A stretch of DNA of 64,000 bases from a virus. Taxonomy: Duplodnaviria; Heunggongvirae; Uroviricota; Caudoviricetes. Location of the stretch: the IMG/VR virus record IMGVR_UViG_3300037851_000307, positions 51,635-115,634 of that record; one strand, written 5' to 3'. The position numbers and the translations under genes were made by a program. Under the pieces are notes generated by a model. It searched no databases, was not told the DNA's origin, and worked only from the letters and a program-made list of their open reading frames with translations. This document shows, piece by piece, positions 1-64,000 of this stretch (positions are counted from its first letter, which is position 1; the number at the start of each line of letters is the position of its first letter).

Positions 1-852
1 GAATTCAGAAACCATGTCCAAGTCATTGTTGATCAGGGAATTGCCTATTATTATGTGCTTGGAAATCACGATTTCTATAAGCCAACGTCCAGTAAATACC
101 ACGCTCTTCAAAGCATGGAAGGATTTCATAAAGACTTTGTAATAGTAGACAAGAGATTAGATTTTGATAATATAACAATGGTCCCACATTGCCCTAACTT
201 CAAAGAATTCCCCCTTGATACAAAAGAAATATGTATAGCGCATCAAACATTTCTTGGTGCAGATTATGGCTATATAAGACCAGATGTAGGCGTAAATGCT
301 GATGATGTTGCTGCTGAAATTATTATTTCAGGGCATATTCATATGCGTCAAGAGTTTGGCAAAGTTATATATCCTGGTACACCTTATTCTCAAAGCATAG
401 ATGATATAAATCAAATAAAAGGTTTATTACTTTTTGATACTGAAACGTACAAAAGAACATTTGTACAATCCCCTATGCCTATGTGGAAGGGCTTAAAGTT
501 TGTTTTAGGTGACGAGACAATAGATGAAATTCATTCACATATTGAAGAAACTATTAACAAACAAGATCATTGGACAATAGAAATTACTGGTCCAAAAGCT
601 GAAGTTATAGCATATAGAGATAGCAAACAATACATAAAAGCTATTGATGGCTGCGATGTAAAATTTAAACCAGTTTTTGTAGACAATGAAAAACGATCCG
701 CTGTAAAAATCGAAGCAGTGTCGATGGAACATATTTTACCAGAATATGTAGATAAAGTATACCAAGGAACAGTAGATAAGAAAGTAGTTGTTAATAAAGC
801 ACTTGAAGTTCTTACTAAAGTTCGTCAGGGAAATGCTAGAGCTAAACTGTAA
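1..852 (+). CDS. calcineurin-like metallophosphoesterase (SbcD/Mre11-like nuclease), 5'-partial
   Basis: ORF 55..852 begins with the GNHDF phosphoesterase motif. The frame is open back to nt 1 (…VIVDQGIAYYYVLGNHDF), so the gene starts upstream of the window. Confidence 0.55.
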   Translation, partial: EFRNHVQVIVDQGIAYYYVLGNHDFYKPTSSKYHALQSMEGFHKDFVIVDKRLDFDNITMVPHCPNFKEFPLDTKEICIAHQTFLGADYGYIRPDVGVNADDVAAEIIISGHIHMRQEFGKVIYPGTPYSQSIDDINQIKGLLLFDTETYKRTFVQSPMPMWKGLKFVLGDETIDEIHSHIEETINKQDHWTIEITGPKAEVIAYRDSKQYIKAIDGCDVKFKPVFVDNEKRSAVKIEAVSMEHILPEYVDKVYQGTVDKKVVVNKALEVLTKVRQGNARAKL

Positions 853-861
853 CTCTGCGAG

Positions 862-880
862 TCTGGTATAATGATACCAG
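862..880 (+). promoter_or_regulatory. extended -10 TGGTATAAT within hairpin CTGGTAT/ATACCAG
   Basis: tCTGGTATAATgATACCAGgtagttaggagacctaATG. Confidence 0.4.
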
Positions 881-896
881 GTAGTTAGGAGACCTA

Positions 897-1349
897 ATGA
901 ACGGTAAAGAGATTTTAGATTATATAGACAATCAAAGATGGCTTTTAAACAATGGCCTATTCAATGATGCAAGCAAAAACCAACTGTTTTTGTTTGGTTC
1001 TATTGTTCATAAAGATGTTCAAGCTGTTGATTTAGCTATAGATCCTGCTAATAAAAGAATTGGCTATACGATCTATGTTACTAATAGTCTACTAAAAAAA
1101 ATAGAAAAATATAAAGAGCTGTCTACCTCAAAAAGCTTTTTTGGAATGTGGAGATTTAAGCGCCTTATTGAAAAAGAAGGCAACTTAAACTTTAGACACG
1201 TACTTAGTAATTTCGTGAAAGACTATTGTGGTAAAGATTGGGCTGCAGATGTCGAAGTGCGAAATATCGCTGAGTATGTTGCTGACGGTGATAGAAGTGA
1301 AAACGACAGACAAGGAGTTAATACTCCTGATAAACAGCCTGACCAGTAA
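897..1349 (+). CDS. hypothetical protein
   Basis: 150-aa ORF; TATAAT-in-hairpin and GGAG immediately upstream. Confidence 0.5.
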   Translation: MNGKEILDYIDNQRWLLNNGLFNDASKNQLFLFGSIVHKDVQAVDLAIDPANKRIGYTIYVTNSLLKKIEKYKELSTSKSFFGMWRFKRLIEKEGNLNFRHVLSNFVKDYCGKDWAADVEVRNIAEYVADGDRSENDRQGVNTPDKQPDQ

Positions 1350-1734
1350 CAGAGATTATCAACAAGAACTCTGGATACACTACTTGAGTGGAAACTCTAT
1401 ATCCTCGTTTGCGCAAAAATTAGAAGAGATAAAATACGAACACGAAGAACATCAAAGAATAGCTGACATAGTATCTCACTTATTAAGTAATAGTGAACCA
1501 GAGTTTAAGCAACTTATTGGTGACTTTTCAGAATTTGAGCAGTCTATAATGTGCTTACTTGCAATAGGTTTAAGTATTCCAGAGATCTCTAAGTATAAAA
1601 AACTTAGTATAATAAGGGTGCAGCAGGTTGTAATGACCATAAAAAATCATAGCAAGTGGGATAAAAAATGGCTCTCAAAAGACACTTCACAGAAGAAGAA
1701 AAATACGGACTTACCCAAGAAGAAATCCGTTTAG
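1228..1734 (+). CDS. HTH (sigma region-4-like) protein, start uncertain
   Basis: C-terminal 'LLAIGLSIPEISKYKKLSIIRVQQVV' resembles a sigma-70 region 4.2 HTH. Overlaps 897..1349 in another frame, so the real start is probably downstream. Confidence 0.35.
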   Translation: MVKIGLQMSKCEISLSMLLTVIEVKTTDKELILLINSLTSNRDYQQELWIHYLSGNSISSFAQKLEEIKYEHEEHQRIADIVSHLLSNSEPEFKQLIGDFSEFEQSIMCLLAIGLSIPEISKYKKLSIIRVQQVVMTIKNHSKWDKKWLSKDTSQKKKNTDLPKKKSV

Positions 1735-2285
1735 GCGAAAAGTATTTAAGGAAAAATAAAACAGCAGGTAAAATTGCTGAAAATGAAGCCTTAAAACTTT
1801 ATGAGCTATATCTAATTGGCCATTCTTTTAATGAGTTGGCTGCGCAATTTCCACAATACACTGTCGACAGAATTATAATGACTGCTGCTTTAACTGGATG
1901 GGCTAAAGATAGAGACAATATGCAGTACTCATTGAGAGACAGAGTGCAAGCAAAAGTGGTTAAAAGTGTTATTGAACAGGTTGATTTCTTAACAACATTA
2001 ATGAGTGTTTCTAATGCTGAGCATCTTGATGCCATGAAGAAGTACATCATGGATCCTGTTAATAACCCTAAACCAGACTTAAGAATTGAGACAATTAAAG
2101 AATACAAAGAGGTTGCTGAAACACTTTATAAGTTGGTTGCTGGATCTACACCTGGCTCTCAATCAAAAACATCTCCTATGTTTAATGCTCTAGCTCCTGC
2201 GGTAGATAAGAGAGAAGCAACACAGACAAAACAAGAAGATTCTGTTGCTGACTTCATTGCATCTCAGGTAAAAGAAAATGAGTAA
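1668..2285 (+). CDS. putative terminase small subunit / DNA-binding protein
   Basis: Lies immediately 5' of and overlapping the terminase large subunit; HTH-like 'LYELYLIGHSFNELAAQFPQYTVDRI'. Confidence 0.45.
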   Translation: MALKRHFTEEEKYGLTQEEIRLGEKYLRKNKTAGKIAENEALKLYELYLIGHSFNELAAQFPQYTVDRIIMTAALTGWAKDRDNMQYSLRDRVQAKVVKSVIEQVDFLTTLMSVSNAEHLDAMKKYIMDPVNNPKPDLRIETIKEYKEVAETLYKLVAGSTPGSQSKTSPMFNALAPAVDKREATQTKQEDSVADFIASQVKENE

Positions 2286-4200
2286 AAAGAAGACGCTGTC
2301 AGAAGAAGATAAAAGACGTCTAGCTCTTCTTACGCCATGTAAGACAAAGCTAGAAATGAAAAATTGGATTAAGTTTCATTTGGGTTTACATTTACCAGAT
2401 GTCACTGTGTCTAGATATGCAGATACAAACCCATTAGATATGATATGGGAAGTTTACTCAATATGTGTGTTAAAGCAAAATCCTGAGAACGTTCAGGAAT
2501 TGTTATTCGTTGCTGGTCGTGGATCTGGTAAAACACTAGGTATGGCTATCGCAGAGTTGATGGTTATATTGCATGATAAGCGTGATACTGTTCACGTTGG
2601 TGCCATCTTATCTCAAGCTAAGCGTTGTTATGAATATCAAATTAAGTTTCTGTTAAACGATAAAATAAAACCGGTTATTGATCCTCCAAAGCAGGCCGTT
2701 GACAAGAAGATATTGCAAAAAGCAAACATGGAAAAATCTCTGTTTTTAATAGATGGAGAGCAAGTTTCTTTAGAAGTTCTTCCATGTACACTTAAAGCTT
2801 GTAATGGTCCTCACGTTCCATTAGTTGTTGTCGATGAGATCGATACAGTATCAGGTGAAGGCTTAAAGGCATTCAAAGAAATATCTGGTATGCTTGACTC
2901 TAAGGGTGGAAAGAAAGCTTTACGTGTTGGTATTTCAACTCGTAAGTCTAGATATGGATTGATGAATCAGCAAATTGAAAATGCTGAAAAAGAAGGTCGT
3001 CACGTTAGACGCTGGACTGCATTTGAGTTCACAGAAAGATGCCCAGATGAAAAGTCAGGTTTAGATCCTACAGATGTATACATATTACAAGACACAATGG
3101 AAACTCTTTCTGTAGAGGATTACAATAAGAAAGATGCCAAGAAGCAAAAAGAGTACGTTAAGTATACAATGCCAGGAAAGGGTTGTCAAACTTGTCCAAT
3201 TGCGCCTATTTGTTTAGGTGATGCTAAAAATCAAAACTCTAAGTCGCCAATGCTTAAACCTATTGATGAGTTAATTAAGAAAGTTCGTTCAGAGGGGGCA
3301 GATTGGGCGTTAGCACAGCTGATGAACTTAAAACCATCTGTTGAAGGAATTATTTATAAAGAGTTTGAAGAAAAGGTTCATGTTAAAGACTGGAACCAAA
3401 TGTGGTTTATACTTACTGGAAAAGAGTTTCCGGGTGAGTGTACACATGATTTGTTTGTTAAAAAATGCCATGAGATGAGATTAACTTGTTATGGCGGAAT
3501 TGACTGGGGATGGTCTAATCCAAACACAGTTGTTTATTTTTTCGTAGATAAGAAAGATAATGTTTATGTAGTGAGAGCAGAAGGAATGACTTATGTGAGT
3601 CAGCCTTCTTGGGTACATCACATTAAAACAAGATGGCACCAAATGTATAGATGTCAACTATACTTTCCTGACGTAGCAGATCAGGGAGCTATTGAAGAAA
3701 TGAAGAAAGCTGGTTTGCCTGCCGCTAACGATGTCGATAAGGCAATTAACACAGGAATTCAAGCTATTAAAAAGATGTTAAGGGTTCCAGGACAAACTGA
3801 ACCTAAGATGTTTATAGCAAAAGAAACTTGCGGTCCATTGATTACTGAGTTTTCAATGTATCACTTTAAAACAGATGCTGCTGGTATCATCACAGATGTT
3901 CCAGAAGAAGAATATGATCACTGGCTTGATGCTTTGCGTTATGGCATAACGATGCTATTTGGTAAGTCTACTATGATCATAGGCGGTGGAGTTAATGTTG
4001 TAGACAATACTTCAATTATTGATAAAAATGGCAACTACCATAGAGTTCCAACTGCAGCTGAATATGCTGCAGCTAATAACATGAACTTTAATCCTGATGT
4101 AGATACCTCTAAAATAGGTAAAGTCGGCACTAAATCTAAGCTAGATGATGACGGTGATGATGGCGTTGGTGGAGAAGGTGGCTTTTTGTGGTCATTTTAA
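2278..4200 (+). CDS. terL: terminase large subunit (ATPase + nuclease)
   Basis: 640 aa; Walker A 'VAGRGSGKT'; Walker B-like 'VVVDEID'; C-terminal nuclease-like region; sits in front of the portal. Confidence 0.9.
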   Translation: MSKKKTLSEEDKRRLALLTPCKTKLEMKNWIKFHLGLHLPDVTVSRYADTNPLDMIWEVYSICVLKQNPENVQELLFVAGRGSGKTLGMAIAELMVILHDKRDTVHVGAILSQAKRCYEYQIKFLLNDKIKPVIDPPKQAVDKKILQKANMEKSLFLIDGEQVSLEVLPCTLKACNGPHVPLVVVDEIDTVSGEGLKAFKEISGMLDSKGGKKALRVGISTRKSRYGLMNQQIENAEKEGRHVRRWTAFEFTERCPDEKSGLDPTDVYILQDTMETLSVEDYNKKDAKKQKEYVKYTMPGKGCQTCPIAPICLGDAKNQNSKSPMLKPIDELIKKVRSEGADWALAQLMNLKPSVEGIIYKEFEEKVHVKDWNQMWFILTGKEFPGECTHDLFVKKCHEMRLTCYGGIDWGWSNPNTVVYFFVDKKDNVYVVRAEGMTYVSQPSWVHHIKTRWHQMYRCQLYFPDVADQGAIEEMKKAGLPAANDVDKAINTGIQAIKKMLRVPGQTEPKMFIAKETCGPLITEFSMYHFKTDAAGIITDVPEEEYDHWLDALRYGITMLFGKSTMIIGGGVNVVDNTSIIDKNGNYHRVPTAAEYAAANNMNFNPDVDTSKIGKVGTKSKLDDDGDDGVGGEGGFLWSF

Positions 4201-4225
4201 TTAAATAACATGATATGATGATTGA

Positions 4226-4735
4226 ATGAAGCTTTGCAATGGACCATGTAAAACATTGTTGCCGATATCTGAGTTCCATAAAGGTAATGGCAGATTTGGC
4301 GTTAAATCTCGATGTAAACAGTGTTGCAAGTTGACATATAAACCTAATTCTTCTGAATATAAAAGAGAATATTATTTAAAAAACAAAGAAAGAGCACGCG
4401 ATGCGCGTCGCAGGCATCAACAGAGAAATAGAGAAGAATATAGAAAGCGAAATTCTGCTTATGATAAGTTACATAGACCAGAAAGGGCTGCTAGAGAAGC
4501 TTTTAGAAGAGCTCAAAAGTTAAATGCTACTCCAAAGTGGTTAACTAAAGAACAAAAAGAGCGCATGAAGCAGTTCTACATAGAAAGGGATAGATTGCGT
4601 GAAGTTACGGGTATAATATATCATGTGGATCATATAGTGCCTTTGATTGGCAATAACGTATGTGGTTTACATGTTCCTTGGAATTTGCAGATTCTTCCTT
4701 GGTACGAAAATTTAAGTAAAGGGAATAAGGTGTAA
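4226..4735 (+). CDS. HNH endonuclease
   Basis: Cys-rich N-terminus; HNH motif 'HVDHIVPL…NLQIL'; inserted between terL and the portal, as is common for homing endonucleases. Confidence 0.8.
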   Translation: MKLCNGPCKTLLPISEFHKGNGRFGVKSRCKQCCKLTYKPNSSEYKREYYLKNKERARDARRRHQQRNREEYRKRNSAYDKLHRPERAAREAFRRAQKLNATPKWLTKEQKERMKQFYIERDRLREVTGIIYHVDHIVPLIGNNVCGLHVPWNLQILPWYENLSKGNKV

Positions 4736-4737
4736 TT

Positions 4738-6636
4738 TTGGCTTGGTACGACAGTTGGCTAAAAAATAGAATACAGGGTCAAATTGATGAGCTCTTGAAG
4801 TCTGATGGCGATCGTTTGCCCGATAAGCCAGAAGAAAATCACAACACTGAAGAGCAAATTGGTCGTAAAGCGATCATAGATGATCCATTTTATGAACATG
4901 TTTCTCAACATGTTATGTATAAACATAAGCTGTCTCGTTTATCTAACAAGACACTTAAAGACGTCTCTATTAGAGATTGGTTGATTTCTGCTATTATTCA
5001 ATGTCGTATTGATACCATGAGTCGTTTTACTAGACCTAGCCACGATAAATTTAAAGAGGGCATGAGATTTGTAAAACGAGGCAAGAATGTAGAATGGTCA
5101 CCTGAAGAAAGAGCTGAAATTGCTGCCTTAGAAGACTTTATCTATAACTGCGGTAGAACTGAAAATGTTCCACCAGATGACAAGATGTTATTTAATGAGT
5201 TTGTTCGCTTAGCAATAAGAGATGCGTTAACATTTGGTCATGTTGCTGTAGAAAAGATTAAAACTCGTTCTGGCGGCTTACATAGATTTAGACCTATTCC
5301 AGCAGAATCAGTTTATTTAATCAATAAAAAGCAAAACCGGGATGTTTTAGAAAGAGAGCTTCAAACAAGTAAGAAGCTTTATGCACCAGGTGATAATGAT
5401 CCTAGAAAAGATCAAGAAATCAATGAAGTGCCTGTAGAATACTATAAGTACGTTCAGACTTCTTATGATATGAGAGTTATTGCTGCATTTGGTGATGAAG
5501 ACATGATTTGGAGACTATTTAATCCTCAAAATTTTGTGGATTCTATGGGATACTGTTATTCTCCATTAGAGTTGGCAATAATCAATGTAACAAATCACTT
5601 AAATGTTGAAAATTATAATGCTAACTTTTTCACGCATGGTTATGCTGCAAGAGGTGTTTTGCATTTAAAGGGAACTGTTACACAGTCTCAATTGACAGCT
5701 TTCCGTAGACAGTTTTACAATACTATATCTGGTTCACAGCATGCTTGGAGAACTCCAATCATTGCTGGTATCGATGAAGTTCAATGGGTTCCATTGGCGG
5801 CTAATGCTAAAGAGATGGAATATATCAACTTTAATAACCATATATTGCGTGCGATATGCGCTCAGTTCCAAATTGATCCAATTGAGATTGGGTTAGATTA
5901 TTTAGCTTCCGCTAACGGAAGAGGTGCTGCGGCAGCTCAATCTAATCAAGCTAAAATTGAATACTCTCGTGAACGTGGTTTATATCCATTATTTATGTTT
6001 ATTGAGGATTTAATCAATCACGATATTCTTCCCGCATTAGACCCTGAGTTGGCTAATAAGTATAAGTTTGAATTCACTGGTTACACAGATGAGACTCCAC
6101 AGACTCAAGTTGCTCAGCTACAAGCTGAGATGACAGTCCATAGTTCAATGAACGACTTATTAAAGTCTGCACAGAAAGATTCTTTAAAAGAAGCTATTGC
6201 TAATTTACCACTTAATGCTGCTTTTTGGGCATTAGTTGAAAAAAACATGACGCGCGGTGAGATTAGAGAATATTTCATGGGTGATGAGGGTGCCTCAACT
6301 AGAAAAGAACTCCAATATATTCCTGGCGATCCTGCATTCATGGGTTGGCAGCAATTATTGATCACTATGGAATCTCAAAAGAAGCAACAAAAGGCTATGG
6401 AACAGCAACAGCAGTCTGAAGCTGCTCAAGCACAGTTTGAGAATCGTCACGCTGAGGGTGAACATCAAAGAGAAGAAGAGCGCCATAATATGGAGCTTGA
6501 GATGATGCGCAACCAAGCAGCTCACGAAGCAGTGTCTAATGGCAATATACAAGACACAGCAAAACAGTTTGGTGCTGGATCAACTCCACTTCACATTGGT
6601 GGAACTACCGTAGCTAATCCAATCAATAAGAAATAA
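4738..6636 (+). CDS. portal protein
   Basis: 632 aa, directly after terminase/HNH; Gln-rich acidic C-terminus; synteny with the head module. Confidence 0.7.
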   Translation: MAWYDSWLKNRIQGQIDELLKSDGDRLPDKPEENHNTEEQIGRKAIIDDPFYEHVSQHVMYKHKLSRLSNKTLKDVSIRDWLISAIIQCRIDTMSRFTRPSHDKFKEGMRFVKRGKNVEWSPEERAEIAALEDFIYNCGRTENVPPDDKMLFNEFVRLAIRDALTFGHVAVEKIKTRSGGLHRFRPIPAESVYLINKKQNRDVLERELQTSKKLYAPGDNDPRKDQEINEVPVEYYKYVQTSYDMRVIAAFGDEDMIWRLFNPQNFVDSMGYCYSPLELAIINVTNHLNVENYNANFFTHGYAARGVLHLKGTVTQSQLTAFRRQFYNTISGSQHAWRTPIIAGIDEVQWVPLAANAKEMEYINFNNHILRAICAQFQIDPIEIGLDYLASANGRGAAAAQSNQAKIEYSRERGLYPLFMFIEDLINHDILPALDPELANKYKFEFTGYTDETPQTQVAQLQAEMTVHSSMNDLLKSAQKDSLKEAIANLPLNAAFWALVEKNMTRGEIREYFMGDEGASTRKELQYIPGDPAFMGWQQLLITMESQKKQQKAMEQQQQSEAAQAQFENRHAEGEHQREEERHNMELEMMRNQAAHEAVSNGNIQDTAKQFGAGSTPLHIGGTTVANPINKK

Positions 6637-6647
6637 TGTAAAAATCT

Positions 6648-6695
6648 AAAATAGGTATAATCTTCGTAGAGATATTTTTCTCTACGGAGTATTTC
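6648..6695 (+). promoter_or_regulatory. TATAAT (-10-like) followed by 8-bp hairpin CGTAGAGA/TCTCTACG ending in GGAG, upstream of 6696 ATG
   Basis: aggTATAATcttCGTAGAGAtatttttTCTCTACGGAGtatttcATG. Confidence 0.4.
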
Positions 6696-7532
6696 ATGTC
6701 ATGGATAATTCTTGAAGGTTTAGATAGAACAGGTAAAACAACTGTCGCAGAATATTACAAAAGACAGGGTTATCAGATTGTTCACATGTCTGCACCAGAT
6801 AAAAAGTATTCAAAACCTGGTTACACTGGTCCATCTTATCTAGATGAGCTTTTGGATGTTTATATGCGGTACACCGGAAAAGATGTGATTTTTGATCGCT
6901 CTGGTTATGGTGAATTTGTATGGCCATTTGTATATGGACGATCAGCTCAACTATCTGATGAAGATGTTGAGATTCTTCAAGACATCGAGGAAAAGAATGA
7001 TACTCAAAAGATTCTTATGTATGACGCAAATATTGAAGCCCATTGGAAAAGATGCGTGGACAACAATGAGCCACTTACTCGTCCACAGTTTAATAGTGCA
7101 TCTGTGTTGTTTGACAAGATGGCTCGCAAGTACAATTTTGAAAAGAAACAATTATCTGATTTTTCGACTTTATCAAAAGCAGCATTACCATCTGTACCTG
7201 AAGCTTCTAATTCAGGAGAAGAAGATAACGTCAAAAACAATGATGTGGGAACTGTACTTTCACAAAACAGAAGCACGGTGGCGCAGTCAAAAGCGAGCAG
7301 AGAGATATATAAGTTAGAGCAAGCAAACGCTATAAACGACATCCTTAATAAAAGAATTATTAAACAAAAGGGTGAAATTTATGATAAACTAGAGAGCGAC
7401 ATACGTCACTTTTTAGAACACAAACTGAGTACAATCTTCGGTGAAGATAAAAATAAAAATTTCTCAGACGATGAGATAGAAATTTTAAAACTATATTGTA
7501 AACAAATAAAGCAAAAGCTAGGAGCAAAATGA
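6696..7532 (+). CDS. thymidylate-kinase-like P-loop dNMP kinase
   Basis: N-terminal 'ILEGLDRTGKTT' matches the Tmk P-loop (EGxDxxGKTT); C-terminal half is coiled/low-complexity. Confidence 0.6.
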   Translation: MSWIILEGLDRTGKTTVAEYYKRQGYQIVHMSAPDKKYSKPGYTGPSYLDELLDVYMRYTGKDVIFDRSGYGEFVWPFVYGRSAQLSDEDVEILQDIEEKNDTQKILMYDANIEAHWKRCVDNNEPLTRPQFNSASVLFDKMARKYNFEKKQLSDFSTLSKAALPSVPEASNSGEEDNVKNNDVGTVLSQNRSTVAQSKASREIYKLEQANAINDILNKRIIKQKGEIYDKLESDIRHFLEHKLSTIFGEDKNKNFSDDEIEILKLYCKQIKQKLGAK

Positions 7533-8116
7533 TGACAAGTTCTAGAAATGGTTTCAGACAGAAAGCCACAAACAGTAAAAAGGCCGCTGCCAAAGAATTA
7601 GAGACAACGGTAAAAAATCTAACTATGGCGGTTAGAGTTATGCAGATCATGAATCAGCAACTTGCCACTAGCTATCAAAATATGCAAAACGATATGAATC
7701 GTCTTCTTGGTGTTGTTAATAATTTGCAATACAAGTCTAATGCAATGCAGTCTCTTCTTAACGTAGATGAGGCAGTTATCAATGCTAAGGCTGATGAAAT
7801 TAAGTTAACTGATTATAATAAAGCTTCTGATAAAGAAGATCAAGAAAAGGGTTTAACTGTTGCAGACGTAGTTGTAGCAGACAGTATTTGCATTATCACG
7901 TCTACTTGCGAAGATAAAGAGAAAGAAATCTTTAGATCTAAGTTTAAGTTGAGTGAAGCTGGCGTTCCTGAGCTGCAGGAGAAACTTGTTGGCAAAAAAG
8001 TTGGAGATAAAGTAGAGGTTACATTAAACGGTACAGTTCATACAATTGAATTGTTAGGTGTAAGAACTGAACCTCCTAAAGAAGCTACTCAAGCACAAGA
8101 AGCAACCACTCACTAA
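7529..8116 (+). CDS. hypothetical protein
   Basis: 195-aa ORF translationally coupled to neighbours. Confidence 0.5.
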   Translation: MMTSSRNGFRQKATNSKKAAAKELETTVKNLTMAVRVMQIMNQQLATSYQNMQNDMNRLLGVVNNLQYKSNAMQSLLNVDEAVINAKADEIKLTDYNKASDKEDQEKGLTVADVVVADSICIITSTCEDKEKEIFRSKFKLSEAGVPELQEKLVGKKVGDKVEVTLNGTVHTIELLGVRTEPPKEATQAQEATTH

Positions 8117-8544
8117 TGAGCGACGAATCTAATCAACCAAAATGTAAAATGGACAAACGTTGTCCTAGAAAGCTTGAAGGGCATCCAGAATCTTGGTGCC
8201 CTTTAGCTGTTTTGCGTTTAAAGGCTGTAAGAAACGCCGGTAAAGAGCTGTCTGAAGAAGAAGAGGCTAAGTTACCAGGTTGTCCATGGGCGGTTAATCA
8301 TCAGTTGGCCAATTATTGCTTTTTTAAGTATATTTCTGAGTTTGGCAGTGATGTTCCTCCTTCAGAGGCTGAAATAGCTCATTATTTAAACTTATCTGTT
8401 GATACGGTAAAAAAGACTCAAAAAGAAGCTATAAATAAGGTTCGTCAGAATCCTTCCATAGCTCAAATCCTAGATAGTCATGACGGTAGAGAGTCTATAG
8501 TTGGCGACTTTGATACAAACGACACATACTCTATAAGAAAATAA
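8116..8544 (+). CDS. Cys-rich protein with C-terminal HTH (possible late transcription regulator)
   Basis: 'HYLNLSVDTVKKTQKEAINKVRQ' is sigma region-4-like; N-terminal Cys cluster. Confidence 0.45.
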   Translation: MSDESNQPKCKMDKRCPRKLEGHPESWCPLAVLRLKAVRNAGKELSEEEEAKLPGCPWAVNHQLANYCFFKYISEFGSDVPPSEAEIAHYLNLSVDTVKKTQKEAINKVRQNPSIAQILDSHDGRESIVGDFDTNDTYSIRK

Positions 8545-8550
8545 CTTGCT

Positions 8551-8573
8551 GCTCTATATAGTATAATAGAGCA
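8551..8573 (+). promoter_or_regulatory. TATAAT embedded in hairpin GCTCTAT/ATAGAGC upstream of 8574 ATG
   Basis: GCTCTATatagTATAATAGAGCaATG. Confidence 0.35.
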
Positions 8574-10091
8574 ATGGCAAGTAAAAAAGATCAACTTTGG
8601 ATAGATGGCGTTGTGGGCAGTCAATTACGTGATACCCAAGGCGAAATGTTATCTGTAGAGGGCGCTGATATTTCTGACCTACAACAAGGTAGAGGGCGCT
8701 GGAATGATAATCACGGTAAAGGTTTTTTTAATTCAATAGGTCGCATCACAGAGGCTAAAAAGATATTTGGTCCAGATGATTGCACTAACGACCGCCATAA
8801 ATACTACTGGGAAAAAATAAAGGCACCATACATATACGCTAAAGGGTACTTGTATACTGATGGTGATCATATGAATGCTAAGGCTGCGGCAGCAATCTTA
8901 CGTAATATACATAAGTCTGATACTCCTCTTAAATTAAAAGCCTCTGTTGAAGGTGGCGTTGTTGCTAGAGGAATTAAAGATCCTACTCTTTTACAGCAAA
9001 CAAAAATTCACTCTGTAGCATTAACTTTTACTCCCGCAAATAATGCTACTTTAATTGAACCTGTGTCTTTAGATAAAAGCAATGTCGATGAACAAGCTGA
9101 CATGATTCTAATGAAGTCAGTGATGCATTTAGCTGAAAAAGATGTTCCTAGTTTTAGAGTAATTCAAAAAGCTGCATCTGCCGCAAAAGCTGCAAGAAAC
9201 ATTAAACAAATTCAAAATATGTTAAAGCAACTGAAGCAAGATGATATGGAAAAGGGTTTAAAAGAAAAAATAGCCGGTGCTGCATTAGCTGGTACTATGG
9301 CTGTTAGTTCTCCAATAGGAAAAGATCAACCTGTACCAAGCCCTCAAAAAGTAGAACAACAGGCTTCTGTTTCACATAAAGATGTAGTTAATTCTCTTAA
9401 AGATAAAAATCCTGTTTTATGGAGTATAGCTCAAGTTGAATCTAGCGGTGGTGAAAACTTAGATCATAAAACTTTAGACTCTGGTATGCATAAAGGTCAA
9501 ACTGCTGGTGGCGCATGGGGAATCATGCCAAAAACGGCAGCTTATATATTTAAGTTAAGTAAAAACCTGCGAGATAAGTATCCAGATTTAGTGGAACACT
9601 TATCTGATGTAAGTAAAAATCACAAAGAAATCACAAAGAAACTAAATGAAGATCCTGAAGCATCTCATGATGTTGCTAAGGCCTTACTTAATCACATTAA
9701 GTCGATTCATGGCGATGATTTAGATAAAGTTATTCATTCTTGGCATTATGGTATCAATGGCACTAATAATGCTGTTAAGGATAAAAAGGATTTATCTTCT
9801 GATGAGTATGTAAAGAAAATATCTAGTCATTTAAATAGCTTAAGCGGCGATAGACAGCCTGCAGGCGGTTTAAATAAAGCTTTAACAGCTGGTTATGGTG
9901 GAGCAGATTCGCCTTCTAGTAGAACTGGTGGAACTATTTTTCAAACAGAGTCTCTAGAAGGAGGTATAAAGTTTAAATATGCAACTTGCGATAGTTGTGG
10001 TGATGAGCAGATTTACTCTAAACATCAGGTAAAATGTCGTAAGTGTGGAACTCCATGGAGTTTGGCTAAATTAGTAAAACTGATGGGTTAA
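8574..10091 (+). CDS. head/virion protein: N-terminal prohead-protease-like region, internal SLT lytic-transglycosylase-like motif, C-terminal Zn ribbon
   Basis: Position between portal and scaffold; 'VESSGGEN…GGAWGIMPKTAAYI' resembles the SLT motif (ES…GxxGxMQ…P.TA); C-terminal CDSCG…CRKCG. Confidence 0.5.
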   Translation: MASKKDQLWIDGVVGSQLRDTQGEMLSVEGADISDLQQGRGRWNDNHGKGFFNSIGRITEAKKIFGPDDCTNDRHKYYWEKIKAPYIYAKGYLYTDGDHMNAKAAAAILRNIHKSDTPLKLKASVEGGVVARGIKDPTLLQQTKIHSVALTFTPANNATLIEPVSLDKSNVDEQADMILMKSVMHLAEKDVPSFRVIQKAASAAKAARNIKQIQNMLKQLKQDDMEKGLKEKIAGAALAGTMAVSSPIGKDQPVPSPQKVEQQASVSHKDVVNSLKDKNPVLWSIAQVESSGGENLDHKTLDSGMHKGQTAGGAWGIMPKTAAYIFKLSKNLRDKYPDLVEHLSDVSKNHKEITKKLNEDPEASHDVAKALLNHIKSIHGDDLDKVIHSWHYGINGTNNAVKDKKDLSSDEYVKKISSHLNSLSGDRQPAGGLNKALTAGYGGADSPSSRTGGTIFQTESLEGGIKFKYATCDSCGDEQIYSKHQVKCRKCGTPWSLAKLVKLMG

Positions 10092-10191
10092 TACTAGGTG
10101 CCATCAAGGTTATGTTTAACAAAGAAGCGTGATATACTAGTATTCATTGAGCTTCTAATGTAAAGAAATTCTAATCGAAGGAGATACAATA

Positions 10192-10590
10192 ATGGCTAAC
10201 AAAAAGCAAATTCTTGCGAAAATCGCTCGAAATGCTAAGCAGATCGGATTGACTGTCAACAGTGAATCACAAACTGCTGTAGTTATCGAAAACGGATCAA
10301 ACGATCTTACAGTGAGCTATGTAGATGCTAGTATCCAAAGTCCAATGGGTGGAGTAAGCGATGCTTCTTCTCCTTTTCTTGGCATTGGTATAGCTAATCC
10401 AGGCAAAATTAAGATCAAATCAGCTATTTCTACTAACGACAACATGACTGATATCTTAGATTCAGTTGTTGCCGCTAAAGTTTTAGCATTGTGCGCTGGT
10501 AAAGCAAACAACATCATTTTAGAAAATAGTGATGCGGCTTTTTCTGCGGAAATCCCAGGTCACCCAGATCTATTAGGAATGGGCGAGTAA
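10192..10590 (+). CDS. hypothetical head-module protein
   Basis: 132 aa with good RBS 'aaggagatacaataATG'. Confidence 0.5.
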   Translation: MANKKQILAKIARNAKQIGLTVNSESQTAVVIENGSNDLTVSYVDASIQSPMGGVSDASSPFLGIGIANPGKIKIKSAISTNDNMTDILDSVVAAKVLALCAGKANNIILENSDAAFSAEIPGHPDLLGMGE

Positions 10591-10620
10591 TATTAACTTT
10601 CGTAACGCGAGGAGAAAAAC

Positions 10621-11370
10621 ATGAATGAGGAACTAGTTAAAGCTTTAACAAGCCTCATCGACGAGACTATCGTTGAGATCGAAGATCTTAAGAAGTCTAA
10701 GTTTTCTGCTGCTGAAGTTAAAATTAAAGGTCCAGGCGAAGATGGTTTAAAAGGTCATCCAGCTGATGGAAAACTTGGCAAAGAAGAAGACAAAAAAGAC
10801 GATGATAAAAAAGATGACGACAAAGACAAAAAGGACGATATGGATAAGGGTGAGAACAACTCAGCTGATCCAAACGCCGGTCATCACAAAGTCGCAAAAA
10901 ATGACGACGAAGACGAAGACGACAAAAAAGAAAAGAAAGACGACAAAGATGACGACAAAAAAGACATGATGGATAAAGGTGAAAATAATTCAGCTGATCC
11001 TAATGCTGGTCATCACAAAGTTGCTAAAGCTGACGAATATGTCAAAAAGTCTTTAGATGAACACAATGCTTTGATGAAGTCTTATATCGATGGTCGTATT
11101 GAATCTTTAGAAAGCAAATTGGGAAGCATCCTTGACTTAGTTAAGAAAGTTGCTGACCAACCCGTTGCTCCTAAAGGTGCAAGTGCAAAGAATTTTGCAA
11201 TTCTTTCAAAGTCTAGCGATGAGAAAGCTACATTGACTAAGAGTCAAGTTGCTGACAAACTTTTTGAACTAAAAAAATCTGGAAAACAAGTTGATTCTGC
11301 AGACATTACCGCTGCTGAATTAGGTTCGACAGATCTTAACCAAATTATTAACAAATACGGTCTTCAATAA
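10621..11370 (+). CDS. scaffolding protein (highly charged, internal duplication)
   Basis: KEEDKKDDDKKDDDKDKKDD tracts; the 20-aa unit 'MDKGENNSADPNAGHHKVAK' occurs twice; lies immediately 5' of the capsid gene. Confidence 0.6.
   Translation: MNEELVKALTSLIDETIVEIEDLKKSKFSAAEVKIKGPGEDGLKGHPADGKLGKEEDKKDDDKKDDDKDKKDDMDKGENNSADPNAGHHKVAKNDDEDEDDKKEKKDDKDDDKKDMMDKGENNSADPNAGHHKVAKADEYVKKSLDEHNALMKSYIDGRIESLESKLGSILDLVKKVADQPVAPKGASAKNFAILSKSSDEKATLTKSQVADKLFELKKSGKQVDSADITAAELGSTDLNQIINKYGLQ
10838..11030 (+). repeat. direct repeat (about 60 nt, two copies about 126 nt apart) inside the scaffold gene
   Basis: ggataagggtgagaacaactcagctgatccaaacgccggtcatcacaaagtcgc versus ggataaaggtgaaaataattcagctgatcctaatgctggtcatcacaaagttgc. 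Confidence 0.7.
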
Positions 11371-11382
11371 GGAGAATATAAA

Positions 11383-12834
11383 ATGAACGAAATGGTAAAC
11401 CAAATCTTGCAAGGTATCGAGCAAGGTGTCGTTACTCCTGAAGATATCGAAAGCTTAAATAAGGCCATTACTGCAGGCTACGGCGGAGCTGGTAAGCCAA
11501 CCGACCTTACCTACGGTGGCGTTATCCAAGCCGAGTCTTTAGAGTCAACGTTGAAAAGCGTGACGTTTGATATGCAGAACCTAAAATTTTGGCCTGCAAT
11601 CAGCGTTGATAAGGCATACAATCTGTTTGAACAATACAACCGTTTAATCGGTTTTGGTTCAGACGCATCGCCATATATGGGTGAAGGTGGAGCTCCTCAA
11701 GAAGAAGACTCAACTTACATTCGTGATGGTCAAAGAATCGTGTTCTTTGGTACACGCCGTAAGGTGTCTCACCAAATGACATTGGTTCGTACGACTGTCG
11801 GTGATGTTGTTGCTCAACAAGCAAAAGAAGGAACTATGCACCTTCTTAAGCACATCGAAAGAGAAATGTATTGGGGACATGCCCACTTTGCGAACAACGC
11901 AACTGGTAACATGGACGGATCAGTTTCTGATCTACCAGTAAACTCTCTTGCTATGAACGGATTGTTACAACAATTACTTAAAGGTGATTCTGATGTTCAA
12001 CAACGTTCTGGTGACTTCGAAGGTTACGGAGATTTACAATCAATCGCTCAAGATCTTGACGGTCAAGTAATGACTCAAGACGATGTTGAAAGATTGGCTG
12101 TTATCGCCCTTGAAAACTTCGGTGCTCCTCGCGAATTACACATTGAGCCAATTGCTCTTTCTGCATTCGTGAAGCAGTTCTATCCACAATTCCGTTCTGC
12201 TCCTGGTCTTTCAAGCCAAACAGTTGGTTACGATGTTTCTAAAGTAACTACTTCTGCTGGTTCAATCGATCTTAAGCCGAACTTATTCTTACGTCCTCGC
12301 GCTGGTGTACGTGCTGTTGCCGTTAACCAAAACGCTCCTGCTGCTCCTGCTATCGCGGTTGCTGCTGCTGGTGCTACAATTTCTGGTGGTAAATTGATCT
12401 CTGGTCAAACTTATCGCTTGAAAGCTACTGCAGTAAACGATTTCGGTGAAGGTGCTCCACAGGATCTTGGCGCAGTAACTCTTGCGGGTGCTGAAAACGC
12501 AATCACTGCAACTTTAACTCCAATCGCTGGTGTTAAATACTTCAAAGTATATGCTACTGTTGAAGGTGGTGCTGCTGGAACTGAGAAATTTGTAGGTAAC
12601 TACAAAGCTGACGGTTCTTCAATCGCCTACAAAGGTGTTAAGCGTCCTGGTCTTGGTGAAGCTTTCTTACTTGATATGTCTGCTCAATGCATGCGTTTCA
12701 AGCAGCTTGCTCCATTAAGCAAGATCAACTTCGCGATCGTTACTACAGCTCTTGAATTTGCTGTTGTGTTATACGGAGCTTTATTCGTGTACACTCCTCG
12801 ATTCAACTGCTTGTTCAAGAACATGGGTAAGTAA
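11383..12834 (+). CDS. major capsid protein with C-terminal Ig/FN3-like region
   Basis: 483 aa after the scaffold; strong RBS 'aaggagaatataaaATG'; followed by the strongest terminator in the window. Confidence 0.65.
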   Translation: MNEMVNQILQGIEQGVVTPEDIESLNKAITAGYGGAGKPTDLTYGGVIQAESLESTLKSVTFDMQNLKFWPAISVDKAYNLFEQYNRLIGFGSDASPYMGEGGAPQEEDSTYIRDGQRIVFFGTRRKVSHQMTLVRTTVGDVVAQQAKEGTMHLLKHIEREMYWGHAHFANNATGNMDGSVSDLPVNSLAMNGLLQQLLKGDSDVQQRSGDFEGYGDLQSIAQDLDGQVMTQDDVERLAVIALENFGAPRELHIEPIALSAFVKQFYPQFRSAPGLSSQTVGYDVSKVTTSAGSIDLKPNLFLRPRAGVRAVAVNQNAPAAPAIAVAAAGATISGGKLISGQTYRLKATAVNDFGEGAPQDLGAVTLAGAENAITATLTPIAGVKYFKVYATVEGGAAGTEKFVGNYKADGSSIAYKGVKRPGLGEAFLLDMSAQCMRFKQLAPLSKINFAIVTTALEFAVVLYGALFVYTPRFNCLFKNMGK

Positions 12835-12870
12835 TTACTTAATACTTGACGATATAGTCGATATAAAAAA

Positions 12871-12897
12871 GGCCAGTTATGCTGGCCTTTTTTATTT
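12871..12897 (+). terminator. rho-independent terminator
   Basis: GGCCAGttatgCTGGCC followed by TTTTTTATTT. Confidence 0.85.
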
Positions 12898-12900
12898 CCC

Positions 12901-13104
12901 TTGTATAATATAATGATGAAGAAAAGTGAAATTATTAAGCTAATGGTTGATGAATTAAAAACCAACTCATTAGATAGCGAAGCAGAGATGAAATCTGCAA
13001 TGGAGCATGTTTTGTTTGTCATGGAGCAAAACGGTATGTTGCCTCCACGCGCTCCAATTCCAGGTACTAATTTCTCAGACAACTATTGGGAGAAAGAAGA
13101 ATGA
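12901..13104 (+). CDS. hypothetical protein
   Basis: 67-aa ORF; TGTATAAT just upstream. Confidence 0.4.
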   Translation: MYNIMMKKSEIIKLMVDELKTNSLDSEAEMKSAMEHVLFVMEQNGMLPPRAPIPGTNFSDNYWEKEE

Positions 13105-13373
13105 AATCTGAAACAGATATCTTAAAAGAACAAGTTGACATACTTAAAAAACTTGTTGAAACACAAGAACTTCTAATACAAGAGATGCGAAAGAATACGC
13201 CATATGTCTCTATTCCATCTGTTTGGACTGTTGATCCATGTCAACACGAATACCCTAATCCTTGGATGGGGACGGTTCCACCTTCTTGTAGGAAATGCGG
13301 TAAGCAAGCAGAGATGACTACTTTTACAAGTACTAGCTCTGGCTCGTTGCGGTTTTGGGATGATGATAAGTAA
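13086..13373 (+). CDS. hypothetical protein with C-terminal CxxC…CRKCG
   Basis: 95-aa ORF. Confidence 0.45.
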   Translation: MGERRMKSETDILKEQVDILKKLVETQELLIQEMRKNTPYVSIPSVWTVDPCQHEYPNPWMGTVPPSCRKCGKQAEMTTFTSTSSGSLRFWDDDK

Positions 13374-13388
13374 TGATATAATTAAGGT

Positions 13389-13889
13389 ATGTTTAAACGT
13401 TTAGATGAACTACATACCACTTTAGAACAATTCAGAGAGGAGCTCAATAAGATGAGCAACTACGGTCCTAAAAAAGGTGGTCAGTATACAGTTGCTGACA
13501 ACATTAAACGTAAAGCAAACAACACAGGTGATCAAACTGGTTTTGGACAAAACGTCAATACTAAATCATATTCTTCTAAACCTGGACAGTTGTCTGCAAA
13601 AGCTCAAGCCTCACAAGAGCAAAGAAAAACTAAAAAATTAAGTGGCCCTGTAAAGGTCTATTCTGAAGAAGAAAAAGCAGCACTTGCTGCACAGATGGGC
13701 ATGAAAGCATCTGTTAAAAAGCAAGAAGAAGTTACTACGCCACACGGCCAATCTGATTCACATGAACTTCCTGGTAAAGCACCATTGCCATTTCAAGTAG
13801 AAGAAAAGAAAAAATTAAAAGACGGCAAAAAAACAATAGAACTGTTGGACTTCAATAAATCAGGTCAATGGTCTATTAAGACTAAGTAA
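13389..13889 (+). CDS. hypothetical basic protein
   Basis: 166 aa, Lys-rich. Confidence 0.5.
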   Translation: MFKRLDELHTTLEQFREELNKMSNYGPKKGGQYTVADNIKRKANNTGDQTGFGQNVNTKSYSSKPGQLSAKAQASQEQRKTKKLSGPVKVYSEEEKAALAAQMGMKASVKKQEEVTTPHGQSDSHELPGKAPLPFQVEEKKKLKDGKKTIELLDFNKSGQWSIKTK

Positions 13890-13911
13890 CGCATAAAAAT
13901 CTACACCTCTG

Positions 13912-13941
13912 TATAATTACATTTAAACCTTAGAGGAATAA
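13912..13941 (+). promoter_or_regulatory. TGTATAAT inside hairpin CCTCT/AGAGG whose 3' arm is the SD of 13942
   Basis: CCTCTgTATAATtacatttaaaccttAGAGGaataaATG. Confidence 0.4.
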
Positions 13942-14601
13942 ATGAAGAAGACACGTTACATTTGCATTGAAGGCACAGAGGGCGTATATAAAACAACAAA
14001 TACAAAAAGACTGGTTGAATACCTAAGATCAAAAGGGTATTCTGTTCTTGAAACAAAAGAGCCAGGTTCTCCACACTCTGATCTAACGATGAAGCTTCGC
14101 GCAATAATGTTAGACAATCAATATGACAAAGAACTCACTATGGCTGGCAGAGAGTTTATTAGTCAAGCAATCCGCTCTATACATCTTGAGAAGGTAATAT
14201 TACCAGCAATGGGTGAATACGATTTTATCATTCAAGACAGAGGTATCCTTTCTGGCCTTGCCTATGGCACAGGATGTGGCAATAATGAAGATTTTTTATA
14301 TAGCCTTACACGATATGTATTGTCAACCGCGGACATGAAGAAGGTGTCTTCTAGAACGTTATATGATGATGTTGTATATCTCACGACAGATGATACTTCT
14401 AAAGGTTTAAAGACTGCTGTTAATTCTAAAAAAGAGTTTGAAACTGGCGATGCAATGGAGTCTCGTGGCGACTCTTTTTTGAGCAAGGTTTCTGATAACA
14501 TGAAAAAGCAGTCTAGAGATTTCAACACTAAAATTGTTAATGTAGACGGCAAAGGTAAAGATGAAGTCTTTGCTGACATCTTGAAAGCTTTAAACTTATA
14601 A
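13942..14601 (+). CDS. thymidylate-kinase-like protein with degenerate P-loop
   Basis: 'ICIEGTEGVYKTT…ETKEPG' follows the Tmk layout (EGxxGxGKTT … EPGG), but the Walker A Gly-Lys is replaced by Tyr-Lys. Confidence 0.55.
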   Translation: MKKTRYICIEGTEGVYKTTNTKRLVEYLRSKGYSVLETKEPGSPHSDLTMKLRAIMLDNQYDKELTMAGREFISQAIRSIHLEKVILPAMGEYDFIIQDRGILSGLAYGTGCGNNEDFLYSLTRYVLSTADMKKVSSRTLYDDVVYLTTDDTSKGLKTAVNSKKEFETGDAMESRGDSFLSKVSDNMKKQSRDFNTKIVNVDGKGKDEVFADILKALNL

Positions 14602-14610
14602 AGGAATAAA

Positions 14611-15450
14611 ATGGCAAAAACTAAAAAAATAACAGCATTGCTTCCCCCTCCAGAAAAAGGCCCTAAGGTGCTAATATATGACATCGAGACTGCACCAATT
14701 TTGGCCCATGTTTGGGGTTTATGGGAAAATAATGTTGCTCTGAATCAAATTGTGTCCGATTGGCATGTTCTAAGTTGGAGTGCAAAATGGCTTGGAGATG
14801 GTCCCGATAAAGTTATGTATATGGACCAGAGAAATGCTAAAAACATAGAAGATGATACACATATTTTAAGTGGTATCTGGGAACTTCTAAATCAAGCTGA
14901 CATTGTAATTACGCAAAACGGTAAAAATTTTGATCAAAAGAAATTAAATGCTAGATTTATCATAAAAGGTTTTCAGCCTCCTGGCAGTTATAAGCACATC
15001 GATACAAAGCAAATTGCAGGTAAACATTTTGGTTTTACTAGCTCTAAATTAGAGTACATGACAGATAAGCTTTGTGTAAACTATAAAAAACAAAAGCATA
15101 AAAAGTTCCCAGGACATGAGATGTGGGTTGAGTGTATTGCGGGCAACTTAGATGCATGGAAAGAGATGGAGAAATACAATAAGTATGATGTTCTATCTCT
15201 TGAAGAACTCTACTACAAACTTATTCCTTGGGATAACAGTATTAACTTTAATGTATACCATGACGGCACACATCATGAATGTTCTTCTTGCGGCGGTAAG
15301 ACCTTTATTAAAAATGGGTTTTACTATACATCTTCTGGTAAGTTCCAGAAATATAGATGTAAAGGTTGTGGTGCAGAGCACAGAGATAAAAATAATCTCT
15401 TTGATAAAGAGAAGAGAGAATCTCTTAAGATGACGCCCCCTAGATCATAG
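14611..15450 (+). CDS. DEDD-family 3'-5' exonuclease-like protein with C-terminal Zn ribbon
   Basis: Exo motif I 'LIYDIETAP', Exo II-like 'TQNGKNFD'; C-terminal CSSCGG…CKGCG. Confidence 0.55.
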   Translation: MAKTKKITALLPPPEKGPKVLIYDIETAPILAHVWGLWENNVALNQIVSDWHVLSWSAKWLGDGPDKVMYMDQRNAKNIEDDTHILSGIWELLNQADIVITQNGKNFDQKKLNARFIIKGFQPPGSYKHIDTKQIAGKHFGFTSSKLEYMTDKLCVNYKKQKHKKFPGHEMWVECIAGNLDAWKEMEKYNKYDVLSLEELYYKLIPWDNSINFNVYHDGTHHECSSCGGKTFIKNGFYYTSSGKFQKYRCKGCGAEHRDKNNLFDKEKRESLKMTPPRS

Positions 15451-15473
15451 GGAGCGTTGTCGGAAAGACAACC

Positions 15474-16037
15474 ATGAAATACAAAGAAATAGAAACAAAA
15501 TACGACGCTGACGGTATTAGTATGCAGAACTTCATTGATTTGGTGGAGCGCCTACCTAATATAACTAAAAAAATGATGGTCAGCTCATATGATGAGTATT
15601 TTGTAAATAAAGATGGCGATTTTGTAAGGTACCGATATACAGACGATAGAGGTGAACTTACAATCAAGAAGAAAATCAATAAAAATAACAACCTAGAGAG
15701 AATTGAGATTAACATGCCTACTGCTGGTGATAGTTTGCCTACAGTGACTGCGTTTATGGACTCCTTAGGTTATAAGTACAACTTTGGTATATATAAAACT
15801 TGCAAGATCTACTGGTTAGATAATGCTGTATTGGTGTACTACGTTGTTTACGATAAAGATATGCGTGAAAAGCGCCGCTTTATTGAAGTAGAAGCCGATG
15901 AACACCACTCTTGGTCTTCTGAGCAAGAAGCTTGGGATCATGTAGTTAAGTGGGAAAAGGTTTTAGAGCCATTGGGTATATCTCCAAAGAATAGATTAAG
16001 AAAGAGCTTGTTCGAGCTGTTCAGAAAAGAGTCTTAA
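15474..16037 (+). CDS. hypothetical protein
   Basis: 187-aa ORF. Confidence 0.5.
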   Translation: MKYKEIETKYDADGISMQNFIDLVERLPNITKKMMVSSYDEYFVNKDGDFVRYRYTDDRGELTIKKKINKNNNLERIEINMPTAGDSLPTVTAFMDSLGYKYNFGIYKTCKIYWLDNAVLVYYVVYDKDMREKRRFIEVEADEHHSWSSEQEAWDHVVKWEKVLEPLGISPKNRLRKSLFELFRKES

Positions 16038-16099
16038 CCACCGTTTTAAAGTCGGTTATAAGGTATAATGGTCTAATAGTAACCTTAAGGAGCTATTAG

Positions 16100-16438
16100 A
16101 TGCAAATATATAATGAATCAGCTCGAGTAGAGCGTAATGCCGAATTTGGCCATGTATGGGTTGAAGTGCAAAGTGGTGCTGGATCCCTATCAATGGAAGT
16201 TCCTAAGTATTCTGCTGTAAGAGTTAAGGCAGCAGCTACAATAACAGTACAATTTGATGGCGTTTTATCAGCTACCATGACTTCTGGTGAAATTATTATT
16301 TTCAATTCAGGTCGTGGCGACGTTGGTAACGGCACAGATAACAAGATGACTGTTACATTAGCTGTTAGCGGTGCTGCATACGTTCAAATTGCAAGAAATA
16401 CTGACAACGGTAGAGAAAACATTGTAGCGCCTGGGTAA
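16100..16438 (+). CDS. hypothetical small beta-rich protein
   Basis: 112 aa; RBS 'aaggagctattagATG'. Confidence 0.5.
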   Translation: MQIYNESARVERNAEFGHVWVEVQSGAGSLSMEVPKYSAVRVKAAATITVQFDGVLSATMTSGEIIIFNSGRGDVGNGTDNKMTVTLAVSGAAYVQIARNTDNGRENIVAPG

Positions 16439-16448
16439 GGAGTAGTTT

Positions 16449-17534
16449 ATGAAGTTATCTAGCTTCAGAGAACTTCTTCTTAGAAAGACGCAAGATGATG
16501 CAAGTCTTTACGCGTTAATTAAATACGCACGCGAAGAAGTAATCTTAGAAAGAGTAATAGAAGCCTTAGAGAAAATGGCAAGAGCTCGTCACAAAGGCGA
16601 TTCTGCCAATTTTGCTGTTCGTCATTTCGCAACAGAAATGGATCCTGAAACTGAGCCACACATGATTCGCGATGCTATTGGTCATCACGTTTCTAGATAT
16701 AAAGCTGCACTAGGATCTAACAGAAATGAATTAGCGAATCAACATGCTCGTCAAGCATTTAACTTGATGAACGTTGCTGATATTGCTTCAAAGCATTCTG
16801 GCGGTAAATTATCTATTGATTACGTTGCTCCACATCCATGGGAAAGAAGCAAATACACCAATCAATATGATGAGTCTCACCCATTAGTTCAAGAAGGTAA
16901 ATATAAAAAGGGTGACTTCACAACTAAAACAAAAGGTTTAAATTATGCTCTTAAGGGAAAAGATTTTTCTTTTCTACAAGGTGCTCCGCATGAATCTTAT
17001 GATTATGAGATTAAGCGTCATGGCCACAATAAAGCATATCCATTTGAACAAATTAGAGTTAACGGTAAATATGTTCCAGTAGATGATGTAAAAGACTTAA
17101 AAGGATACGAAGAACATCCTTTTGATAAGCATCCAATCATGAATCATTTTCATGAGAACCCAAGCTCTAGATCTCCTGAGAGAGATAAGCAATATGCTGA
17201 TGAGCATGAAAAGTACTACACACAAGATCCACATATTGAAAACTTTTTCAATAAGCATACAGAACTAGAATCTGCTGATCCTGAAGCATATGCAAAAAGA
17301 GGATCCGAAGCTGCTAAGCCTGTGCATGCAGATATCCCTGGTTTAGATGTTTCTAATGCAAAAGAAAAAGTTGCTGCTGCTCCATCTTCACCAAAAGCCG
17401 AAGCAGTGTCTGCTGCGAAACCTGGTGAAGAATGGAAGTCTGTGCCTCAAGGTGTTAAGCTTGATCAAAAGCAGTGGGATGCTTTAGATGATAAAACAAA
17501 AATGGCGTTACATGAAGCCTTTAAGGGGAAGTAA
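16449..17534 (+). CDS. hypothetical protein
   Basis: 361 aa; RBS 'aaggagtagtttATG'. Confidence 0.55.
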   Translation: MKLSSFRELLLRKTQDDASLYALIKYAREEVILERVIEALEKMARARHKGDSANFAVRHFATEMDPETEPHMIRDAIGHHVSRYKAALGSNRNELANQHARQAFNLMNVADIASKHSGGKLSIDYVAPHPWERSKYTNQYDESHPLVQEGKYKKGDFTTKTKGLNYALKGKDFSFLQGAPHESYDYEIKRHGHNKAYPFEQIRVNGKYVPVDDVKDLKGYEEHPFDKHPIMNHFHENPSSRSPERDKQYADEHEKYYTQDPHIENFFNKHTELESADPEAYAKRGSEAAKPVHADIPGLDVSNAKEKVAAAPSSPKAEAVSAAKPGEEWKSVPQGVKLDQKQWDALDDKTKMALHEAFKGK

Positions 17535-18748
17535 TGTCAATTAAGAATATACAAGAAAAAATAAAATTTTTAAAAGAGTTAGCGGAAAGCAACCCTGAGT
17601 TATCTGATACCGTGATAGCAGCTCTTAAAAAAGCAAGAGGAGAAGACGATGAAGATTATGGCTACGATCCGCAAGACTACGGAGACGATCAACAATTATC
17701 TGACGAAGATTTGGAAGGACTTAATGTCACTGATGACCCCTTCTCAGACGAAGATGACGAAGCCGCAAAATGGCTGCGTGAAAATGATGTGCAAGGAAGA
17801 GGGCAAGTGCCAGAATCCCAAGGCACATCAGAAGAAGATGAAGAAGCGCCGCAAGAAGTAACAGATAAGCCTAAAAAATCTAGCGGGTACTCTGAGTGGA
17901 AGCCGCATGGCCAATATACCCCAGAGCAATCCGCTAAGATGAAACAGTTGGTTGGTCAAGGTTACTCTGATCGCGAAGCTGAAAGAATCGTTGGTGCACA
18001 TAGAGGCCCAACTGATTTTCAGTCTGCTTTAAAACACACTGTTAAGCCATCTCAGCCATCTGAAAAGATGTTGGGGGAATTAAAAGAATTAGCAGGCCAT
18101 TGGCTTGAAAGAGCCGATAGACATTCAAAGTTGAATGCTGATCCTGAAAAGAATCCTCAAAAGTTTGCAGCAGGAAAAATGATGCAAGCACACGAAGAGC
18201 ATTCAAAGGGCTTTAAAGAAGCTTATGATAGTTTTTTAAATTCTGATGAATTAAAGGGCAAAAAGGGTTTAGATAGACATAAAGCTATTCAAGAATGGAA
18301 ATCTAATTGGAAAAGTAGAAATCCAGACTATAAAGAAAACATTGGAAATGTTTCTCAGGCTCAATCGCATTATAAAGAGGCTCATGAAGCTAGAAAGAAA
18401 AATGTAGATGAGGCATTACAGCACATTTTAACTGGTGGCTATAATCCAGAGGCAATGAGTGACCAAGAGGCCGCTCAACACGTTGGTGGTGAGAAAACAG
18501 ATCAGGGTTATACAGCAACCACTATAAAAGATCCTTCTGCATCTTTTGCAGAAAGGAATAAGACTTTTGTTGATACAATGAAGCAGAAACAACAAACTGC
18601 AGCTCAACCTGTACAACAAGCTCCTAAAAAGGATCCAATGGTAGTTATTAGAAGAAGAGCAAATCCAGAGCAAATGGATAGATTTACTAGAGTTCAAGCT
18701 GCAAGAACTGCACAGGGTATCGGTAAGAAACCAGAGGGAGTCGAATAA
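17534..18748 (+). CDS. hypothetical acidic protein
   Basis: 404 aa; ATGA overlap with the upstream gene. Confidence 0.55.
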   Translation: MSIKNIQEKIKFLKELAESNPELSDTVIAALKKARGEDDEDYGYDPQDYGDDQQLSDEDLEGLNVTDDPFSDEDDEAAKWLRENDVQGRGQVPESQGTSEEDEEAPQEVTDKPKKSSGYSEWKPHGQYTPEQSAKMKQLVGQGYSDREAERIVGAHRGPTDFQSALKHTVKPSQPSEKMLGELKELAGHWLERADRHSKLNADPEKNPQKFAAGKMMQAHEEHSKGFKEAYDSFLNSDELKGKKGLDRHKAIQEWKSNWKSRNPDYKENIGNVSQAQSHYKEAHEARKKNVDEALQHILTGGYNPEAMSDQEAAQHVGGEKTDQGYTATTIKDPSASFAERNKTFVDTMKQKQQTAAQPVQQAPKKDPMVVIRRRANPEQMDRFTRVQAARTAQGIGKKPEGVE

Positions 18749-19575
18749 TGCCTATTTCAAAAACGCCGCAAATAGCTCCGTTTCCAGCTTGGTCTATAGA
18801 TCAAAAAGAACCAAGTGTTCAACGCTATCTACCGTTGCCAACAGCTGAAAGTATCAAGAATGGTGCATTGTTTGGTATTCCTTTAAAGTCTAATTTGACT
18901 CAACAAGAACTACCAGATGAAACTATACAAAACTATATAAATGAAGCAATCTCTCAAATAGAGCATGCTTTAGATTTATATATCACTCCAGTAGAGTTTT
19001 CTGAGAAGTATGACTACGATAGACATCACTTTACTTGGAACTATAACTATTTAAAGCTAAATCACCCTAATGTTTTGTATGTCAGCTCTGTTGAACTTAG
19101 TTTTAGTAATAATGCTGTTCCAGGCTTCGTGCAGTTTCCATTAGAACACGTTCATGTTATGCCGCAAGAAGGCGTTATACAGCTTGTGCCAGCATTTGGT
19201 ACATCTTTAAGTGGCTTCTTATTATCAGCGTTTTCTGGTACTCAGTTCCACGCTTTACGCGCTATTGGTATGACTAATTTTCCTGGTGGTGTAAGGGTAA
19301 AATATACATGTGGCTTTGAGCAAGATAAGGTTCCTGCTGTATTGGTTGGTTTAATAGAAACTATAGCAGCACTAAGAATCCTATCCATACTAGGTCCTTT
19401 AATTTTTCCACATAATGCTGTAAGTATAAACACTGATGGCGTTTCTCAATCAACTAGTACACTTGGTCCTGGTTTCTTGAGACAAAGAATGGATGAATTA
19501 GAGAAACAAAGAGATCAATACATGGACGCCGCTAAGGGTTACTATCAACGTAAATTTTTAGTGGATTTCTTCTAA
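18748..19575 (+). CDS. hypothetical structural protein
   Basis: 275 aa; coupled to the upstream gene (ATAATG). Confidence 0.55.
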   Translation: MPISKTPQIAPFPAWSIDQKEPSVQRYLPLPTAESIKNGALFGIPLKSNLTQQELPDETIQNYINEAISQIEHALDLYITPVEFSEKYDYDRHHFTWNYNYLKLNHPNVLYVSSVELSFSNNAVPGFVQFPLEHVHVMPQEGVIQLVPAFGTSLSGFLLSAFSGTQFHALRAIGMTNFPGGVRVKYTCGFEQDKVPAVLVGLIETIAALRILSILGPLIFPHNAVSINTDGVSQSTSTLGPGFLRQRMDELEKQRDQYMDAAKGYYQRKFLVDFF

Positions 19576-19584
19576 GGTGGTTGT

Positions 19585-21126
19585 ATGAGTAAGCATGAAG
19601 ATAAGTTATCAGGTGGAAAAGCCGATAACAAACAACCGAAAGATTTTGATTCAGAGCAGCTAGCAGCTGGAATCAAGCATGAAATGGAGCACACAGACAA
19701 TAAAACTGTTGCTCAAGAGATCGCCATGGATCATCTAAGCGAAGATGCGGATTATTATAAAAAGTTAAAAACTATAGAAAAACAAGATCGAGTTGAAGTT
19801 ACGCCTGATGGTAAGACAGAACTCGATTATGGAAAAGAAAAATTAGATAAGAAGCCTATGAAAAAATCTTTATTGTCTAGATGGGACCTAATTAAAAAGG
19901 AGTTAGATAATAACTCTGCGATATTAGATCTTTCAACAATGATTGAAGATGACGAAGAAGATCAACCAGAGATTATGGATGATGGTGGTCAAGAAGACGC
20001 TGAAGCCGATGAAGCAGCTGACGGCGAACGCCCAGAATGGTTACCTGATCATATGGAGCACGATGGTGAAGAGCCAGAGTTGCACCAAGATGAAGATATG
20101 GATCAAGATGATCAAAATGGTGATCTTGACGACGAAGGCGGAGAACAAGAGTTGATTGATGCTTTGAGAGAACTTGGACACAGTGACTCTGAAATAGCAC
20201 ATATTGTTCATGGACACATGACTCCTCCAGTTGATGAAGCTAAGCGTGCAAAAGCGGCTGCTGAATATGCTGGTATAGACCATGATAAAGAAGCGCATCA
20301 GAAAGAAATGGAAATTAGAGACCGTGAGGCTCAAATTGAAGCTGAACATGCTCAAAGAATGAAAGACGTTGAGTATCAAAGAGCCCAGAAAGAATCTGGT
20401 GAAACTGATTTAGATTTAGAGCATAAACGTCGTTTGCAGGATTTAGAATATCAAAAAGCTAAAGCTGAAATGACTGTTAATGAGGCTCAAATGGAAGCAG
20501 AACATAAAAAGCGCATGCTTGAATTGGAGTATGAAACTGCTAAGAAGCAAAAAGAAATTGAGCTTGAATATAAGAAAAAAGAACTTGAAATGAAAATCAA
20601 GCATAATGAAGAGATAGCTAGACAGAAACATAAAGATAAGCTGGCTATGGCTAAAGAAGATGGCAAAAACAAGATGGCTGAAAAGAAAGCTGATTCTAAA
20701 AAAGTTAAGAAAAGCGAAGATGAGCAAGATGATTTGCAAAAGGCTGTTAATTGGAAGTTTAGCAGAAAATCAAATCAACTAGTTCATCCTGAGCATGGCT
20801 TTATTGCAGTTAATCAGTTGCCATCAGGCGCCTATGAAATTAAGCACAATGGTACTTCTTTAGGTAGATATGCTCCAGAGCATGTAAAAGATGCTATCAC
20901 TTATCACACTGATTCTATAAGTACTCCTGTAGCATATGATCCACAGAAGACAAAGATGCAAAGACCACCAACCATACCAAAGCCATATATAGACAATCCA
21001 CCAGGAACTCCTACTGAGCAAGAAGGTGTTAGTCCTGCGGCATTAGCTGGCGTTAATGAGAGATATGGAAAGTTATATCACCCAGATCTTTCTGGTACTA
21101 TAGATTATAAGAAGAAGGGTGGATAA
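19585..21126 (+). CDS. hypothetical acidic coiled-coil protein
   Basis: 513 aa with an acidic DE-rich segment and repeated EYxKAK/ELEYK heptad-like units. Confidence 0.55.
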   Translation: MSKHEDKLSGGKADNKQPKDFDSEQLAAGIKHEMEHTDNKTVAQEIAMDHLSEDADYYKKLKTIEKQDRVEVTPDGKTELDYGKEKLDKKPMKKSLLSRWDLIKKELDNNSAILDLSTMIEDDEEDQPEIMDDGGQEDAEADEAADGERPEWLPDHMEHDGEEPELHQDEDMDQDDQNGDLDDEGGEQELIDALRELGHSDSEIAHIVHGHMTPPVDEAKRAKAAAEYAGIDHDKEAHQKEMEIRDREAQIEAEHAQRMKDVEYQRAQKESGETDLDLEHKRRLQDLEYQKAKAEMTVNEAQMEAEHKKRMLELEYETAKKQKEIELEYKKKELEMKIKHNEEIARQKHKDKLAMAKEDGKNKMAEKKADSKKVKKSEDEQDDLQKAVNWKFSRKSNQLVHPEHGFIAVNQLPSGAYEIKHNGTSLGRYAPEHVKDAITYHTDSISTPVAYDPQKTKMQRPPTIPKPYIDNPPGTPTEQEGVSPAALAGVNERYGKLYHPDLSGTIDYKKKGG

Positions 21127-21494
21127 TGGCCGATTCTAAAACTAATTTTAACGTAGATCAAGGAGCCACTTTTACGCTTGATTTTCAGCTGAAAGATGCT
21201 GATGGTGATCCCGTTAATATATCTACTGCGGTAATTTTTGGTCAGGTTAGAAAAACAGTTTCTTCTAAAGAAATTGCTGCTAACTTTGAAGTTATTCCTA
21301 TAGATTTAGTTCAAGGTCAGTTTACTTTAAAATTAAGTGCTATTTCTACATCAAAATTAAAATGCAACCCATCACATACTGCGCAGCGTCAACCAACGCC
21401 TTTTGCGTATGATGTAGAGTTGCACTACTCAGATGGTACAGTGAGCAGAATACTTGAGGGTATTTTGTTTGTTTCTCCAGAGGTAACTAGATGA
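21126..21494 (+). CDS. hypothetical protein
   Basis: 122 aa; overlaps neighbours by ATGA. Confidence 0.5.
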
Positions 21495-24400
21495 GCGACA
21501 TAAAAACAATTGTTATAAATCAAGGTAAACAGGGTGAAACCGGTCCACAAGGACCAGTTGGTCCACAGGGCCCACAGGGACCTCAAGGTGCGCAAGGACC
21601 TCAAGGTAACATTGGTCCACAAGGTCCACAAGGCACTCAAGGAGATCCAGGTCCTCAGGGTTCACAGGGTCCACAAGGATTGCAAGGAATACAGGGGATT
21701 CAAGGTCCAGCAGGAAACAATGGTGCAGATGGCTTGTCAGCATATGACATCGCTGTTAATAATGGTTTTGTTGGTACAGAGCAAGATTGGCTTGATTCTT
21801 TAGTTGGTCCACAGGGTGCTCAAGGTCCAGCAGGACAAGGAGTTTCAACCGGTGGAACTACAGGTCAAGTTTTAGCAAAAAATAGTAACTCTGATTTTGA
21901 TACTAATTGGATAACTTTAGATAAAACTAGTGTTGGTTTAGGTAATGTTGATAATACCTCAGACGTAAATAAGCCAGTAAGTACAGCTCAAGCTTTAGCT
22001 GATAGTGCTGTGCAGTCTTATTCAATTCAGAGAGCTAATCATACAGGAACTCAAACTGCCTCTACAATCTCTGATTTTAACTCTGCTGCTGATGCTAGAA
22101 TCTCTTTACACGTAGCAGATGTAGATCCGCATACACAATATCAAAAAGAATCTGAAAAGGGCCAACCTAATGGTTATGCAAGCTTAGATGGAGCAGGAAA
22201 AGTTCCATCATCTCAGCTGCCTAATTCTATAATGACTTATGAAGGTGTATGGGATGCTAATACTAACACCCCAACACTTGCTGATGGAGTAGGTAACACT
22301 GGTGAAGTTTATAGAGTAACAGTTGCTGGGACTCAAGACTTAGGATCTGGCAATATTTCTTTTACAGTTGGTGATTACGTAATTTATAATTCTTCTGGTG
22401 TTTGGGAAAAATCTGATACGACAGACGCAGTTGCATCTGTTAACGGTCAAACAGGAATTGTTAGCTTAGATTCAGATGATATTGCTGAAGGCGTAGCTAA
22501 TTTATATTTTACAGATTTAAGAGCTAGAACTGCCGTAGTTGATGACGCAATTACTGACGGCGTAATTGATAAAGCTCCTTCTCAGAATGCAGTATTTGAT
22601 GCGTTAGCTTTAAAAGCTGATGATTCTCTTGTTATGCATTTAGCTGGAGCAGAAACTGCTACTGGCTATAAAACTTTTCAAGCTGGACTGAAGTCTGAAG
22701 AAGAAATTTTAATTGATTCAACGCTAAATCCTTACGCCACTATCAGAAGTCCTAATGTTTCTGGAGTAAGCAAGTCAATCGCGTTTCTTTCTGGCGATTC
22801 TGCAACGGATAATTCTGGTGATACTGTGATTTCTGTTGGCGCAGCAACAAATACAACTCCAAATCCTCTTGTAATTCAAGGTGTAACCTTTACATATAAT
22901 CCTAGTTTAGTTGGTAGGATAATGAATGACGCCTCTGTTCAGATTATTGTTGACAATACAAATATTACTAATCCTGCGTCACCGAATTTTGTTCTACGTG
23001 GATCGGCTGGTCAGCGATTAGCAATTAGAGTAAATTCTTTAACAACTATAGATCAATTAGTTGCAGCTTTTCTTTCTAGTGGTCTTACAGGTACATATAC
23101 CGTTACTGGTTCAGGTTTAACGACTTTCACCAATGATCTTCAATTCTTCTCAGGCGCCAAAGGAGAAGGTCAAACTGTAATTTCGACTAATTATCGAGCC
23201 ATAGTTGATTCTGATTATTTAATGCTCGGTTATGGTAATGGCGGAGCAAACATCACAACAGGCTTTGTTGATGGTGTATTAAATTCTGACTCATTGTTTA
23301 TGATTACTGGTCGTGTTCGTGGAACAGGTAATTCTGGTTCTATCTCTATTAGATCAGCAGATATGGAAGGCACAGGAGCTTCAGGATCTACATTTATTCG
23401 TACTGGTTCTGTTAATGGTACACTTGCTTCTGGTTCGACAAATATTTCAACAGGTGCAACTACAACATATTCTAGTACATCATCCGGAAGTATGTCTATC
23501 AACACAGGTAATATTGGCGGTATTTCTGGTATTTCTGGAAACGTGACTATTTTATCTGGTCAAAATAATACCAACACATTGTTAAGAACTGGCGATATTA
23601 CAAACGGAAGCACAACAATTTCAAACATAGATGTAACTGGTATCTTTCCTGGTTTACTCATCATGGGTAATGGTATACAAAGAAACTGTTTTGTTCAAAC
23701 AGTCGGCGTAAATTCAATTACTATCAGTTTAGCAGCACAATTAACCACAACAGGTGTTTCGCTTAATCTTAGCGGCGGTACTGGTGCTTTAACCATAAGA
23801 TCGCAAGCTATGAACGGAACGGCATCTTATGCCACAGGTTCTATGAGCTTAGGAACAGGTAACAAAAATAGTGCAAGCGGATCTGGTTTTACAGGAACTA
23901 TAAATTTCAACACAGGTAATCACAGCGGAGTTATCGGTGGCACAGGCAATATATTTATCACAACTGGAAGCTTAACAGGTGTGAACAACGGTGGCGCAAG
24001 AACAGGCGACACAACGGCAGCGAGCAACCAATTAACAAATGTTTCTGACATGACAAATATCTATTTGGGTATGTCGATTATGGGTTCTGGTATTCCAGCT
24101 GGTACAACTGTTTCCGCTACGAACGGCACAACTATTACACTAAGCCAAAACGCCACAATTTCTGCAACAGGTGTGTCGTTTAATGTTTCAGCTGGTACTG
24201 GTGTTGCGAATTTTACTACGGGAAATATCACTAACGCATCTTCGGTAGGAAGCACAGGTTCAATATACATAGCGTCTGGTAACAGCGGTGGTTTAGGTAC
24301 TTCAGGTGCTTTAACACTACAATCTGGTATTATCAACGGAACGGCGGCAGTAACATCTGGTTCGGTTTCGCTTGCTTCAGGTGGGATGACTAGCGGTGCG

Positions 24401-25855
24401 GCAACAGCATCAACTGGTCTTGTTCAAGTATTTTCTGGTAACGTGTCTGCTGGAAATGGAATATCTGGAAATGTAAGCATTTACTCAGGTTCAACAAATG
24501 GCTCTGGCAGCTCAGGTAGCGTAAATGTTTCTTCAGGATTCACAAATGGTTCTGCAAATTCAGGAACATTTGGTATTGGTTCAGGTCATGCAAACGGTTC
24601 TGGTAACTCTGGTTACACGGTGTTGCAATCTGGTAACGCAAACACGGGCATGTCTGGTCAGTTAGATTTAAGAACTGGTAATGTAAGCGCTGGATCAAAC
24701 TCATCTGGTTTTATACAGATAATTACAGGTTCGGTAGCAAACAATAGTAACACTGGCTATATTGTGATGCGATCTGAAAACGCATCTGGAACTGGTCAAT
24801 CTGGCAGCATAGGTATAAATTCGGGCGATGTTGCGAATGGTGCTTCTGGTAACGTAAGTGTTTACTCTGGCAATCACAACGGCACTTCTGGTTCTGGTAC
24901 TGCACAAGTGTTGATCCAATCTGGTAACATTAACGGCGCATTGATAGGCGGAACTTCTGGCAATATAACAATAAATACTGGTAATGTATTTAATGCAGGA
25001 TCTACTGCAAATTCAGGTGATATCAACTTAACAACTGGCTTTATTAGTGGCGGTTCAGGTAATAGAGGAACTGTTAATATTACAGGTAAATATATTCAAC
25101 TGACTTCTGATGTTGGTGGAAACATTCACATGTTTCATACATTCAACGGCTCTACTACTTTCTTTGATGGAGGCACTCAGAAGAGTGCTATTTTCACAGG
25201 AAATCAAAATCAGTACAATGTTGATCTACATTCAGCATTTCAAGGTTCTAGTCAAAATGATAGAACTAATATAGGTATTTTAGCTGGTAGCGATGCCGGT
25301 GGTGCTGCACAAGGTGGTACTGTTCTTATAGCTGGTGGTTTTGGGGCAGTTAGCAACGGCGGTGACGTCCACATAAACAGTGGTGGTTCAATTGGTGGTA
25401 CCGGCGGCAATATATTATTAAGAGTTAATGGCTTAGATGGATTTAAAGGTAATATTATCTTTAGAGATCAATCAAATAACGATGGAAGCTCAGGTGTTGT
25501 AGATTACGTGTGGACACAAATTGATTCTGCGGGTCGTGGTACTTGGAAAGTAAACAAAGCTTTTACATTCTATTCTCCTAATCTCGATGGCGGCACATAT
25601 CAACTAACAGTATTACAAAATTGGGTGGCTGCTGGTGGTGGAACCGCAAATACAACGCTTAAGTTACCTAATACATCTGGTGGTGCTGTGCCACAAGGCT
25701 TTGTTTTTAAATTTGTCAATAAAAGTGCAACTTATGACATGATGGTGCAAGATTTTGGTGGCGGAGCAATTGTTACTGTGCCACCATCAACAGCAGCAGA
25801 TATAATTTTTAATGGTGGTTGGGATTATTATAAATATACAATTATCCCATACTAA
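21491..25855 (+). CDS. collagen-like tail fiber protein
   Basis: 1454 aa: about 60 Gly-X-Y triplets ([16 protein letters not shown]…) at the N-terminus, then a long Ser/Gly/Asn/Thr-rich repetitive body. Confidence 0.85.
21540..21723 (+). repeat. tandem 9-nt (Gly-X-Y) coding repeats
   Basis: ggtccacaagga / ggacctcaaggt units iterated. Confidence 0.8.
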
Positions 25856-25880
25856 ACATTTACTTTAGTATAAGGAATAT

Positions 25881-26252
25881 ATGGAAAAACTTATTAAGAA
25901 TAAACATGGACAATGGGTTTTAGAAAAAGCTAGCTTAATGAACGATACTTGTAAAGCTGAAGAGCCACACAAAGATGATCCTGATCATGAGAAGAAAGAG
26001 CAAGAAAAAGCTAAAGATATAAAAGCTAAAGCTCAAGAAATTCTTGATATGCACAAGGATGAGAATGGTTCTTTAGAGAAAGATGCTGCTGATCCTAAGT
26101 TTGCACCAAAAGAAGTTAAAGTAAAGCAGTTAAAAGCTCAAGTGACTGCTGGTACTTATAAGCCAGATTCTAAAAAGATTGCTGAAAAAATTGTTGAGCG
26201 TGTTAAGCTTAATAAAGGCGGACAGTGGTCTTTTGATGGCGGTGATGCCTAA
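25881..26252 (+). CDS. hypothetical protein
   Basis: 123 aa. Confidence 0.5.
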   Translation: MEKLIKNKHGQWVLEKASLMNDTCKAEEPHKDDPDHEKKEQEKAKDIKAKAQEILDMHKDENGSLEKDAADPKFAPKEVKVKQLKAQVTAGTYKPDSKKIAEKIVERVKLNKGGQWSFDGGDA

Positions 26253-26674
26253 TGCCAAAGCAGTTTCTTGATTGGTCAGATCTAATGGCAGGAAAAGTGG
26301 GTGAACCCGAACACCCACTTTCTAGACCTATTACTCCTGGTCCAACTCTTAGAAAAGGCGAAGTGCCTCGTCGTCCAAGTGATGCTGAAATTAGAGAGTG
26401 CATAATGAAAGGTGCACCAAAGCAGCCAACAGACCAAGAAATGTTTGGTCGTTTTGAGGTTACAGAAGAGCAAGCAAAAGCTGCGCAAGAGCAATGGGAA
26501 GGTACTTTTACTAGATTCTTTAAGACAAATCACCCTCCAATAGAATCTCAGGATCCAAATAAAACCTGGGGAAATCGTGGTCCAGTAAACTTTAACGATA
26601 GGTCTCAACTTACAGAAGAAGAGCGTCGTATAAGTGAAATACCAGTAGATCCATCACTCCTTAGCGGAGAATAA
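26252..26674 (+). CDS. hypothetical protein
   Basis: 140 aa; ATGCCTAATG coupling. Confidence 0.5.
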   Translation: MPKQFLDWSDLMAGKVGEPEHPLSRPITPGPTLRKGEVPRRPSDAEIRECIMKGAPKQPTDQEMFGRFEVTEEQAKAAQEQWEGTFTRFFKTNHPPIESQDPNKTWGNRGPVNFNDRSQLTEEERRISEIPVDPSLLSGE

Positions 26675-26723
26675 GATATAATATAGTTATATCCATGAAG
26701 GGTCATGGATTTAAGGAAAGGGT

Positions 26724-27659
26724 ATGTTTGAGAAGCGCTTAGCCGCTGTCCCACCACAAGCTTTTACAGCTAATGGTACGGATAGAGGTGTTGTTACAAT
26801 AGCAAATACAAGTTTGTTTAAAGTAAAACAGCAAGTTTCTTTAATGGCCTCAGCATTACCTAATATTCTCCTTGAAGTTAAGAAAATTATTAGCCCCACG
26901 CAACTAATAGTTGGTCCTATAAGCCCTGACATAAATTCATATCAAGATATATCAGCATATACCACTGCACAAATTTCTTTTATATTTGCAAATGAGCAAA
27001 AGCGCCCTTCAATACCATTTGAAGAGTTTATGCGGGCGGTTTATGAAGAAGAGCCAACAGTTGCATTAAGAACAATGTTGGTTGACATATTTGGCAACAG
27101 ATATACAACTAGTAATCCGCTTCCAGTTCAGTTATCTGATGGGTCTATTAACATAGGCACAGTTAATGCGGAATTAGAAGTAGCGCTTTCACACAAAGAT
27201 AATGATCCTGATTTCGGCGACGTACATGATTCAGTTAGAATAGGCGATGGCATAGAAGAGTTAGAGATTAACCCCGATGGCTCTATAAATGTAAACATTA
27301 TTCAAACGCCTTCTGCCACAGAAGCAACATTAAATGAATACAATGAAGTCGTTGGCGTTGTTGCTGGTGTTGAAACGGTAATTGTAAGTATTGTATTGCC
27401 TGCTAATAGCAACTATCAACTTCAAAGAGCTCAATTTTCTGGAGAGCAGATCGCCCACTATAGACTGTATGTTAATAACGTATGTGTTGGTTCTTGTAGA
27501 ACACATCATGGTTCTGGCTTAAGTAATGTGATAGAGTTTGTTGGTGCTTCTGATGAGGGTTTGCAAGTAGATGCTGGAGATACTATAGAACTTAGAGTTT
27601 TACATGGTAGACCAGGAACTGGTAATTTTGAAGGCAGAATACAGATATATAGTTATTAG
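26724..27659 (+). CDS. putative tail/baseplate structural protein
   Basis: 311 aa; position in tail module. Confidence 0.5.
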   Translation: MFEKRLAAVPPQAFTANGTDRGVVTIANTSLFKVKQQVSLMASALPNILLEVKKIISPTQLIVGPISPDINSYQDISAYTTAQISFIFANEQKRPSIPFEEFMRAVYEEEPTVALRTMLVDIFGNRYTTSNPLPVQLSDGSINIGTVNAELEVALSHKDNDPDFGDVHDSVRIGDGIEELEINPDGSINVNIIQTPSATEATLNEYNEVVGVVAGVETVIVSIVLPANSNYQLQRAQFSGEQIAHYRLYVNNVCVGSCRTHHGSGLSNVIEFVGASDEGLQVDAGDTIELRVLHGRPGTGNFEGRIQIYSY

Positions 27660-27667
27660 GAAGTTTT

Positions 27668-27844
27668 ATGACACAGTTAGAGATAAAGAAAATAGAAGCA
27701 GAATTAGCTAGAGTACGTGCGGCGCGTCTAGAGATGGAAGTAAGACTTGCTGAACTTGAAGAAGCTATGAATAGAATTAAAAAAGACACTGATTTACATT
27801 TAACTAAAGAAAGAGAATTAGAATCTAAGTTAAAAATCAGTTAA
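27668..27844 (+). CDS. small coiled-coil protein (58 aa)
   Basis: Not in the ORF track (under 60 aa); MTQLEIKKIEAELARVRAARLEMEVRLAELEEAMNRIKK…; fills the gap between two tail genes. Confidence 0.3.
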   Translation: MTQLEIKKIEAELARVRAARLEMEVRLAELEEAMNRIKKDTDLHLTKERELESKLKIS

Positions 27845-27863
27845 AATATAAAAAGAGGTTATT

Positions 27864-28631
27864 ATGTCAGATTATAATTCAGGTTTGCCGGTCAGATCGC
27901 AAGCCGATGGTGTAGATGAGAAAGTCATAGTTAAGGTCATCGATGGTGTTCCTGGTGGAACGAACCAGATGTCTGTTGACTCTGATAAAAATGCGCATGT
28001 TGAGGTTCATGGCAATGATCCTGCTGGCGTAGATAGAGTATTAAGAACAAGTGAACTTGGTGCACTTACTCCAGATGGTGTTTATGATGGAAGTAATAAC
28101 ACTAAACCTGGAAACACTGGTTTAATTGCTTCTGTTCGAGATGCTGCACCTAGTGATTCAACTCAAACTCAAAGATTAACCTCTGTAACAAATGGCACAA
28201 AGCGTTTACTAGATATATCTATGCACGATGAGAATGGTGCTCCATTTAGTGCATCAAACCCACTTCCAGTAACCTCAGTAGATTCTGAAGGCACAGAGAT
28301 TAACAACTATGACGCCGCTGTTAACGTTGCAGCAGGTGCCACAAGTAATCATGATTACACAGTCACAGTTGCAACAACATTAAAGTTAAGTCAAATTTGG
28401 GCTACAGCTTCAGGAAAAATGAAGATTGAAGTTCAAGTTGAAACAGGTGTAGCAACGAATGTATTTACAACTAGATTTGTAGGTTTTAATTCTACAGCTA
28501 ATCCAAATGTTTTAATTCCAGTAAATGAGAATATCTCGGTTGCTGCTGGAGTTAGAGTGAGAGTAATTAAGAGAAACAACGACAACCAATCTCAGGATTT
28601 ATATTCTACTATTAGTGGACATGAGATATAA
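27864..28631 (+). CDS. putative tail fiber/receptor-binding protein
   Basis: 255 aa, beta-rich. Confidence 0.5.
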   Translation: MSDYNSGLPVRSQADGVDEKVIVKVIDGVPGGTNQMSVDSDKNAHVEVHGNDPAGVDRVLRTSELGALTPDGVYDGSNNTKPGNTGLIASVRDAAPSDSTQTQRLTSVTNGTKRLLDISMHDENGAPFSASNPLPVTSVDSEGTEINNYDAAVNVAAGATSNHDYTVTVATTLKLSQIWATASGKMKIEVQVETGVATNVFTTRFVGFNSTANPNVLIPVNENISVAAGVRVRVIKRNNDNQSQDLYSTISGHEI

Positions 28632-28641
28632 TTGGTGATTT

Positions 28642-29037
28642 ATGGCAGATTTAAATGATGTAAACTCAGCACAATCAATTAAGATAATAGGCTCTACTGC
28701 TGCTGGAGTAGAAACTGTTCCTGCAAAAGTATCTGCCAATCAAGACCTTGGTGTTGCCGATGTTTTAGATAATTCAGGATTAGATACTATTATCTCACTA
28801 ACAACGTCTCCTAAATTGGGAGTTGTTAATGTTGATGGTATAACGCCAAAAGCAAATAGAAAGTATTTTATAATGCAAGCACTAGATACAAACATAAAAT
28901 GGGGTTTTAGTAATACAACTCAAAGTTTTGATATTTTTAAAAGTCAACTTATAATGATTCCATGCGGACCAAATACTCAAATTTGGTTTAAGATGTCAGT
29001 AGGAACAGGCAATGTTGCTATTGGAGAGGTGAGTTAA
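28642..29037 (+). CDS. hypothetical tail protein
   Basis: 131 aa. Confidence 0.5.
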   Translation: MADLNDVNSAQSIKIIGSTAAGVETVPAKVSANQDLGVADVLDNSGLDTIISLTTSPKLGVVNVDGITPKANRKYFIMQALDTNIKWGFSNTTQSFDIFKSQLIMIPCGPNTQIWFKMSVGTGNVAIGEVS

Positions 29038-29546
29038 TGCCAGCACCATTTACAACGCCGGTGGCGCAATCGGTTCCATTTGAAGCTAATAGAAATCCTG
29101 GTTTTGGTGGGGTGCCAAGTGATTTGACATCAACAAATGTTCAGGACGCTATTGAAGAAGCAAAAAATGATGCTCTTTCTAATGATAGATATGTTATCCT
29201 AGGTTCCTATGGTGCCAATGCTAATGCTGGTCGTTATTTAGAATTTTTTGCTGGTATTGATTCTTTTGAAGCACCTATTATATTGCCAGTTTCAACAAAG
29301 TTAATTAACTTTGTTGCAGCGGCTTCTGCTGTAAGTAATGGTTCAATGGCTTTTTTTGATTTAAATGTAAGTTCGACAATTCCAGTATATATAATAAATT
29401 ACAGTGGTTCAGATTCTGTAATAGGATCAGGCACGCCATCATCTGCATTAGCAGTTTTTCCGCCAAATGCGAAATTAGCCATTCGTGTGACGAATGGTTC
29501 TGTTTTAAAACCGAGAATTTATTTCTTTTTAAGTTCTTCTACATAG
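29037..29546 (+). CDS. hypothetical tail protein
   Basis: 169 aa; ATG overlaps the upstream stop. Confidence 0.5.
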   Translation: MPAPFTTPVAQSVPFEANRNPGFGGVPSDLTSTNVQDAIEEAKNDALSNDRYVILGSYGANANAGRYLEFFAGIDSFEAPIILPVSTKLINFVAAASAVSNGSMAFFDLNVSSTIPVYIINYSGSDSVIGSGTPSSALAVFPPNAKLAIRVTNGSVLKPRIYFFLSSST

Positions 29547-29553
29547 GGCATTT

Positions 29554-30306
29554 ATGATAAAAATAAAAAACAATAAACAGATTAGTGATGTGTGGGTTGG
29601 TCAGTTAATAGAAGCCAATCAACACTATGAGTTACCAAATGCAGATAGTATTAAATGGGCAAATAATTCAAAGGTATTAACTGACATTGGTAATGGTGAT
29701 TTAATTGTTAATGATAACGATGTAGATTTGGTAGAGGTTGCTGATGCTATAAATGTGTTAAAAGGCGAATTGCCAAAAGATGAAAATGGTAGACAGTTGG
29801 TGCGAACTGTTGCGGGCTCTTCTGGATGGAAAGCACAGTTTCACTCAGTTCGCGTAACTACATCTACAGTAGATGGCTTTTATAATAAAGATAAAAATGG
29901 CAATAATTTAGGCTTTTGTACGTATACCATGTATGATGTAAATAATCAGGTTACGGCAGTAGAAAATGATTGTGTAAAAACAGTTGTTACTTGGGAACCA
30001 AATCACGATATAGAAATTATTGGTGGTAAAGTTTCTCAGCGACAAGCTCCAGCAACAGACGTGTGGATGTATATTACCGCCGCTGCACATATTCCCGCTC
30101 AGTATGGTGGAAATATTGCTTTCGCAGAGGGTGGAATAAATCTTTATGATGTAGGTGAAGGGGGAAAGAGTGATTTCGATGGACGAGCATCTAAGTTCAT
30201 CAAATACGATCCTGTTTATCATTCAGGTCGATTTGAGATTTTAATAAAGCATGATGCAGGTATAAAACATTCTTTTTCTCTAATATTAGAGATATTTAAA
30301 CCTTAA
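29554..30306 (+). CDS. hypothetical tail protein
   Basis: 250 aa. Confidence 0.5.
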   Translation: MIKIKNNKQISDVWVGQLIEANQHYELPNADSIKWANNSKVLTDIGNGDLIVNDNDVDLVEVADAINVLKGELPKDENGRQLVRTVAGSSGWKAQFHSVRVTTSTVDGFYNKDKNGNNLGFCTYTMYDVNNQVTAVENDCVKTVVTWEPNHDIEIIGGKVSQRQAPATDVWMYITAAAHIPAQYGGNIAFAEGGINLYDVGEGGKSDFDGRASKFIKYDPVYHSGRFEILIKHDAGIKHSFSLILEIFKP

Positions 30307-30307
30307 T

Positions 30308-30790
30308 ATGAAAAAAGTTGTAATAGGTTTTTCTAAGTCTACAAAGAAATATGCCATTGGTAGCTTACTTATTAGAAGCTATATGGGAACTCCCTATAGT
30401 CATGTCTATATTAAGTTTTATTCTTCTACATTTGATAGAGAGCTTATATATGAGGCAGTGGGAAGCGGTGTCAGGTTTATAGGCATAGATAGATGGAAGC
30501 AACATGCAGTAGAAGTAGACTCCTTTGAAATAGAGCTATGTGATGAAAGTTACAAACGATTGATGCAATACTGTATAGATAACTCTGGCGTAGAGTATGG
30601 CTTTTTTCAAAATTTAGGAATTATTTGGGCAAACATATGTAAGCTGGCAAAAAATCCAGTTGATGATGGAGAGAACTGTTCTGAAATAATTGGAGAAATT
30701 CTGGCGTTGCAAGGTTATACAATCAATAAAGACTTTAACCTATTAACGCCAAAAGATATATGGTTAATCCTCAACAATAAGACCATCTAA
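30308..30790 (+). CDS. hypothetical protein (last gene of the plus-strand block)
   Basis: 160 aa; converges with the minus-strand gene at 30764. Confidence 0.5.
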   Translation: MKKVVIGFSKSTKKYAIGSLLIRSYMGTPYSHVYIKFYSSTFDRELIYEAVGSGVRFIGIDRWKQHAVEVDSFEIELCDESYKRLMQYCIDNSGVEYGFFQNLGIIWANICKLAKNPVDDGENCSEIIGEILALQGYTINKDFNLLTPKDIWLILNNKTI

Positions 30791-31144
30791 GGCCTCTAAG
30801 TCCTTAATTGATACATTAATGTTATCACCAAGCTCAGACATTTTTATAGTAGCAATATCTACATCTACTGTAGAAAGATCGTTTATCTCTTTTATAAAAT
30901 CTTTAAGATTATCACCATCAAATTGTACTTGATTTTTTGAATCTAGTATCAATTTGTCATTTTCATCTTTCTTGCCGTACTTATTGAGTGCTTTATTGCG
31001 TATGTCTTCATATTTGACAAATTCTTCTCTAACAGTCTTCATAGCGCCTTTGAGTTTAAAGGCCGTTTTGACAGGCAGAGATTGCTCATATAATCGGTCT
31101 AATGCTTCTTGAAATTGTTGATTAGCGATTTTTCCAAGTTTCAT
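30764..31144 (-). CDS. hypothetical protein
   Basis: 126 aa. Confidence 0.45.
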   Translation of the reverse strand: MKLGKIANQQFQEALDRLYEQSLPVKTAFKLKGAMKTVREEFVKYEDIRNKALNKYGKKDENDKLILDSKNQVQFDGDNLKDFIKEINDLSTVDVDIATIKMSELGDNINVSIKDLEALDGLIVED

Positions 31145-31155
31145 AGGGTCTCCTT

Positions 31156-31509
31156 GTGATAAAATTATACTATATGCATTTTAGCGGCTTAAAGATCAAG
31201 TGGAATAAACTTGTAAACAAGATGAATAAAAAGGGAGTACCACTCCCACTAATTCGTGATCCTAAAACAGGATTGGGAAGTGTTTCACTTACTCTTTTGT
31301 TTATTAGTTTTAACTTAGTTATCATTGGTTTAGTTGGTAAGTGGGTCGAAAAAATGGGTGGCTTTGATATCGGTCAAGCTTTAAACTTATTTTACGCATG
31401 TGCTGCTTTATACTTTGGTCGCAATATAAGTCCAAGTAGTTCTAGTTCTTCTCAGGAAGAAGATCAGGAGCTTGAGGATTCTCAGTCTGAAGACTCTGAT
31501 CGATCATAG
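31156..31509 (+). CDS. small membrane protein with acidic tail
   Basis: TM helix 'VSLTLLFISFNLVIIGLVG'. Confidence 0.4.
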   Translation: MIKLYYMHFSGLKIKWNKLVNKMNKKGVPLPLIRDPKTGLGSVSLTLLFISFNLVIIGLVGKWVEKMGGFDIGQALNLFYACAALYFGRNISPSSSSSSQEEDQELEDSQSEDSDRS

Positions 31510-31663
31510 CAATTGTTTCTTGTAGCGCCCTGATAGCACCAATTAACTGAGTTATCCTAGTGTCTATGTTGCTGAGTTCTTTTTCTACTGTTTCTTTAAA
31601 AACAAGGTGCTGTTCTAGTTCCTGTTGCAGTTGTTTTAGTTGATTTTCTACTATATGTTTCAT
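31442..31663 (-). CDS. hypothetical coiled-coil protein
   Basis: 73 aa; overlaps the 3' end of 31156..31509. Confidence 0.35.
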   Translation of the reverse strand: MKHIVENQLKQLQQELEQHLVFKETVEKELSNIDTRITQLIGAIRALQETIAMIDQSLQTENPQAPDLLPEKN

Positions 31664-32160
31664 TTATAAAACCACGGTTTTGTCGCGTTTGTCCACGACG
31701 GTTTAATCTTATCTTTTTGCCATTTAGTGACCATAGTTTTTCTATAGGCCTCATAAATGTCTTCTTCCTCTTTATACAAAGAACAGTTAGGAAAAGGCGT
31801 TTGTTTGCCTTCAGGTAAGTACTTAATGGCATCTTTTAAGCGCTGAAGGTTTGTGTCACCCCAATGCTCATGTCCATATCGCATCTTAAACTCAATAAGC
31901 AGGCCCATCATATGTTGCCAAAGCCATAAATAGTTGTCTTGGTTTTGCCTAGCCCAAACTGTACATGGGTGATTTTTGTGCGCTATCCTGTAGCCTTTTC
32001 CAGTTTGTTTAGCTATGGGGAGCTCAGATTCCGGACACCCATGTATGATAAGGGCCGTTGCCAACATCTGGCATGATTCGGTTATCATCTTATTGACGCG
32101 CTTATCGTCTAGGGCCGACGCGCTCTTAATGGGGTCCGGATCTGTCACAAAGATATTCAT
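31660..32160 (-). CDS. possible pyrimidine-dimer DNA glycosylase (T4 endonuclease V/DenV-like)
   Basis: Recalled similarity to T4 endoV: N-terminal 'MNIFVTDPDPIKSASALDDKRV' versus '[24 protein letters not shown]', and C-terminal 'KPWFYK' versus 'PTWYKYYG'. From memory only. Confidence 0.4.
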   Translation of the reverse strand: MNIFVTDPDPIKSASALDDKRVNKMITESCQMLATALIIHGCPESELPIAKQTGKGYRIAHKNHPCTVWARQNQDNYLWLWQHMMGLLIEFKMRYGHEHWGDTNLQRLKDAIKYLPEGKQTPFPNCSLYKEEEDIYEAYRKTMVTKWQKDKIKPSWTNATKPWFYK

Positions 32161-32197
32161 TGGTGCTCCGATGGATATTATACGGATCTGATCGGTA

Positions 32198-32674
32198 TTG
32201 CCTTGGGCCCAGTTTCTGGTAAGATGGAATGGTGGTTATTATATGGTACAAAAGGGGTCTACTGTGAGTGACAATTCGTACGTCAATAAGAGCATCGATA
32301 AGCTTGAGAAGGCTATTGAAAAAATTGATGAAAAATGCGACAACATAGATAAAACTGTTGCCCTATTTGGTCAGCGATTTGAAGAGCACTTAAAGCAAGA
32401 TGAGAAGATGTACGAAGAGTTCAAGCGTATGGTTGATATCTTAGCTGAAAACACCGCAGACATGAAACACCATATTTCTAGAACAGATGAACTTCAAGAT
32501 TTAGTTGTAGCTTTAAATAACCGTTTAACTCCAATAGAACAAGAAAAATTAAAGAAAGAAGCAGTAAAAGAATTCCTTATGGAAAGAGCTGCTAAATGGG
32601 GTAAGGTTACGGGAGCGATCATAAGTGTGTTAACTATTGCTTACTATATAGTTAAACTTACACAAGGCACTTAA
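32198..32674 (+). CDS. hypothetical protein with C-terminal TM helix
   Basis: 158 aa, coiled-coil plus 'AIISVLTIAYYIV'. Confidence 0.45.
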   Translation: MPWAQFLVRWNGGYYMVQKGSTVSDNSYVNKSIDKLEKAIEKIDEKCDNIDKTVALFGQRFEEHLKQDEKMYEEFKRMVDILAENTADMKHHISRTDELQDLVVALNNRLTPIEQEKLKKEAVKEFLMERAAKWGKVTGAIISVLTIAYYIVKLTQGT

Positions 32675-32705
32675 ATGATATAATGGTATTACTTACGGAG
32701 AACAT

Positions 32706-32984
32706 ATGTTAACTAAAAAAACTAAACAAAGACTTACAAACGCCCTAACTAGAAAAACACTAGCGGATGAGTTTGAAGCCAAACTTACAACTCCTGGTGC
32801 ATTAAGCTCAAAACTTAAGAGAGCAATTGAAGTTGCTTTTGCAAGTAAGGCTGCAGCATTAGATATTATTGCTAAGCTTCAAAGTGGTCCAGGTGCTTTA
32901 AAGAAAGACACTAAGGCTAGAATCTTGGCTGAAATGGCTGAAAAGAAAGCTGCTAACGAAGTTATTAACGACTTAGAATCTTAA
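32706..32984 (+). CDS. hypothetical protein
   Basis: 92 aa; RBS 'ggagaacatATG'. Confidence 0.4.
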   Translation: MLTKKTKQRLTNALTRKTLADEFEAKLTTPGALSSKLKRAIEVAFASKAAALDIIAKLQSGPGALKKDTKARILAEMAEKKAANEVINDLES

Positions 32985-33385
32985 TATAGGGCTCGCAGGA
33001 CATACTTGTTTAGTTCTGCGAGCTTATTTCTAATATAATCCCTATCATTCAATTTTCTATTACGCCCTGAGGGATGGGGCATCGCAAAATGATCAATCTG
33101 GGCATGTTTTAGAACGTTTTCGGCCGTTTTTCCGACCGCTATTATCTTGTAATTTTTAAAACTTTCAAGTTGCGTCCGGATGGGATTTATCTGATGAGAG
33201 TTGAGGGGCTTATTGTTCTCTGTTTTCTCATTACTTACATTAATGAAGTGTAGGTCAGCAGGTATACCTGCAAACCACTTATCAATGGTCTTACGGGACT
33301 TTGTAGATGGGTGAAACGCTGAGTTGTCAGGTGATGCTTGTGATGGATTGCTGCCGACAATTAAGACCTTAAGCATCTTCTCCAC
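32981..33385 (-). CDS. hypothetical protein (GSNPS…HPSGRN motifs, possibly UDG-superfamily-like)
   Basis: 134 aa; weak resemblance to family 4/5 UDG motifs; start lies in the conserved junction motif. Confidence 0.35.
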   Translation of the reverse strand: MEKMLKVLIVGSNPSQASPDNSAFHPSTKSRKTIDKWFAGIPADLHFINVSNEKTENNKPLNSHQINPIRTQLESFKNYKIIAVGKTAENVLKHAQIDHFAMPHPSGRNRKLNDRDYIRNKLAELNKYVLRALY

Positions 33386-33650
33386 CTAAGATAATCTGGT
33401 CAATCATATACTCGTTATACTTTTCTTGTAATAGCTTGTTACCCTTCTCACAAATATCTTTAATCGGGTCATAATCCTTCTTGTCAGAAAGAAAAACCAA
33501 ATGTGATACTTTGATCACTTGAGTAAAGTGCTCTTGCGTTTTCATGTTTATGACAACGGCTGTATAAGACCTATATAAGTCCACCATTGCATTCTCATAA
33601 ATACGTAACTCAAAGCAGCCTAATGTGTGTTTAAATTCTGGTTGTGTCAT
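33369..33650 (-). CDS. small protein ending in -IILGGEDA
   Basis: 93 aa; its 3' end overlaps the junction motif. Confidence 0.45.
   Translation of the reverse strand: MTQPEFKHTLGCFELRIYENAMVDLYRSYTAVVINMKTQEHFTQVIKVSHLVFLSDKKDYDPIKDICEKGNKLLQEKYNEYMIDQIILGGEDA
33375..33398 (-). promoter_or_regulatory. conserved gene-junction motif AGATTATCTTAGGTGGAGAAGATG (instance 1)
   Basis: Encodes -IILGGED of the upstream ORF plus the SD GGTGGAG and start codon of the downstream ORF. Confidence 0.5.
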
Positions 33651-34099
33651 TTTGCCCTATAAGTTAATTCTAAGAAACCTTCAGGAGTATCTAGTACATC
33701 AATAGATAAATCCTTCATCTGACAAATATTATCAAAGTCTCTGTACTTTTCTTTTGCAATAACGCGCGTAATACCACATTGCCACAATAGTCGCATACAT
33801 GCTGCACATGGAGTTAATGTACATACAAGTGTTGTATCTTCCATAGAAACGCCATGCCGCGCGCAGTTGGCGATTAGATTCTGCTCTGAGTGAACTATGT
33901 ATGGGTATTTTTCTGGTCTAGTGTTAGGTAATTCACTATCGTCTGCGCCTCTCACGAAGCCATTAAAACCTGTTGCTATGATTGCACCGGTTTTATTGTT
34001 GACAAGCACAGAACCTACTTGAGTTTCAGCGTCATGTGACCTAGCTGACACTGCTACGCTAACATCCATGTACGTCTGAAGCTTAGTTGGCCTAGTCAT
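33647..34099 (-). CDS. dCMP (deoxycytidylate) deaminase
   Basis: 'HAETQ…' and 'TLTPCAAC' match the CDA-fold H(A/C)E … PCxxC zinc motifs; about 150 aa, typical of phage dCMP deaminases. Confidence 0.85.
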   Translation of the reverse strand: MTRPTKLQTYMDVSVAVSARSHDAETQVGSVLVNNKTGAIIATGFNGFVRGADDSELPNTRPEKYPYIVHSEQNLIANCARHGVSMEDTTLVCTLTPCAACMRLLWQCGITRVIAKEKYRDFDNICQMKDLSIDVLDTPEGFLELTYRAK

Positions 34100-34946
34100 G
34101 TAATGCGCTCCTTGGTTTTGTGAAATACCAATAACGTCTCGCTGTGACTATTTCGTTCTCAAATATCTCTGGATCAGTAGAGTATCTGCTGTTAATGGGT
34201 TTAACTTTTAACATCATAATGTCTTTAATAGAATTTTGACTTGCCCATGTGAGTGCAGACTGTTTTCGCCACGAAGTTAGAGATGCACCAAGTGGACCCA
34301 CATTTATCTCTGCAAGCAAAGGAAATTCTATAGAGACTATCTCTAGTTCATCTACAGAATAACATGTATCTTTATCATATGTCCTATATATTCTGTCGCC
34401 TGGTTTTAACTTTTTAAATGCTTCTCTTGCTAAAGCTGATGTAGATGTATTTTCTCTTATTGCTCTATTTTGTTTTCTGATTTGTTCTCTTTTGGCTTTG
34501 TTATTTTTAAAAGCCTCCAGTGGATCAAAAGACTTTTCATCATCAGACAAGATGACGTGCGCAACTTGATCTGGGTCTTGCTCGAACCACTGATTATCTA
34601 GATCGATAGAAGTACAACTCATAACAGAGACGCCTTCTTTGCCATTTGTAGATATTACTTTTACGTAAGGTATACCATATTCATCTATGTGAATGCACTT
34701 ATATTTTCTTGGAACGGGTGACGAGTAGCTCACTTTTTCTACTGAAACTTCTGTTTGACCAGTTGATCGATTGTATCCCATCATTTTTCTTACTAAGATA
34801 TCACCAACATCAAAATTAAGTTTATGGCGATTTTTCAAGAATCTGTGTGCCTCAGACTCTTTCATTGCAATTTCTACTCTTTTTTTATCTTGCTCGGATA
34901 GTGTATCTATTAGATTGCCGGGATAGTTTGGATCTGCATGACTCAT
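34092..34946 (-). CDS. hypothetical protein
   Basis: 284 aa. Confidence 0.55.
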   Translation of the reverse strand: MSHADPNYPGNLIDTLSEQDKKRVEIAMKESEAHRFLKNRHKLNFDVGDILVRKMMGYNRSTGQTEVSVEKVSYSSPVPRKYKCIHIDEYGIPYVKVISTNGKEGVSVMSCTSIDLDNQWFEQDPDQVAHVILSDDEKSFDPLEAFKNNKAKREQIRKQNRAIRENTSTSALAREAFKKLKPGDRIYRTYDKDTCYSVDELEIVSIEFPLLAEINVGPLGASLTSWRKQSALTWASQNSIKDIMMLKVKPINSRYSTDPEIFENEIVTARRYWYFTKPRSALHD

Positions 34947-34973
34947 GTATAATACCCTTTTGGGATATTATAC

Positions 34974-35222
34974 CTAATCTTGTAATGGAAAACGTTCGCA
35001 CTTGTCGCAGATCATGTATTCATCGTCAGAATCTGGTTGCTTTCTGTAAACCCATTTATGCGGTGGACAGTTTTCTTTTTTCTTCTGTAGTGCCATTGCT
35101 TGCTGCTGAGATAATGCTTCAGCTTCTCCAAGCTTTTTAATGAAATAAATAACTCCAATAACCAACAGTACTGTTATCAAACTATCCATCGATGTCCTCA
35201 TCATTTTCTGATGTTGAATCAC
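34974..35222 (-). CDS. small membrane-anchored Cys protein
   Basis: N-terminal TM helix, C-terminal 'CDKCERF'. Confidence 0.4.
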   Translation of the reverse strand: MIQHQKMMRTSMDSLITVLLVIGVIYFIKKLGEAEALSQQQAMALQKKKENCPPHKWVYRKQPDSDDEYMICDKCERFPLQD

Positions 35223-35421
35223 TGTCTATTTTAGACGTTAGATCGCTATCAGGTATTACAGGAACCTCTCCACCATCACCCTTTGGTTTAAGCTTTTTAA
35301 CCTTAACCTTCTGCACTACTTTTCCTCTAATAGGACAGTTGAATGTGATTTCTTGTTCCACTTCTTCTAATACATTTGGGTCTTGTTTCTTTTGAATTTT
35401 CTTGGTTTTCTTTTTAGCCAT
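35182..35421 (-). CDS. small basic protein
   Basis: 79 aa, KKKTKKIQKK N-terminus. Confidence 0.4.
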   Translation of the reverse strand: MAKKKTKKIQKKQDPNVLEEVEQEITFNCPIRGKVVQKVKVKKLKPKGDGGEVPVIPDSDLTSKIDSDSTSENDEDIDG

Positions 35422-35964
35422 CTAAACCTGCAACTTTTTCCATTCGTTGATGATAATACCTTTTACTGCGTCAGCGTATGCTTTAACTGGCTTTGGTAAG
35501 TTATTTTGTCTAGCGAACTTTAACCAGTTAGCAAGCGGACCACTTATTATGATCTCATTATATACACTAACTGGGCTATTAACTTGCGATATAAAGCGGT
35601 CACATCCATCTTTTTGGTATGCTGCTGGATTTATTAGAAGTGCATCTTGTGTTCTTTTTAGATCGTCTGCTATATCATGTGCTACTTCTAGATTTTGCCC
35701 ACCGACGTCTGTTATATCAGGAGTAAAAGCTTCTAATGAGTCAACGGGGAGATCGACAACATTAAAGTTAAACTTCATGAGATTTAACTGGACGAACAGT
35801 GGGCACTTGATAACTAAAGTCATAGAAGATAAAGCGTACAAGTTTTGATCAAGGTTCTTTTTAAGAAGCTCAACAGAGATTTTATGTAATAAATCTCCAT
35901 CGTTTGATGTGGACATCAAAGCAACATAACCTTTATCTAGTACGTTTATCTTATTGAGTAACAT
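35422..35964 (-). CDS. hypothetical protein
   Basis: 180 aa. Confidence 0.5.
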   Translation of the reverse strand: MLLNKINVLDKGYVALMSTSNDGDLLHKISVELLKKNLDQNLYALSSMTLVIKCPLFVQLNLMKFNFNVVDLPVDSLEAFTPDITDVGGQNLEVAHDIADDLKRTQDALLINPAAYQKDGCDRFISQVNSPVSVYNEIIISGPLANWLKFARQNNLPKPVKAYADAVKGIIINEWKKLQV

Positions 35965-35965
35965 A

Positions 35966-36220
35966 TTATTTCTTTACAAACCTGTAGTATAGTTCAAATG
36001 GTGTAGCTATTATCATAGCTACTATGATGGCCACAAGTATACCAGGTATAGAGGCAACCATTCCAGACACTCTTAAAAACTTTTCAAGTCTTGTTTCTGG
36101 GGTGAAATCCCATGACGTTAAGTGATCATCAAGAGTTAGCATAGTATGGGCAACTAAAATAGTATATGCAACTAGACATAAGCTACCAAAGATGATTTGA
36201 CCTATAGATAAAGTTATCAT
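35966..36220 (-). CDS. small two-TM membrane protein
   Basis: 84 aa, two hydrophobic helices. Confidence 0.45.
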   Translation of the reverse strand: MITLSIGQIIFGSLCLVAYTILVAHTMLTLDDHLTSWDFTPETRLEKFLRVSGMVASIPGILVAIIVAMIIATPFELYYRFVKK

Positions 36221-36744
36221 AAGTCTTCTTCCTCATCATCTTGAGTGGTAGCAGGAGCCGTAGACTTTTCTTCTTCAAGAGGATTACGTGGATCTTCTGT
36301 TTTATCTGCAGACAAGATAGTTGCAGTATGTGTGAAATCGCCTTGCTGCAAGATAGCATCTTCGATGATACCTTCAGCAACTAAATCTTGCCAGTGGGCT
36401 TCGATGTAATCGATAGTTTTTTCATCCAAGAACTGGATAGGCTTTGTTCTATCTTTATCCATGATGATAACTTTTGCGTGGTGTTGATGCTGCTCCCACA
36501 TGTAGCCAACTTCTTCAACCATCTCAAGATACTCATATGGACCATGGGCTGTTGAAGTTAAGTAGCGACCTTTATCTCTTGGACCTGTATTTACTGCAAC
36601 CATGTAAGTTTTGCCTCTTAAAGGCTCTAAATCCATGTTTGCAAACTCAGCTATAAAGCCTTCGTCGCTTGTTTTATTGATTGTTGTTGGAACTGCTGCG
36701 GCAGCTGGTATATTAGCTGAACCGTTCATCTGTTGATCGCTCAT
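36217..36744 (-). CDS. hypothetical protein with acidic C-terminus
   Basis: 175 aa. Confidence 0.5.
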   Translation of the reverse strand: MSDQQMNGSANIPAAAAVPTTINKTSDEGFIAEFANMDLEPLRGKTYMVAVNTGPRDKGRYLTSTAHGPYEYLEMVEEVGYMWEQHQHHAKVIIMDKDRTKPIQFLDEKTIDYIEAHWQDLVAEGIIEDAILQQGDFTHTATILSADKTEDPRNPLEEEKSTAPATTQDDEEEDL

Positions 36745-36776
36745 ATTATCTCCCCGTTTTCTATATGTCGAATCTG

Positions 36777-37241
36777 TTATGGTTTCAATACCTCTTCATC
36801 CACAGTAGCATCAGTGTGCGCAGCAAGAAGGTCATCTAGTGATATACCTACGTCAGTAGGTTCTAGATGAATAGAGTAATCTACGTTAAATATTGGTCTT
36901 GAGTTTGGTTGTTTTTTCAAAGCAAATCTTCTATACTTTCTGTTATATCTATCTTCACGTTCCTGTAGAAGTTGTTCTCTATCTGATAATGGAGCTGATA
37001 TGGTATTGATACTATGTAAATGCTTTGTTATTAGTAGTTTATCAATAACCTGTTGTCTGAGTTCTGCAGGTATCTGCTTAAATGCTTCAAGCTTTAAGTT
37101 TTTTTCAACTAAAAGTCGCTGTCTTGTTAGTTCTTCTAACTCTGTTTTTTGTTCATCAGTTAGTCCACTTTCATCTAAGTGGTGTCTCAATGAGTCTAAG
37201 AATTCATCTGTTTCTATGTCGATAAATATCTGCTTACTCAT
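36777..37241 (-). CDS. hypothetical protein
   Basis: 154 aa. Confidence 0.5.
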   Translation of the reverse strand: MSKQIFIDIETDEFLDSLRHHLDESGLTDEQKTELEELTRQRLLVEKNLKLEAFKQIPAELRQQVIDKLLITKHLHSINTISAPLSDREQLLQEREDRYNRKYRRFALKKQPNSRPIFNVDYSIHLEPTDVGISLDDLLAAHTDATVDEEVLKP

Positions 37242-37684
37242 CGTTCACCTCTTAATTTAAGTACCGCTTGCATTGCGACAATCATCTCTTCATGAGATAA
37301 ATGAATATTTCTTATTTGATTGCAGCTTCCACAACAAGGAACAACATTACTCAACTCATATCCTTTTAGATTATCTAATCTATCTAAACCAACTCCAGTT
37401 TCTTTAGATATATCTTTTTTACAGTAAAGACAACCATTGGATATCAGTTTAGAATAAGTTTCAAAAGATAAACTTATAAACAACTTTTGGTGATTACACT
37501 TAAACTGTAATTTTTGAAACCTTCTCCAAGGTTTAGTGGCAATTGTTTTTTGATAAGAATTTGTTCTATCAGAATATCTTTTTGCAACATCAGGACTTCT
37601 TCTATAGCAAAGCCTAGAACAATATACTTTATCTTTTCTTTTACAATCAAAAGATTTTAAACACGTTACACACTGTTTTGTCAT
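37238..37684 (-). CDS. HNH endonuclease (HNH_3-like)
   Basis: Cys clusters plus 'GLDRLDNLKGYELSNVVPCCGSCN'; paralogous to 55545..56093. Confidence 0.75.
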   Translation of the reverse strand: MTKQCVTCLKSFDCKRKDKVYCSRLCYRRSPDVAKRYSDRTNSYQKTIATKPWRRFQKLQFKCNHQKLFISLSFETYSKLISNGCLYCKKDISKETGVGLDRLDNLKGYELSNVVPCCGSCNQIRNIHLSHEEMIVAMQAVLKLRGER

Positions 37685-38442
37685 TTTTCTCCAAGCATTT
37701 TCAGCACTTTATCTTCATCTCTTTCATATATATGAAGACTATGAACAATGTGTGTATATGTTCCTTTTGTTAAGTTGGGGTATTTTTCTTTTAGTTCATC
37801 TATCATTTTGTCCATAAGTGAAATAAACCACGGTAGATCATAAGCCAAACCTAACACTAAATCATTACTTCTCATGACTACAGTGAAATAAAGTTTGTCT
37901 TCTCTTATTAGAAAGTTTCCATTAAGTGTACATGTTTGATCCTTGTTACCCATCCACTGATGTTCAGGTAAAGAGAAGCGCAAAATTGCCTGTCGTGTAT
38001 CTTTATCTGCCAACAGACACTGCTTCGCCCATTCCCATGGTGTTCTGTATTCACCAACACCATTTTTATGCTCATAAAACTCGTTACCATGAGAAGCATT
38101 CTTCCATATAAGATATCCATAAGCAGAATTAACCGTTCCATCTGGATTAGCGATGGTACCCCAGAACTTAGAGGCTTTTACAAAGTCTTCTACTTTATTA
38201 GAGCATGAGTTGTATAGTTCTACTTCTTTGGCTGTATAGGATTCAATGATCTTATTGCGTTCTGCGTCTTTTGTAGTAATAGCTTTGGCAGTTGGATTAG
38301 CAATAGAAAAGCTATAATCAAGGCTCTCACGAACTGGAATGCCGCGAGGACTAGACCGAAAATCGTAATTATAATAGATATCACGAAGAGTCCCAAGGTA
38401 CGCTTCATCGATGTTATCGTAGAGTTTTCTTCCATTTCCCAT
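37681..38442 (-). CDS. deoxypyrimidylate hydroxymethylase (thymidylate-synthase superfamily, T4 gp42-like)
   Basis: Motifs 'VNSAYGYLIW', 'TCTLNGNFLIREDKLYFTVVMRSNDLVLGLAYDLPWF' and 'HSLHIYERD' parallel the TS/dCMP-HMase motifs (xNSxYGxxIW; CTxxxQ…MRSND…G…D; SLHxY). At 253 aa it is gp42-sized. Confidence 0.7.
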   Translation of the reverse strand: MGNGRKLYDNIDEAYLGTLRDIYYNYDFRSSPRGIPVRESLDYSFSIANPTAKAITTKDAERNKIIESYTAKEVELYNSCSNKVEDFVKASKFWGTIANPDGTVNSAYGYLIWKNASHGNEFYEHKNGVGEYRTPWEWAKQCLLADKDTRQAILRFSLPEHQWMGNKDQTCTLNGNFLIREDKLYFTVVMRSNDLVLGLAYDLPWFISLMDKMIDELKEKYPNLTKGTYTHIVHSLHIYERDEDKVLKMLGEK

Positions 38443-38829
38443 CTATTCTCCTGGTTCGCTTTCGAACAGTACTTCTTCCAGGTTGGCATGACGTACGCCA
38501 TAGCCATAACGCTTTTTAGTTAGTTTCTTCATTAGTTGACCAGTACGATTAAACAAATGCTGAAACACAAAAGTAGATTCTTTAACGCTCTTACCTTCTT
38601 TTGTCTTGTAGTCTGGATTGTAGTTCTGTAGCGCGACTACGACTTCAGTGCGTAAGTATTGCCTGAAGTCTCGCATTGTGTAGCCTGTGTTGCCAATTGA
38701 TATGTGATCCTGGTCTTTTCTCTGGCTTGCTTCATTCCAGTTTTTAACTATAGAATCACGGATATAACTTTCAACCATCGCTTCGTATTTGAATATGTCC
38801 TCATTAGTTACTTTCCGTTCTTTGCTCAT
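38443..38829 (-). CDS. hypothetical protein
   Basis: 128 aa. Confidence 0.5.
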   Translation of the reverse strand: MSKERKVTNEDIFKYEAMVESYIRDSIVKNWNEASQRKDQDHISIGNTGYTMRDFRQYLRTEVVVALQNYNPDYKTKEGKSVKESTFVFQHLFNRTGQLMKKLTKKRYGYGVRHANLEEVLFESEPGE

Positions 38830-39341
38830 CTTCTACCTTTTCGCCGTTTTTTAGCCGGCATGTGTTCTGGCTTAAAATTCTTTATATAGTAAGCTTCTAA
38901 GAAAGCTGCAGTGTTTTTTAATGCAGCTTCATCTTGATTCTCCTCAGCTTCAGCTACAGCTTTATATGTATATAACAATAAATCTACGTACTGATTTTGA
39001 TTAAAGATGTAATGTTTATACCACACTCTAAGGGGTTTTTGTTTGTCGTCAGTGAATTTTCTGTTAATAAATTCCGTTAAGGTACGCGTTGCGATCCATC
39101 GAACTTGATGAAGAGTGGATTCTTGATCTATAGTGACTATTTTTGTTAAGCCATCAGTCTTATTTTGTAGACAAGTCACAACCATGTCGTGCCAAAATTC
39201 ACCATTAAGTGTGTTTTTACTATGTTTATCATGTGTTAATGAAAAGGATCTATCACTCCAAGAGCTTCTTGTTAAGCCATACATTGATTCAACTGGCTCC
39301 ATAGTTTTTATTAAATCTTTAAGTTTTTCACCAATACTCAT
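38826..39341 (-). CDS. hypothetical protein with basic C-terminal tail
   Basis: 171 aa. Confidence 0.5.
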   Translation of the reverse strand: MSIGEKLKDLIKTMEPVESMYGLTRSSWSDRSFSLTHDKHSKNTLNGEFWHDMVVTCLQNKTDGLTKIVTIDQESTLHQVRWIATRTLTEFINRKFTDDKQKPLRVWYKHYIFNQNQYVDLLLYTYKAVAEAEENQDEAALKNTAAFLEAYYIKNFKPEHMPAKKRRKGRR

Positions 39342-40045
39342 ATTGGCTCCTCTTCTATAGAGTAGATAGCATCTCCACTATGTGTCATGACTTTAAACTT
39401 ACAGAAATTTGTTAACGCTGGAAGACTTCCATTTTTTAGATATAACACTATCCAATGACATACTCTATCTGCAAGCTCGACATTTTTAATGTTCCATTTG
39501 TTTTTATTGATGTGAGTGGCAAGACTTTTTCTTATCTCATCAAGCTTACCAGACGTAGATCTTTTACTTAAAGCTGCGCTGCAGCCAAGCAGTTCTGCTA
39601 TTTCGTTACATCTTTCGGTGGTCGTATCTCTATGATTTAACAATAGAATGCCATCTAAGCCTGCTCGACCCATATCTTTAAGAAGATCTTTTTCTTCTAT
39701 TATGCTAACTGTTTTGCGTATTATGAAGGGATCGCCAAAAGCAGTACCGTTCTTAAAATCAAAGGTTACAGCTTTACTGCCTGTTTGTACTATGTCGAAG
39801 TATTTAACTATTTTTTTACATGGTATATCTGTCTTTATATACGGTGCAATCATAGCTGTAATTATAGTTTCATAATCAAGCGTCGTACCATAGTGGTTCT
39901 GAAATAAAGTAAAAAGTTTTTCTAACGAAAGTGGAATCTCATCTGGAACTTCAGAGAGTGCTGTGTTTTTATCTGATATAACTGGCTCAATTGCTTTAAC
40001 CAGCCAATCCATCTCATCATATTGTTTATCGTCAAATAATCCCAT
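39338..40045 (-). CDS. hypothetical protein (start moved to internal Met)
   Basis: The ORF-track start at 40132 lies inside a different-frame small ORF; the Met at 40045 (MGLFDD…) sits 10 nt downstream of an ACCGAATCGA motif. Confidence 0.45.
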   Translation of the reverse strand: MGLFDDKQYDEMDWLVKAIEPVISDKNTALSEVPDEIPLSLEKLFTLFQNHYGTTLDYETIITAMIAPYIKTDIPCKKIVKYFDIVQTGSKAVTFDFKNGTAFGDPFIIRKTVSIIEEKDLLKDMGRAGLDGILLLNHRDTTTERCNEIAELLGCSAALSKRSTSGKLDEIRKSLATHINKNKWNIKNVELADRVCHWIVLYLKNGSLPALTNFCKFKVMTHSGDAIYSIEEEPI

Positions 40046-40049
40046 AGTG

Positions 40050-40229
40050 TTATTTCGATTCGGTAATGTTGTTAAGATTTTTTCTAAGCTCAGATAGTGC
40101 GCAGCCAATACAGTAAACATTATGATCTTCACAAGCTGTAGAGATATTCTTAGCTGCTAGTTCTTTTTCAATACCAGCTATGTTAGCTTCTATCTTTTCT
40201 TTTGGGGTCATTTCAGAGTATTTTTTCAT
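40050..40229 (-). CDS. possible small ORF (59 aa, MKKYSEMTPKEK…)
   Basis: Open frame overlapping the annotated start of the downstream gene; no convincing SD. Confidence 0.25.
   Translation of the reverse strand: MKKYSEMTPKEKIEANIAGIEKELAAKNISTACEDHNVYCIGCALSELRKNLNNITESK
40055..40064 (-). promoter_or_regulatory. ACCGAATCGA motif instance
   Basis: 10 nt upstream of the ATG at 40045. Confidence 0.45.
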
Positions 40230-40242
40230 AAGTAAAATGGAG

Positions 40243-40317
40243 GCGGGAGATATTGCAGTATTCTAGACTACTGAACTCAGATCTAGTGGCCATAACTTAT
40301 CCACTAGAACTCCCGCC
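40243..40317 (-). ncRNA. structured element (nested hairpins closed by GGCGGGAG/CTCCCGCC) 3' of the Ro60 gene
   Basis: 8-bp outer stem enclosing the TCTAGTGG/CCACTAGA hairpin and a TTCTAGA…TCTAG repeat; could be a terminator or a small RNA. Confidence 0.4.
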
Positions 40318-40333
40318 ATGTAATAAAAAGAAA

Positions 40334-40432
40334 GCGACGCTCAATGGATTGTGAATCCATCGTTAACTACCTATTCTAGACTTTCTCCAGAACCCATAGC
40401 TCAGTTTTACGTGGCTAGTTAACCACCGTCGC
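40334..40432 (-). ncRNA. structured element: three hairpins enclosed by GCGACG/CGTCGC
   Basis: ATGGATT/AATCCAT and GTGG…CCAC hairpins inside a 6-bp closing stem; non-coding. Confidence 0.35.
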
Positions 40433-40459
40433 TGCAAACAAATGGCACGTACCAATTGT

Positions 40460-42070
40460 TTATAAGTTGCCTTTTGAGAACTCGGTCATGATTTGTGGAG
40501 TCGAAGTATCGAAACCAACAACATCAAGCATATTCTTATCAGAAGGATCTGCGATGGTGAAACCATTTGCGCAAGTTCCTACTGTGATAAGTTTAGCTTC
40601 AGGCACCGACATTCCAGAGCGATATTTGTTTAAAGCTTGGAAAGGGTGCATTGAGCCAGCATAAGTTTCATTATCAGTATAGATAGCAAACGTGTCGATA
40701 TGTAACTTTTGTGCTAAAGCCCATTGCATAGGCAACGAACAGTCTGTTCCACCCCATGGAGCTTTTTGCATTGTTTTCAACACATCATCTAAACGTTTAC
40801 GCTTAGAAAGATCAAGTCTGTCTATTCCTGATGAGCCGTAACCAGAAGACGAGAAGTATACAACTTCTGAATTAGGTTCAGCTTTTAAAGTAACCATTGC
40901 CATGGCTCCAGCAGCTTCTGCCGCCGTCAAACCTGTTCCAGCGATTCTTGCTCCAAACATAGAACCTGAGCAATCAAGCGCAAGAAGATGGTTTTTGCCA
41001 GAAGTTTCTACGTTTCCAAAGGAAGTATAGAAAGCTTCATCCAACGCATCTATGATGTTGGTTACTGGTGACCAAGTCAGCGACCCCTTATCGCCTCGCC
41101 CTTGCTTATAAATAGCAAGCGCGTTCAGGATAGTGATGGGGTGAACACGCGATCTCTTGATCTGTTCAGCGTTATTCAGACGCTCAACGACTAGCTTAGT
41201 GTTAGTATCTAGGTTTGATTTCAACAAACCTACAGCAGTCATCTTAGCTAGATTTCTTAAAGTTGCAGTCATAGGCATATTCTGATTAAGAGCTTCCCAT
41301 ACTTCTCTTGAGTTCAAGAGTTCAGTGGGAAGCGCTTCACGAGGTAGCCCATACTTTTGTATCAAAGCAACAGCTTGCTTAGTATCTCCAGCTCCAAGAG
41401 TTTGGATTTCTTCAAAACCTTGAACAAGCGCGTGCTTTGTGGTTACTTCTTTGCCGGCTGCATATCTTAATAAGTCGTTCAATGCTGCATCGTTAGATGA
41501 AGCATGGCAAAGACGTAACACATCGCGGTGAGTAAAGTTGTTTCTGTTGCGGTACTTGATGATGTTCATAGCAACTTTATCAATATCATTTTGAGTATAA
41601 AACTTTGCAACACCATTTCTTAGTCCACGAGACCAACCGCGTAATGCTTGGATATTCTCAGTGAACTGAAATAAATGAGTTCCGATTCTACATACATCGG
41701 TGATAGCTTTATATGCTGCATTCTTTGTGGCTTCATCGCCAAAAGTTGTTGCTAAAGCTAACGCAAAGATTGCAGGGTCATTTTTAGGTGCTCGACCAGC
41801 TACAGAGATTTCAACGATTGTTTTCACAGTTCGCAAACCATCTTGCTTGATGCAATCAATAACAGCTTGCGCGTTGTCTACTGTCATCTTTTTCTCTGAC
41901 GCGTAGTATGAACCACCTTCGTTACCTAAGATAAGAAATCGATTCAGTTTAGAGAAGCTGTCTTGAGCAAAAACAAAACCACCGGCATTATTTTTAACCT
42001 GATCTTTACCTGGAACTTGTTGTGTTTGAGGAGTTGTTTTTGTGTTGAAGTGCTTAGTATAAGACATACT
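40460..42070 (-). CDS. rsr: Ro60/TROVE-domain ribonucleoprotein orthologue (Rsr) with C-terminal vWA (MIDAS DCSGS)
   Basis: 'GGFVF…RFLILGNEGGSYY…DPAIFALALA' matches the Ro60 TROVE signature (RFL.LGSEGGTYY); C-terminal 'LALDCSGSM' vWA MIDAS. Start set at MSYTKHF, which has the SD 'aaaggagaaagtATG'. Confidence 0.85.
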   Translation of the reverse strand, partial: SMSYTKHFNTKTTPQTQQVPGKDQVKNNAGGFVFAQDSFSKLNRFLILGNEGGSYYASEKKMTVDNAQAVIDCIKQDGLRTVKTIVEISVAGRAPKNDPAIFALALATTFGDEATKNAAYKAITDVCRIGTHLFQFTENIQALRGWSRGLRNGVAKFYTQNDIDKVAMNIIKYRNRNNFTHRDVLRLCHASSNDAALNDLLRYAAGKEVTTKHALVQGFEEIQTLGAGDTKQAVALIQKYGLPREALPTELLNSREVWEALNQNMPMTATLRNLAKMTAVGLLKSNLDTNTKLVVERLNNAEQIKRSRVHPITILNALAIYKQGRGDKGSLTWSPVTNIIDALDEAFYTSFGNVETSGKNHLLALDCSGSMFGARIAGTGLTAAEAAGAMAMVTLKAEPNSEVVYFSSSGYGSSGIDRLDLSKRKRLDDVLKTMQKAPWGGTDCSLPMQWALAQKLHIDTFAIYTDNETYAGSMHPFQALNKYRSGMSVPEAKLITVGTCANGFTIADPSDKNMLDVVGFDTSTPQIMTEFSKGNL

Positions 42071-42145
42071 TTCTCCTTTAAAAATAGCGGATAAATTGAT
42101 GACCATGGGGTTTTCGCCAAATGATAACCCATAATCTACGACCCG
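42071..42145 (-). ncRNA. Y-RNA-like module 5 (begins CGGGTCGTAGATTATGGGTTATCA, ends TTATCCGC + T-run)
   Basis: Shares the 5' consensus YGGGTCGWWAGA..TTNGGTTAYCA and the 3' TTATCCRY-Tn with four other units. Confidence 0.4.
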
Positions 42146-42149
42146 CGTT

Positions 42150-42429
42150 GTAAAAATTTTTCGTATCGGTTACAGTAAAAAGCTGCACGGATAATGAAGC
42201 AGATATTGGAAGCATGCGTTATGGCATGGATGTGTTTTAAGAGACATCGTGCTCATCCTGACCATATTAGCAGGTCATTGTGCGACTCATGTGTTTAGCC
42301 TTAGATATGCTGCAACGGTTTCCGCCGCTACACGTTGCTACTAGACTGAGCTTCTCTATTTCAAGAGGGGGTTAACGCCTAGAGTGCAGTTCTTTATCAA
42401 GTGTTGGTAACCAATTATCTATCGACCCG
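42150..42429 (-). ncRNA. Y-RNA-like module 4 (about 280 nt, several internal hairpins)
   Basis: Starts CGGGTCGATAGATAATTGGTTACCA and ends TTATCCGTGCAGCTTTTT; includes a GCAAC…GTTGC hairpin, a TGACC…GGTCA hairpin and an ACCGATACGA motif near its 3' end. Confidence 0.4.
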
Positions 42430-42430
42430 T

Positions 42431-42575
42431 GCTTAAAAATAAACTGATGGATAAAAGTATCGACATTCGGAAGATGACTTTTGCTCTACCAGCTGAGCTA
42501 CTTCCGCTACGGTGCAGAAGGTGGGATTCGAACCCACGACCCAAAGTTTGTTGATAACCAAATATCTACGACCCA
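42431..42575 (-). ncRNA. Y-RNA-like module 3 with circularly permuted tRNA-like domain (YrlA-like)
   Basis: Reading the minus strand: ACTTT-GGGTC-GTGGG TTCGAAT CCCAC (T-arm) – CTTCTGC accgta GCGGAAG (acceptor-like stem closed by a loop) – TA – GCTC AGCTGGTA GAGC (D-arm) – A – AAAGT. The anticodon-stem equivalent ACTTT/AAAGT joins the domain to the rest of the RNA. Confidence 0.6.
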
Positions 42576-42661
42576 TCAAAAAACTAAATAAAAAATGCGG
42601 ATAAGCTGTATGACAATAGGGGGTAATCATTAACAGTGATAACCTAAAGTCTATCGACCCG
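42576..42661 (-). ncRNA. Y-RNA-like module 2 (short)
   Basis: CGGGTCGATAGACTTTAGGTTATCA … TTATCCGCATTTTTTATTT. Confidence 0.35.
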
Positions 42662-42793
42662 CAAAAACTAAAACTAAAAGAGACGGATAAGGGGTGAGAT
42701 TGGAGATTTGCCTCTTGGACCACCTTTGGCTGACGGAATCGAACCGCCCAGATTTTTGTTTCAGAAAAAAGGTAACCAATACTCTTCGACCCG
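42662..42793 (-). ncRNA. Y-RNA-like module 1 (contains T-arm-like GGCGG TTCGATT CCGTC)
   Basis: CGGGTCGAAGAGTATTGGTTACC … TTATCCGTCTCTTTTAG; starts 8 nt after the stop of 42802..43083. Confidence 0.4.
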
Positions 42794-42801
42794 TCAAAAT
42801 T

Positions 42802-43083
42802 CTATTCTACCACAAATCCTTGTTCTTTGGCTTCTTTAAGAGATAAAGAACCTTGGCGTTCACCTTGTCTACGAGTTCGCTCGTAGCCAATCTTGTCAAA
42901 CGCTACAAATCGACCTTCAGGAATAACTATCTTGTAGACAGTACCTTCTTGGTCTTGAAAGTAACCATTAACTCCGATTTCCTTAGCAACAGCTTCAGTT
43001 GCAGCCGCAAGTTCTTCAAAGAATTTCTTAACTTCTTCTTTGCGTTTCTCTAACGCAACGAATTTTTGTTGTGCTTCAGTCAT
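42802..43083 (-). CDS. hypothetical protein
   Basis: 93 aa. Confidence 0.5.
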   Translation of the reverse strand: MTEAQQKFVALEKRKEEVKKFFEELAAATEAVAKEIGVNGYFQDQEGTVYKIVIPEGRFVAFDKIGYERTRRQGERQGSLSLKEAKEQGFVVE

Positions 43084-43232
43084 TACATCATTCCCAGTTG
43101 TTTAAAGATTTCAGTGCCGATAAAGCCTATCAAGAAAGCTACTACGCAAGTGGTAAACAGGCTATACCCTTTGGTGTTGGCATATATACCCCAACCCATA
43201 CCAATAGCAAGTAATAAAATTAAAGTCATCAT
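43083..43232 (-). CDS. small hydrophobic protein (49 aa, not in ORF track)
   Basis: MMTLILLLAIGMGWGIYANTKGYSLFTTCVVAFLIGFIGTEIFKQLGMM; TAATG overlap with the next gene; ACCGATTCGA motif about 20 nt upstream. Confidence 0.35.
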   Translation of the reverse strand: MMTLILLLAIGMGWGIYANTKGYSLFTTCVVAFLIGFIGTEIFKQLGMM

Positions 43233-43252
43233 CTTAACCTCGTATCAAAAAA

Positions 43253-43262
43253 TCGAATCGGT
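43253..43262 (-). promoter_or_regulatory. ACCGATTCGA motif instance
   Basis: Upstream of the small ORF 43083..43232. Confidence 0.4.
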
Positions 43263-43840
43263 TATTGTGTTGTGGTTTTTCCACCTTCAATAAGGAAGAA
43301 GGTCTTACCGTTTTTAACTACTTTTTTAATAGATTCTGGCTCAACATTTGCAGGTGGTTCGACTTCTGGACCATCAGTGATTTTTTGAGTAGGTGATTCA
43401 CCAGAAGCAATCTTTAAAAACTCTGATAAAAGAATCTCTTCGTTTTGCTGAGTAGAGTTGTTGAAGCACATAACCATAGGATCAAAGCCATCAGTAACAA
43501 TAGATCTTAAGATTTCTAACTTTTCTTCTTCTAGCTGTTTGAAGCGAGATGCTAGTTGATTTTTATATTTGCTATGCAAGGCATTAGATGAAGGCATGCT
43601 GTGCTGTGCAGCAATAGCATTTTGCTCTTGAGTGCATTCGCCGGCCTTCTTAAGCCTTTCAAGAACAGATTTAGTCATATGTCTTGGCGGAAGATTTGAC
43701 ATTTCTTTATCAAGTTGTGCTAACTCTTGATTTAGTTTTTTGCCTCTTTTATAAAGCTTATAAAGCTGAAAACCTAAAAAGCATAAAAAACCAAAACAAA
43801 AACCAACCAACACTAAAGCAAGTATGGCAATAGGAGACAT
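43262..43840 (-). CDS. membrane-anchored protein (N-terminal TM)
   Basis: 192 aa; 'IAILALVLVGFCFGFLCFLGF'. Confidence 0.5.
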   Translation of the reverse strand: MSPIAILALVLVGFCFGFLCFLGFQLYKLYKRGKKLNQELAQLDKEMSNLPPRHMTKSVLERLKKAGECTQEQNAIAAQHSMPSSNALHSKYKNQLASRFKQLEEEKLEILRSIVTDGFDPMVMCFNNSTQQNEEILLSEFLKIASGESPTQKITDGPEVEPPANVEPESIKKVVKNGKTFFLIEGGKTTTQ

Positions 43841-43864
43841 AAAAGCCTTTCTTTAATTATGAAT

Positions 43865-44524
43865 TTATTCTACTGAATCGTCAGCAATATCGTCGAAGAA
43901 CGTCTCTAAAAAGTTATCATCTAACATCTCTAGAGTTTTAGCTAAATCTTCGTTTCCTGCTTCGTAAGCTTTAGCAGTCATCAAAGCTTTAAAGTCATCT
44001 AACTCATATCCAGACTTTTTGATTCTCTTTTTCCAAGCAGCTAGCTTTTTAGAATCTACTTTATGTCTACCGCGATTTAGTTTCTCAGGTACCGCTCTTG
44101 TATTAGAAGCCGCGTAACCTTTAGAGTTGTCCTTTCTATCTGGACTTAATTTTTGTCCAGTTTTCTTCTCAGCAGACTGCATCTGTCTAACGATGCTCTT
44201 ACGAGAACCACGACCATGGCTTTTATGAGAAGCTGTACCGTTCTTACCGTCTTGACGTCTCAAGGCATCATCCGCTTTGGTCTGCGCTCTTTGCCAATGG
44301 CCAGGGGTTTTTTTATTTCTCTTGAGCTGATTTAAGTGCTTTCTGCAGCGACCTGATGGGTTGCTTGGGTTGGCACTTTTATCACCACAACGAGGACACT
44401 TCTTAGCAAGCTCCTCAAATTCTTCTTTTTCATCTTTAGACAGCTCTTCAAACTCGCTATCTAACAAGATATCTTCGTCTTCTAAAAACTCTTCAAAAGT
44501 TGAACCGGTATGTGGGTTTGTCAT
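43865..44524 (-). CDS. hypothetical basic protein with Zn ribbon
   Basis: 219 aa; CPRCG…CRKH; ATG lies 7 nt after TGGTATAAT, so it may be leaderless. Confidence 0.5.
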   Translation of the reverse strand: MTNPHTGSTFEEFLEDEDILLDSEFEELSKDEKEEFEELAKKCPRCGDKSANPSNPSGRCRKHLNQLKRNKKTPGHWQRAQTKADDALRRQDGKNGTASHKSHGRGSRKSIVRQMQSAEKKTGQKLSPDRKDNSKGYAASNTRAVPEKLNRGRHKVDSKKLAAWKKRIKKSGYELDDFKALMTAKAYEAGNEDLAKTLEMLDDNFLETFFDDIADDSVE

Positions 44525-44530
44525 GTACTT

Positions 44531-44544
44531 ATTATACCAGGCTC
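44531..44544 (-). promoter_or_regulatory. extended -10 promoter TGGTATAAT (minus strand)
   Basis: GAGCCTGGTATAATaagtacATG, immediately after a terminator. Confidence 0.45.
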
Positions 44545-44550
44545 AAAACT

Positions 44551-44581
44551 AATAAAAAAGGCCGTGGGGAACCCATCGGCC
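44551..44581 (-). terminator. rho-independent terminator (minus strand)
   Basis: GGCCGATGGGTTCCCCACGGCC + TTTTTTATT after the stop of 44599..44862. Confidence 0.65.
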
Positions 44582-44598
44582 TGACAGAAAGGAGGGAA

Positions 44599-44862
44599 CT
44601 ATTTATCATCCTGATGCTTATTTATCGATTCGGTTGAAGCACTTTGGTCTGTAAGTATTACAAGTTCTGCAAGCTGATTTTGAAGCTCTATATTTTGTTT
44701 ATTAAGGTCATATATTTCACTGGTTAATATGTTCCATATAACCTCTTGACGCGTATATCTTGCCTTAACACTTGCTTCGTCTGATCGCCCATCTTTGATG
44801 AGCTCAAGTATTAGCTCTACTTCTGGGTTAATAGATTCTAGTAAATCTTTAAGAGTTTTCAT
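44599..44862 (-). CDS. hypothetical protein
   Basis: 87 aa. Confidence 0.45.
   Translation of the reverse strand: MKTLKDLLESINPEVELILELIKDGRSDEASVKARYTRQEVIWNILTSEIYDLNKQNIELQNQLAELVILTDQSASTESINKHQDDK
44625..44634 (-). promoter_or_regulatory. ACCGAATCGA motif instance (inside the 3' end of 44599..44862)
   Basis: Upstream of 43865..44524. Confidence 0.35.
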
Positions 44863-45115
44863 TGTTTGTCTTTATGGCGGGCACTTGTTTACCGCCTAGA
44901 AAGTCTCTAAATAACTCGGAACAACTAGAGCATAAATCTATGTCTTGACTAATGCCGCCAGCAGCACCATCGTAGCCACGAGCCCACATTTCAACTTTTT
45001 TAGCGTGAGTTCCGCCGTTGCCAAAAGGGCCTTCAGCTCTTTCGCCTTGAGCGTCACATCTATCACATATTAAAATTGTTTTAGCCGGAATCGTCTTTGC
45101 GCCCATTGTTGTCAC
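44849..45115 (-). CDS. small Cys-rich protein
   Basis: CDRCDAQG…CSSC. Confidence 0.45.
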   Translation of the reverse strand: MTTMGAKTIPAKTILICDRCDAQGERAEGPFGNGGTHAKKVEMWARGYDGAAGGISQDIDLCSSCSELFRDFLGGKQVPAIKTNNENS

Positions 45116-45320
45116 CTAAAATTATAGAGTCAGCCTTTTCAGACTCAAGCTCGTCAATGCGTTTGTTTAAAAGCTCAATCTCTTTGTTGAGGAAATCAAA
45201 GTTTTTGTTACTCATATCAATCTCCTGATTTAGCTGAGTAACAAATTTTCTCAACGCAGCTTCATTGTTCTCAAAGCGTTCTTTGATCGCTTCAACAAGC
45301 TTAGTGATACCGTCCATCAT
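45081..45320 (-). CDS. small coiled-coil protein
   Basis: 79 aa. Confidence 0.45.
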   Translation of the reverse strand: MMDGITKLVEAIKERFENNEAALRKFVTQLNQEIDMSNKNFDFLNKEIELLNKRIDELESEKADSIILGDNNGRKDDSG

Positions 45321-46780
45321 TATCTTCTTCCTCTAGGTTTTTCAGAGTCAGGAATCTTGATTGTGGTACCTAAGCGCTTGATCGGGTGATCTGCTTGACC
45401 TTGGCGCGAGATGATAAACAGCGTGGTCGGAAACTTAACTCCTGGTGGAACCATCTGCTCAAAGTTAACATCACCATAGCAACCGTCAGTTACAAAGATC
45501 GCAAGATCTGGTCTGCGTTTAGCAATATCTTCAAAAGATTTCGTTAAACATGTGCCGCCAGATTCAACTTTGCTTTTATCTAAACGTTCACCTAGTTTAT
45601 ATTCTTCACTGTAATAGTTTTCAGTGTGGAATAAGTTAAGGCGACATTTTCTGCTACCCGTACGTAAGAAATTATCAACAACCTCTAAGAACTCATTTAA
45701 TTCTTCAGTAGAGATTGAACCTGACGTATCGAGATAGATATTAAGTTTAGGTAAGTCACCAACTTTTGTGCCTGGCGCTTTATTGCCAAAACGTTTTGAC
45801 TTGCGTGTCCAAGTGTGCTTACGCTCGTGACCTGATGCTGACTTTTTAATAGCCAACAATATCATAGATCTGTAATCTAACTCAGACTTACGCGTCTTGA
45901 TTTCTTGTAAAAGATCTTTGATAGAACCTGGAAGATCGTTGTAGTCAAGCTTTTGCTTGATCATCGCACGCTTGATAAGATCTTCTGTGGCTTCAAGCAT
46001 TTCTTTTTCTTCAGCTGCGCCATCCCACATATGCTCATCTAGAGTTTGTGGAGTGCCTTTACCGCCACCTTGTCCACCTTCACCATCGCCTTCTTCGTTA
46101 TCTGGGTCATCAAGGCGCTGTAAAAGTTTTTCGTAGTAGTATTCCATGGTTTGATCTTTTTTCCATGGGGTTTTAGCGTTTGTTTGTGGATCTACGTCAA
46201 AGAAGTCTTTGATGTCGATGCAAAAACCTGGACAGTTTTCATTAGGAAACATTTGTACGCTGCCGTCAGGTAGTTGTTGTGGCTCACAGCGACCGTTAGG
46301 TGCAGTAGAACACTGATCGCAGCCTTCTGGTAAGCCTTTAATATACTGGTTGATCGCCATGTCAGCGCCAACGTTCATAAGCTGACGTTTTCTTGAAGAA
46401 ATCTTCAAGAACGGTACGCGAAATGGATGCTTGTTCGTGATGTGGTTAATCTCGTGAAGTAACACAGCACTTCGCGCTAAATCACCGCGCTCTTGACGCG
46501 TCATACCTGGAATTGACTTAGAGTTGTTAAGTTTATCAACAAAGAACTTTGGATTGATGTACATATCCCAGCGTTTTGCTTCAGTATTAAACATAATACC
46601 GGCTGTTGGAATATAGTGTGAATACATGATATTCAAACACTGAAGAATTGAACCTATGAAAGGCGCTTTCTTTGTTACATTATAAATCGAAGTAGCAAGC
46701 GCTTTTGATTTCGCTTCTACTGGTACGAACTCTTTATCTAAGAGTTCCTTTGTTATGTTCGATCTGCGTCTATCGCTCAC
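45320..46780 (-). CDS. vWA-domain protein with HExxH metallopeptidase motif (partner of the MoxR ATPase)
   Basis: 'LHEINHITNKH' is an HExxH motif; C-terminal 'IYLDTSGSIS' is a vWA MIDAS; sits directly downstream of the AAA+ gene. Confidence 0.7.
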   Translation of the reverse strand: MSDRRRSNITKELLDKEFVPVEAKSKALATSIYNVTKKAPFIGSILQCLNIMYSHYIPTAGIMFNTEAKRWDMYINPKFFVDKLNNSKSIPGMTRQERGDLARSAVLLHEINHITNKHPFRVPFLKISSRKRQLMNVGADMAINQYIKGLPEGCDQCSTAPNGRCEPQQLPDGSVQMFPNENCPGFCIDIKDFFDVDPQTNAKTPWKKDQTMEYYYEKLLQRLDDPDNEEGDGEGGQGGGKGTPQTLDEHMWDGAAEEKEMLEATEDLIKRAMIKQKLDYNDLPGSIKDLLQEIKTRKSELDYRSMILLAIKKSASGHERKHTWTRKSKRFGNKAPGTKVGDLPKLNIYLDTSGSISTEELNEFLEVVDNFLRTGSRKCRLNLFHTENYYSEEYKLGERLDKSKVESGGTCLTKSFEDIAKRRPDLAIFVTDGCYGDVNFEQMVPPGVKFPTTLFIISRQGQADHPIKRLGTTIKIPDSEKPRGRR

Positions 46781-46803
46781 GATTCCCTCCTAATAGGTAT
46801 CAA

Positions 46804-46813
46804 TCGATTCGGT
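46804..46813 (-). promoter_or_regulatory. ACCGAATCGA motif instance
   Basis: About 20 nt upstream of the GTG/ATG of 45320..46780, after a hairpin plus T-run. Confidence 0.45.
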
Positions 46814-46825
46814 GCAGTATAAAGC

Positions 46826-46870
46826 CTCCTTTAGAAAAAATGCGGGCCTAGCAAAAGGAGGGACAAACTA
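46826..46870 (-). terminator. hairpin GCGGGC…GCCCGC + T-run (weak terminator)
   Basis: Downstream of the 46891..48033 stop. Confidence 0.4.
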
Positions 46871-46890
46871 AGCCCGCTGGGGGTGAACTA

Positions 46891-48033
46891 TTAAGTTTCC
46901 GCTTTGTTGCCGTCTACTTTCGTAGCGCGGTTAATGCGGATATTATCTCTGATAATATCAGTCATTTCAGGGTGACGTTTTACAAACTCACGGAAGTAGT
47001 TAAGAACTGCGCCGTTAGATTGCTTAAAGCCACAACCTTTGATGAGATTGATCGCTTGGTCTGAAGGAATAATCTTAGCGACTTCTGCCATCAGATCTTC
47101 GTCGATTTGATTATCTTTACACTTATCTTTTAAGCCACCGTAGTGCTTAATGATTGAATCAACAGTCATAGCGATCATCTCACCTTGGTAGTTGTTTTTA
47201 TCAGATTGTGCTTCAAGACGCTTTAACGCTGCCGGACGATCTTTTAAAAGATCTTCAGCGGTAACCGGAGCTTGATCGTAACAGAACTTGTGGTACTGTA
47301 AACCGATGTCGTTACCTAAGATTGAGATTGCAGTCAATCTATGTAAAGCGCGTGACTTATGAACTCCTGCTCTTTCAGCAGCGTTCATTTTTGACCAAGT
47401 ACGTGGAGAAACGTATTTGCCTTCTGGACCAAGCTCTTTTGGAGTTTTGTAGATCCAAAGACCTGAGTTGATAAAGCGTTGAACTTTGTCATCCCAGTTT
47501 GCAGAATCAGCGTATTCGCTGAATGATAAGTGGTCGAACTCGATTTCGTACTCTTCGAAACGGTCTTTTAAGGCTGCGTCCATGTTGTTAACATCGTACT
47601 CAGAGCCTTCAGGGTTAATACAGCCTGCGATTACCCAACCGTCAGGTAAGGTATATTTGTGAACTTTACGGTCAGTTAAGATCTGCATTAAGCAGTTCAT
47701 TACGCCGGTAGTTCCGCGGTTTGGTTCTTCGAGAAGTAATAAACCTCTACCGCTTGTTGGCCAGAAATCTGGCAGTTCGTGAACTGTTCTACGAACACCA
47801 TTCACTTCGAAAACCTCAGGAAACCCGATTAAGTCAGGTGCTTCCATGTACGCGATACGAAGGTCGATGAACCCGAAAGTTGGGTCTTCTTTCTTCTGTT
47901 TCGCTACCCACTGCTGACATACCTGCGATTTTCCGAGACCTGCTTCACCCGTAAATAATGGGTTAAAGACTTCGTTGATGTCCCTTGCTGCTAACGCAAG
48001 GTCCAATACAACACCAATATTTGCTGCTTTCAC
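46891..48033 (-). CDS. MoxR-family AAA+ ATPase
   Basis: Walker A 'GEAGLGKSQV'; 'LLLEEPNRGTTGVMNCLMQILTDRKV' is the MoxR sensor/ENR-like segment; about 380 aa. Confidence 0.75.
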   Translation of the reverse strand: MKAANIGVVLDLALAARDINEVFNPLFTGEAGLGKSQVCQQWVAKQKKEDPTFGFIDLRIAYMEAPDLIGFPEVFEVNGVRRTVHELPDFWPTSGRGLLLLEEPNRGTTGVMNCLMQILTDRKVHKYTLPDGWVIAGCINPEGSEYDVNNMDAALKDRFEEYEIEFDHLSFSEYADSANWDDKVQRFINSGLWIYKTPKELGPEGKYVSPRTWSKMNAAERAGVHKSRALHRLTAISILGNDIGLQYHKFCYDQAPVTAEDLLKDRPAALKRLEAQSDKNNYQGEMIAMTVDSIIKHYGGLKDKCKDNQIDEDLMAEVAKIIPSDQAINLIKGCGFKQSNGAVLNYFREFVKRHPEMTDIIRDNIRINRATKVDGNKAET

Positions 48034-48073
48034 TACTTCCTCCTTTTAAGGTTCTATATATTGCAAAAACAAT

Positions 48074-48083
48074 TCGATTCGGT
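48074..48083 (-). promoter_or_regulatory. ACCGAATCGA motif instance
   Basis: About 40 nt upstream of the 46891..48033 start. Confidence 0.45.
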
Positions 48084-48359
48084 TTAGTGTTTTTGCGTAT
48101 CCTTATATTTAGTGGCAAGCAGTTTTCCGAGTCTAGCCTGAAATAAGCGTGCTAGTTGCGCTCTTGCAAAAAATGTTTCTGCAGTAGAAGATTCACCTTG
48201 AGCCATAGCACTACCTGCAACATAGTCAAATGTTCCAGCACTTGCTCCAAGCAAGTTTATTAGTGTCCACAGTTCTGACTCAGAAAGTGGAATAAAGATT
48301 CGATCACCAGCTTCTTCTATTACTGGTGAATCGTTTTCTTCTTCTTCATCGTGCATCAT
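48084..48359 (-). CDS. hypothetical acidic protein
   Basis: 91 aa. Confidence 0.4.
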   Translation of the reverse strand: MMHDEEEENDSPVIEEAGDRIFIPLSESELWTLINLLGASAGTFDYVAGSAMAQGESSTAETFFARAQLARLFQARLGKLLATKYKDTQKH

Positions 48360-48688
48360 ATCCCCAGAGCTTTACGTACTTCCTCAGGGATATCACCTAG
48401 ATTTATGTTTGTCAAATCTGGTTCTTTAACTTTCTTTGTTCTTTGAGATTTTTCTCCATAGAACAAATCGCCTTCTTGTAAGGTCATAAGTTGTACTGGC
48501 CCTGGGTTAGTACTTTTAATTACTTGAGGTTTCGCTGGTTCCGCAGCGGGACACTTGGTGATTTTACCGCCCTTGGCCAAAAAATCTTGTAGGAGCTTTT
48601 CAGTATTACTCACATTTTTCTCCATTGTTGTGATCTTTTGTCTGTTCGGTTTTGATTTTTTAGGTTTATTCGTTGAAATCGTCGCCAA
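48356..48688 (-). CDS. hypothetical protein
   Basis: 110 aa. Confidence 0.4.
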   Translation of the reverse strand: MATISTNKPKKSKPNRQKITTMEKNVSNTEKLLQDFLAKGGKITKCPAAEPAKPQVIKSTNPGPVQLMTLQEGDLFYGEKSQRTKKVKEPDLTNINLGDIPEEVRKALGI

Positions 48689-49112
48689 GTAATACTCCGT
48701 CGAAAGATTGTGGAAATATCTTCATCAAATCCTCAAGGAAATGATTATTTTCTTTTGCTCTTTTATATTCTACAATTTTTTGACGAAGTGCTTCAAATTC
48801 TCGGTTTAATTTTGTGTATTTCCAGTACCAGCAGTAATCAGATATTATGGATTTTTCTCCCCTGAAAGCCGAAGCAGTGTCATTTATAACGCAGTGAAAT
48901 CTGCCATCTTTCTTTCGACTTATAGTGACTGTTTTAGTGGGAGAAAAGTAGCCTTGTGAGTCGTTTTGAGTTTGCGGGGTCCACTTTACAATGACCTCAT
49001 CGCTCATAATTCCAGGGTCGGGGAGGGTATTAAACCAGTCGTGGTGCTCGCCCACATTCCACTGTTTTTTAAGCTCTATGAGAGCCGCTCTAATAAGATC
49101 CGCTTTAGTCAT
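48666..49112 (-). CDS. hypothetical protein (start moved to internal Met with SD GGGAAGGA)
   Basis: The ORF-track start at 49235 overlaps ClpP; the Met at 49112 is preceded by GGGAAGGAAC. Confidence 0.45.
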   Translation of the reverse strand: MTKADLIRAALIELKKQWNVGEHHDWFNTLPDPGIMSDEVIVKWTPQTQNDSQGYFSPTKTVTISRKKDGRFHCVINDTASAFRGEKSIISDYCWYWKYTKLNREFEALRQKIVEYKRAKENNHFLEDLMKIFPQSFDGVLLGDDFNE

Positions 49113-49136
49113 GTTCCTTCCCAGGCTTACCCAAGG

Positions 49137-49142
49137 TATAAT
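49137..49142 (+). promoter_or_regulatory. TATAAT in divergent intergenic region (ClpP side)
   Basis: ccaaggTATAATtattattatatcaggggcattATG. Confidence 0.35.
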
Positions 49143-49163
49143 TATTATTATATCAGGGGCATT

Positions 49164-49979
49164 ATGGCAACACAGCAGACAGAACTTAGCGATCAATTGA
49201 TATATGGCATCGATCTTAAGGCACGCCGGATTCATTTCGGGGTTGGTCTAGATCATACAGAAGAGAACCCAGGTATGTTTAGTGGGGCCTCTGTAGAATT
49301 AGCCATTAGGGCGATCCATAAGATGATCCAAGAGGCTCCTAATAAGCCAATTGAGATACACATGAACTCTTATGGCGGCGATGCTTATTCTATGATGTAC
49401 TTAATGGATGTTATCCTATCTAGCCCATGTCAATTTAAGTTCTTTGGCGGTGGAGCTATAATGAGTAGCGCTACTTGGATAATGGCTGTATGCGATGAGC
49501 GATGGCTGTACCCTAATGCAACTATCCTTATTCATGATGGTTATGTAGAAGGTACTGTAAGAAACACCACAGATCACCAAATTGATGCTAAGGAAAATAA
49601 GCGCCTTCAAGATAGACTTAATACTATTTATGCTGAAAACTCTAGAATGCCAAAAGAGTTCTGGGATGATATAGTTCAACGTGACTTATACTTAACTGCG
49701 GAAGAAGCCATAATGTTTGGTTTAGCAGATAAGCTTGTTGAGTACAAGAAGCGCGGAAACTTACGTAAATCTCGTCAAGGCATCTTAGCAAAGCAACCAG
49801 AGTCTAAAGAGTTTAAGAAGCTAATTAAGAATGTATACGACAGGATCGAAAGGGTTTCTGTACCAAACATTTCATTGAATGTAGCTAAAAAAGAAGAATC
49901 TGATCCTAAGGTGATTGTAGACGATACTCCAGTTGTTCAACCTGAAGTTCCTGTAGTTGAGCCAGAGAAGAAAGATTAG
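49164..49979 (+). CDS. ClpP-like serine protease
   Basis: 'IHMNSYGGDAYSMMYLMDV…GGGAIMSSATWIM…ILIHDGY' matches the ClpP Ser/His motif pattern; start moved to MATQQ… at 49164. Confidence 0.7.
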   Translation: MATQQTELSDQLIYGIDLKARRIHFGVGLDHTEENPGMFSGASVELAIRAIHKMIQEAPNKPIEIHMNSYGGDAYSMMYLMDVILSSPCQFKFFGGGAIMSSATWIMAVCDERWLYPNATILIHDGYVEGTVRNTTDHQIDAKENKRLQDRLNTIYAENSRMPKEFWDDIVQRDLYLTAEEAIMFGLADKLVEYKKRGNLRKSRQGILAKQPESKEFKKLIKNVYDRIERVSVPNISLNVAKKEESDPKVIVDDTPVVQPEVPVVEPEKKD

Positions 49980-50446
49980 TAGTCAGACTCTTTGCATTGT
50001 AAGCAGGTAACGCCAATACTTCTCCACATATCTACAACAGATTGCCGATCGTCGACTGCAAAATCGACTTCATAGTATGGCTTTACCATTTCGTTATATA
50101 TGTCTTGCTTTACGATATAGTCATCTCTGTGGTCATGTGACCCACGCATATGAAGAGTGTAGTCTACGTCTTTATTGATGTATTGATCTAGCCATTTAGT
50201 TGTTACTCTTTTAGCATTGTCTGCTCTACCAGTTATAAATATGATCTTATAGCCTGCAGAGTTATAAAGATGAACTAAGTTTTGACACCACACATGAGGT
50301 GGATCATTTATACTCATCTCGTTTATTTCAGTCCAATCTTTTACCTGAGAATGATTTTCAAAGAAGTGCAATCGTGCTGTATTATCAGATAGGGTTCCGT
50401 CAATATCTACGATAATAGCTTTCTGTTTCATGAAAGCATTGTACAA
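49976..50446 (-). CDS. HAD-superfamily phosphatase
   Basis: Motif I 'IIVDIDGTLSD'; motif III-like 'FAVDDR'. Confidence 0.6.
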   Translation of the reverse strand: MYNAFMKQKAIIVDIDGTLSDNTARLHFFENHSQVKDWTEINEMSINDPPHVWCQNLVHLYNSAGYKIIFITGRADNAKRVTTKWLDQYINKDVDYTLHMRGSHDHRDDYIVKQDIYNEMVKPYYEVDFAVDDRQSVVDMWRSIGVTCLQCKESDY

Positions 50447-50457
50447 AGAATAAAATT

Positions 50458-50910
50458 TTAAGGCTGTTCTGGCGTGTCTAAGAGCTGCTGCGTGCTCATT
50501 ATTTTAGTGTTTGTGCACTGACTCATCTTATGTAAAGCGTCTCTTGCTTGGTCCATTGTTTTCTTGGTTTTTTCATATACAGATCTATCGTCTGAAAAGT
50601 ATTCTACAATATGAAAGTTGCCGATGGTAAATATATCTATGAAAGCTTGATAAGACAACTCTTCTCTAAGAGAAGTTTTACTGTCTTTATAGTTGATTAT
50701 TCTTCTCTTTTTGAAAAAATGCAATAGCAATAAAACATATACAATGAGTGGCAATATTAGCATCATTCCGGCAATCACAAAGCCATCTTTTACAGTAGAC
50801 CAATCTTTGTCTCTTATTGCTACTATAAAGCTTGCAAGAACCGCACAAATAGCTAATATTGGTGCTAATATCGTTAATATGTGTGAGAATAATAGTCTAA
50901 GTATTTTCAT
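50458..50910 (-). CDS. membrane protein
   Basis: Two N-terminal TM helices. Confidence 0.45.
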   Translation of the reverse strand: MKILRLLFSHILTILAPILAICAVLASFIVAIRDKDWSTVKDGFVIAGMMLILPLIVYVLLLLHFFKKRRIINYKDSKTSLREELSYQAFIDIFTIGNFHIVEYFSDDRSVYEKTKKTMDQARDALHKMSQCTNTKIMSTQQLLDTPEQP

Positions 50911-51316
50911 CTTTTCTAAAGTACTTTCTTTTATTTTTACTAAAAAATCTACAATATGGAGTCTTAAAGAAGAACGAATAAGAGTCAGAATCGTCTATGT
51001 GTAAGTCTATTCCTTCTCTTAAGCAAAAATCTCCCTTAGTTTTATCCCACAAGTAGTCATCTAAGTAGTGATTACCTTTATCATCTACCATCATTTCTGT
51101 ACCTATAGATTTATGGTAGTCAACTATAGAAAACAAATGAGTGTAAGTGATATTAAGTCGTTGCAGTTCTTCGCGCAAGCGAGGTCCATCTGGTGGACCT
51201 GTGATAACATAAACTTGATGCCCAGCATCAACTAGAGTTTTAGATAAAACAGAGAAGAGTTCAGGAACCTCATCCATTACTCCATGTATATCAAGACCGA
51301 TCTTTAGAATCTTCAT
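50897..51316 (-). CDS. HAD-like protein (5'(3')-deoxyribonucleotidase-like, variant motif I DIHGV)
   Basis: 'KIGLDIHGVMDE' versus the NT5C 'DMDGVLAD'. Confidence 0.4.
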   Translation of the reverse strand: MKILKIGLDIHGVMDEVPELFSVLSKTLVDAGHQVYVITGPPDGPRLREELQRLNITYTHLFSIVDYHKSIGTEMMVDDKGNHYLDDYLWDKTKGDFCLREGIDLHIDDSDSYSFFFKTPYCRFFSKNKRKYFRKDENT

Positions 51317-51662
51317 CTAATACCGTCCTTTCTATAACCCACGATTGAAACGCAGCATTTATGCTTTTGTCGTTGCCCCACATAGGGTCTATAACTATCC
51401 ACTTAAGTGGTAAGTCTGTTTGCAGATACATTAAAAACTTTGTTTCAGGACAAACAGATAGCTTTCTTAGATGACCATAGTGGCTAAGCATAATCATCTC
51501 ATCAAACCAAAACATCTGCCTACTGTCTTCGGTGTAATCTGGGTCTCTTGCTGGTTGAGTTAGCTGATTATTAGGGTGATGCTTCAATAACTCTGGAGGA
51601 GTTTGAGAATGATGTACATCCATAATAATTATAGGATTTCTATTTGGAGGATTAGCCACCAA
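51291..51662 (-). CDS. small protein, paralog family member 1
   Basis: Shares 'WFDEMI…CP.T.FLMY…D.PLK' with the next two ORFs. Confidence 0.5.
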   Translation of the reverse strand: MVANPPNRNPIIIMDVHHSQTPPELLKHHPNNQLTQPARDPDYTEDSRQMFWFDEMIMLSHYGHLRKLSVCPETKFLMYLQTDLPLKWIVIDPMWGNDKSINAAFQSWVIERTVLDEDSKDRS

Positions 51663-51942
51663 GCACCTCCTTTTCTATTATGTGGTCTTGATATGCATCC
51701 CATACTTCGCGTCCATAATGATGATCTGGATCTAATAAGCAATACTTTAAAGGATAGTCACTTTCAAAGTACATGAGGAAATTAGTTACTGGGCATATTG
51801 CCATCTTTTTAGGAATCCACATTCCATCACTTCTAATAGATGTAAGAATCATCTCGTCGAACCAAATTCTTACATATGGTCTAATAAAATCAGGCTTTCT
51901 ATTAGGAACAATTAAGCCATTATTTGGATGTGGGGTGTTCAT
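51652..51942 (-). CDS. small protein, paralog family member 2
   Basis: 'RIWFDEMILTS…ICPVTNFLMYFESDYPLKY'. Confidence 0.5.
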   Translation of the reverse strand: MNTPHPNNGLIVPNRKPDFIRPYVRIWFDEMILTSIRSDGMWIPKKMAICPVTNFLMYFESDYPLKYCLLDPDHHYGREVWDAYQDHIIEKEVLGG

Positions 51943-52225
51943 GAAATATAGCCTGTTCTACAAGAAAGTTGTTATAAGCTTCCATTGTGCAAGATTCTGG
52001 TGGAAAAACTTCCCAACCATATACATGCTTTTGAAGCATAAGGCAGCTGGTTAGTGGACATATTGCAAGCTTTTTCATAGCAAATCCACCCATTGGGTAA
52101 CTTACCTTACATGTCATTTGTTCAAACCAGAATTCTTTATCACCTACTTCAAAATCACTAGGTGTATCTGGCACTGTAACATCGTTGTTCCATATAGCTT
52201 TTTGTCGTTCGTATTTGCTATCCAC
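51920..52225 (-). CDS. small protein, paralog family member 3
   Basis: 'FWFEQMTCKVS…ICPLTSCLML'. Confidence 0.5.
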   Translation of the reverse strand: MDSKYERQKAIWNNDVTVPDTPSDFEVGDKEFWFEQMTCKVSYPMGGFAMKKLAICPLTSCLMLQKHVYGWEVFPPESCTMEAYNNFLVEQAIFHEHPTSK

Positions 52226-52655
52226 CCAATAGCTCCACTTCTATTGCGTACTCTACAATTGCGTCTTTTAATTCTAAAACAGTTTCGCAACCAGCCTCTA
52301 TAATAAAGCCATTAACTTCTTTCATTTGAGCTTCGCCATATTTGTTGGCGTTTTCTTTTATCTCGATTAAAAGCAAATTGTCTGCATCATCGAAACGAAA
52401 GTCATATACGTTTGACCTTCCAGCAATATGAGCTTTACCTACATCTATGAAGAAAGTTATATTTACATTCATGAACCCATTGTCATAATTGGTTGCAAGA
52501 ATATTTTTAAGTTCTCCCATAAAACCTAGCTTATCTGAAGCTGATGCCCATGTCTTGTTTTTCGCTGAAACCTTTGTTGAACTTCTCAGTGTGCTCAACC
52601 ATTTCTTTAATAACCTCTCCCATTGTTTTATCGTGAAGCATGCTTCGCACAACAA
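52218..52655 (-). CDS. hypothetical protein
   Basis: 145 aa; its 5' end overlaps the AAA ATPase gene, so the true start may be internal. Confidence 0.4.
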   Translation of the reverse strand: MLCEACFTIKQWERLLKKWLSTLRSSTKVSAKNKTWASASDKLGFMGELKNILATNYDNGFMNVNITFFIDVGKAHIAGRSNVYDFRFDDADNLLLIEIKENANKYGEAQMKEVNGFIIEAGCETVLELKDAIVEYAIEVELLGG

Positions 52656-53565
52656 TCTCTTCTAAGTGAGCAATACTGAAATCCTTGATCTTAGGATTAT
52701 TGAGAGCCTCTTTTTCTTCTTCAGTGAGGTCACGTTTAGCGATGAACGCAGTTAACGCCAACTTTTCCTGATACGTAGGAGGATCAAGTTTCATCATGAG
52801 GTCAAAGCGACCCGGGCGATCAGCTAGAGAAGCTAATAGGTTCTCTGGGTGATTTGTAGTGGCCACGATGAAAGTTGGCAAAGAGAACGTCACGCCAACA
52901 CCATCTAATAGGTTTAATAAACCAGAATCAACTGGTGCAGCCATTCCGTTGTTTTCTCTTTCTGTTCCGCCGATGTCTTCCATGATGAAGATGAGGCGAG
53001 TACATTTAGAGTCATACTCACTATTTACAGAAAGGAAGTGAGATATAGTATCGGCATCAATCGCTGATGTCGGCCAAACCATAACTACGGTACCTGGATC
53101 TTCTTTAACAAACTCGTTACAAATCTTAGCGATAGCAGAAGACTTACCCATACCCGGAGAAGAATAGATTAAAACTGATCTTTTCTTCATTCGCTTTAAT
53201 TTTTCATATATGTGGAGCTTTGAGTAGAAAAGCTTAGCTTCTTTGGTGATTCTTTCGGTGCTTGTAACAGAAGACAGAAGCTCCCTATCTCTAAGCTCAA
53301 GGGTTCTAAGCTTAACACCGACTGAAGTTTGCTCTAACATAAAAATGCCAGGCTCAATAATATTCTTCTCTTCATCTTCTTTAGGCTTCATATATTCAAA
53401 CTGAACAATTTTGCCTTCATGTTGGAAACAAAGATCGCTTTCTGGAAGCTCATTTTGTTTCCCGCTGATAAATTCATCTAGAGAAGTTGCTTTAATAAGC
53501 TTAAAAAAGCCTTCTTGAGGCTTTTTAACTTCTTCAGTTTTTTCTACTTCTTCTTTAGATGACAT
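52531..53565 (-). CDS. AAA+ ATPase
   Basis: Walker A 'SSPGMGKSS'; Walker B 'LIFIMEDIGG'; sensor 1 'VATTNH'; Arg finger 'RPGRFD'. Confidence 0.65.
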   Translation of the reverse strand: MSSKEEVEKTEEVKKPQEGFFKLIKATSLDEFISGKQNELPESDLCFQHEGKIVQFEYMKPKEDEEKNIIEPGIFMLEQTSVGVKLRTLELRDRELLSSVTSTERITKEAKLFYSKLHIYEKLKRMKKRSVLIYSSPGMGKSSAIAKICNEFVKEDPGTVVMVWPTSAIDADTISHFLSVNSEYDSKCTRLIFIMEDIGGTERENNGMAAPVDSGLLNLLDGVGVTFSLPTFIVATTNHPENLLASLADRPGRFDLMMKLDPPTYQEKLALTAFIAKRDLTEEEKEALNNPKIKDFSIAHLEEIVVRSMLHDKTMGEVIKEMVEHTEKFNKGFSEKQDMGISFR

Positions 53566-53575
53566 CCACCCTCCA

Positions 53576-53899
53576 CTACTGCCTTGTGTTGACCATGTAA
53601 CTCTTTTTATTTAAAAAAGCATGATTTCTTCTGTTAATTCTGTTTACTCTTTTTACAAGAGGCTTACATTCTGAGTCCCAATTGTCAGGTTTTGCGCCTG
53701 GGTTAAACAGATTCATTTTTTCATTTGCTTTTACATGCTTTGGACTAGTTAGAGGAAGCTCTATGTTGTTAGCATAATCCTCATTACCTCTTCCGGGACC
53801 ACTCCACATCAGTCTTTCTTTTCTTGAAAAGATGCGATAAAATTGGTCTCTGTATCTGCGTATCTTTTCAAAAAGACTCTCATCTCTACTCATTAACAC
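53576..53899 (-). CDS. hypothetical basic protein
   Basis: 107 aa. Confidence 0.45.
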   Translation of the reverse strand: MLMSRDESLFEKIRRYRDQFYRIFSRKERLMWSGPGRGNEDYANNIELPLTSPKHVKANEKMNLFNPGAKPDNWDSECKPLVKRVNRINRRNHAFLNKKSYMVNTRQ

Positions 53900-54057
53900 A
53901 TTCCCAATCTAAATAAACAAGGATACTGTGCGTCTAAAGCCGGCAAGAAAGATAAGAAGTTTGTATCGCCATGGTTTAACAAAAGGTAAGTCCAAGTGAC
54001 AGACACTAAAGCTAATAAAACCAATTGGCCAAAATACTTTTTAATAAAAGCAAACAT
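53893..54057 (-). CDS. small membrane protein (54 aa, not in ORF track)
   Basis: MFAFIKKYFGQLVLLALVSVTWTYLLLNHGDTNF…. Confidence 0.3.
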   Translation of the reverse strand: MFAFIKKYFGQLVLLALVSVTWTYLLLNHGDTNFLSFLPALDAQYPCLFRLGMC

Positions 54058-54074
54058 AATATTCCTTTTTAAAG

Positions 54075-54153
54075 TGGTTGCGGAGCCTGGAGTCGCACCA
54101 AGTACACCTTCTAGCTTATGAAACTAGTGAGCCGCAGTTGCTCGATCCCCGCA
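54075..54153 (-). tRNA. tRNA-Met-like (anticodon CAT), atypical 3-nt 8-10 connector and T-loop TGCGACT
   Basis: Acceptor TGCGGGG/CTCCGCA with A-CCA; D-arm GAGC-AACTGCG-GCTC; anticodon arm CTAGT-TTCATAA-GCTAG. Confidence 0.5.
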
Positions 54154-54177
54154 CGTTATAGTTATAAATCGAATCTG

Positions 54178-54858
54178 TTAAAACGGAATGTCTTCATCGT
54201 CGTCTTTGTCGATGTACTCGTTTTTGGTCAGTGTGGTTTTTAGTACTATTGTACCATCGTCTTGTTTTTCAGCTGATAGAATTTTTTCTTTTTCTACAAC
54301 AGTTCCACCAGCTTTTTTGATTAGCATGTCAACAAGGTTATTTTTGACATGCTGCTGTACAACCTTATTCATTTCTTCTTTTAGCATGGTTTCAATTAAG
54401 CGAGACACGGTATGACTATCGATGCACCGCTTAACTTGATTCCTAATATTTGCCTGTATAGCTTCTCTGATCTTTCGTTGTTCCTCAGGGTTGCCAATGA
54501 ACGTTTCTGGCGCTAACTGATTAGCTATAATGAACTCTTTTAGAGGTTGGCCGATCAAACCGTCCATAACTGATCCAGTTTTAATCTCCCAATCGCTCCA
54601 TTTTGTTTCAAAGCCTAAAGCAGACCATACGATCTTTTTCATATTCTGCGAAGCTTCTTTTAAGACATTTGCTTTAGTGTCCTCTAACATAGCTTCAAAC
54701 GAAATATTTCTCATTGACTCAAGATCTACATTTAAAACAACGGCATCCGCTACATCATCATCTGATACTGGAATAAGCTTTAAAGTACCCCAATCTTCTT
54801 TGATTTCGTAAAGTTTGTTCTCGAATTTTGCTAATTTTGCCTTTGGATCTAAAGCCAT
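54178..54858 (-). CDS. hypothetical protein ending in SSB-like acidic tip (…DKDDDEDIPF)
   Basis: C-terminal DDDEDIPF copies the bacterial SSB C-terminal tip (DDDIPF); start moved to MALDPK, which has the SD GGGGGTAAT. Confidence 0.55.
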   Translation of the reverse strand: MALDPKAKLAKFENKLYEIKEDWGTLKLIPVSDDDVADAVVLNVDLESMRNISFEAMLEDTKANVLKEASQNMKKIVWSALGFETKWSDWEIKTGSVMDGLIGQPLKEFIIANQLAPETFIGNPEEQRKIREAIQANIRNQVKRCIDSHTVSRLIETMLKEEMNKVVQQHVKNNLVDMLIKKAGGTVVEKEKILSAEKQDDGTIVLKTTLTKNEYIDKDDDEDIPF

Positions 54859-54879
54859 ATTACCCCCGATATACACTCA

Positions 54880-54889
54880 TCGAATCGGT
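54880..54889 (-). promoter_or_regulatory. ACCGATTCGA motif instance (preceded by CTTTTTAC)
   Basis: About 20 nt upstream of the 54178..54858 start. Confidence 0.45.
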
Positions 54890-54900
54890 AAAGTAAAAAG

Positions 54901-54975
54901 TGGCGTAGCACCTAGGAGTCGAACCTAGATTTCATGGTTTTGGAGGCCAGACGAATGCCGTTATCTTAGTGCTAC
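54901..54975 (-). tRNA. tRNA-like element (canonical acceptor/T-arm/CCA but no foldable anticodon arm); possible pseudo-tRNA
   Basis: GTAGCAC…CTAGG TTCGACT CCTAG GTGCTAC G CCA; the middle region will not form a 5-bp/7-nt anticodon arm. Confidence 0.35.
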
Positions 54976-54977
54976 AT

Positions 54978-55049
54978 GGCGCGGATAAGGGAATCGAACC
55001 CCTGACATTCGGTAGACAGCCGAAGGTTTTGCCACTAAACTATATCTGC
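54978..55049 (-). tRNA. tRNA-Asp (anticodon GTC)
   Basis: D-arm GTTT-AGTGGCA-AAAC; anticodon arm TTCGG-CTGTCTA-CCGAA; T-arm AGGGG-TTCGATT-CCCTT. Confidence 0.75.
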
Positions 55050-55050
55050 G

Positions 55051-55126
55051 TGGGGTGATTGACGGGAGTCTAACCCAGTACCTTCGCTTTCACAGAGCGA
55101 CGTGCAGACCTTACACTACAACCACC
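55051..55126 (-). tRNA. tRNA-His (anticodon GTG) with G-1
   Basis: Extra 5' G pairing with discriminator C; anticodon arm TCGCT-CTGTGAA-AGCGA; 3' CCA. Confidence 0.75.
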
Positions 55127-55143
55127 ATATAAAAATCAACTTT

Positions 55144-55222
55144 AATGTTCCATATCCAGATGGGGATATTAAACATTAGTCAAAAACTTTTATGTTTAAT
55201 CCCGACGGGGGAAATTAAACAT
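55144..55222 (-). repeat. two tandem similar hairpins (AATGTT…GGGGATATTAAACATT and ATGTTTAATCCCGACGGGGGAAATTAAACAT) inside the tRNA cluster
   Basis: Imperfect direct repeat of hairpin-forming units, each followed by a T-rich run on the minus strand. Confidence 0.5.
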
Positions 55223-55236
55223 AAGTAAATAAAACT

Positions 55237-55311
55237 TGGTGCCCAATGGAAGATTCGAACTCCCCAAACCGCGTTACAAAGGCGGCGTTATTCCCACTTA
55301 ACTAATCGGGC
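55237..55311 (-). tRNA. tRNA-Thr (anticodon TGT)
   Basis: Acceptor GCCCGAT/ATTGGGC; D-arm GTTA-AGTGGGAA-TAAC; anticodon loop TTTGTAA; T-arm GGGAG-TTCGAAT-CTTCC; A-CCA. Confidence 0.75.
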
Positions 55312-55312
55312 A

Positions 55313-55404
55313 TGGTCTCACGGGCAGGACTCGAACCTACATTTTGCGCCAATCTAGCGCGTCTGGTGTATAAGGCCAGGGTTTTGCCATTAAACTACCG
55401 TGAG
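55313..55404 (-). tRNA. class-II-like tRNA (92 nt, 22-nt variable hairpin) with apparent anticodon TAT in loop CTTATAC; identity unresolved
   Basis: Acceptor CTCACGG/CCGTGAG; D-arm GTTT-AATGGCA-AAAC; anticodon stem CTGG(C)/(A)CCAG; variable arm GCGC-TAGATTG-GCGC; T-arm GTAGG-TTCGAGT-CCTGC; A-CCA. Confidence 0.5.
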
Positions 55405-55474
55405 TGGTTGCGGACAGGGTAGTTGCAACCCTTATATTAGGCTTATGAGACCCATATAGCGACTTGCGCCCGCA
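55405..55474 (-). tRNA. tRNA-Met/Ile2-like (anticodon CAT) with reduced D-arm
   Basis: Anticodon arm TGGGT-CTCATAA-GCCTA; T-arm AGGGT-TGCAACT-ACCCT; acceptor TGCGGGC/GTCCGCA; only 70 nt. Confidence 0.45.
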
Positions 55475-55490
55475 ATCGTACTTAAAATTT

Positions 55491-55565
55491 TGGTAGACGA
55501 TATAGGAGCTGCACCTATGACCTTCGCTTTGTAAGAGCGCTGCTCTACTGCTGAGCTAATCGTCT
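55491..55565 (-). tRNA. tRNA-Val (anticodon TAC)
   Basis: Acceptor AGACGAT/ATCGTCT; D-arm GCTC-AGCAGTA-GAGC; anticodon loop CTTACAA; T-loop TGCAGCT; A-CCA. Its 5' end overlaps the stop of 55545..56093. Confidence 0.7.
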
Positions 55566-56093
55566 ATGATTCATTACTGCTTTAATTGCTTCTATCCATT
55601 CTTCATGTGAAAAATTATCTGCTCTAGATATGTTGCATTTTCCACAACACGGAACTACATTTTCTAATGTATATCCATATGAATTATTTTTTCTATCTAA
55701 ATTATGACCAGTTTCTTGGCATAAAGAAGAATTGCAATAAAAACATTCTTTTATTAAATTTTTATAGCTATCAAAGTCTATACTCCATTCTAAACTTCTT
55801 TCATTGGCTTTTCTTTGACCATATTTAAATCTATTAAATAGATCAGTTCTATTGATGAAACTTTTATTCTTAGCTTCTTCTCTTTGCCAATAAATATTTC
55901 GTTTCCAGCTATTTTTGCACTCCCTACATGACGAATATCTTCCGTCTTTTGTTGTTTTGCTTTTCGCAAATTTATCTAAATCTTTTTCAATCTTACATTT
56001 ACTACATATTTTGGTACACATAATCCTTTTATACCAAGATAAAAATGGTACCTGGTGCTGGATTCGAACCAACCTTACTCGCCTATCAAGCAA
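55545..56093 (-). CDS. HNH endonuclease inside the tRNA cluster
   Basis: 'GHNLDRKNNSYGYTLENVVPCCGKCN' plus Cys clusters; paralog of 37238..37684. Confidence 0.7.
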   Translation of the reverse strand: MLDRRVRLVRIQHQVPFLSWYKRIMCTKICSKCKIEKDLDKFAKSKTTKDGRYSSCRECKNSWKRNIYWQREEAKNKSFINRTDLFNRFKYGQRKANERSLEWSIDFDSYKNLIKECFYCNSSLCQETGHNLDRKNNSYGYTLENVVPCCGKCNISRADNFSHEEWIEAIKAVMNHRRLAQQ

Positions 56094-56119
56094 GCTTTCT
56101 TCCTACTGAAATAACCAGG
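56045..56119 (-). tRNA. tRNA-Ile (anticodon GAT)
   Basis: D-arm TTTC-AGTAGGAA-GAAA; anticodon arm CTTGC-TTGATAG-GCGAG; T-arm GTTGG-TTCGAAT-CCAGC; A-CCA. Confidence 0.75.
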
Positions 56120-56120
56120 C

Positions 56121-56197
56121 ATGGTCTGCAAGGTCAGAATCGAACTGACTTCCCCTCGGTTCCAAACCGAGAAAGCACCCATATGCTCCTCTCGCAG
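56121..56197 (-). tRNA. tRNA-Pro (anticodon TGG)
   Basis: Anticodon arm CTCGG-TTTGGAA-CCGAG (perfect); T-arm GTCAG-TTCGATT-CTGAC; A-CCA. Confidence 0.8.
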
Positions 56198-56210
56198 ATA
56201 AACTAAAATT

Positions 56211-56287
56211 TGGTACCGGTGAAAGGAATTGAACCTTCAAACACTTGATTCTAAGTCAAGCTGCTTTGCCTGTTTGCATACACCGGC
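56211..56287 (-). tRNA. tRNA with anticodon TAG (Leu by anticodon) but class-I architecture (5-nt variable loop)
   Basis: Anticodon arm CTTGA-CTTAGAA-TCAAG (perfect); T-arm GAAGG-TTCAATT-CCTTT; acceptor GCCGGTG/CACCGGT; A-CCA. Confidence 0.6.
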
Positions 56288-56303
56288 ACGTTAAAACTAA
56301 AAT

Positions 56304-56380
56304 TGGAGCGCGTAGTCGGATTCGAACCGACACTCCATGATTGGAAGTCACGTATGCTAGCCGTTGAACATTACACGCGC
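56304..56380 (-). tRNA. tRNA-Gly (anticodon TCC)
   Basis: Anticodon arm CGTGA-CTTCCAA-TCATG; T-arm GTCGG-TTCGAAT-CCGAC; T-CCA. Confidence 0.75.
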
Positions 56381-56382
56381 AC

Positions 56383-56458
56383 TGGATAGGGATGCTGGAT
56401 TTGAACCAGCGTCATGAGGGTCAAAGCCTCAGGTCCTAGGCCACTAGACGAATCCCCA
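56383..56458 (-). tRNA. tRNA-Gln (anticodon TTG)
   Basis: D-arm GTCT-AGTGGCCTA-GGAC; anticodon arm TGAGG-CTTTGAC-CCTCA; T-arm GCTGG-TTCAAAT-CCAGC; T-CCA. Confidence 0.75.
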
Positions 56459-56463
56459 TCGAT

Positions 56464-56667
56464 TTAAAAACCTCTCTTATATTCAAATTCATAATCAGTT
56501 TGATCTAAGATCTCCTTGATTACTTTTGCCTCGCTTTCGCATTTTTCGACATCTTGGTATTCTCTATTGTCATTGACCCAACGCATCATATCTGTGTATA
56601 TGCTAAATAAAATGTCAGCATTGTCTTTGCTAATAAAAACTTTATTCTCTTTATTGAAATTAAACAT
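56464..56667 (-). CDS. hypothetical small protein
   Basis: 67 aa. Confidence 0.4.
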   Translation of the reverse strand: MFNFNKENKVFISKDNADILFSIYTDMMRWVNDNREYQDVEKCESEAKVIKEILDQTDYEFEYKRGF

Positions 56668-56683
56668 AAATCTCCTTAAAATT

Positions 56684-56760
56684 GGTGGACCGCAAGGGAA
56701 TCGAACCCTTCACAGGTGCATTGCAAATGCGCCTCGCCTGCCCTTGGTACATGGCAGCCC
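56684..56760 (-). tRNA. tRNA-Ala-like (anticodon TGC, G3:U70) with atypical D-region
   Basis: Acceptor GGGCTGC/GCGGTCC with a G3·T70 wobble; anticodon loop TTTGCAA; T-arm AAGGG-TTCGATT-CCCTT; A-CCA. The D-arm cannot be paired cleanly. Confidence 0.5.
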
Positions 56761-57028
56761 AAAAAGCTCTTTGCATCGTGGGAATAAAGCCACTTCTATT
56801 GGTGACGATACGCAGAGCGGTTTTTCTTATGTAATTATGTTAGCCGTTGGATTGTTAGAGCGCCGGCTGCGCTATCGTATGTGACCACTGCGGATCAATA
56901 CCCGTAAGTGAACGCACTCCAGCACCGGCAGATTGAATGCCTGTGAGACCTAGAATGTTTATTTTGTTCATTACGTTTTTCATATATACCTAATATACCA
57001 TGTTTTGGTATTAAAACTTAAAAATTTG

Positions 57029-57262
57029 TTATTTTTTTAGTAAAATTTGCTCTATCTCTTGTTCCATAGCTGATGTGAGCAAATCAAAAGCCTCACCGGC
57101 TTCTTCTAATGTTTCATAACGCCAAACTACTAAATTAGTGCCTTGCTTTATTATGTTAAATTCAGTCATATCATAAGGTGGCTGATTGTCTATAACAAAA
57201 AAGAAATCGTTTGCAAGTAGGACTTTATATTTGTTTTTATAAAGATCACCTTTTTTCAGCAT
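57029..57262 (-). CDS. hypothetical small protein
   Basis: 77 aa; start lies in a junction motif. Confidence 0.4.
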   Translation of the reverse strand: MLKKGDLYKNKYKVLLANDFFFVIDNQPPYDMTEFNIIKQGTNLVVWRYETLEEAGEAFDLLTSAMEQEIEQILLKK

Positions 57263-57281
57263 TATCCACCTAGAATTATCT
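57260..57281 (-). promoter_or_regulatory. gene-junction motif variant AGATAATTCTAGGTGGATAATG (instance)
   Basis: Encodes -KIILGG of the upstream ORF and the start of the downstream ORF. Confidence 0.45.
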
Positions 57282-57483
57282 TGTCTGCATGGTCATCTAC
57301 TATCTTTTTCCAGTTTCTGTTAAGAAGACCAACCAACCACATTCTTTGTCCTTTTGACGTCATGTAAAGACTGTCATCGTGTATCCAACGAACTTCATAT
57401 TCGCTATATGTACCTTCATGATAACCAGGTATATGGCGTATGAACTTTATATATAGATATGGACTCCAATCATATTCTTCCAT
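57262..57483 (-). CDS. small protein ending -KIILGG
   Basis: 73 aa. Confidence 0.45.
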   Translation of the reverse strand: MEEYDWSPYLYIKFIRHIPGYHEGTYSEYEVRWIHDDSLYMTSKGQRMWLVGLLNRNWKKIVDDHADKIILGG

Positions 57484-57860
57484 TACTCTTCCAACAAAAT
57501 TTTATCGATTCGGTCGATTTTTTCTTGAGCTCTTCTTTCCATAATATCAAACATTTTATCTACATTGTCGCTTTTTAATGCTTTGCGCCCCCAATGGCAT
57601 TTCATAACAATTGCTTTTTCTTCTTTATCAACTAGATAGTACCTATATTCAGAGCGATGAGCATCATACATCTCAATATGCTTACCATTGACAGTACATA
57701 TGCCTCGCTTACCATAAGAGACGCATATCATTTGGTAATAATCGTTTTCTGCAAAAACAGAAGCATGCTTATGGTTTTTAAACCTTTGAATTGCAAAATT
57801 ATCTTCATCAACAACGTTTAATGTCCAAAAACTAGTTATTGTGTTGTTATCAACGCTCAT
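57483..57860 (-). CDS. hypothetical protein
   Basis: 125 aa. Confidence 0.45.
   Translation of the reverse strand: MSVDNNTITSFWTLNVVDEDNFAIQRFKNHKHASVFAENDYYQMICVSYGKRGICTVNGKHIEMYDAHRSEYRYYLVDKEEKAIVMKCHWGRKALKSDNVDKMFDIMERRAQEKIDRIDKILLEE
57505..57514 (-). promoter_or_regulatory. ACCGAATCGA motif instance
   Basis: About 25 nt upstream of the 57262..57483 start. Confidence 0.4.
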
Positions 57861-58089
57861 CTTCTCCCCCTAAAATAATCTTCTCTGCTTTTTCAACTAC
57901 GGTTTTATAGACCCTTCGAGCTTTACGCACTGCAGCACCTACAGATCTTTCACCTTGGCCATATCTCTTACCGGTATGAACGCAGAAAACACCCCAGTAG
58001 AAGTTTCTAAACTCATGATATCCTTTTACCTTAAAGTGGTACTCCCAAGCTTCAGTTTTCTTAAGATCTTCTAATAAATCGTCACTCAT
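57850..58089 (-). CDS. small protein ending -KIILGGEDER
   Basis: 79 aa. Confidence 0.45.
   Translation of the reverse strand: MSDDLLEDLKKTEAWEYHFKVKGYHEFRNFYWGVFCVHTGKRYGQGERSVGAAVRKARRVYKTVVEKAEKIILGGEDER
57858..57880 (-). promoter_or_regulatory. gene-junction motif (instance)
   Basis: AGATTATTTTAGGGGGAGAAGATG. Confidence 0.45.
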
Positions 58090-58441
58090 GAAAAATTATA
58101 CTTTCTATCTCTTCTTCAAGATACTTAATGTAACTAGGTCCATGTGTATAAATCCAATAGTAACAATCTGCTGTAACTCTACCTTCCCCATCAACATAGT
58201 AATTATCTATGTTTTCATCTTCTGTTAAGTACCATCCATCGACTCTTTCACCAGAAATTTTGGAGAAAACACCAAACAAAACACAAGGTGCACTTAATGG
58301 TTTTTTTAAACCTATTGATTCAATTGTTTCAACTGGAATAATGTCAAAGTGGTGCAATATGGGTTTAGCTTTGTCATAATACTGAACGCCATCAGTATTA
58401 GGCACTTCTTTCATTTCTTCTTCAGTAGGTTTGCGTCTCAT
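58082..58441 (-). CDS. hypothetical protein
   Basis: 119 aa. Confidence 0.45.
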   Translation of the reverse strand: MRRKPTEEEMKEVPNTDGVQYYDKAKPILHHFDIIPVETIESIGLKKPLSAPCVLFGVFSKISGERVDGWYLTEDENIDNYYVDGEGRVTADCYYWIYTHGPSYIKYLEEEIESIIFHE

Positions 58442-58697
58442 ACTGTTTCCAAAGCAGTTCTCGTGCCTTTTTAGCTTCTTCTGTTAATGGTACGTTTTCT
58501 TTCAACTCAGTCATTAAATCAGGATACTTAGGAGAGAATTCTCTAAAGAACATCAGTATATTTTCTGAGTTGTACTTTGCAAAAAGCTTTATCGCTGTAA
58601 TTTGCTCATCATACGACATGCTTTTTAAAGCTTCAACCATCTGTTGTTCTGTGATTGCTTTATTTTTACACTTTTCATAAAAATCACTCAATGTCAT
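58422..58697 (-). CDS. hypothetical protein
   Basis: 91 aa. Confidence 0.4.
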   Translation of the reverse strand: MTLSDFYEKCKNKAITEQQMVEALKSMSYDEQITAIKLFAKYNSENILMFFREFSPKYPDLMTELKENVPLTEEAKKARELLWKQYETQTY

Positions 58698-58902
58698 CTT
58701 GTACCCCTAATATCTCTAAGTCAACCATGTGGTCTTGATACTCAGCAAACAAATCGTTAACAGCTTTAATGTAGTCTTTCTCTAAACCAGGTGGGAACCA
58801 AGTCTTAAGACCCCAAAAATGCCAATAGGCATCCTTAGTGGACATATCCCTCACTTGCTCTTTAAGGGTTTTCTTGTAATCATCTACAGTGACATGTATC
58901 AT
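58684..58902 (-). CDS. hypothetical protein
   Basis: 72 aa; motif about 45 nt upstream. Confidence 0.4.
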   Translation of the reverse strand: MIHVTVDDYKKTLKEQVRDMSTKDAYWHFWGLKTWFPPGLEKDYIKAVNDLFAEYQDHMVDLEILGVQDDIE

Positions 58903-58938
58903 TTTAACCGACCCGTATGAAAAAACAATAATTTTTTA

Positions 58939-58966
58939 TACTTTTTACTCGAATCGGTAAAAAGTA
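58939..58966. promoter_or_regulatory. palindromic element TACTTTTTAC-TCGAATCGG-TAAAAAGTA containing the ACCGATTCGA core, followed by TGGTATACT
   Basis: Inverted repeat around the motif core; could act bidirectionally (minus gene 58684..58902 and plus-strand tRNA cluster). Confidence 0.4.
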
Positions 58967-59068
58967 TGGTATACTAGAGGATATATGACAAACGCAATCT
59001 ACAACCTATTCGAATCTAAATCGAAACGCTACGAGCGTAAGGTGTGCGTTTGTGTCTTTACGTAATCG

Positions 59069-59090
59069 AAACGCACACCAAGTCTTTTCA
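59069..59090 (+). other. long hairpin GGTGTGCGTTT…AAACGCACACC upstream of the plus-strand tRNA cluster
   Basis: 11-bp inverted repeat. Coordinates are approximate: the element spans about 59,040 to 59,095. Confidence 0.35.
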
Positions 59091-59124
59091 CGCTCACAAC
59101 TTAATTACGTTATTTAAAATATAG

Positions 59125-59202
59125 TGATGCGTGGTGTTTAATGGCAAGCATTTCTGGCTCTTAACCAGTAGGGTATAGGTTCGAATCCTATCGCATCAAC
59201 CA
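59125..59202 (+). tRNA. tRNA-Lys (anticodon CTT)
   Basis: Acceptor TGATGCG/CGCATCA; D-arm GTGT-(10-nt loop)-GCAT; anticodon loop CTCTTAA; T-arm ATAGG-TTCGAAT-CCTAT; A-CCA. Confidence 0.7.
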
Positions 59203-59208
59203 ATTTAT

Positions 59209-59285
59209 TGGCTCATGGTGTTTAACGGTAGCATTCTAGACTTTTAATCTACGGGGTCTCGGTTCGAATCCGAGTGGGCCAACCA
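59209..59285 (+). tRNA. tRNA-Lys (anticodon TTT)
   Basis: Paralog of the previous tRNA; anticodon loop CTTTTAA; T-arm CTCGG-TTCGAAT-CCGAG; A-CCA. Confidence 0.7.
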
Positions 59286-59297
59286 TTTTATGTTTAG

Positions 59298-59372
59298 GGC
59301 GTCATCGACTACTGGCTAGGTCACCAAGCTTTCACCTTGGAGAAGCGGGATCGATACCCGCTGACGCCTCCA
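59298..59372 (+). tRNA. tRNA-Glu (anticodon TTC)
   Basis: Acceptor GGCGTCA/TGACGCC; D-arm GACT-ACTGGCTA-GGTC; anticodon arm CCAAG-CTTTCAC-CTTGG (perfect); T-arm GCGGG-ATCGATA-CCCGC; T-CCA. Confidence 0.75.
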
Positions 59373-59598
59373 ATTTTTTCTTATTAAATCTCTCAAGGTT
59401 TCTTTTTCTATTCTCTTCAATTTCTTCTTCTGTGTAAACATACGCAGGGTGATTTGTCATAAAGACACCAAATACCCAAAAATTTAACTCCCAATAATCG
59501 CCATCATAATAATCATGCTTATATCCCCACTCTGGTTGCTTATGTATTGCGCAAAAATAAATCGCTATGCAGCGTTCTTTTGAGTTATAAATTCTCAT
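59332..59598 (-). CDS. hypothetical protein (3' end overlaps tRNA-Glu on the opposite strand)
   Basis: 88 aa. Confidence 0.4.
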   Translation of the reverse strand: MRIYNSKERCIAIYFCAIHKQPEWGYKHDYYDGDYWELNFWVFGVFMTNHPAYVYTEEEIEENRKRNLERFNKKKLEASAGIDPASPR

Positions 59599-60005
59599 CC
59601 AAAAACAATCTCCTCAAATAACTCTGTCATTATCTCTCGCGCTTCTTCAACGATAATATCTCTAGCAGCTTGATCGTCTCTAGAATAACTCCATTTTTCT
59701 TTATTCTTTTTCTTATTGAGTCCTTCAAACGCCGCAGTACTAGCAGCAGACCATTGCACTTTAAGTCCTTCTGGGTCTGCAAATATCTGATTGTAAACTT
59801 CTTCAAACTTATCAATCAAAGAATCCTCTGACTCAGAGATTAGACCTCTGTTGCCAACAATGAGCATTTTCATAAGTTGATCTTCGTGAAACTCTTCGCA
59901 AGAAAGTTTATACATAGCAATGAAATAAGCTATCCTCTTTTTCATCTGAGGGGCTTGCTCTAGATGCTTAATTCTTCTTTTCTTGCCTTTAAACTTCTTG
60001 CTCAT
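59595..60005 (-). CDS. hypothetical protein
   Basis: 136 aa. Confidence 0.45.
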   Translation of the reverse strand: MSKKFKGKKRRIKHLEQAPQMKKRIAYFIAMYKLSCEEFHEDQLMKMLIVGNRGLISESEDSLIDKFEEVYNQIFADPEGLKVQWSAASTAAFEGLNKKKNKEKWSYSRDDQAARDIIVEEAREIMTELFEEIVFG

Positions 60006-60322
60006 AATGTATTCAAGAATCTTTCTAAGCCTTTAAGCTCACTTTGAAGAGATGGAAACTTAGGCATGTTTCTCGTTGTTCTTTTAGGTATGTAACCATC
60101 AGGATAAGCTCCGTGAATTACTTTTTCTTGCAGAAGCTCATAAGACGAGCCACTGATAGCTGGAGCTTGCATAGTACCCAAACCTGGGTCAACTCCATGG
60201 CAATGCATGCAGCTCATTCTATAAATATCCCTGCCTCTTTCAAGCAGGGCTTCATCGTAATAGTATTTAACTTTTGTTTCTCGACATCCAGTTAAAAATA
60301 AAAGTACGAATAGATATTTCAT
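60002..60322 (-). CDS. c-type cytochrome lipoprotein (class I, CxxCH)
   Basis: Lipobox 'LLFLTGC'; haem-binding 'CMHCHG'; downstream '…PAISG…YELL…NMPKF' fits the mono-haem cytochrome c (c553/c6-like) pattern. Confidence 0.55.
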   Translation of the reverse strand: MKYLFVLLFLTGCRETKVKYYYDEALLERGRDIYRMSCMHCHGVDPGLGTMQAPAISGSSYELLQEKVIHGAYPDGYIPKRTTRNMPKFPSLQSELKGLERFLNTL

Positions 60323-60537
60323 AAGTCGCCAACCAATATTATCCTATCTACCAAATCATTTTCAAAGTTTCGTTTCATGCGGGCATATTTTTGAGGGTTT
60401 TTGCGACTAGTAACTTTTATTCTCGCTGCACAACTCTTAGAGCACGAACGTGACCAGCCTCTCTTTAAATCTGCAGTTCTAGCTTTAAACAAACCACAGC
60501 AAGCTATGCATCTTATCTCAATGATCTTACCTCTCAT
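60319..60537 (-). CDS. small basic Cys-rich protein ending -RIILVGDL
   Basis: 72 aa. Confidence 0.4.
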   Translation of the reverse strand: MRGKIIEIRCIACCGLFKARTADLKRGWSRSCSKSCAARIKVTSRKNPQKYARMKRNFENDLVDRIILVGDL

Positions 60538-60866
60538 AGAGGTATATACCCATGCTTGATTGTTTCGCTTATTTCTTTAACATCGTCAAACACTCTGTGG
60601 GGCTTGCACATAGCAAAATCTACTTCTTTTTCTAAGCCAAGAGCTTTTACTACTTTTTCTGCCCACTCGTGACCAGATGCAGACCAAACCACAACTGTCC
60701 AGCCTAACGTATTGTAATCTTTAATTTTTTGAACATGCTTAGTGTGAACTTGAAACACACGATCGTTGATGGTTACTTCTGGTAAAGTTCTATCAACTTT
60801 ATACCACATTATTAAAGTATCATCACAGTCGAAAAAAGCAACTCTATCTGATTTAATCGTTACCAC
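60534..60866 (-). CDS. HAD-like small phosphatase
   Basis: Motif I 'AFFDCDDTL'; 'VVVWSASG' motif II-like. Confidence 0.45.
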   Translation of the reverse strand: MVTIKSDRVAFFDCDDTLIMWYKVDRTLPEVTINDRVFQVHTKHVQKIKDYNTLGWTVVVWSASGHEWAEKVVKALGLEKEVDFAMCKPHRVFDDVKEISETIKHGYIPL

Positions 60867-61092
60867 TTTCGCCCCCTAAGATAATTACATCTACTTGGTT
60901 TTTTATTGATTTTGCCATATAATCACATATAGCAACACAAAACGTATAATCTTTGCTGCGTGCCTCAACTATAAAATTTCTTGAACTTTTACAGAGTATT
61001 CTATATTCTTTGTTGCCGCTTGAACCACGACCTTGAAGTTCATAGAACTCATTTTCAAAAGCTTTATACCACCGACTGGTAGCTCTACCCAT
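60853..61092 (-). CDS. small protein ending -VIILGGESGND
   Basis: 79 aa. Confidence 0.4.
   Translation of the reverse strand: MGRATSRWYKAFENEFYELQGRGSSGNKEYRILCKSSRNFIVEARSKDYTFCVAICDYMAKSIKNQVDVIILGGESGND
60864..60888 (-). promoter_or_regulatory. gene-junction motif (instance)
   Basis: TAATTATCTTAGGGGGCGAAAGTG. Confidence 0.4.
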
Positions 61093-61288
61093 TTTCTACA
61101 CCTAAGATAATCTCTTCAATCTCTTGCTCTTCAAATCTCTTGTGGTCTTTGAGCCAAACTTCTGCAGCTTCTTCACAAGAAAAACCAGGAGTTATTTGAT
61201 CACCGTTCTCAAATACAACCCAGCCTTGCTCATGTCTGCACCAGTTTATCTCAAAGCGATTCATTAGTAATCGCCCTTTTCTATGCAA
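61085..61288 (-). CDS. small protein ending -EIILGVENG
   Basis: 67 aa. Confidence 0.4.
   Translation of the reverse strand: MHRKGRLLMNRFEINWCRHEQGWVVFENGDQITPGFSCEEAAEVWLKDHKRFEEQEIEEIILGVENG
61090..61113 (-). promoter_or_regulatory. gene-junction motif (instance)
   Basis: AGATTATCTTAGGTGTAGAAAATG. Confidence 0.45.
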
Positions 61289-61488
61289 GCAGAAAGCTTT
61301 TTAGCATAATCAAACTGATCACCGTCTGTTACGCATTTAACTAATTTTTGATGGCATTGTTTGTTTGCGTCTTTGACTTCTTTGTAAACAGCAGTCGTAT
61401 TTGAAGGATTAGTTTGGCAGAACACTGCGATTGCTAATAGTATGTTTGCTAACATTATTTCTCCAATAAAGAAGCTAAGTGGTTCCAC
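61264..61488 (-). CDS. small secreted Cys-containing protein
   Basis: Signal-peptide-like 'IMLANILLAIAVFCQT'. Confidence 0.4.
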   Translation of the reverse strand: MEPLSFFIGEIMLANILLAIAVFCQTNPSNTTAVYKEVKDANKQCHQKLVKCVTDGDQFDYAKKLSACIEKGDY

Positions 61489-61943
61489 ATATCTTCGTGT
61501 TGACCAGGAGTGTAAAGTGCTTCTTTAAAACCTTCCCACTCTTTTTTATACATTTTAAATCTTGAATCTCTGTAGCGAATACATGCCTCCACATTCGCTA
61601 TCCTGTCTGCGAGCTTCAATATGATAGCGTTTGGAGTAGTTTTGATCTTATGATAAGTAGCAGCATGGCGCGCTGCTCTGTTTACGCCAGCTTCGTTTGT
61701 TACGGCGTAAACTAAAGCAGCAACACCATCACCAAAATCAGACTTTATTTGATCTATTGTTGTAGGGGTATCTTCTACTACATCGTGTAGCCACGCTGCA
61801 ATAATTAGCTCTTCTTGAGTAAACCCAAATCGACGCAAAACTTTCTCTACATCATATAGATGCTCTGTGTAACCACCAGAACCGTAGCTCTGGCTTTTGT
61901 GTGCCTCAGATGCGAAAAGTTTTGCATGCTCCAATGTGCTCAT
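61455..61943 (-). CDS. HD-domain (p)ppGpp hydrolase-like protein (small alarmone hydrolase family)
   Basis: 'AHKSQ…GGYTEHLY…AAWLHDVVEDT…LKLADRIANV' matches the RelA/SpoT HD hydrolase motifs. Confidence 0.65.
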   Translation of the reverse strand: MSTLEHAKLFASEAHKSQSYGSGGYTEHLYDVEKVLRRFGFTQEELIIAAWLHDVVEDTPTTIDQIKSDFGDGVAALVYAVTNEAGVNRAARHAATYHKIKTTPNAIILKLADRIANVEACIRYRDSRFKMYKKEWEGFKEALYTPGQHEDMWNHLASLLEK

Positions 61944-62227
61944 ATGCTATAGATAGGTTTTCTTTTAAAGACTTTTGGTAGTTGTTTCTTTTCACGTATG
62001 TCAGGAAACTTCCTACGCCTATCTTCCTTTTTCTTAAGTTTGTGATTTGCGTCCATCTCTTTACAGAGATGATCAAAGACTTGCACTTTCTTCATGTTGA
62101 AGTCTGTGTCAGTGAGTTGATCGCGCACGATTGCACCACCCATACACCCTACGTAAAAGTCAGATGGTTCCGTAGTGGCGCAAGAAGTAAATGCTGTTAA
62201 CATTAAAAGTATTAACAGCTTTTTCAT
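61940..62227 (-). CDS. lipoprotein
   Basis: 'LLMLTAFTSC' lipobox. Confidence 0.45.
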   Translation of the reverse strand: MKKLLILLMLTAFTSCATTEPSDFYVGCMGGAIVRDQLTDTDFNMKKVQVFDHLCKEMDANHKLKKKEDRRRKFPDIREKKQLPKVFKRKPIYSI

Positions 62228-62425
62228 TACTTATCGTCTTTCTTTTGAGTTGCTTCTTTGTAAGCTTTTACACAAAGCATCACGATAAGAACCGTACAAG
62301 CGATGATTAAAGATGATAGTGCTACAGTTACTAATACTGGCATATTTCCTCCTGTTTATACAACCTAAGTTGTATTGTACTTTCGTACAAATTTATGGGG
62401 TTGCATTGCGCAACCCCTAAGTGGC

Positions 62426-63622
62426 TTACTTCTTTTTAGGGTCAGCCATCTCTTTAGATAGATCATGGAAGGCTTTTAAGCCGATAACATCGAAAGGATT
62501 AAGTGCGCCATGGTTACCACCGCCACCACCGATGATCATCGTAGATGGAAGTTGTACCTTAGCGAGTTGCTCAGCGACACCGATCGCAGTATCTTTCTCG
62601 ATAGTAGCGCGTTCAAGAGGTGTAAGACCAGCTTGAACCTTTAAGCGGTTGATTTCAGCGAGAGCTTTACCTTTTACAATATCAGCTGCAGCTTCCTCTT
62701 TAGCTTTTTGGGCGTTAAGTTTAGCAACCTCAAACTCTTTCTGAGCGATAGTAACCTCTTTGATTTTTTCAACCTCTTGGTTAGCTTTTTCCTCAGCGAT
62801 ACGCGCAGCACCTTGTTCACGTGCAGTAATAGCATCTTGCTTAGCTTTTTCTGCGTTAGCTCGAGCTACGACCTTTTGCTGTTCAGCTTCTTTCTTTTTA
62901 GCGATGAGTGCGTCGATAGTTTGATCAAAGTCGATGTCTTTAATCACGAACTGAATAACCTCAATACCGTACTGCTTAAGAGGAGATTCTTTTCTGATGA
63001 CAGGTTGACCTTTTTCATCTTTTTTAACGTTAACTTCCGCTACGATAAACTCATTACCGTCTGCATCTTTCTCTTTAAACTCTTTAGAAGCTGTTTCAAA
63101 GATACCCAAGATGACTTGATCTTCGGCAATATCTGTGAACTCAGAGCGTCGCGTAGAGTATGAGTCTTCAGCTCGCATTAGAGGTGCAGTTTGCATGAGC
63201 GCTTCTGTGACCACTTGGCGCATCAAGGCATGCTTGATAGCTTCAAATGATTTAAAGTCACGATGTAGTGCTAAGCGTTTATTAGGATCTGTAGGCATTC
63301 TGAACTTAATCATTCCTGAGATCTCTGCAGTACCACCGTCGTTGAACCTCACTTTGATCGCGTCAGATAGACTGTCACCTTCTCCCTCTGTTTTTGAGAA
63401 GTAATACTCATCAGAGATTTTATAGGTGGTGATTCCACCAAACATCTGAAAGTATGTACCGGGGTCACCGATTACCACCATCTCACCGGACATGGCTGTC
63501 TGCTTGATCTGATAATAACCTGCGTCGTTCGTTTCTAACACATATTTACTGGTGGTAACGACTGTCACCAATAAAATAATGCCAGCAATAATAGCCAGCG
63601 GTCCTCTTAAAATACCGTTCAT
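62426..63622 (-). CDS. SPFH/band-7 family membrane protein
   Basis: N-terminal TM helix, SPFH-like core, long Ala/Lys/Glu coiled coil (AKKKEAEQQKVVARANAEKAKQDAITAREQ…). Confidence 0.55.
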   Translation of the reverse strand: MNGILRGPLAIIAGIILLVTVVTTSKYVLETNDAGYYQIKQTAMSGEMVVIGDPGTYFQMFGGITTYKISDEYYFSKTEGEGDSLSDAIKVRFNDGGTAEISGMIKFRMPTDPNKRLALHRDFKSFEAIKHALMRQVVTEALMQTAPLMRAEDSYSTRRSEFTDIAEDQVILGIFETASKEFKEKDADGNEFIVAEVNVKKDEKGQPVIRKESPLKQYGIEVIQFVIKDIDFDQTIDALIAKKKEAEQQKVVARANAEKAKQDAITAREQGAARIAEEKANQEVEKIKEVTIAQKEFEVAKLNAQKAKEEAAADIVKGKALAEINRLKVQAGLTPLERATIEKDTAIGVAEQLAKVQLPSTMIIGGGGGNHGALNPFDVIGLKAFHDLSKEMADPKKK

Positions 63623-63665
63623 CTATCCTCCTTATTAAAGGGTTTGGTTTTTGTTTCGTGTAACT

Positions 63666-63923
63666 TCATCGATTCGGTGCAGTATCCCAAGCGCCATACT
63701 TGTCAACAAGCTCTTTACAGAGAGTCTCAGCAGGTTCTTTACCTAAAAGGGCGTCACTTGTTTCAGGAATTAAAGCTCCTTGTTCTAAGAGTGTTACTTG
63801 AGTTTTTACTGCACCATAGACGCAGGACTGAAAAGAAAGCTCTTTTAGTTGTTCTGCAGTCGGTCCTACGTTTCTTGTGCAGCCCACTGCGAACAGCAGG
63901 CTACATATTAGTAAGTATTTCAT
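63666..63923 (-). CDS. lipoprotein
   Basis: 'LLFAVGC' lipobox. Confidence 0.4.
   Translation of the reverse strand: MKYLLICSLLFAVGCTRNVGPTAEQLKELSFQSCVYGAVKTQVTLLEQGALIPETSDALLGKEPAETLCKELVDKYGAWDTAPNR
63669..63678 (-). promoter_or_regulatory. ACCGAATCGA motif instance
   Basis: About 45 nt upstream of the 62426..63622 start. Confidence 0.4.
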
Positions 63924-64000
63924 TTTTTATTCCACATCACTACGTGATTCTTTCCGATGTCCCATTGGCTAACACGCGTATAAGCGTTACCGGTAGCAAG

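What the first reader, a model, noticed from the sequence alone, without database searches (positions are those of the whole stretch)
40055..63678. Recurrent 10-nt motif ACCGA(A/T)TCGA upstream of minus-strand genes: candidate phage-specific promoter or processing site
At least ten instances occur on one strand between 40 and 64 kb (plus coordinates 40055, 43253, 44625, 46804, 48074, 54880, 57505, 58949, 63669, and the variant ACCGATACGA at 42161). Each lies 10 to 45 nt upstream of a minus-strand start codon and several follow terminator hairpins. Three copies are extended by CTTTTTAC (54880, 58949, 42161); the 58939..58966 copy is a perfect inverted repeat. None were noticed in the plus-strand structural block. 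Ten copies in 24 kb is far above chance for a 10-mer. The motif is not a sigma-70 hexamer.
Basis: seen in the sequence. Interest (0 to 1): 0.6.

Follow-up and report, generated by a model that had tools for sequence, protein, structure and literature searches.

The report
Phage-specific promoter motif, uncultured myovirus
A 10-base word repeated in front of a dozen genes of an uncultured large phage is most likely a second, phage-specific class of promoter. This is an ordinary kind of feature in phages, but the sequence is new and the protein that reads it has not been identified.

Summary
ACCGAWTCGA occurs 9 times (0.07 expected), always on the minus strand, between 40 and 64 kb. Three one-mismatch copies (42161, 36768, 54169) sit in the same kind of place.

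Eleven of the 12 sites lie 9-46 nt upstream of a same-strand gene or RNA start. These include a tRNA and a Y-RNA-like hairpin. One site follows a strong intrinsic terminator.

Related uncultured phages carry variants of the same word at matching positions (CCGAAACKA, CTGAAACTA, AAACCGATTA+TATAAA). The clade consensus is W-C-Y-G-A-W-W-C-K-A, then an A/T-rich stretch, then a pyrimidine-purine step 10 nt after the word. There is no -35 element.

A second class of promoter-like sites, tGnTATAAT (often leaderless), fronts the replication and structural genes.

Best reading: a single-element promoter close to the -10 position, with a predicted start 10 nt downstream of the word. It would be read by host RNA polymerase plus an unidentified phage specificity factor. 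A small sigma-like protein (1279-1734) is a weak candidate.

An RNA-processing site, an operator and a methylation site are less likely.

Novelty: a new member of a known kind. Interest is moderate.

The parts
63669..63678 (-). Class A motif ACCGAATCGA, 46 nt upstream of the SPFH/Band7 gene ATG (63622). Predicted start 63659.
   Evidence: SPFH annotation
58949..58958 (-). Class A motif ACCGATTCGA, 46 nt upstream of the ATG of a 72-aa ORF (58902). It sits inside an 11-nt-arm inverted repeat (58938-58967). Predicted start 58939.
57505..57514 (-). Class A motif ACCGAATCGA, 21 nt upstream of the ATG at 57483. The Shine-Dalgarno (SD) sequence begins 12 nt after the motif. Predicted start 57495.
54880..54889 (-). 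Class A motif ACCGATTCGA, 11 nt after tRNA-Trp and 21 nt upstream of the ATG at 54858 (226-aa ORF). Predicted start 54870.
54169..54178 (-). Variant ACAGATTCGA. Its first base is the last base of the upstream stop codon. It lies 15 nt upstream of tRNA-Met (54153). Predicted start 54159.
48074..48083 (-). Class A motif ACCGAATCGA, directly after the stop codon of the upstream ORF and 40 nt upstream of the MoxR-like ATPase GTG (48033). Predicted start 48064.
   Evidence: matching site in relatives
46804..46813 (-). Class A motif ACCGAATCGA, 23 nt upstream of the VWA/DUF2201 gene GTG (46780). Predicted start 46794.
46832..46878 (-). Intrinsic-terminator hairpin (11-bp stem, loop UUUGUCCCUCCUUUUG, then AUUUUUU), about 20 nt upstream of the 46804 motif.
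   Evidence: dG -19.9 kcal/mol, z -3.1
44625..44634 (-). Class A motif ACCGAATCGA, followed by about 60 nt that end in a hairpin plus U-run (about 44552-44583). This may be a short RNA. Predicted start 44615.
43253..43262 (-). Class A motif ACCGATTCGA. Its first base is the last base of the upstream stop codon. It lies 20 nt upstream of the ATG at 43232 (49-aa membrane ORF). Predicted start 43243.
42161..42170 (-). Variant ACCGATACGA. The predicted start 42151 lies 5 nt before the closing stem of a Y-RNA/sbRNA-like hairpin (42084-42150), which is followed by a U-run, an SD sequence and the Ro60 gene.
40055..40064 (-). Class A motif ACCGAATCGA, 9 nt upstream of the ATG at 40045 with no SD sequence. 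The predicted start 40045 is the A of that ATG, so the mRNA may be leaderless.
36768..36777 (-). Variant ACAGATTCGA. Its first base is the last base of the upstream stop codon. It lies 23 nt upstream of the ATG at 36744. Predicted start 36758.
59004..59013 (+). Plus-strand near-copy ACCTATTCGA, 111 nt upstream of the plus-strand tRNA-Lys/Lys/Glu trio. Whether it is functional is uncertain.
1279..1734 (+). Weak candidate reader of the motif: a 152-aa sigma-factor-like protein (P0001) encoded just upstream of the terminase genes. Nothing links it to the motif directly.

Best explanation
The motif is the core of a phage-specific promoter class (class A) in an uncultured large myovirus. The conserved word, W-C-Y-G-A-W-W-C-K-A across the clade and ACCGAWTCGA in this phage, sits at about -19 to -10. 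An A/T-rich stretch follows.

Transcription is predicted to start at a pyrimidine-purine step whose purine is the 10th base after the word. In window coordinates this is the motif start minus 10, on the minus strand. There is no -35 element.

The last two bases (K-A) may act as positions -12 and -11 of a weak -10 hexamer. The upstream CYGAWWC would then take the place that TGn holds in the genome's other promoter class, tGnTATAAT (class B).

Class A drives about a dozen units of the minus-strand auxiliary block: SPFH, small ORFs, a tRNA, MoxR ATPase, VWA, a Y-RNA-like RNA with Ro60, and others.

Shown: the motif statistics, its position and orientation, its variants at matching positions in relatives, and the downstream Y-R signal. 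Inferred: that it is a promoter, where transcription starts, and who reads it.

The sigma-like protein at 1279-1734 is a possible candidate, at about 0.25.
For: - Statistics: 9 exact copies against 0.07 expected, all on one strand. It is the top over-represented 8-mer of the block.
- Position: 11 of 12 sites lie 9-46 nt upstream of a same-strand start. Only about 5% of strand positions are within 60 nt upstream of a called start.
- SD spacing: the Shine-Dalgarno (SD) sequence begins 11-12 nt after the motif at five sites. Any start must therefore lie within about 11 nt of the motif, which rules out a -35 role.
- Non-coding targets: two sites precede a tRNA and a Y-RNA-like hairpin. That hairpin's stem begins 5 nt after the predicted start and it ends in a U-run.
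- Leaderless case: at 40055 the predicted start is the A of an ATG that has no SD. The spacing matches the class B pattern of TATAAT, 5-6 nt, then ATG.
- Terminators: one lies directly upstream of a site here and two do so in L003.
- Relatives carry variants at matching positions. Before the MoxR ATPase: window ACCGAATCGA, L003 AAAACCGATTATATAAA, L005 AACCGATCCGAT, L001 TTCTGAAAC. Before SPFH: L100 TTCCGAAACTA, L012 ATCTGAAACTA.
- A 43-site clade alignment shows conserved positions -1 to +9 relative to the first C of the core, pyrimidine 36/43 then purine 39/43 at +17/+18, and nothing conserved from -30 to -7.
- A separate class B (tGnTATAAT) fronts replication and structural genes here and in relatives.
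- Sigma-70-type two-hexamer sites are at chance level in the block.
Against: - There are no transcript data, so the start site and even initiation itself are inferred.
- No RNA polymerase, sigma or activator gene could be tied to the motif. The window covers only 64 kb of what is probably a 115.6-kb genome (the length of the longest contig on record for P0001).
- The closest relatives by SPFH identity (77-79%; L010, L011, L085) show no recognisable copy of the motif.
- The -10-like hexamer after the word is weak in this phage (GAWNNN).
- An alternative geometry also fits several sites: the word as an upstream box, TAY 8 nt downstream as a -10, and leaderless mRNAs.
- The 43 sites in relatives were picked partly by eye.
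Confidence: 0.72

Rival explanations
1. RNA processing site. Long minus-strand transcripts are cut at or near ACCGAWUCGA by a phage or host endoribonuclease. This would create mRNA, tRNA and Y-RNA 5' ends just upstream of each gene.
For: The motif occurs on the sense strand only and just upstream of genes. It also precedes tRNA and Y-RNA-like genes, which are normally matured by processing. The phage encodes RNA-handling proteins: Ro60, polynucleotide kinase and a tRNA array.
Against: A strong intrinsic terminator sits about 20 nt upstream of the 46804 copy, and terminators directly precede two copies in L003. Little transcript would therefore reach those sites. A conserved Y-R step at a fixed 10 nt downstream, with an A/T-rich stretch between, is the anatomy of a start site rather than a cleavage site. 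No endoribonuclease with 9-10-nt linear sequence specificity is known to me (from memory).
Confidence: 0.1
2. Operator. The word is the binding site of a phage repressor or timing regulator that overlaps ordinary host-type promoters, rather than being the promoter itself.
For: In this phage the core CGAWTCG is a 7-bp palindrome, and one copy sits in a longer perfect inverted repeat. -10-like hexamers can be found near several copies.
Against: The palindrome is not conserved in relatives (CTGAAACTA, CCGAAACKA). All copies share one orientation relative to the gene. Nearby -10-like hexamers lie at variable distances (0-14 nt), and there is no -35. Two-hexamer sigma-70 sites are at chance level.
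Confidence: 0.08
3. A DNA-level signal unrelated to transcription. Candidates are a methylation or restriction target (the word contains GANTC and TCGA), strand-specific nick sites as in T5-like phages, or a recombination or packaging signal.
For: The word contains GAWTC, a subset of the CcrM/HinfI site GANTC, and TCGA. Its strict strand bias resembles nick sites or Chi-like sites.
Against: GANTC and TCGA as such are neither enriched nor depleted in the window (210 against 192 expected; 140 against 136). GANTC is lost in relatives' variants, which read GAAAC. Such signals have no reason to sit 9-46 nt upstream of starts with a fixed spacing to the SD sequence. No methyltransferase or GcrA domain was found among the ORFs scanned.
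Confidence: 0.04

Closest known systems
T4 late promoters (TATAAATA at about -13 to -6, read by the small sigma gp55 with gp33 and the sliding clamp; from memory)
   Same: A single short element close to the -10 position, with no -35. It sits immediately upstream of phage genes and differs from the host consensus. In AT-rich relative L003 the word is followed by TATAAATA itself. The clade consensus after the word is (T/G)ATAAAT.
   Different: The conserved information lies in the 7-8 bp upstream of that hexamer (CYGAWWC), not in the hexamer. In this window only 1-2 of 12 sites read GATAAA(T/A). No gp55 or gp33 homologue was identified.
Bacillus phage SPO1 middle and late promoters, read by phage sigmas gp28 and gp33/34 (consensus AGGAGA-N17-TTTNTTT and CGTTAGA-N18-GATATT; from memory)
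   Same: The phage is a distant relative of SPO1-like myoviruses (capsid protein about 30% identical). It has a second promoter class beside host-type promoters, a sigma-like gene, and genes typical of hydroxymethyl-uracil DNA synthesis.
   Different: The sequences are unrelated. SPO1 promoters are bipartite with a -35 element, whereas here nothing is conserved from -30 to -7.
Extended -10 promoters (TGnTATAAT) of housekeeping sigma factors
   Same: The architecture is the same: a short element directly upstream of the -10 hexamer that makes a -35 unnecessary. The genome's own class B is of this type.
   Different: The extension is CYGAWWC instead of TG. The hexamer is degenerate, with G often at the first position.
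Sigma-28 (FliA / SigD / WhiG) promoters, TAAA-N15-GCCGATAA (from memory)
   Same: The core CCGA(T/A)(A/T) matches six consecutive bases of the sigma-28 -10 element.
   Different: The next base is C in 37/43 sites where sigma-28 has A. No TAAA or any other -35 signal is present. No FliA-like gene was seen.
T7-type single-subunit RNA polymerase promoters
   Same: A highly conserved, lineage-specific word that drifts between related phages. An A/T-rich stretch separates it from a purine start.
   Different: Only 10-11 nt are conserved, against 17-23 for T7-type promoters, and conservation does not run through +1. No such polymerase is encoded in the window. The only ORF above 700 aa is a tail fibre.

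Membership tests
Housekeeping sigma-70/sigma-A two-hexamer promoter | -35 element (TTGACA-like) 16-18 bp upstream of the -10 hexamer | tested here: not met
   No position from -30 to -7 relative to the core exceeds 0.3 bits in 43 sites or in the 12 window sites. The generic two-hexamer scan is at chance level.
Housekeeping sigma-70/sigma-A two-hexamer promoter | -10 hexamer TATAAT with A at position 2 and T at position 6 | tested here: inconclusive
   The hexamer that starts with the last two motif bases reads K-A-T-w-w-A across the clade. A at position 2 is present in 40/43 sites, but position 6 is mostly A. In the window it reads GAWNNN.
Extended -10 promoter (TGnTATAAT) | TG at -15/-14 | tested here: not met
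   Class A has W-W-C at those positions. The genome's class B sites do have tGn.
Sigma-28 / FliA / WhiG promoter | -10 element GCCGATAA | tested here: not met
   CCGAWW matches, but the following base is C in 37/43 sites, not A, and the first base is W, not G.
Sigma-28 / FliA / WhiG promoter | -35 element TAAA about 15 bp upstream | tested here: not met
   No conservation at the corresponding positions.
ECF sigma promoter | -35 (G)GAAC/TGAAAC and -10 CGT-like element 16-17 bp apart | tested here: not met
   Relatives' TGAAAC resembles an ECF -35. However, the SD or start codon lies 11-14 nt after it, and no CGT element follows at 16-17 nt.
T4-type late promoter | TATAAATA centred near -10 with no -35 | tested here: inconclusive
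   There is no -35. TATAAATA follows the word in L003. In the window only 44625 (GATAAATA) and 57505 (GATAAAAT) come close.
T4-type late promoter | gp55-like sigma and gp33-like co-activator encoded by the phage | not tested
   No family hit of that name was seen in the PHROGs or Pfam scans of window ORFs. About 51 kb of the genome lies outside the window.
T7-type single-subunit RNA polymerase promoter | Phage-encoded single-subunit polymerase (about 800-900 aa) | tested here: not met
   No such ORF in the window. ORFs above 600 aa are terminase, portal and tail fibre. None is annotated in the neighbouring loci L007-L009. The rest of the genome was not seen.
T7-type single-subunit RNA polymerase promoter | 17-23 bp conserved block running through +1 | tested here: not met
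   Only about 11 positions are conserved. Positions between the word and the Y-R step are only A/T-biased.
CcrM/GcrA methylation-dependent promoters (GANTC, YGAKTCK; from memory) | GANTC within the element, conserved | tested here: not met
   Present in the window copies (GAWTC), but replaced by GAAAC in L012, L001 and L100. GANTC is not otherwise unusual. No GcrA or methyltransferase domain was found.
Sigma factor (for the candidate reader P0001) | Sigma region 2 and region 4 folds | tested here: inconclusive
   [not shown]
RinA/ArpU/LtrC late activators encoded upstream of terS (PMC3152322) | Small protein encoded immediately upstream of terS; sequence membership in the family | tested here: inconclusive
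   Position and size fit: about 135 aa, just upstream of the putative terS and terL, conserved in relatives. No RinA/ArpU model matched in NCBIfam at E<=1.

The most novel reading that the evidence does not exclude
The clade of uncultured large myoviruses to which this phage belongs uses a previously undescribed promoter architecture. A 7-8-bp element (CYGAWWC) abuts a degenerate -10 hexamer and there is no -35. It would be read through a small phage-encoded sigma-like protein of the P0001 family. That protein's recognition helix and the promoter word drift together between lineages (ACCGAWTCGA, TTCCGAAACKA, TTCTGAAACTA, AAACCGATTA). This would form a natural series of orthogonal promoter/factor pairs that separates an auxiliary-gene programme (Ro60/Y RNAs, tRNAs, MoxR-VWA) from host-type tGnTATAAT transcription of replication and structural genes.
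Probability: 0.2. Interest if true: 0.65.

Novelty: new member of a known kind. Interest (0 to 1): 0.4.

Why it matters
Phage-specific promoter classes are the main handle on the timing of gene expression in phages that cannot be cultured. This one divides the genome into two programmes. Host-type tGnTATAAT promoters, often leaderless, front the replication and structural genes. A separate word fronts the auxiliary block with Ro60 and its Y-RNA-like genes, tRNAs and the MoxR-VWA pair.

It gives eleven or twelve precise predictions of transcript 5' ends that a metatranscriptome or an in vitro assay could test.

As it stands, this is a well-supported but unsurprising feature.

Tried and rejected
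- Literature search for the two 10-mers returned only primers and unrelated text.
- No nucleotide-level relative exists in INPHARED. The closest cultured phages are at about 30% protein identity: SPO1-like for the capsid and Myxococcus phage Mx1 for the terminase.
- CcrM/GcrA methylated-GANTC idea: rejected. GANTC and the CGAWTCG palindrome are lost in relatives, and GANTC counts are ordinary.
- Sigma-28 -10 resemblance: fails at position 7 and has no TAAA.
- ECF-type bipartite reading of TGAAAC: fails because the SD or start codon is too close.
- The motif as a -35 element: rejected. The SD begins 11-12 nt after it.
- Hairpin (N4-like) promoter: only one copy sits in an inverted repeat.
- Search for a sigma, RNA polymerase or GcrA domain among 37 small ORFs of the block: nothing apart from a weak SutA RNA-polymerase-binding-domain hit, E=0.004, whose member was not identified.
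- Recovering the rest of the source genome failed. An exact look-up of P0001 was not on record. The SPFH look-up returned only a 30-kb Logan contig that ends 474 nt beyond the window. The single metagenome scan found relatives at up to 79% identity but not the source contig.
- My own expectation-maximisation motif finder failed its positive control and was dropped.
- The degenerate clade pattern is not enriched around the P0001/terS genes of 39 relatives. There is therefore no sign that P0001 acts on a class A site next to itself.
- The generic promoter and terminator scans were uninformative.


Full report
**What the window is.** The 64-kb window is part of a large uncultured tailed phage. 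It has no nucleotide-level relative among 50,697 deposited phage genomes. Its capsid protein is about 30% identical to those of SPO1-like Bacillus myoviruses. Its terminase is closest (29%) to that of Myxococcus phage Mx1.

Bases 1-33 kb form a plus-strand block. It holds an SbcD-like nuclease, a small sigma-like protein, terminase, portal, capsid and tail genes.

Bases 33-64 kb form a minus-strand block of auxiliary genes. It holds:
- a UDG-superfamily protein, dCMP deaminase and a thymidylate-synthase-like enzyme;
- a Ro60/TROVE protein;
- a MoxR-like ATPase with a VWA/DUF2201 partner;
- polynucleotide kinase and an SPFH protein;
- 12 minus-strand tRNAs and many small ORFs.

A 152-aa product of the window is on record in a JGI data set, with a longest contig of 115,634 bp. 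About 51 kb of the genome is therefore probably unseen.

**The observation.** ACCGAWTCGA occurs 9 times. Dinucleotide-preserving shuffles give a mean of 0.07 and never more than 1.

With one mismatch there are 16 hits against 3.3 expected, and none lies below 36 kb. CCGAATCG is the most over-represented 8-mer of the block (6 against 0.08). Every CGAWTCG core in the window belongs to the motif.

Besides the variant at 42161, two more one-mismatch copies (ACAGATTCGA at 36768 and 54169) sit in the same kind of context. A plus-strand near-copy (59004) lies 111 nt upstream of three plus-strand tRNAs.

**Anatomy in the window.** Eleven of the 12 good sites lie 9-46 nt upstream of a same-strand start. 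Positions within 60 nt upstream of a called start make up about 5% of all strand positions.

The motif often abuts the stop codon of the upstream gene or overlaps its last codons. It is never deep inside a gene.

At five sites the Shine-Dalgarno (SD) sequence begins exactly 11-12 nt after the motif (43253, 46804, 54880, 57505, 36768). If the motif is a promoter, the start must lie within about 11 nt of it. The motif therefore cannot be a -35 element.

Two sites precede non-coding genes, which excludes a translational operator:
- Site 54169 lies 15 nt before tRNA-Met.
- Site 42161 lies 10 nt before a 65-75-nt stem-bulge hairpin that ends in a U-run. That hairpin gives sub-threshold Rfam hits to Y-RNA-type families. 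An SD sequence and the probable true Ro60 start at 42067 follow it.

Site 46804 lies about 20 nt downstream of a strong intrinsic terminator (dG -19.9 kcal/mol, z -3.1, then a T-run).

**A second promoter class.** Intergenic regions of the plus-strand block, and a few in the minus block, carry tGnTATAAT or GTATAAT. Often exactly 5-6 nt separate this from the ATG, and there is no SD (for example 8561, 13376, 4212, 25868, 44537, 58101). This points to leaderless mRNAs from extended -10 promoters of the host housekeeping type.

The same class fronts replication and structural genes in relatives. The genome therefore has two promoter-like classes, and the motif under study (class A) is confined to the auxiliary block. 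At 40055 the ATG has no SD and lies 9 nt after the motif. If the hexamer is taken to start at the motif's last two bases (GAAATA, 5 nt, ATG), the spacing equals that of the class B leaderless genes.

**Relatives.** Loci were fetched through three proteins: the MoxR ATPase, the SPFH protein and the sigma-like protein. The exact 10-mer is rare outside the window.

Several relatives nevertheless carry clear variants on the sense strand, upstream of genes and with the same spacing to the SD or ATG:
- L003: TTAAAACCGATTATATAAA, six copies, two directly after terminators.
- L005: AACCGATCCGAT and ACCGAWTCGA.
- L100: TTCCGAAAC(G/T)A, CTGAAACGA and CCGAATCGA.
- L012 and L001: (A/T)TTCTGAAACTA. CTGAAACT occurs 8 times in L012 against 0.5 expected.

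The variants occupy matching positions in front of the MoxR ATPase and SPFH genes. More distant relatives use other signals in this block, including canonical CTTGACAA-N17-TATAAT-like promoters in L040 and GTTACTAT-N15-TATATTAT in L028. The closest relatives by SPFH identity (L010, L011, L085) show no recognisable copy. This remains unexplained.

**Clade consensus.** I aligned 43 sites on the C-Y-G-A core. The result is:
- W, C, Y, G, A, W, W;
- C in 37/43 sites, K in 40/43, A in 40/43, t;
- an A-rich stretch;
- a pyrimidine (36/43) followed by a purine (39/43) at +17/+18 from the first C, so the purine is the 10th base after the word.

Nothing is conserved between -30 and -7. This is the anatomy of a single-element promoter close to the -10 position with a Y-R start site. 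In window coordinates the predicted start is the motif start minus 10. At 42161 this falls 5 nt before the Y-RNA-like stem. At 40055 it falls on the A of the ATG. The sites in relatives were chosen partly by eye, but not on the downstream positions.

**Who reads it.** This is not established. No RNA polymerase, sigma, GcrA or methyltransferase domain appears among the ORFs of the block.

The window does encode a 152-aa protein (1279-1734, P0001), conserved at 41-66% identity in eight homologues. In relatives it always lies between an SbcD-like gene and the terminase genes. The evidence on its fold is mixed:
- The AlphaFold model has pLDDT 79.
- Foldseek ranks ECF sigmas first, with weak E-values.
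- A PDB profile search gives sigma-H region 4 at E=0.042.
- No curated sequence family claims it.

By position and size it also resembles the RinA/ArpU late activators encoded upstream of terS (PMC3152322), but no such model matched. Its predicted recognition helix differs between lineages that carry different motif variants. That is anecdotal. The clade pattern is not enriched next to its own gene in 39 relatives. I treat it as a candidate at about 0.25.

**Alternatives.** An RNA-processing site fits the sense-strand position and the tRNA and Y-RNA contexts. It is disfavoured by the terminators directly upstream and by the start-site-like downstream signal.

An operator for a dimeric regulator is disfavoured because the palindrome is specific to this phage, the orientation is fixed, and no regular host-type promoter accompanies the word.

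A methylation, restriction or nicking signal is disfavoured because GANTC is lost in relatives and is statistically ordinary here.

Resemblances to sigma-28, ECF, T4-late and T7-type promoters were each checked feature by feature. None is met in full.

**Verdict.** This is a new sequence member of a familiar kind of feature, found in an unstudied phage clade, with a testable start-site prediction and an unidentified reader. Interest is moderate.

Noticed in passing
window 40133-42800, minus strand: The Ro60/TROVE gene (40460-42067/42106) is flanked by a cluster of probable Y-RNA-like genes. Five copies of GGGTCGWAGA-N4-5-KGGTTAYC(A) start near 42797, 42660, 42573, 42430 and 42145. There is a YrlA-like tRNA-like module at 42479-42545 (35.8 bits, E=3e-5, below the gathering score of 69) and an sbRNA-like hairpin at 42084-42150 (34.3 bits against 38). 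Two more stem-plus-T-run elements lie at 40133-40459. The 96-aa ORF at 42433-42723 is probably spurious.
   Followed up: partly
window, e.g. 8561, 13376, 4212, 25868 (+); 44537, 58101 (-); also L007 and L010: Many genes have tGnTATAAT/GTATAAT exactly 5-6 nt before the ATG and no Shine-Dalgarno sequence. This points to frequent leaderless mRNAs from extended -10 promoters without a -35. The pattern is conserved in relatives and may hint at the host group.
   Followed up: partly
[not shown]
   Followed up: yes
window 46832-46878 and 44552-44600 (-); L001 3463-3542, L003 6017-6142, L005 11150-11215: The hairpin directly after the MoxR ATPase gene has a loop containing CCCUCCUUU. This resembles the 16S rRNA 3' end and is complementary to the AGGAGGG Shine-Dalgarno of the next gene. 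Relatives keep a hairpin with a CCUCC-type loop at the same place. A second UCCCUCCUUUCU lies in the roughly 60-nt stretch between the 44625 motif and a terminator, which could be a small RNA with an exposed anti-SD-like sequence.
   Followed up: partly
window 32981-34099 and 37681-38442 (-): A UDG-superfamily protein, dCMP deaminase and a divergent thymidylate-synthase homologue (Pfam E=2.5e-10) occur together. This gene set is typical of phages that replace thymine, for example with hydroxymethyl-uracil as in SPO1. The DNA may therefore be modified.
   Followed up: no
window 54075-56458 (-) and 59125-59372 (+): There is a tRNA array of 12 minus-strand genes, plus a trio (Lys, Lys, Glu) on the opposite strand inserted in the minus-strand block. 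tRNA-Ile(tat) is 92 nt long. tRNA-Met at 54075-54153 was called by ARAGORN only, not by Rfam at gathering score.
   Followed up: no
window 59020-59080: Between the 58949 motif and the plus-strand tRNAs lie an 11-bp perfect inverted repeat (GGTGTGCGTTT / AAACGCACACC, 17 nt apart) and a direct repeat AATCGAAACGC. A similar GTGTGCG...CGCACACC element occurs at the matching place in L010. Function unknown.
   Followed up: no
L028-L030, L094, L109 (relatives, GC 30%): Seven copies of (A)GTTACTAT, 15-16 nt, TATATTAT lie upstream of genes. This is a bipartite promoter-like motif with a non-canonical upstream box in the same gene block. L040 uses canonical CTTGACAA-N17-TATAAT-like sites and L021 uses GCATCATAA-type repeats.
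   Followed up: partly
window 30764-63923, one of 37 small ORFs: One small ORF gives a weak Pfam hit to the SutA RNA-polymerase-binding domain (E=0.004). Which ORF it is was not determined.
   Followed up: no
window 46804-46821 and 63669-63686 (-): Two motif copies share an 18-nt identical stretch, ATACTGCACCGAATCGAT. Three others are preceded by CTTTTTAC. An AC(T/A) triplet 2-5 nt upstream is common. This may be a weak upstream extension or a trace of recent duplication.
   Followed up: no

What the first reader, a model, noticed from the sequence alone, without database searches (positions are those of the whole stretch)
40243..42800. Phage Ro60 (Rsr) orthologue preceded by a tandem array of five Y-RNA-like modules, one with a circularly permuted tRNA-like domain
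The 40460..42070 protein has the TROVE signature (RFLILGNEGGSYY) and a C-terminal vWA MIDAS, so it is a Ro60/Rsr orthologue. Immediately upstream on the same strand, 42071..42793 holds no ORF. It is built from five units that each begin with a 25-nt consensus YGGGTCGWWAGAnnnTTNGGTTAYCA and end with TTATCCRY plus a T-run. Unit 3 contains, in order, a T-arm (GTGGG TTCGAAT CCCAC), an acceptor-like stem closed by a hexaloop (CTTCTGC-accgta-GCGGAAG), a canonical D-arm (GCTC AGCTGGTA GAGC) and an anticodon-stem equivalent (ACTTT/AAAGT) that connects to the rest of the RNA. That matches the permuted tRNA-like effector-domain architecture described for bacterial YrlA Y RNAs. Unit 1 keeps only a T-arm. 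The GGGUCG(A/U)AGA start loosely resembles the GGUCCGAAGG Ro-binding strand of metazoan Y RNAs (from memory). A five-unit array next to rsr, plus two more structured elements 3' of rsr (40243..40432), would be an unusually elaborate Ro RNP locus for a phage.
Basis: partly seen in the sequence, partly recalled or inferred. Interest (0 to 1): 0.85.

Follow-up and report, generated by a model that had tools for sequence, protein, structure and literature searches.

The report
Phage Ro60 gene with five Y RNAs
An uncultivated phage carries a Ro60 RNA-binding protein gene preceded by five different small "Y RNA" genes in a row, more than the one or two found next to most other Ro60 genes surveyed here; Ro60 with Y RNAs is already known from phages, and what the RNAs do was not tested.

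Summary
The motif GGGTCG-N9-13-GGTTAYC occurs five times in 64 kb, all on the minus strand at 42087-42795, with 0 expected by chance. The gene at 40460-42067 is a full-length Ro60/Rsr (TROVE plus Ro60-vWA; D. radiodurans Rsr E 4e-119).

Each unit has the Y RNA core: a terminal helix, a 5' CG(A)WAG internal loop, a second helix, then GGUUAYC. Both helices covary across about 48 units from nine related metagenomic loci.

- Unit C carries a covarying T-arm, acceptor-like hairpin and D-arm in YrlA order, but scores 35.8 bits against the Rfam cut-off of 69.
- Unit A has a T-arm.
- Unit B has a hairpin whose heptaloop equals the tRNA-Asn anticodon loop.
- Unit D encloses about 200 nt with no Rfam match.
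- Unit E is minimal and nearly reaches the nematode sbRNA cut-off.

A model of the core finds one or two units in most of 79 other Ro60 loci. Only this clade (4-5 units per complete array), L012 and L090 reach four or more.

Phage Ro60 with Y RNAs is already published (2014, 2025), so this is an expanded, diversified variant of a known system. Expression, Ro60 binding and function remain untested.

The parts
42682..42795 (-). Unit A, 114 nt. Y core (GACGGGU/AUCCGUC terminal helix, CGAAGA loop, helix 2, GGUUACC) enclosing a T-arm (42748-42732, GGCGG-UUCGAUU-CCGUC) followed by a D-loop-like AGCCAAAGGUGGUCC segment. A T-run follows.
   Evidence: T-arm and both core helices covary in 8 orthologues
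42597..42662 (-). Unit B, 66 nt, one long hairpin. Y core plus apical hairpin AUCA-CUGUUAA-UGAU (42640-42626). The 21 nt GGUUAUCACUGUUAAUGAUUA are identical in L001, L004, L006, L007 and in the distant viral contig L090.
   Evidence: (model R1, 63.9 bits)
42446..42577 (-). Unit C, 132 nt, YrlA-type. Y core enclosing ACUUU/AAAGU stem, T-arm, 7-bp acceptor-like hairpin with ACCGUA loop, and D-arm (tRNA-like domain 42547-42477).
   Evidence: (YrlA 35.8 bits, E 1.8e-5, model positions 23-85)
42185..42432 (-). Unit D, 248 nt. Y core (GCACGGGU/AUCCGUGC, 8 bp) enclosing a roughly 200-nt multi-hairpin domain with no Rfam match.
   Evidence: no Rfam hit at E<=10
42161..42170 (-). ACCGATACGA box, a promoter-like element that recurs upstream of minus-strand genes. 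It lies 14 nt before the first base of unit E.
   Evidence: 14 sites against 3.1 expected; same box before unit D or E in relatives
42087..42146 (-). Unit E, 60 nt, minimal Y RNA. The T-run and the rsr Shine-Dalgarno sequence follow directly.
   Evidence: sbRNA RF01656 34.3 bits, full length; R1 68.5 bits
40460..42067 (-). rsr: Ro60 orthologue, 535 aa, TROVE plus Ro60-vWA with DCSGS MIDAS motif.
40333..40433 (-). Downstream structured element 1: three hairpins closed by a 5-7 bp stem (CGACG/CGUCG core), followed by a T-run.
   Evidence: z -3.14; conserved with compensatory changes in L001
40242..40317 (-). Downstream structured element 2: GGCGGGAG/CUCCCGCC stem closing two hairpins, one with a conserved UCUAGAA loop.
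   Evidence: (z -3.07)

Best explanation
This is a phage-encoded Ro60 ribonucleoprotein locus: the Ro60 gene plus five distinct Y RNA genes upstream on the same strand.

Shown
- All five RNAs share one core: terminal helix H1 (6-8 bp, with an invariant G-C and G.U pair next to the loop), 5' internal-loop strand CG(A)WAG, helix H2 (about 9 bp), then GGUUAYC. The 3' internal-loop strand is 7-10 nt and ends in YUU. A U-run follows each unit.
- Each core encloses a different apical domain: A a T-arm plus a D-loop-like segment; B an anticodon-loop-like hairpin; C a permuted tRNA-like domain of YrlA type; D about 200 nt of unknown kind; E almost nothing.

Inferred from the Xenopus, Deinococcus, Salmonella and Thermus-phage systems
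- Ro60 binds the 5' strand of the core on the outside of its ring. The variable domain of each Y RNA then tethers or gates Ro60 towards a different partner.
- The best precedent is host PNPase, forming a machine that degrades structured RNA.
- Five adaptors would let one phage Ro60 take part in five kinds of complex during infection.
- The tRNA-like parts point to tRNA-handling enzymes or tRNA quality control as partners.

Inferred from sequence
- Units A-D have no promoter box of their own. They are probably made from a longer transcript and released by processing, by termination at the U-runs, or both.
- Unit E and rsr have their own promoter-like box. E may therefore also act as a leaky terminator in front of rsr.

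The confidence of 0.8 is for the identity (Ro60 plus five Y RNAs). The adaptor and PNPase mechanism is less certain, roughly 0.5.
For: - Ro60 identity: Pfam TROVE 8.9e-47 and vWA_Ro60 4.7e-59; PDB Rsr 2NVO 4.3e-119 and human and Xenopus Ro60.
- Five core motifs against 0 expected, nowhere else in 64 kb.
- H1 and H2 in 24 short units: 92.8% paired against 75% in shuffles, 12 of 15 pairs with changes on both sides, 0 of 500 shuffles as good, slid controls 41-49%.
- H2 in 48 units, including all five of the window: cognate strands -8.7 kcal/mol against -4.6 for non-cognate, permutation p<1e-4.
- The same result holds in 56 units from distant loci that were not used to build the model.
- The array lies in the same position in all nine related loci (4-5 units where the array is complete), and unit types A, B, C, D and E recur among them.
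- Unit C: sub-threshold YrlA hits in the window and in seven relatives; 17 of 25 pairs compensatory.
- Unit E: nematode Y-homologue model at 34.3 bits, full length.
- The core model finds a unit just upstream of Ro60 in 65 of 79 other Ro60 loci.
- Precedents: Y RNAs within 4 kb of Ro60 and on the same strand in 254 bacteria and 22 phages (PMC4201824); two Y-like RNAs upstream of a Thermus phage Ro60 that bind it and host PNPase (PMC12135203).
Against: - Nothing here shows expression, RNA ends, Ro60 binding or any partner.
- No unit reaches an Rfam gathering score: YrlA 35.8 against 69, sbRNA 34.3 against 38. Rfam Y_RNA gives no hit at E<=10.
- Only unit A has the exact published GNCGAA(N0-1)G motif. 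B-E have GUCG(A)UAG.
- The simple terminator scan finds no minus-strand terminator in the array, so how 3' ends form is unclear.
- The structure of D rests on only two plus three homologues.
- The sequences used for covariation are related, so shuffle statistics overstate independence.
Confidence: 0.8

Rival explanations
1. The RNAs are real Y-type RNAs, but they work mainly as decoys or mimics of tRNA parts rather than as adaptors for RNA decay. A would mimic the tRNA elbow, B the anticodon stem-loop of a GUN tRNA, and C the acceptor, T and D arms. They would titrate or redirect host tRNA-targeting enzymes such as anticodon nucleases of anti-phage systems, tRNA-guanine transglycosylase, RNase P or the CCA-adding enzyme. 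Ro60 would stabilise them.
For: - Unit B's heptaloop CUGUUAA is identical to the commonest tRNA-Asn(GUU) anticodon loop in the fetched loci.
- 37 of 42 seven-base apical loops of short Y units fit YU-NNN-RN and 30 fit CU-NNN-AA. CUGUAAA (Tyr) and CUGCAAA (Cys) recur, and the stems covary.
- The B hairpin is invariant over 21 nt between Ro60 lineages only 45% identical, while the rest of the unit differs.
- Unit C has a 7-bp acceptor-like stem with an ACC(A) loop. [quoted passage not shown]
- Ro60 lies inside tRNA arrays in many loci.
Against: - A YU-NNN-RN loop is expected in 1 of 16 random heptaloops.
- The sequences counted are related, so the counts are inflated.
- The B stem has 4 bp plus a U.U, not the 5 bp of a tRNA anticodon stem.
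- No anticodon nuclease or defence gene is linked.
- Units D and E have no tRNA-like part.
- No experiment supports decoy action for any Y RNA.
Confidence: 0.15
2. The units are mainly cis-acting transcription signals: a series of leaky terminators or attenuators that set rsr expression and insulate it from upstream genes. Any released RNA would be a by-product.
For: - Every unit is a closed stem followed by a U-run.
- Unit E lies between a promoter-like box and the rsr Shine-Dalgarno sequence.
Against: - Terminators do not need a conserved internal loop (CG-AAG), an invariant GGUUAYC or a G.U pair.
- They do not need 130-250 nt tRNA-like or multi-hairpin inserts that covary.
- The core matches Y and sbRNA models.
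- The consensus terminator scan finds none on this strand.
Confidence: 0.05
3. The region is decayed tRNA genes or other repeats without function, or it encodes a small protein (the 96-aa ORF at 42433-42723).
For: - tRNA-like pieces occur in units A and C.
- The window has a 122-codon stop-free stretch that only 9 of 300 shuffles equal.
Against: - ARAGORN and the Rfam tRNA model find nothing in this region.
- The permuted order is conserved and covaries across relatives with 45-84% Ro60 identity.
- Open stretches differ in frame, place and length among relatives, 53-107 codons.
- The ORF has no PHROG match.
Confidence: 0.02

Closest known systems
Bacterial YrlA/YrlB Y RNAs with Rsr (S. Typhimurium, M. 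smegmatis; Chen et al. 2014, PMC4201824; Rfam RF02553)
   Same: - Encoded just upstream of Ro60 on the same strand.
- A G-N-CGAA-G-type motif near the 5' end.
- One RNA with T-arm, acceptor-like hairpin and D-arm in permuted order (unit C).
- One long-hairpin RNA (units B and E).
- A second RNA with only a T-arm, as reported for M. smegmatis YrlB (unit A).
- A 7-bp acceptor-like stem as in M. smegmatis YrlA.
   Different: - Five RNAs instead of two.
- The stem part is too divergent for the Rfam model, which aligns only positions 23-85 (35.8 bits against 69).
- A 248-nt member (D) has a large domain of unknown kind.
- The host is a phage, and no rtcBA genes lie nearby.
Thermus phage phiLo Ro60 with Yrl1 and Yrl2 (NAR 2025, PMC12135203)
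   Same: A phage Ro60 with Y-like RNAs carrying a CGAA motif in the upstream non-coding region. The architecture is stem, bulge, stem. This is the only phage system with binding data (Ro60 and host PNPase).
   Different: - Two RNAs there, five here.
- The paper reports no tRNA-like or large domains for Yrl1 and Yrl2.
- That Ro60 did not appear among my PDB sequence hits at E<=1e-5, so it is distant.
Metazoan Y RNAs and nematode stem-bulge RNAs (Rfam RF00019, RF01656)
   Same: - Same layout: paired ends, a 5' CG-purine-rich loop strand, a second helix, then UUAUC.
- The 3' loop strand ends in CUU or UUU, and a U tail follows.
- Unit E aligns end to end with RF01656.
- Short units of distant Ro60 loci read ...GGGCCGAAG...UGGGUUAUC...CACCAACUUGUCC and pass the RF01656 gathering score.
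   Different: - Window units stay below the cut-off (34.3 against 38).
- No hit to RF00019.
- The metazoan U tail is known to come from RNA polymerase III termination (from memory); its origin here is untested.
- Homology and convergence cannot be told apart from these data.
D. radiodurans Rsr with Yrn1 and Yrn2 and the Ro60-Y RNA-PNPase (RYPER) machine
   Same: - Closest solved Ro60 (2NVO, E 4e-119).
[quoted passage not shown] Relatives L004 and L012 also mix real tRNAs with Y units.
   Different: - Yrn1's tRNA-like arms are in a different order.
- That system is a bacterial stress response, not a phage system.

Membership tests
Ro60 / Rsr | TROVE (HEAT-repeat ring) domain | tested here: met
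   Pfam PF05731 E 8.9e-47; full-length alignment to 2NVO, 9NEN and 1YVP
Ro60 / Rsr | C-terminal Ro60-type vWA domain with MIDAS DxSxS | tested here: met
   PF25045 E 4.7e-59; D365-C-S367-G-S369 invariant in 12 relatives
Ro60 / Rsr | Binds Y RNA and misfolded RNA | not testable with these tools
   Needs EMSA or RIP
Y RNA (general) | Encoded close to Ro60 on the same strand | tested here: met
   20-728 nt upstream, minus strand
Y RNA (general) | 5' and 3' ends pair into a stem interrupted by a conserved internal loop or bulge | tested here: met
   H1 and H2 covary; present in all five units
Y RNA (general) | Ro-binding 5'-strand motif (GNCGAAN0-1G in bacteria, GGUCCGA in metazoa) | tested here: inconclusive
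   Unit A has GUCGAAG exactly. B-E have GUCGAUAG or GUCGUAG. All five units of relative L001 begin GUCGAAG or GUCGAAAG.
Y RNA (general) | Reaches a curated Rfam score (Y_RNA RF00019 or sbRNA RF01656) | tested here: not met
   RF01656 34.3 bits against 38 for unit E; no RF00019 hit at E<=10. Homologous units in 14 of 20 distant loci do pass RF01656.
Y RNA (general) | Associates with Ro60 and depends on it for stability | not testable with these tools
   Needs RIP or northern blots in rsr mutants
YrlA (RF02553) | T-arm, acceptor-like hairpin and D-arm in that order, closed by a stem that leads to the Ro-binding stem | tested here: met
   Unit C; 17 of 25 pairs compensatory in 11 homologues; the closing stem also changes on both sides (ACUUU/AAAGU, ACUGU/ACAGU, ACUCU/AGAGU, ACAGG/CCUGU, read from the alignment)
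YrlA (RF02553) | Rfam gathering score of 69 bits | tested here: not met
   35.8 bits, model positions 23-85 only; relatives score 30.7-44.2 bits
YrlA (RF02553) | tRNA-type modifications; substrate for RNase P and the CCA-adding enzyme | not testable with these tools
   Only the 7-bp acceptor-like stem and ACC loop are seen
tRNA | Cloverleaf recognised by ARAGORN or Rfam RF00005 | tested here: not met
   No tRNA call in 40100-42900
Intrinsic terminator | Short GC-rich hairpin directly followed by a T-run | tested here: not met
   No minus-strand site in the array; T-runs are present but the closing helices are long-range

The most novel reading that the evidence does not exclude
The array is a kit of tRNA-part mimics mounted on a common Ro60-binding handle: elbow (A), anticodon stem-loop of a GUN tRNA (B), and acceptor, T and D arms with an ACC loop (C). 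With it, the phage would direct Ro60 and host nucleases to tRNA-handling or tRNA-cleaving host enzymes, or decoy those enzymes, for example anticodon-nuclease defences. Short Y RNAs in general would then be anticodon-arm mimics that complement YrlA, which lacks that arm. The near-identity of this Y core to nematode and metazoan Y RNAs would reflect common descent, possibly with phage-mediated transfer.
Probability: 0.15. Interest if true: 0.8.

Novelty: new variant of a known kind. Interest (0 to 1): 0.5.

Why it matters
What Y RNAs do in bacteria and phages is still largely open. The usual idea is that their variable domains select partners for Ro60. A phage clade carries four or five clearly different variable domains on one conserved handle wherever the array is complete. 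That gives a natural panel for testing the idea, because each RNA can be pulled down to see what comes with it. The panel includes a 248-nt member whose domain matches no described family.

The survey also gave a compact core model that finds a Y RNA next to most Ro60 genes in metagenomes. It shows that some of these RNAs pass the curated threshold of a nematode Y-homologue family. This matters both for the origin of Ro particles and for automatic annotation, which would mislabel them.

Tried and rejected
- Megablast of the locus against 50,697 phage records found no match. The phage is uncultivated; its closest phage Ro60s are 45% identical.
- The search for related loci in viral contigs with the single protein found nothing.
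- My first loose scanner (G-N-CG plus a 6-bp end helix plus a T-run) gave dozens of false hits across the window and was dropped.
- Model R1 does not detect the long units A, C and D in the window, because large inserts exceed its hit length. For those units I used trimmed ends with an artificial AAAAAA linker. MAFFT put helix 2 out of register in that alignment, so I scored helix 2 by cognate against non-cognate duplex energy instead.
- Aligning unit D across its two sequence versions gave no reliable common structure; the covariation term was positive. The separate alignments have only 2 and 3 sequences.
- Rfam found nothing for D at E<=10.
- The genome-contig scan with the unit-B 19-mer gave 36 hits. 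None is a tRNA or a Y unit, so I treat them as chance matches.
- The unit-A 18-mer found nothing in viral contigs.
- Pfam and PHROGs gave no function for the conserved 93-aa upstream ORF or for most neighbours.
- Two reviews on Ro60 and Y RNAs (PMC10870794, PMC6542706) are not held. I could not check whether larger arrays or anticodon-like loops have been described there.
Full report
**What is there**

The minus strand of 42795-42087 holds five units. Each begins with (N)GGGUCG-(A)WAG-...-GGUUAYC and ends with UUAUCC(R/A)Y plus a T-run. The pattern GGGTCG-N9-13-GGTTAYC matches exactly five times in 64 kb, all here. None was expected in 100 shuffles, and the repeat finder recovered the same five copies.

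Directly downstream lies a 535-aa ORF (42067-40460) with an AGGAG 8 nt before its ATG. It has Pfam TROVE (E 8.9e-47) and Ro60-type vWA (E 4.7e-59) domains. It aligns end to end with D. radiodurans Rsr (2NVO, E 4.3e-119) and with human and Xenopus Ro60. Its MIDAS motif DCSGS is invariant among 12 relatives.

The window is a tailed-phage genome. It encodes a terminase, a portal, a major head protein, tail proteins and 15 tRNAs. It has no close relative among 50,697 deposited phages.

**The shared core**

In every unit the first 6-8 bases pair with the last 6-8:

| Unit | Terminal helix H1 |
|---|---|
| A | GACGGGU/AUCCGUC |
| B | GCGGGU/AUCCGC |
| C | GAUGGGU/AUCCAUC |
| D | GCACGGGU/AUCCGUGC |
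| E | GCGGGU/AUCCGC |

After a 5' loop strand CG(A)WAG comes a second helix of about 9 bp. The GGUUAYC motif overlaps its end: the GG pairs, and UUAYC follows it. The 3' loop strand is 7-10 nt and ends in YUU.

I fetched nine syntenic relatives through the Ro60 protein (65-84% identity). All carry such an array between a conserved 93-aa ORF and rsr: four or five units where the whole array is on the contig (L001, L003-L008), and two on the truncated contig L009.

- In 24 short units, the 15 base pairs of H1 and H2 are formed in 92.8% of cells, against 75% in shuffles. Twelve pairs change on both sides. No shuffle out of 500 does as well, and sliding the partner by 1-3 columns drops pairing to 41-49%.
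- Clear swaps include GGGU/AUCC to GGGG/CUCC and CGGG/CCCG to CAGG/CCUG. One G-C pair and one G.U pair next to the loop never vary.
- For all 48 units, long ones included, the cognate H2 strands pair at -8.7 kcal/mol on average, against -4.6 for non-cognate combinations (permutation p<1e-4).

A covariance model of this core (R1) finds only units B and E in the window at 64-69 bits. Everything else scores below 11 bits. The long units escape it because of their inserts.

**The variable domains**

- **Unit C.** Its order is closing stem, T-arm, 7-bp acceptor-like hairpin, D-arm. The Rfam YrlA model aligns to exactly this part (35.8 bits, E 1.8e-5, model positions 23-85). It also hits the corresponding unit in seven relatives at 30.7-44.2 bits, always below the cut-off of 69. 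In 11 homologues, 17 of 25 consensus pairs show compensatory changes, and the closing stem changes on both sides as well. The acceptor-like loop begins with ACC in the window and ACCA in three relatives.
- **Unit A.** It has a covarying T-arm followed by a conserved AGCCAAGCUGGUGCC-like segment.
- **Unit B.** It is a single long hairpin. Its tip, GGUUAUCACUGUUAAUGAUUA, is identical in five clade members and in a viral contig (L090) whose Ro60 is only 45% identical and whose core sequence otherwise differs.
- **Unit D.** It encloses about 200 nt of several hairpins. A few compensatory changes support them. No Rfam family matches at E<=10.
- **Unit E.** It is little more than the core. It matches the nematode stem-bulge RNA family RF01656, a Y RNA homologue (per Boria et al. 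2010, recalled from memory), over its whole length at 34.3 bits against a cut-off of 38.

**How unusual five is**

R1 finds a 50-69-bit match about 65 nt upstream of Ro60 in 65 of 79 further Ro60 loci taken from metagenomes (46-57% identity).

| Core matches per locus | Number of loci |
|---|---|
| 1 | 46 |
| 2 | 16 |
| 3 | 2 |
| 5 | 1 (L012) |

R1 undercounts long units, so these numbers are floors. Even so, the window's clade, L012 and L090 stand out. L012 has six motif matches, with real tRNAs between the units. L090 has at least four by eye.

In the 56 best of these independent matches the two helices are 95.5% paired, and 12 of 15 pairs change on both sides. That alignment is fitted to the model, which favours the structure.

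**Transcription signals**

A box ACCGAWWCGA occurs 14 times in the window against 3.1 expected. Thirteen copies are on the minus strand, mostly 15-35 nt before gene starts. One lies 14 nt before unit E, and the relatives have it before unit D or E. I read it as a phage promoter element; this is inference only. Units A-D have none, so they probably derive from a longer transcript. The consensus scan finds no classical terminator on this strand.

**Downstream of rsr**

Two elements (40433-40333 and 40317-40242) fold with z about -3.1. Both are conserved in L001 with compensatory changes. Other relatives carry different structured elements at the same place. One type is shared by three loci and has nine pairs with changes on both sides, most of them in its long closing stem. 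Their role is unknown; they could be a 3' stabiliser, a terminator or a further Ro ligand.

**Comparison with what is known**

Y RNAs next to Ro60 were reported in 254 bacteria and 22 phages, with two per studied species, a GNCGAAN0-1G motif and the YrlA tRNA-like module (PMC4201824). A Thermus phage Ro60 binds two upstream Y-like RNAs and host PNPase (PMC12135203). A Listeria phage has three abundant RNAs upstream of an Rsr-like gene (PMC12282133). The kind of system is therefore known.

Three things are new here:
- the size and differentiation of the array;
- the large D domain;
- the invariant B hairpin.

I found no description of these in the searchable library. Two key reviews were not available.

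**Mechanism**

The shared core and the diverse tips are shown. The rest is inferred from homologous systems: Ro60 binds the core, and each tip recruits or gates a different partner, with PNPase the best precedent.

A more speculative reading treats A, B and C as mimics of tRNA parts.
- Unit B's loop CUGUUAA equals the commonest tRNA-Asn anticodon loop in the fetched loci.
- The recurrent loops CUGUAAA and CUGCAAA of other short Y units equal those of tRNA-Tyr and tRNA-Cys.
- 37 of 42 seven-base loops fit the anticodon-loop pattern YU-NNN-RN.
- However, the sequences are related, and the prior for that pattern is 1 in 16.

**Verdict**

It is an expanded variant of a published kind of system, with several testable leads. 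It is not a new category.

Noticed in passing
L045:1867-1935, L083:1869-1938, L063:1867-1935 and 11 more loci: The short Y RNA just upstream of Ro60 in 14 of 20 distant loci passes the Rfam gathering score of the nematode sbRNA family RF01656 (38.1-48.2 bits, cut-off 38). The consensus is GCGGGCCGAAGAACaUGGGUUAUC...CCCACGUUCACCAACUUGUCCGC. Automatic annotation would call these nematode RNAs. It also raises the question of descent against convergence with metazoan Y RNAs.
   Followed up: partly
window 42640-42626; alignment A11 and A2 units: Apical loops of short Y units look like anticodon loops. 42 of 76 are heptaloops, 37 fit YU-NNN-RN and 30 fit CU-NNN-AA. CUGUUAA, CUGUAAA and CUGCAAA equal the tRNA-Asn, Tyr and Cys anticodon loops found in the same loci. 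The stems covary.
   Followed up: partly
window 36768-63678, minus strand (14 sites): The box ACCGAWWCGA is about four-fold over-represented. It sits 15-35 nt upstream of gene starts on the minus strand and is also conserved in the relatives. It is probably a phage promoter element.
   Followed up: partly
window 40333-40433 and 40242-40317; L004:5628-5745, L007:4132-4250, L009:1994-2115: Every relative has a structured, covarying RNA element between rsr and the next gene, of at least three unrelated sequence types. The L004, L007 and L009 type contains GGUCGAAGC and CUAUCC inside a long closing stem. No function is known.
   Followed up: partly
L022, L029, L038, L070 and others: In many distant loci the Ro60 gene and its Y RNA sit inside dense tRNA arrays. 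ARAGORN calls up to 20 tRNAs in one locus, with a tRNA-Cys shortly after Ro60 in several of the loci inspected. These contigs are probably phages too.
   Followed up: no
L004:3282-3361; L012:885-1031 and 1304-1374: Real tRNA genes are interleaved with Y units in some arrays. This recalls the polycistronic Y RNA and tRNA precursor of D. radiodurans.
   Followed up: no
window 42513-42508; L001, L004, L005, L007 unit C: The loop of the acceptor-like hairpin begins with ACC (window, L001) or ACCA (L004, L005, L007). After RNase P-type cleavage the RNA would end like a tRNA 3' end, as reported for M. smegmatis YrlA.
   Followed up: partly
window 42106 against 42067: The public gene call for this Ro60 (P0001, 548 aa) starts at an ATG inside unit E. 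The relatives and the Shine-Dalgarno sequence favour the 535-aa start at 42067.
   Followed up: yes
window 42802-43083 (-): A 93-aa ORF (100 aa in L007) with no Pfam or PHROG match lies directly upstream of the Y array in the seven relatives whose contig reaches that far. It could be a partner of the system.
   Followed up: no
L005:290-410 and 702-800; L008:1820-1960 and 2113-2215: There are further structured inserts between Y units that lack the Y core and have no Rfam match.
   Followed up: no
window 55313-55404 (-): A 92-nt tRNA-Ile(UAU) has a 19-nt insertion in the variable region. It is one of 15 tRNAs clustered at 54-59 kb.
   Followed up: no
window 42801-42436 (-): A 122-codon stop-free stretch runs across units A-C; only 9 of 300 shuffles equal it. 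It is not conserved in the relatives.
   Followed up: partly

Follow-up and report, generated by a model that had tools for sequence, protein, structure and literature searches.

The stretch of viral DNA analysed here (64,000 nucleotides, hereafter the window) carries two adjoining minus-strand genes, one coding for an AAA+ ATPase and the other for a protein, here called the adaptor, that joins an N-terminal zincin-like domain to a C-terminal vWA domain (Table 1). Both open reading frames were found exactly where an initial annotation had placed them, and they are separated by a gap of 110 nt. Each gene starts with GTG behind a strong Shine-Dalgarno sequence (AAGGAGG upstream of position 48033 for the ATPase; AGGAGG at 46791-46786 for the adaptor), and the homologues of each protein begin at the same residue. 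The pair is part of a minus-strand arm that also holds tRNAs, a Ro60 gene and a gene for a PNKP-type phosphatase.

Table 1. Coordinates of the gene pair and of its features in the window
Feature	Position	Strand	Remarks
AAA+ ATPase gene	46891..48033	-	380 aa; placed by sequence in the AAA_5/MoxR assemblage; N4 gp24 homologue
Walker A, GEAGLGKS (residues 29-36)	47926..47949	-	Present in 120/120 close homologues
Walker B and next motif, LLLLEEPNR (residues 98-106)	47716..47742	-	LLLLEE = residues 98-103
Sensor-1 N140 (INPEG) to arginine finger R158 (ALKDRF)	47560..47616	-	Both invariant in 22 diverse members
SPR motif, S209-P210-R211	47401..47409	-	Candidate sensor-2 arginine in lid; P210 and R211 invariant
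Terminator-like hairpin	46832..46877	-	13 nt past the ATPase stop
Adaptor gene (N-terminal zincin-like domain, C-terminal vWA)	45320..46780	-	486 aa; N4 gp25 homologue
Metallopeptidase-like domain (about residues 20-225)	46106..46723	-	From alignment, PDB profile matches and secondary structure
HEINHITNKH = HExxHxxxxH (H109, E110, H113, H118)	46427..46456	-	121-122/123 aligned sequences
Helix NVGADMAINQ with N136, D140, N144, Q145	46346..46375	-	D140 candidate third zinc ligand
Cys-rich insert (C154, C157, C165, C183, C187)	46220..46321	-	Clade-specific
vWA domain (about residues 346-475)	45356..45745	-	DUF2201; complete MIDAS
MIDAS D351-x-S353-x-S355 (DTSGS, 351-355)	45716-45730	-
MIDAS T410 (GGT)	45551-45553	-
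MIDAS D432 (TDG)	45485-45487	-

The Walker A and sensor regions claimed for the ATPase are indeed present, and all ATPase motifs could be located and are conserved among homologues. The Walker A sequence is identical in 117 of the 120 close homologues and reads GDAGLGKS in the other three, while G32 and K35 are invariant in an alignment of 22 diverse members. In Walker B the first acidic residue is Glu, replacing Asp; E103 is conserved in at least 90% of the diverse alignment, the distant members of which show DE at this place. The SPR motif is a candidate sensor 2, by comparison with the 'SPR' motif of MoxR.

The relationships of the ATPase emerge at the level of its family. The protein matches phrog_1297 in PHROG (E 1.6e-40), but by itself it reaches E<=0.01 with none of the Pfam or NCBIfam models, neither AAA_3 (MoxR proper) nor AAA_5 giving a significant match; its affinity to MoxR and AAA_5 is visible only through the family profile and, less clearly, the fold search. 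When the 22 family members were compared with Pfam, 17 matched AAA_5, 8 AAA_3 and 9 bpMoxR. The family profile retrieved Midasin, McrB, NorQ, CobS, CbbQ and MoxR (2r44) from the PDB, with E-values of 1e-9 to 4e-7, and NorQ, CobS and CbbQ are the closest characterised ATPases by this measure. These relatives were detected with a profile of the diverse alignment (A4), which was needed after a narrow profile (A2) had returned chance matches only; single-sequence phmmer searches of the PDB were uninformative for both the ATPase and the adaptor. Because the ATPase lacks a Pfam match of its own, yet members of its family and the family profile do match, we place it, on sequence grounds, as a divergent branch of the AAA_5/MoxR assemblage that appears nearer to AAA_5 than to MoxR proper. 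The ATPase also matches weakly (E 5.4e-5) the 'porphyrin biosynthesis' family phrog_249, presumably a CobS-type family.

The adaptor had been singled out for combining an HEINH motif (residues 109-113) with a C-terminal vWA MIDAS containing DTSGS, and this combination is borne out by Pfam matches above the cut-offs and by residue conservation. DUF2201_N (PF13203, 'putative metallopeptidase domain') scores 25.5 bits against a cut-off of 23.2 over residues 104-147 only (44 residues), and DUF2201 (PF09967, vWA-like) scores 34.9 bits against 26.4 over residues 348-466. NCBIfam has no match for the adaptor or the ATPase. Homology extends over the whole adaptor, since its match to phrog_1314 (E 1e-46) spans the full length; the name of that PHROG family, 'HNH endonuclease', is a mislabel, as no HNH domain was found and Pfam gives DUF2201_N plus DUF2201. 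On all four counts (two Pfam domains, the motifs and the ATPase neighbour) the adaptor belongs to the DUF2201_N + DUF2201 (N4 gp25) family, which comprises 2,331 clusters at 50% identity. Proteins of this composition bear the JGI name 'predicted metal-dependent peptidase'.

Conservation was gauged on a varied set of 122 full-length relatives, whose identity to the query is about 30-58%. Residues H109, E110, H113, H118 and D140 of the N-terminal domain and D351, S353, S355, T410 and D432 of the vWA domain are kept in 121-123 of the 123 aligned sequences, which lifts the adaptor motifs beyond chance. The three histidines are invariant in two further alignments (A3 and A5), cultured-phage homologues included, and E110 is invariant in A3 and conserved in at least 90% of A5. 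In the helix that follows, D140 is found in 123/123 sequences, N144 in 121/123 and N136 in 117/123. H118 and D140 are two invariant candidates for the third zinc ligand.

The initial annotation had made its protease claim depend on an alignment of the HExxH motif to a peptidase fold, and the context of the motif proved peptidase-like. In the AF2 model of the adaptor (pLDDT 80.9), strands at 50-53, 60-65 and 70-75 precede a helix with HExxH (95-115) and a helix with D140 (129-144). A profile of the N-terminal domain had zincins as 11 of its 12 best sequence matches in the PDB, at marginal E-values (0.005-0.5); among its matches were the M48/minigluzincin zincins BepA, HtpX, Ste24p, selecase MJ1213 and an M48 peptidase, aligned on the beta-strand and the HExxH helix. 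Unlike these zincins, the adaptor has the motif HExxHxxxxH and an invariant Asp on the next helix. Both fold searches with the full-length model were swamped by matches to the vWA domain. We regard the N-terminal domain as a zincin-like putative metallopeptidase with a possible affinity to M48/minigluzincins.

Other parts of the adaptor are more variable or less well modelled. The Cys-rich insert is a possible structural zinc site; C154, C157 and C183 are invariant within the close clade, and the inserted Cys columns (157, 178, 183) are filled in only 14-17 of the 123 aligned sequences. Two conserved linkers were modelled with low confidence, one acidic and Gly-rich (225-241) and the other basic (318-341), the latter with W324 and R330 invariant. 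A second HExxH (HERKH, 318-322) within the basic linker is an unconserved chance match.

Between the two genes lies a hairpin with an 11-bp stem (46877-46867 paired with 46852-46842), a 14-nt loop (UUGUCCCUCCUUUU) and a tail (AUUUUUUCUA). Its CCUCC-type loop is the sole case among the 85 hairpins of the window. Of 30 close relatives, 22-24 keep a hairpin with a covarying stem at this place, while control windows show one in 0-3.4% of cases; this comparison was made directly with the control windows, a MAFFT alignment of the hairpins being out of register. In the window, the loop pairs perfectly (8 nt) with the downstream Shine-Dalgarno sequence, a pairing that is not general among relatives. 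The hairpin probably lowers read-through from the ATPase gene into the adaptor gene and may in this way set the ratio between the two products. Reduced read-through would leave the ATPase in excess over the adaptor, in keeping with a ring that binds a single adaptor; the ring-to-adaptor ratio of such complexes is 6:1.

Linkage of the two genes, proposed as a check in the initial annotation, holds widely. The genes adjoin in 47 of 53 IMG/VR loci by HMM, and locus L055 adds a 48th pair via Pfam, so that at least 48 of the 53 viral contigs carry it. The pair is also found in four unrelated cultured lineages (N4-like phages, a Yersinia jumbo phage, cyanophage S-TIM54 and Atu_ph07). Neighbourhood clustering revealed no third gene conserved with the pair across lineages. 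The clade of the window is uncultured, with contigs of up to about 178 kb, and the window pair is at most 35% identical to its counterparts in cultured phages; a DNA-level search against deposited phages gave no match, and the JWDelta gp25 homologue, used as query, found no relatives in the genome-contig collection.

N4 gp24 (AAA ATPase) and gp25 (vWFA, pfam13203) are homologues of the pair; both belong to the 14 core genes of N4-like phages, and in N4 they are transcribed in the middle phase (PMC4193335). Together with their Schitoviridae orthologues they represent the same two proteins in the same gene order as in the window. The N4-type adaptor has the same DUF2201_N + DUF2201 architecture (in the JWDelta homologue, PF13203 with E 6.5e-54 and PF09967 with E 1.1e-34), and the HExxHxxxxH, Asp and MIDAS residues are invariant in N4-type and window adaptors alike. 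Divergence is nevertheless deep: the vWA domains are about 32% identical, over the C-terminal third only, and the ATPases about 25%; the window adaptor exceeds N4 gp25 by about 100 aa and carries the Cys-rich insert and the acidic/Gly linker in addition; and Walker B has EE in the window ATPase and DE in N4 gp24. The phages differ as well, the window coming from a large uncultured phage whose capsid protein resembles that of SPO1 (about 31% identity) and the N4 type being a 70-kb podovirus. [quoted passage not shown] The window pair is consequently a divergent new member of an already described module.

Related machines that couple an AAA_5/MoxR ring to a MIDAS-vWA partner are CbbQ-CbbO, NorQ-NorD, RavA-ViaA, CobS-CobT and Midasin. 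Their tasks are Rubisco remodelling, metal-cofactor insertion or the release of ribosome assembly factors. We know of no peptidase domain in the vWA partners of the CbbQ, NorQ, RavA, CobS and Midasin systems, and a protease-coupled MoxR-vWA system would be, to our knowledge, the first known example. The MoxR and vWA core is shared with the vWA-MoxR-VMAP ternary conflict systems of multicellular bacteria, in which the vWA protein sometimes carries a fused peptidase domain and many such domains are catalytically inactive (Kaur et al. 2020; PMC7159879). In contrast, the window pair is phage-encoded, has an intact peptidase motif and is without a conserved third component. PADLOC defence models gave nothing for the adaptor and one chance match for the ATPase (E 0.02).

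By analogy with these systems, we think it probable that the module, as a homologue of N4 gp24/gp25, consists of an AAA+ ring and a vWA/zincin adaptor that remodel and cleave a target. The divergent AAA_5/MoxR-class ATPase would presumably assemble as a hexameric ring, onto which the vWA adaptor would dock as in CbbQ-CbbO, NorQ-NorD, RavA-ViaA and Midasin. The MIDAS metal would then grip an acidic residue on a specific target protein, ATP hydrolysis would pull or remodel the target, and the attached metallopeptidase domain would cut it. We infer the formation of the complex, its stoichiometry, the proteolysis and the order of these events; the domain identities, the strict conservation of catalytic and metal residues and the gene linkage are observed directly. 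The 'protease-coupled remodeller' suggested in the initial annotation is supported, yet is not new, because the homologous jumbo-phage pair, a MoxR-vWA pair with an N-terminal metallopeptidase, has already been described with the same chaperone-plus-protease logic and assigned to virion assembly (Iyer et al. 2021; PMC7824862).

Such a machine could be devoted to virion morphogenesis, with head or tail proteins as the clients of its chaperone and processing activities. This is the published jumbo-phage proposal, drawn by analogy with the Acidianus two-tailed virus, which requires a MoxR-vWA pair for tail development (Iyer et al. 2021; PMC7824862). The pair follows three virion structural genes in Yersinia phage fHe-Yen9-04 and lies between Hsp20 and virion structural genes in S-TIM54. 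Furthermore, the pair is regularly accompanied in the window clade by a ClpP-family gene with matches to PHROG 'head maturation protease' families, and no clear prohead protease was found between the portal and capsid genes of the window. An ORF in the structural module (8574..10091) had been labelled head maturation protease (phrog_1028, E 2e-9), but an SLT transglycosylase domain makes up its C-terminal half; the remaining ORFs between portal and capsid genes had no PHROG matches, and no dedicated prohead protease could be confidently identified in the module. With the label withdrawn, we no longer argue that this phage has a prohead protease of its own. Against morphogenesis, about 20 kb separate the pair from the closest structural gene identified, the plus-strand tail-fibre-like ORF at 21491-25855, and about 32 kb separate it from the gene for the major capsid protein. 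The pair lies on the strand opposite to these genes, in the company of tRNAs, RNA-repair genes and small genes of early/middle type. In N4 the homologues are transcribed in the middle phase and lie among nucleotide-metabolism genes, and across lineages the pair is not accompanied by any co-conserved structural gene. Position in the window and timing in N4 thus do not particularly support the virion-assembly assignment, and we consider it rather unlikely. We lean slightly towards a target that is acted on ahead of virion assembly or independently of it, for example a host protein or a phage non-structural protein. More specifically, and as a tentative proposal only, the module would be, instead of a virion-assembly chaperone, an ATP-driven, MIDAS-targeted, site-specific protease that serves host takeover or counter-defence in the early-to-middle phase; the conserved anti-Shine-Dalgarno-like hairpin would set the ring-to-adaptor ratio, and in this clade the module may cooperate with the neighbouring ClpP-like protease.

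Two further readings dispense with cleavage of a client. The pair could be a chaperone for insertion or maturation of metal cofactors, of the NorQ-NorD, CobS-CobT, CoxD-CoxE or BchI-BchD type, with an HExxH domain that binds or delivers metal. The profile proximity to NorQ, CobS and CbbQ and the phrog_249 match point this way, as do the redox and nucleotide-enzyme neighbours in N4-like phages and Atu_ph07 (thioredoxin/glutaredoxin, dCTP deaminase and thymidylate synthase). The invariant Glu of HExxH is, however, the hallmark of a catalytic general base and not of a metal carrier, the N-domain profile matches are all peptidases, and no candidate client metalloenzyme is co-conserved; we judge this function very improbable. 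The HExxH domain might alternatively be non-proteolytic towards clients of a pure MoxR-vWA chaperone, acting for example in adaptor self-cleavage within the linkers or as a structural module. The two conserved low-confidence linkers could serve self-cleavage or docking, and vWA-fused peptidase domains are often inactive in conflict systems (PMC7159879); in contrast to those domains, the adaptor has kept a complete catalytic motif, conserved to about 100% among the 122 diverse relatives, and we judge such a role very improbable.

Other genes of the window deserve comment. The initial annotation had seen 'heavy investment in protein/RNP remodelling' in the company of a Ro60 (40460..42106, TROVE+vWA_Ro60), a ClpP-like protease (a ClpP-family protease in 48966..49979) and a third AAA ATPase (52531..53565, a classical AAA protein). 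All three genes are there, and the remark is borne out in part: the ClpP gene often neighbours the pair in the clade, but no functional link to Ro60 or to the third AAA protein was found.

A core family in N4-like phages, the gp24/gp25-type pair is met again in cyanophages, in jumbo phages and in a large clade of uncultured phages. The strict purifying selection on all catalytic residues makes it almost certain that the module has an important task. We found no experimental report in the literature on any gp24/gp25-type family member, and identification of the substrate would give a function to a widespread phage core module. The window contributes a deep-branching clade and evidence from genomic context on the published hypothesis of virion assembly. 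Its third contribution is the conserved RNA hairpin, which points to unequal synthesis of ATPase and adaptor.

The PNKP-type phosphatase and Ro60 in the window had also raised the idea of a link to RNA repair, which neighbourhood clustering and the literature did not support. RnlA adjoins the pair in Atu_ph07, and an RNA ligase 2 lies near the ATPase of Av-05.

The two neighbouring reading frames that the initial annotation had described as a MoxR-type ATPase and a vWA protein carrying an HExxH motif were both recovered on the minus strand with the boundaries it had proposed (see table), and the GTG start of each is preceded by a strong Shine-Dalgarno sequence and agrees with the N-termini of homologues. 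The ATPase is an AAA_5/MoxR-class protein with an intact catalytic set, composed of Walker A (GEAGLGKS), Walker B (LLLLEE), sensor-1 N140, the arginine finger R158 and SPR. Among 22 family members reaching down to ~15% identity, residues G32, K35, D67, N140, R158, P210 and R211 were invariant and G34, G70, P72 and E103 at least 90% conserved. The window ATPase taken alone matched no Pfam or NCBIfam model and was assigned to phrog_1297 ("ATPase"; E 1.6e-40). A database of 5.8 billion proteins held 769 relatives of the ATPase and 851 of its partner, here called the adaptor, the top 120 being in both cases 55-87% identical to the query. AF2 models reached pLDDT 79.6 and pTM 0.63 for the ATPase and pLDDT 80.9 and pTM 0.69 for the adaptor.

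The adaptor combines an intact MIDAS vWA domain with an intact zincin-type motif. Residues 348-466 match Pfam DUF2201 (vWA-like; 34.9 bits, cut-off 26.4) and residues 104-147 match DUF2201_N ("putative metallopeptidase domain"; 25.5 bits, cut-off 23.2), while phrog_1314 matches the full length (E 1e-46) and an exhaustive search of cluster representatives returned 2,331 clusters at E<=1e-3. The predicted HEINH motif lies at residues 109-113, and the MIDAS is complete (D351-T-S353-G-S355, T410 and D432). When aligned with 122 diverse full-length representatives, H109, E110, H113, H118, D140 and the five MIDAS residues were kept in 121-123 of the 123 sequences; since H118 is conserved too, the motif reads HExxHxxxxH. 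Conservation of N144, D248 and H250 was only slightly lower in this alignment, and alignments with cultured-phage homologues among their members likewise showed the HExxHxxxxH, D140 and MIDAS residues as invariant or almost invariant. The modelled N-domain has a topology of three beta strands, a helix bearing HExxH and a helix bearing N136, D140 and N144. Searched against the PDB, its profile gave HExxH zincins as 11 of the 12 best sequences (selecase MJ1213, BepA, HtpX, an M48 peptidase and Ste24p among them), at E 0.005-0.5 only, all aligning on the strand and the HExxH helix. The Pfam match, the model topology, the invariance of the motif and these marginal profile matches together suggest a metallopeptidase-like N-domain.

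The name "HNH endonuclease" carried by phrog_1314 is a mislabel for DUF2201_N+DUF2201 proteins, in which no HNH domain is detectable. Many RefSeq phage records of such proteins bear the same label (e.g., NC_042116, NC_023556 and NC_042013), which looks like misannotation propagated, apparently, via this PHROG. A Cys-rich insert also lies inside the peptidase-like domain (C154, C157, C165, C183 and C187). It does not vary within the close clade of nearest relatives, its inserted cysteine columns being filled in just 14-17 of the 123 aligned sequences, and may be a structural zinc site; C165 of the window protein seems to take the place of the clade's usual Cys at the F178 column.

Co-conservation of the two genes was borne out in 47 of 53 IMG/VR loci and in four cultured lineages. 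The loci were gathered by the adaptor, and the ATPase was scored by HMM when it lay no more than 4 kb away in the adaptor's orientation; in about half of the 47 it lies within ~130 bp, and in three loci (L049-L051) the gene order is reversed. Among the six loci missed by the HMM, L055 has an AAA_5 ATPase upstream by Pfam, an arrangement that L054 and L056-L058 probably share on their near-identical adaptor scores; L052, whose sequence extends just ~600 nt beyond the adaptor gene on the upstream side, was left out of judgement. The pair adjoins in Achromobacter phage JWDelta (N4-like; the two genes are described in its record as similar to N4 gp24 and gp25), Yersinia jumbo phage fHe-Yen9-04, cyanophage S-TIM54 and Agrobacterium phage Atu_ph07. 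For JWDelta, fHe-Yen9-04 and S-TIM54 the adaptor architecture is confirmed by Pfam. In Escherichia phage Av-05 the ATPase occurs with no adaptor nearby. In neighbourhood clustering, ATPase and adaptor were the sole families common to 10 lineages; the two genes are tightly linked, without a third partner. Within the window's clade, 29 loci have a ClpP-family gene near the pair, and two other lineages each add a single such locus.

N4-like phages share 14 core genes, of which gp24 and gp25 are two; in N4 itself both are transcribed in the middle phase (PMC4193335). Iyer et al. (PMC7824862) proposed that the jumbo-phage pair takes part in virion assembly and in proteolytic processing during it, and pointed to Acidianus two-tailed virus, whose tails need a MoxR-vWA system to develop; the genes they named, ASV44729.1 and ASV44728.2, are the neighbouring Atu_ph07 genes matched by tblastn from the window. 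Our literature search turned up no experimental work on a member of any gp24/gp25-type pair. The suggestion of a protease-coupled remodeller is supported and had already been published in substance, and the window pair adds a divergent new member to a phage module that is known but experimentally uncharacterised.

By analogy with CbbQ-CbbO, NorQ-NorD, RavA-ViaA and Midasin, the adaptor would dock on a hexameric ATPase ring, and its MIDAS would bind an acidic residue of a client that would be remodelled through ATP hydrolysis and then cut by the adaptor's peptidase domain. We find this succession of docking, capture, remodelling and cleavage reasonably probable, and within it we lean slightly towards a client other than a virion protein. 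That the pair is dedicated to virion morphogenesis, in line with the published proposal, appears rather unlikely. The genes for terminase, portal, major capsid protein and tail occupy the plus-strand half of the window (1-31 kb), and the pair sits in the minus-strand half amid many small ORFs, Ro60, the PNKP-type phosphatase, the ClpP-family gene, the classical AAA protein and the tRNA genes. This context weakens the virion-maturation hypothesis, and no more than that. No prohead protease was confidently identified in the structural module. A 505-aa head-module protein is less likely to be the prohead protease than an ejected or internal virion protein, given its C-terminal SLT domain, and none of the five other ORFs scanned in the portal-to-capsid interval matched a PHROG. 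The pair might also serve as a metal-cofactor insertion system, or its HExxH domain might be non-proteolytic or self-processing; we judge both quite improbable.

Coordinates of features in the window
Feature	Coordinates	Strand	Basis or detail
505-aa head-module protein	8574..10091	+	weak N-terminal 'head maturation protease' PHROG match E 2e-9; C-terminal SLT lytic transglycosylase E 8.2e-5
Ro60 orthologue	40460..42106	-	TROVE E 9.9e-47; vWA_Ro60 E 4.9e-59
88-aa ORF, two genes downstream of adaptor	44849..45115	-	CxxC...CxxC spacing (CDRCDAQGE...CSSCSELF)
Adaptor (486 aa)	45320..46780	-	
Cys-rich insert of adaptor	46220..46321	-	residues 154-187
Hairpin element	46832..46877	-	stem-loop 46877-46842
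ATPase (380 aa)	46891..48033	-	
ClpP-family protease gene	48966..49979	+, opposite to neighbours	PF00574 E 5.6e-23
PNKP-type HAD phosphatase	49976..50446	-	E 5.4e-36
Classical AAA module protein	52531..53565	-	PF00004 E 3.2e-7, after ~120-aa N-terminal region
15-tRNA cluster	54075..59372	both	ARAGORN; minus (12): Met, Trp, Asp, His, Thr, Ile-tat, Val, Ile-gat, Pro, Leu, Gly, Gln; plus (3): Lys-ctt, Lys-ttt, Glu

The window derives from an uncultured phage and has no DNA-level match to deposited phages; its capsid protein shares ~31% identity with SPO1-like capsid proteins, and its relatives lie on contigs of up to ~178 kb. Domain matches bear out the Ro60, ClpP-like protease and third AAA ATPase reported initially, and the local order AAA, ClpP, ATPase, adaptor is retained in relatives with ATPases 66% and 87% identical to that of the window. 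The ClpP-family gene probably starts further downstream than the listed TTG; initiation from an ATG near 49164 would give ~271 aa, comparable to the 269-aa genes called in two related loci (L005 and L060). Because its product also matches PHROG 'head maturation protease' families, it may be a host-directed or a prohead protease. The AAA protein, whose position near ClpP is retained in relatives (L005), resembles the anti-phage ATPases IetA/IteA weakly (PADLOC E 2.8e-6; NCBIfam E 2.3e-4, far below cut-off). Ro60 and the PNKP-type phosphatase are RNA-repair or RNA-quality-control genes in the pair's arm, and RNA ligases are encoded close to the homologues in Atu_ph07 and Av-05; no systematic link of the pair to RNA ligases or RNA repair was found. 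Rfam confirmed 12 of the 15 tRNA genes at gathering score and detected no Y RNA or other non-tRNA family at that score anywhere in the window. The 88-aa ORF is a possible zinc ribbon by its cysteine spacing, without Pfam match or conservation across lineages.

A conserved, terminator-like hairpin following the ATPase gene constitutes a new detail of this module. It begins 13 nt past the stop, with an 11-bp stem, a 14-nt loop (UUGUCCCUCCUUUU) and a tail (AUUUUUUCUA), and was missed by the terminator scan owing to its long loop; it has no Rfam family match. The loop motif (CCUCC / UCCCCUUUG) is pyrimidine-rich and resembles the 16S anti-Shine-Dalgarno sequence, and no other of the 85 hairpins in the 64-kb window has a CCUCC-type loop. 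Related loci (L005-L036, L044 and L045) carry a hairpin 6-41 nt past the ATPase stop with an entirely different stem and a similarly pyrimidine-rich loop, kept there even where ATPase and adaptor are set apart by 250-1250 bp of intervening ORFs. In a direct control, a strong hairpin followed the ATPase stop in 24 of 30 close-clade loci versus 60 of 1,746 random windows, and the loop motif was present in 22 of the 30 versus none of the 1,746. The stems covary, with 23 distinct arms among 24 hairpins and 4-5 pair types at each stem position. The window loop has perfect 8-nt complementarity to the adaptor's own Shine-Dalgarno, a pairing that is not general across related loci. On the simplest reading, the hairpin acts as a leaky intrinsic terminator, so that less adaptor than ATPase is made.
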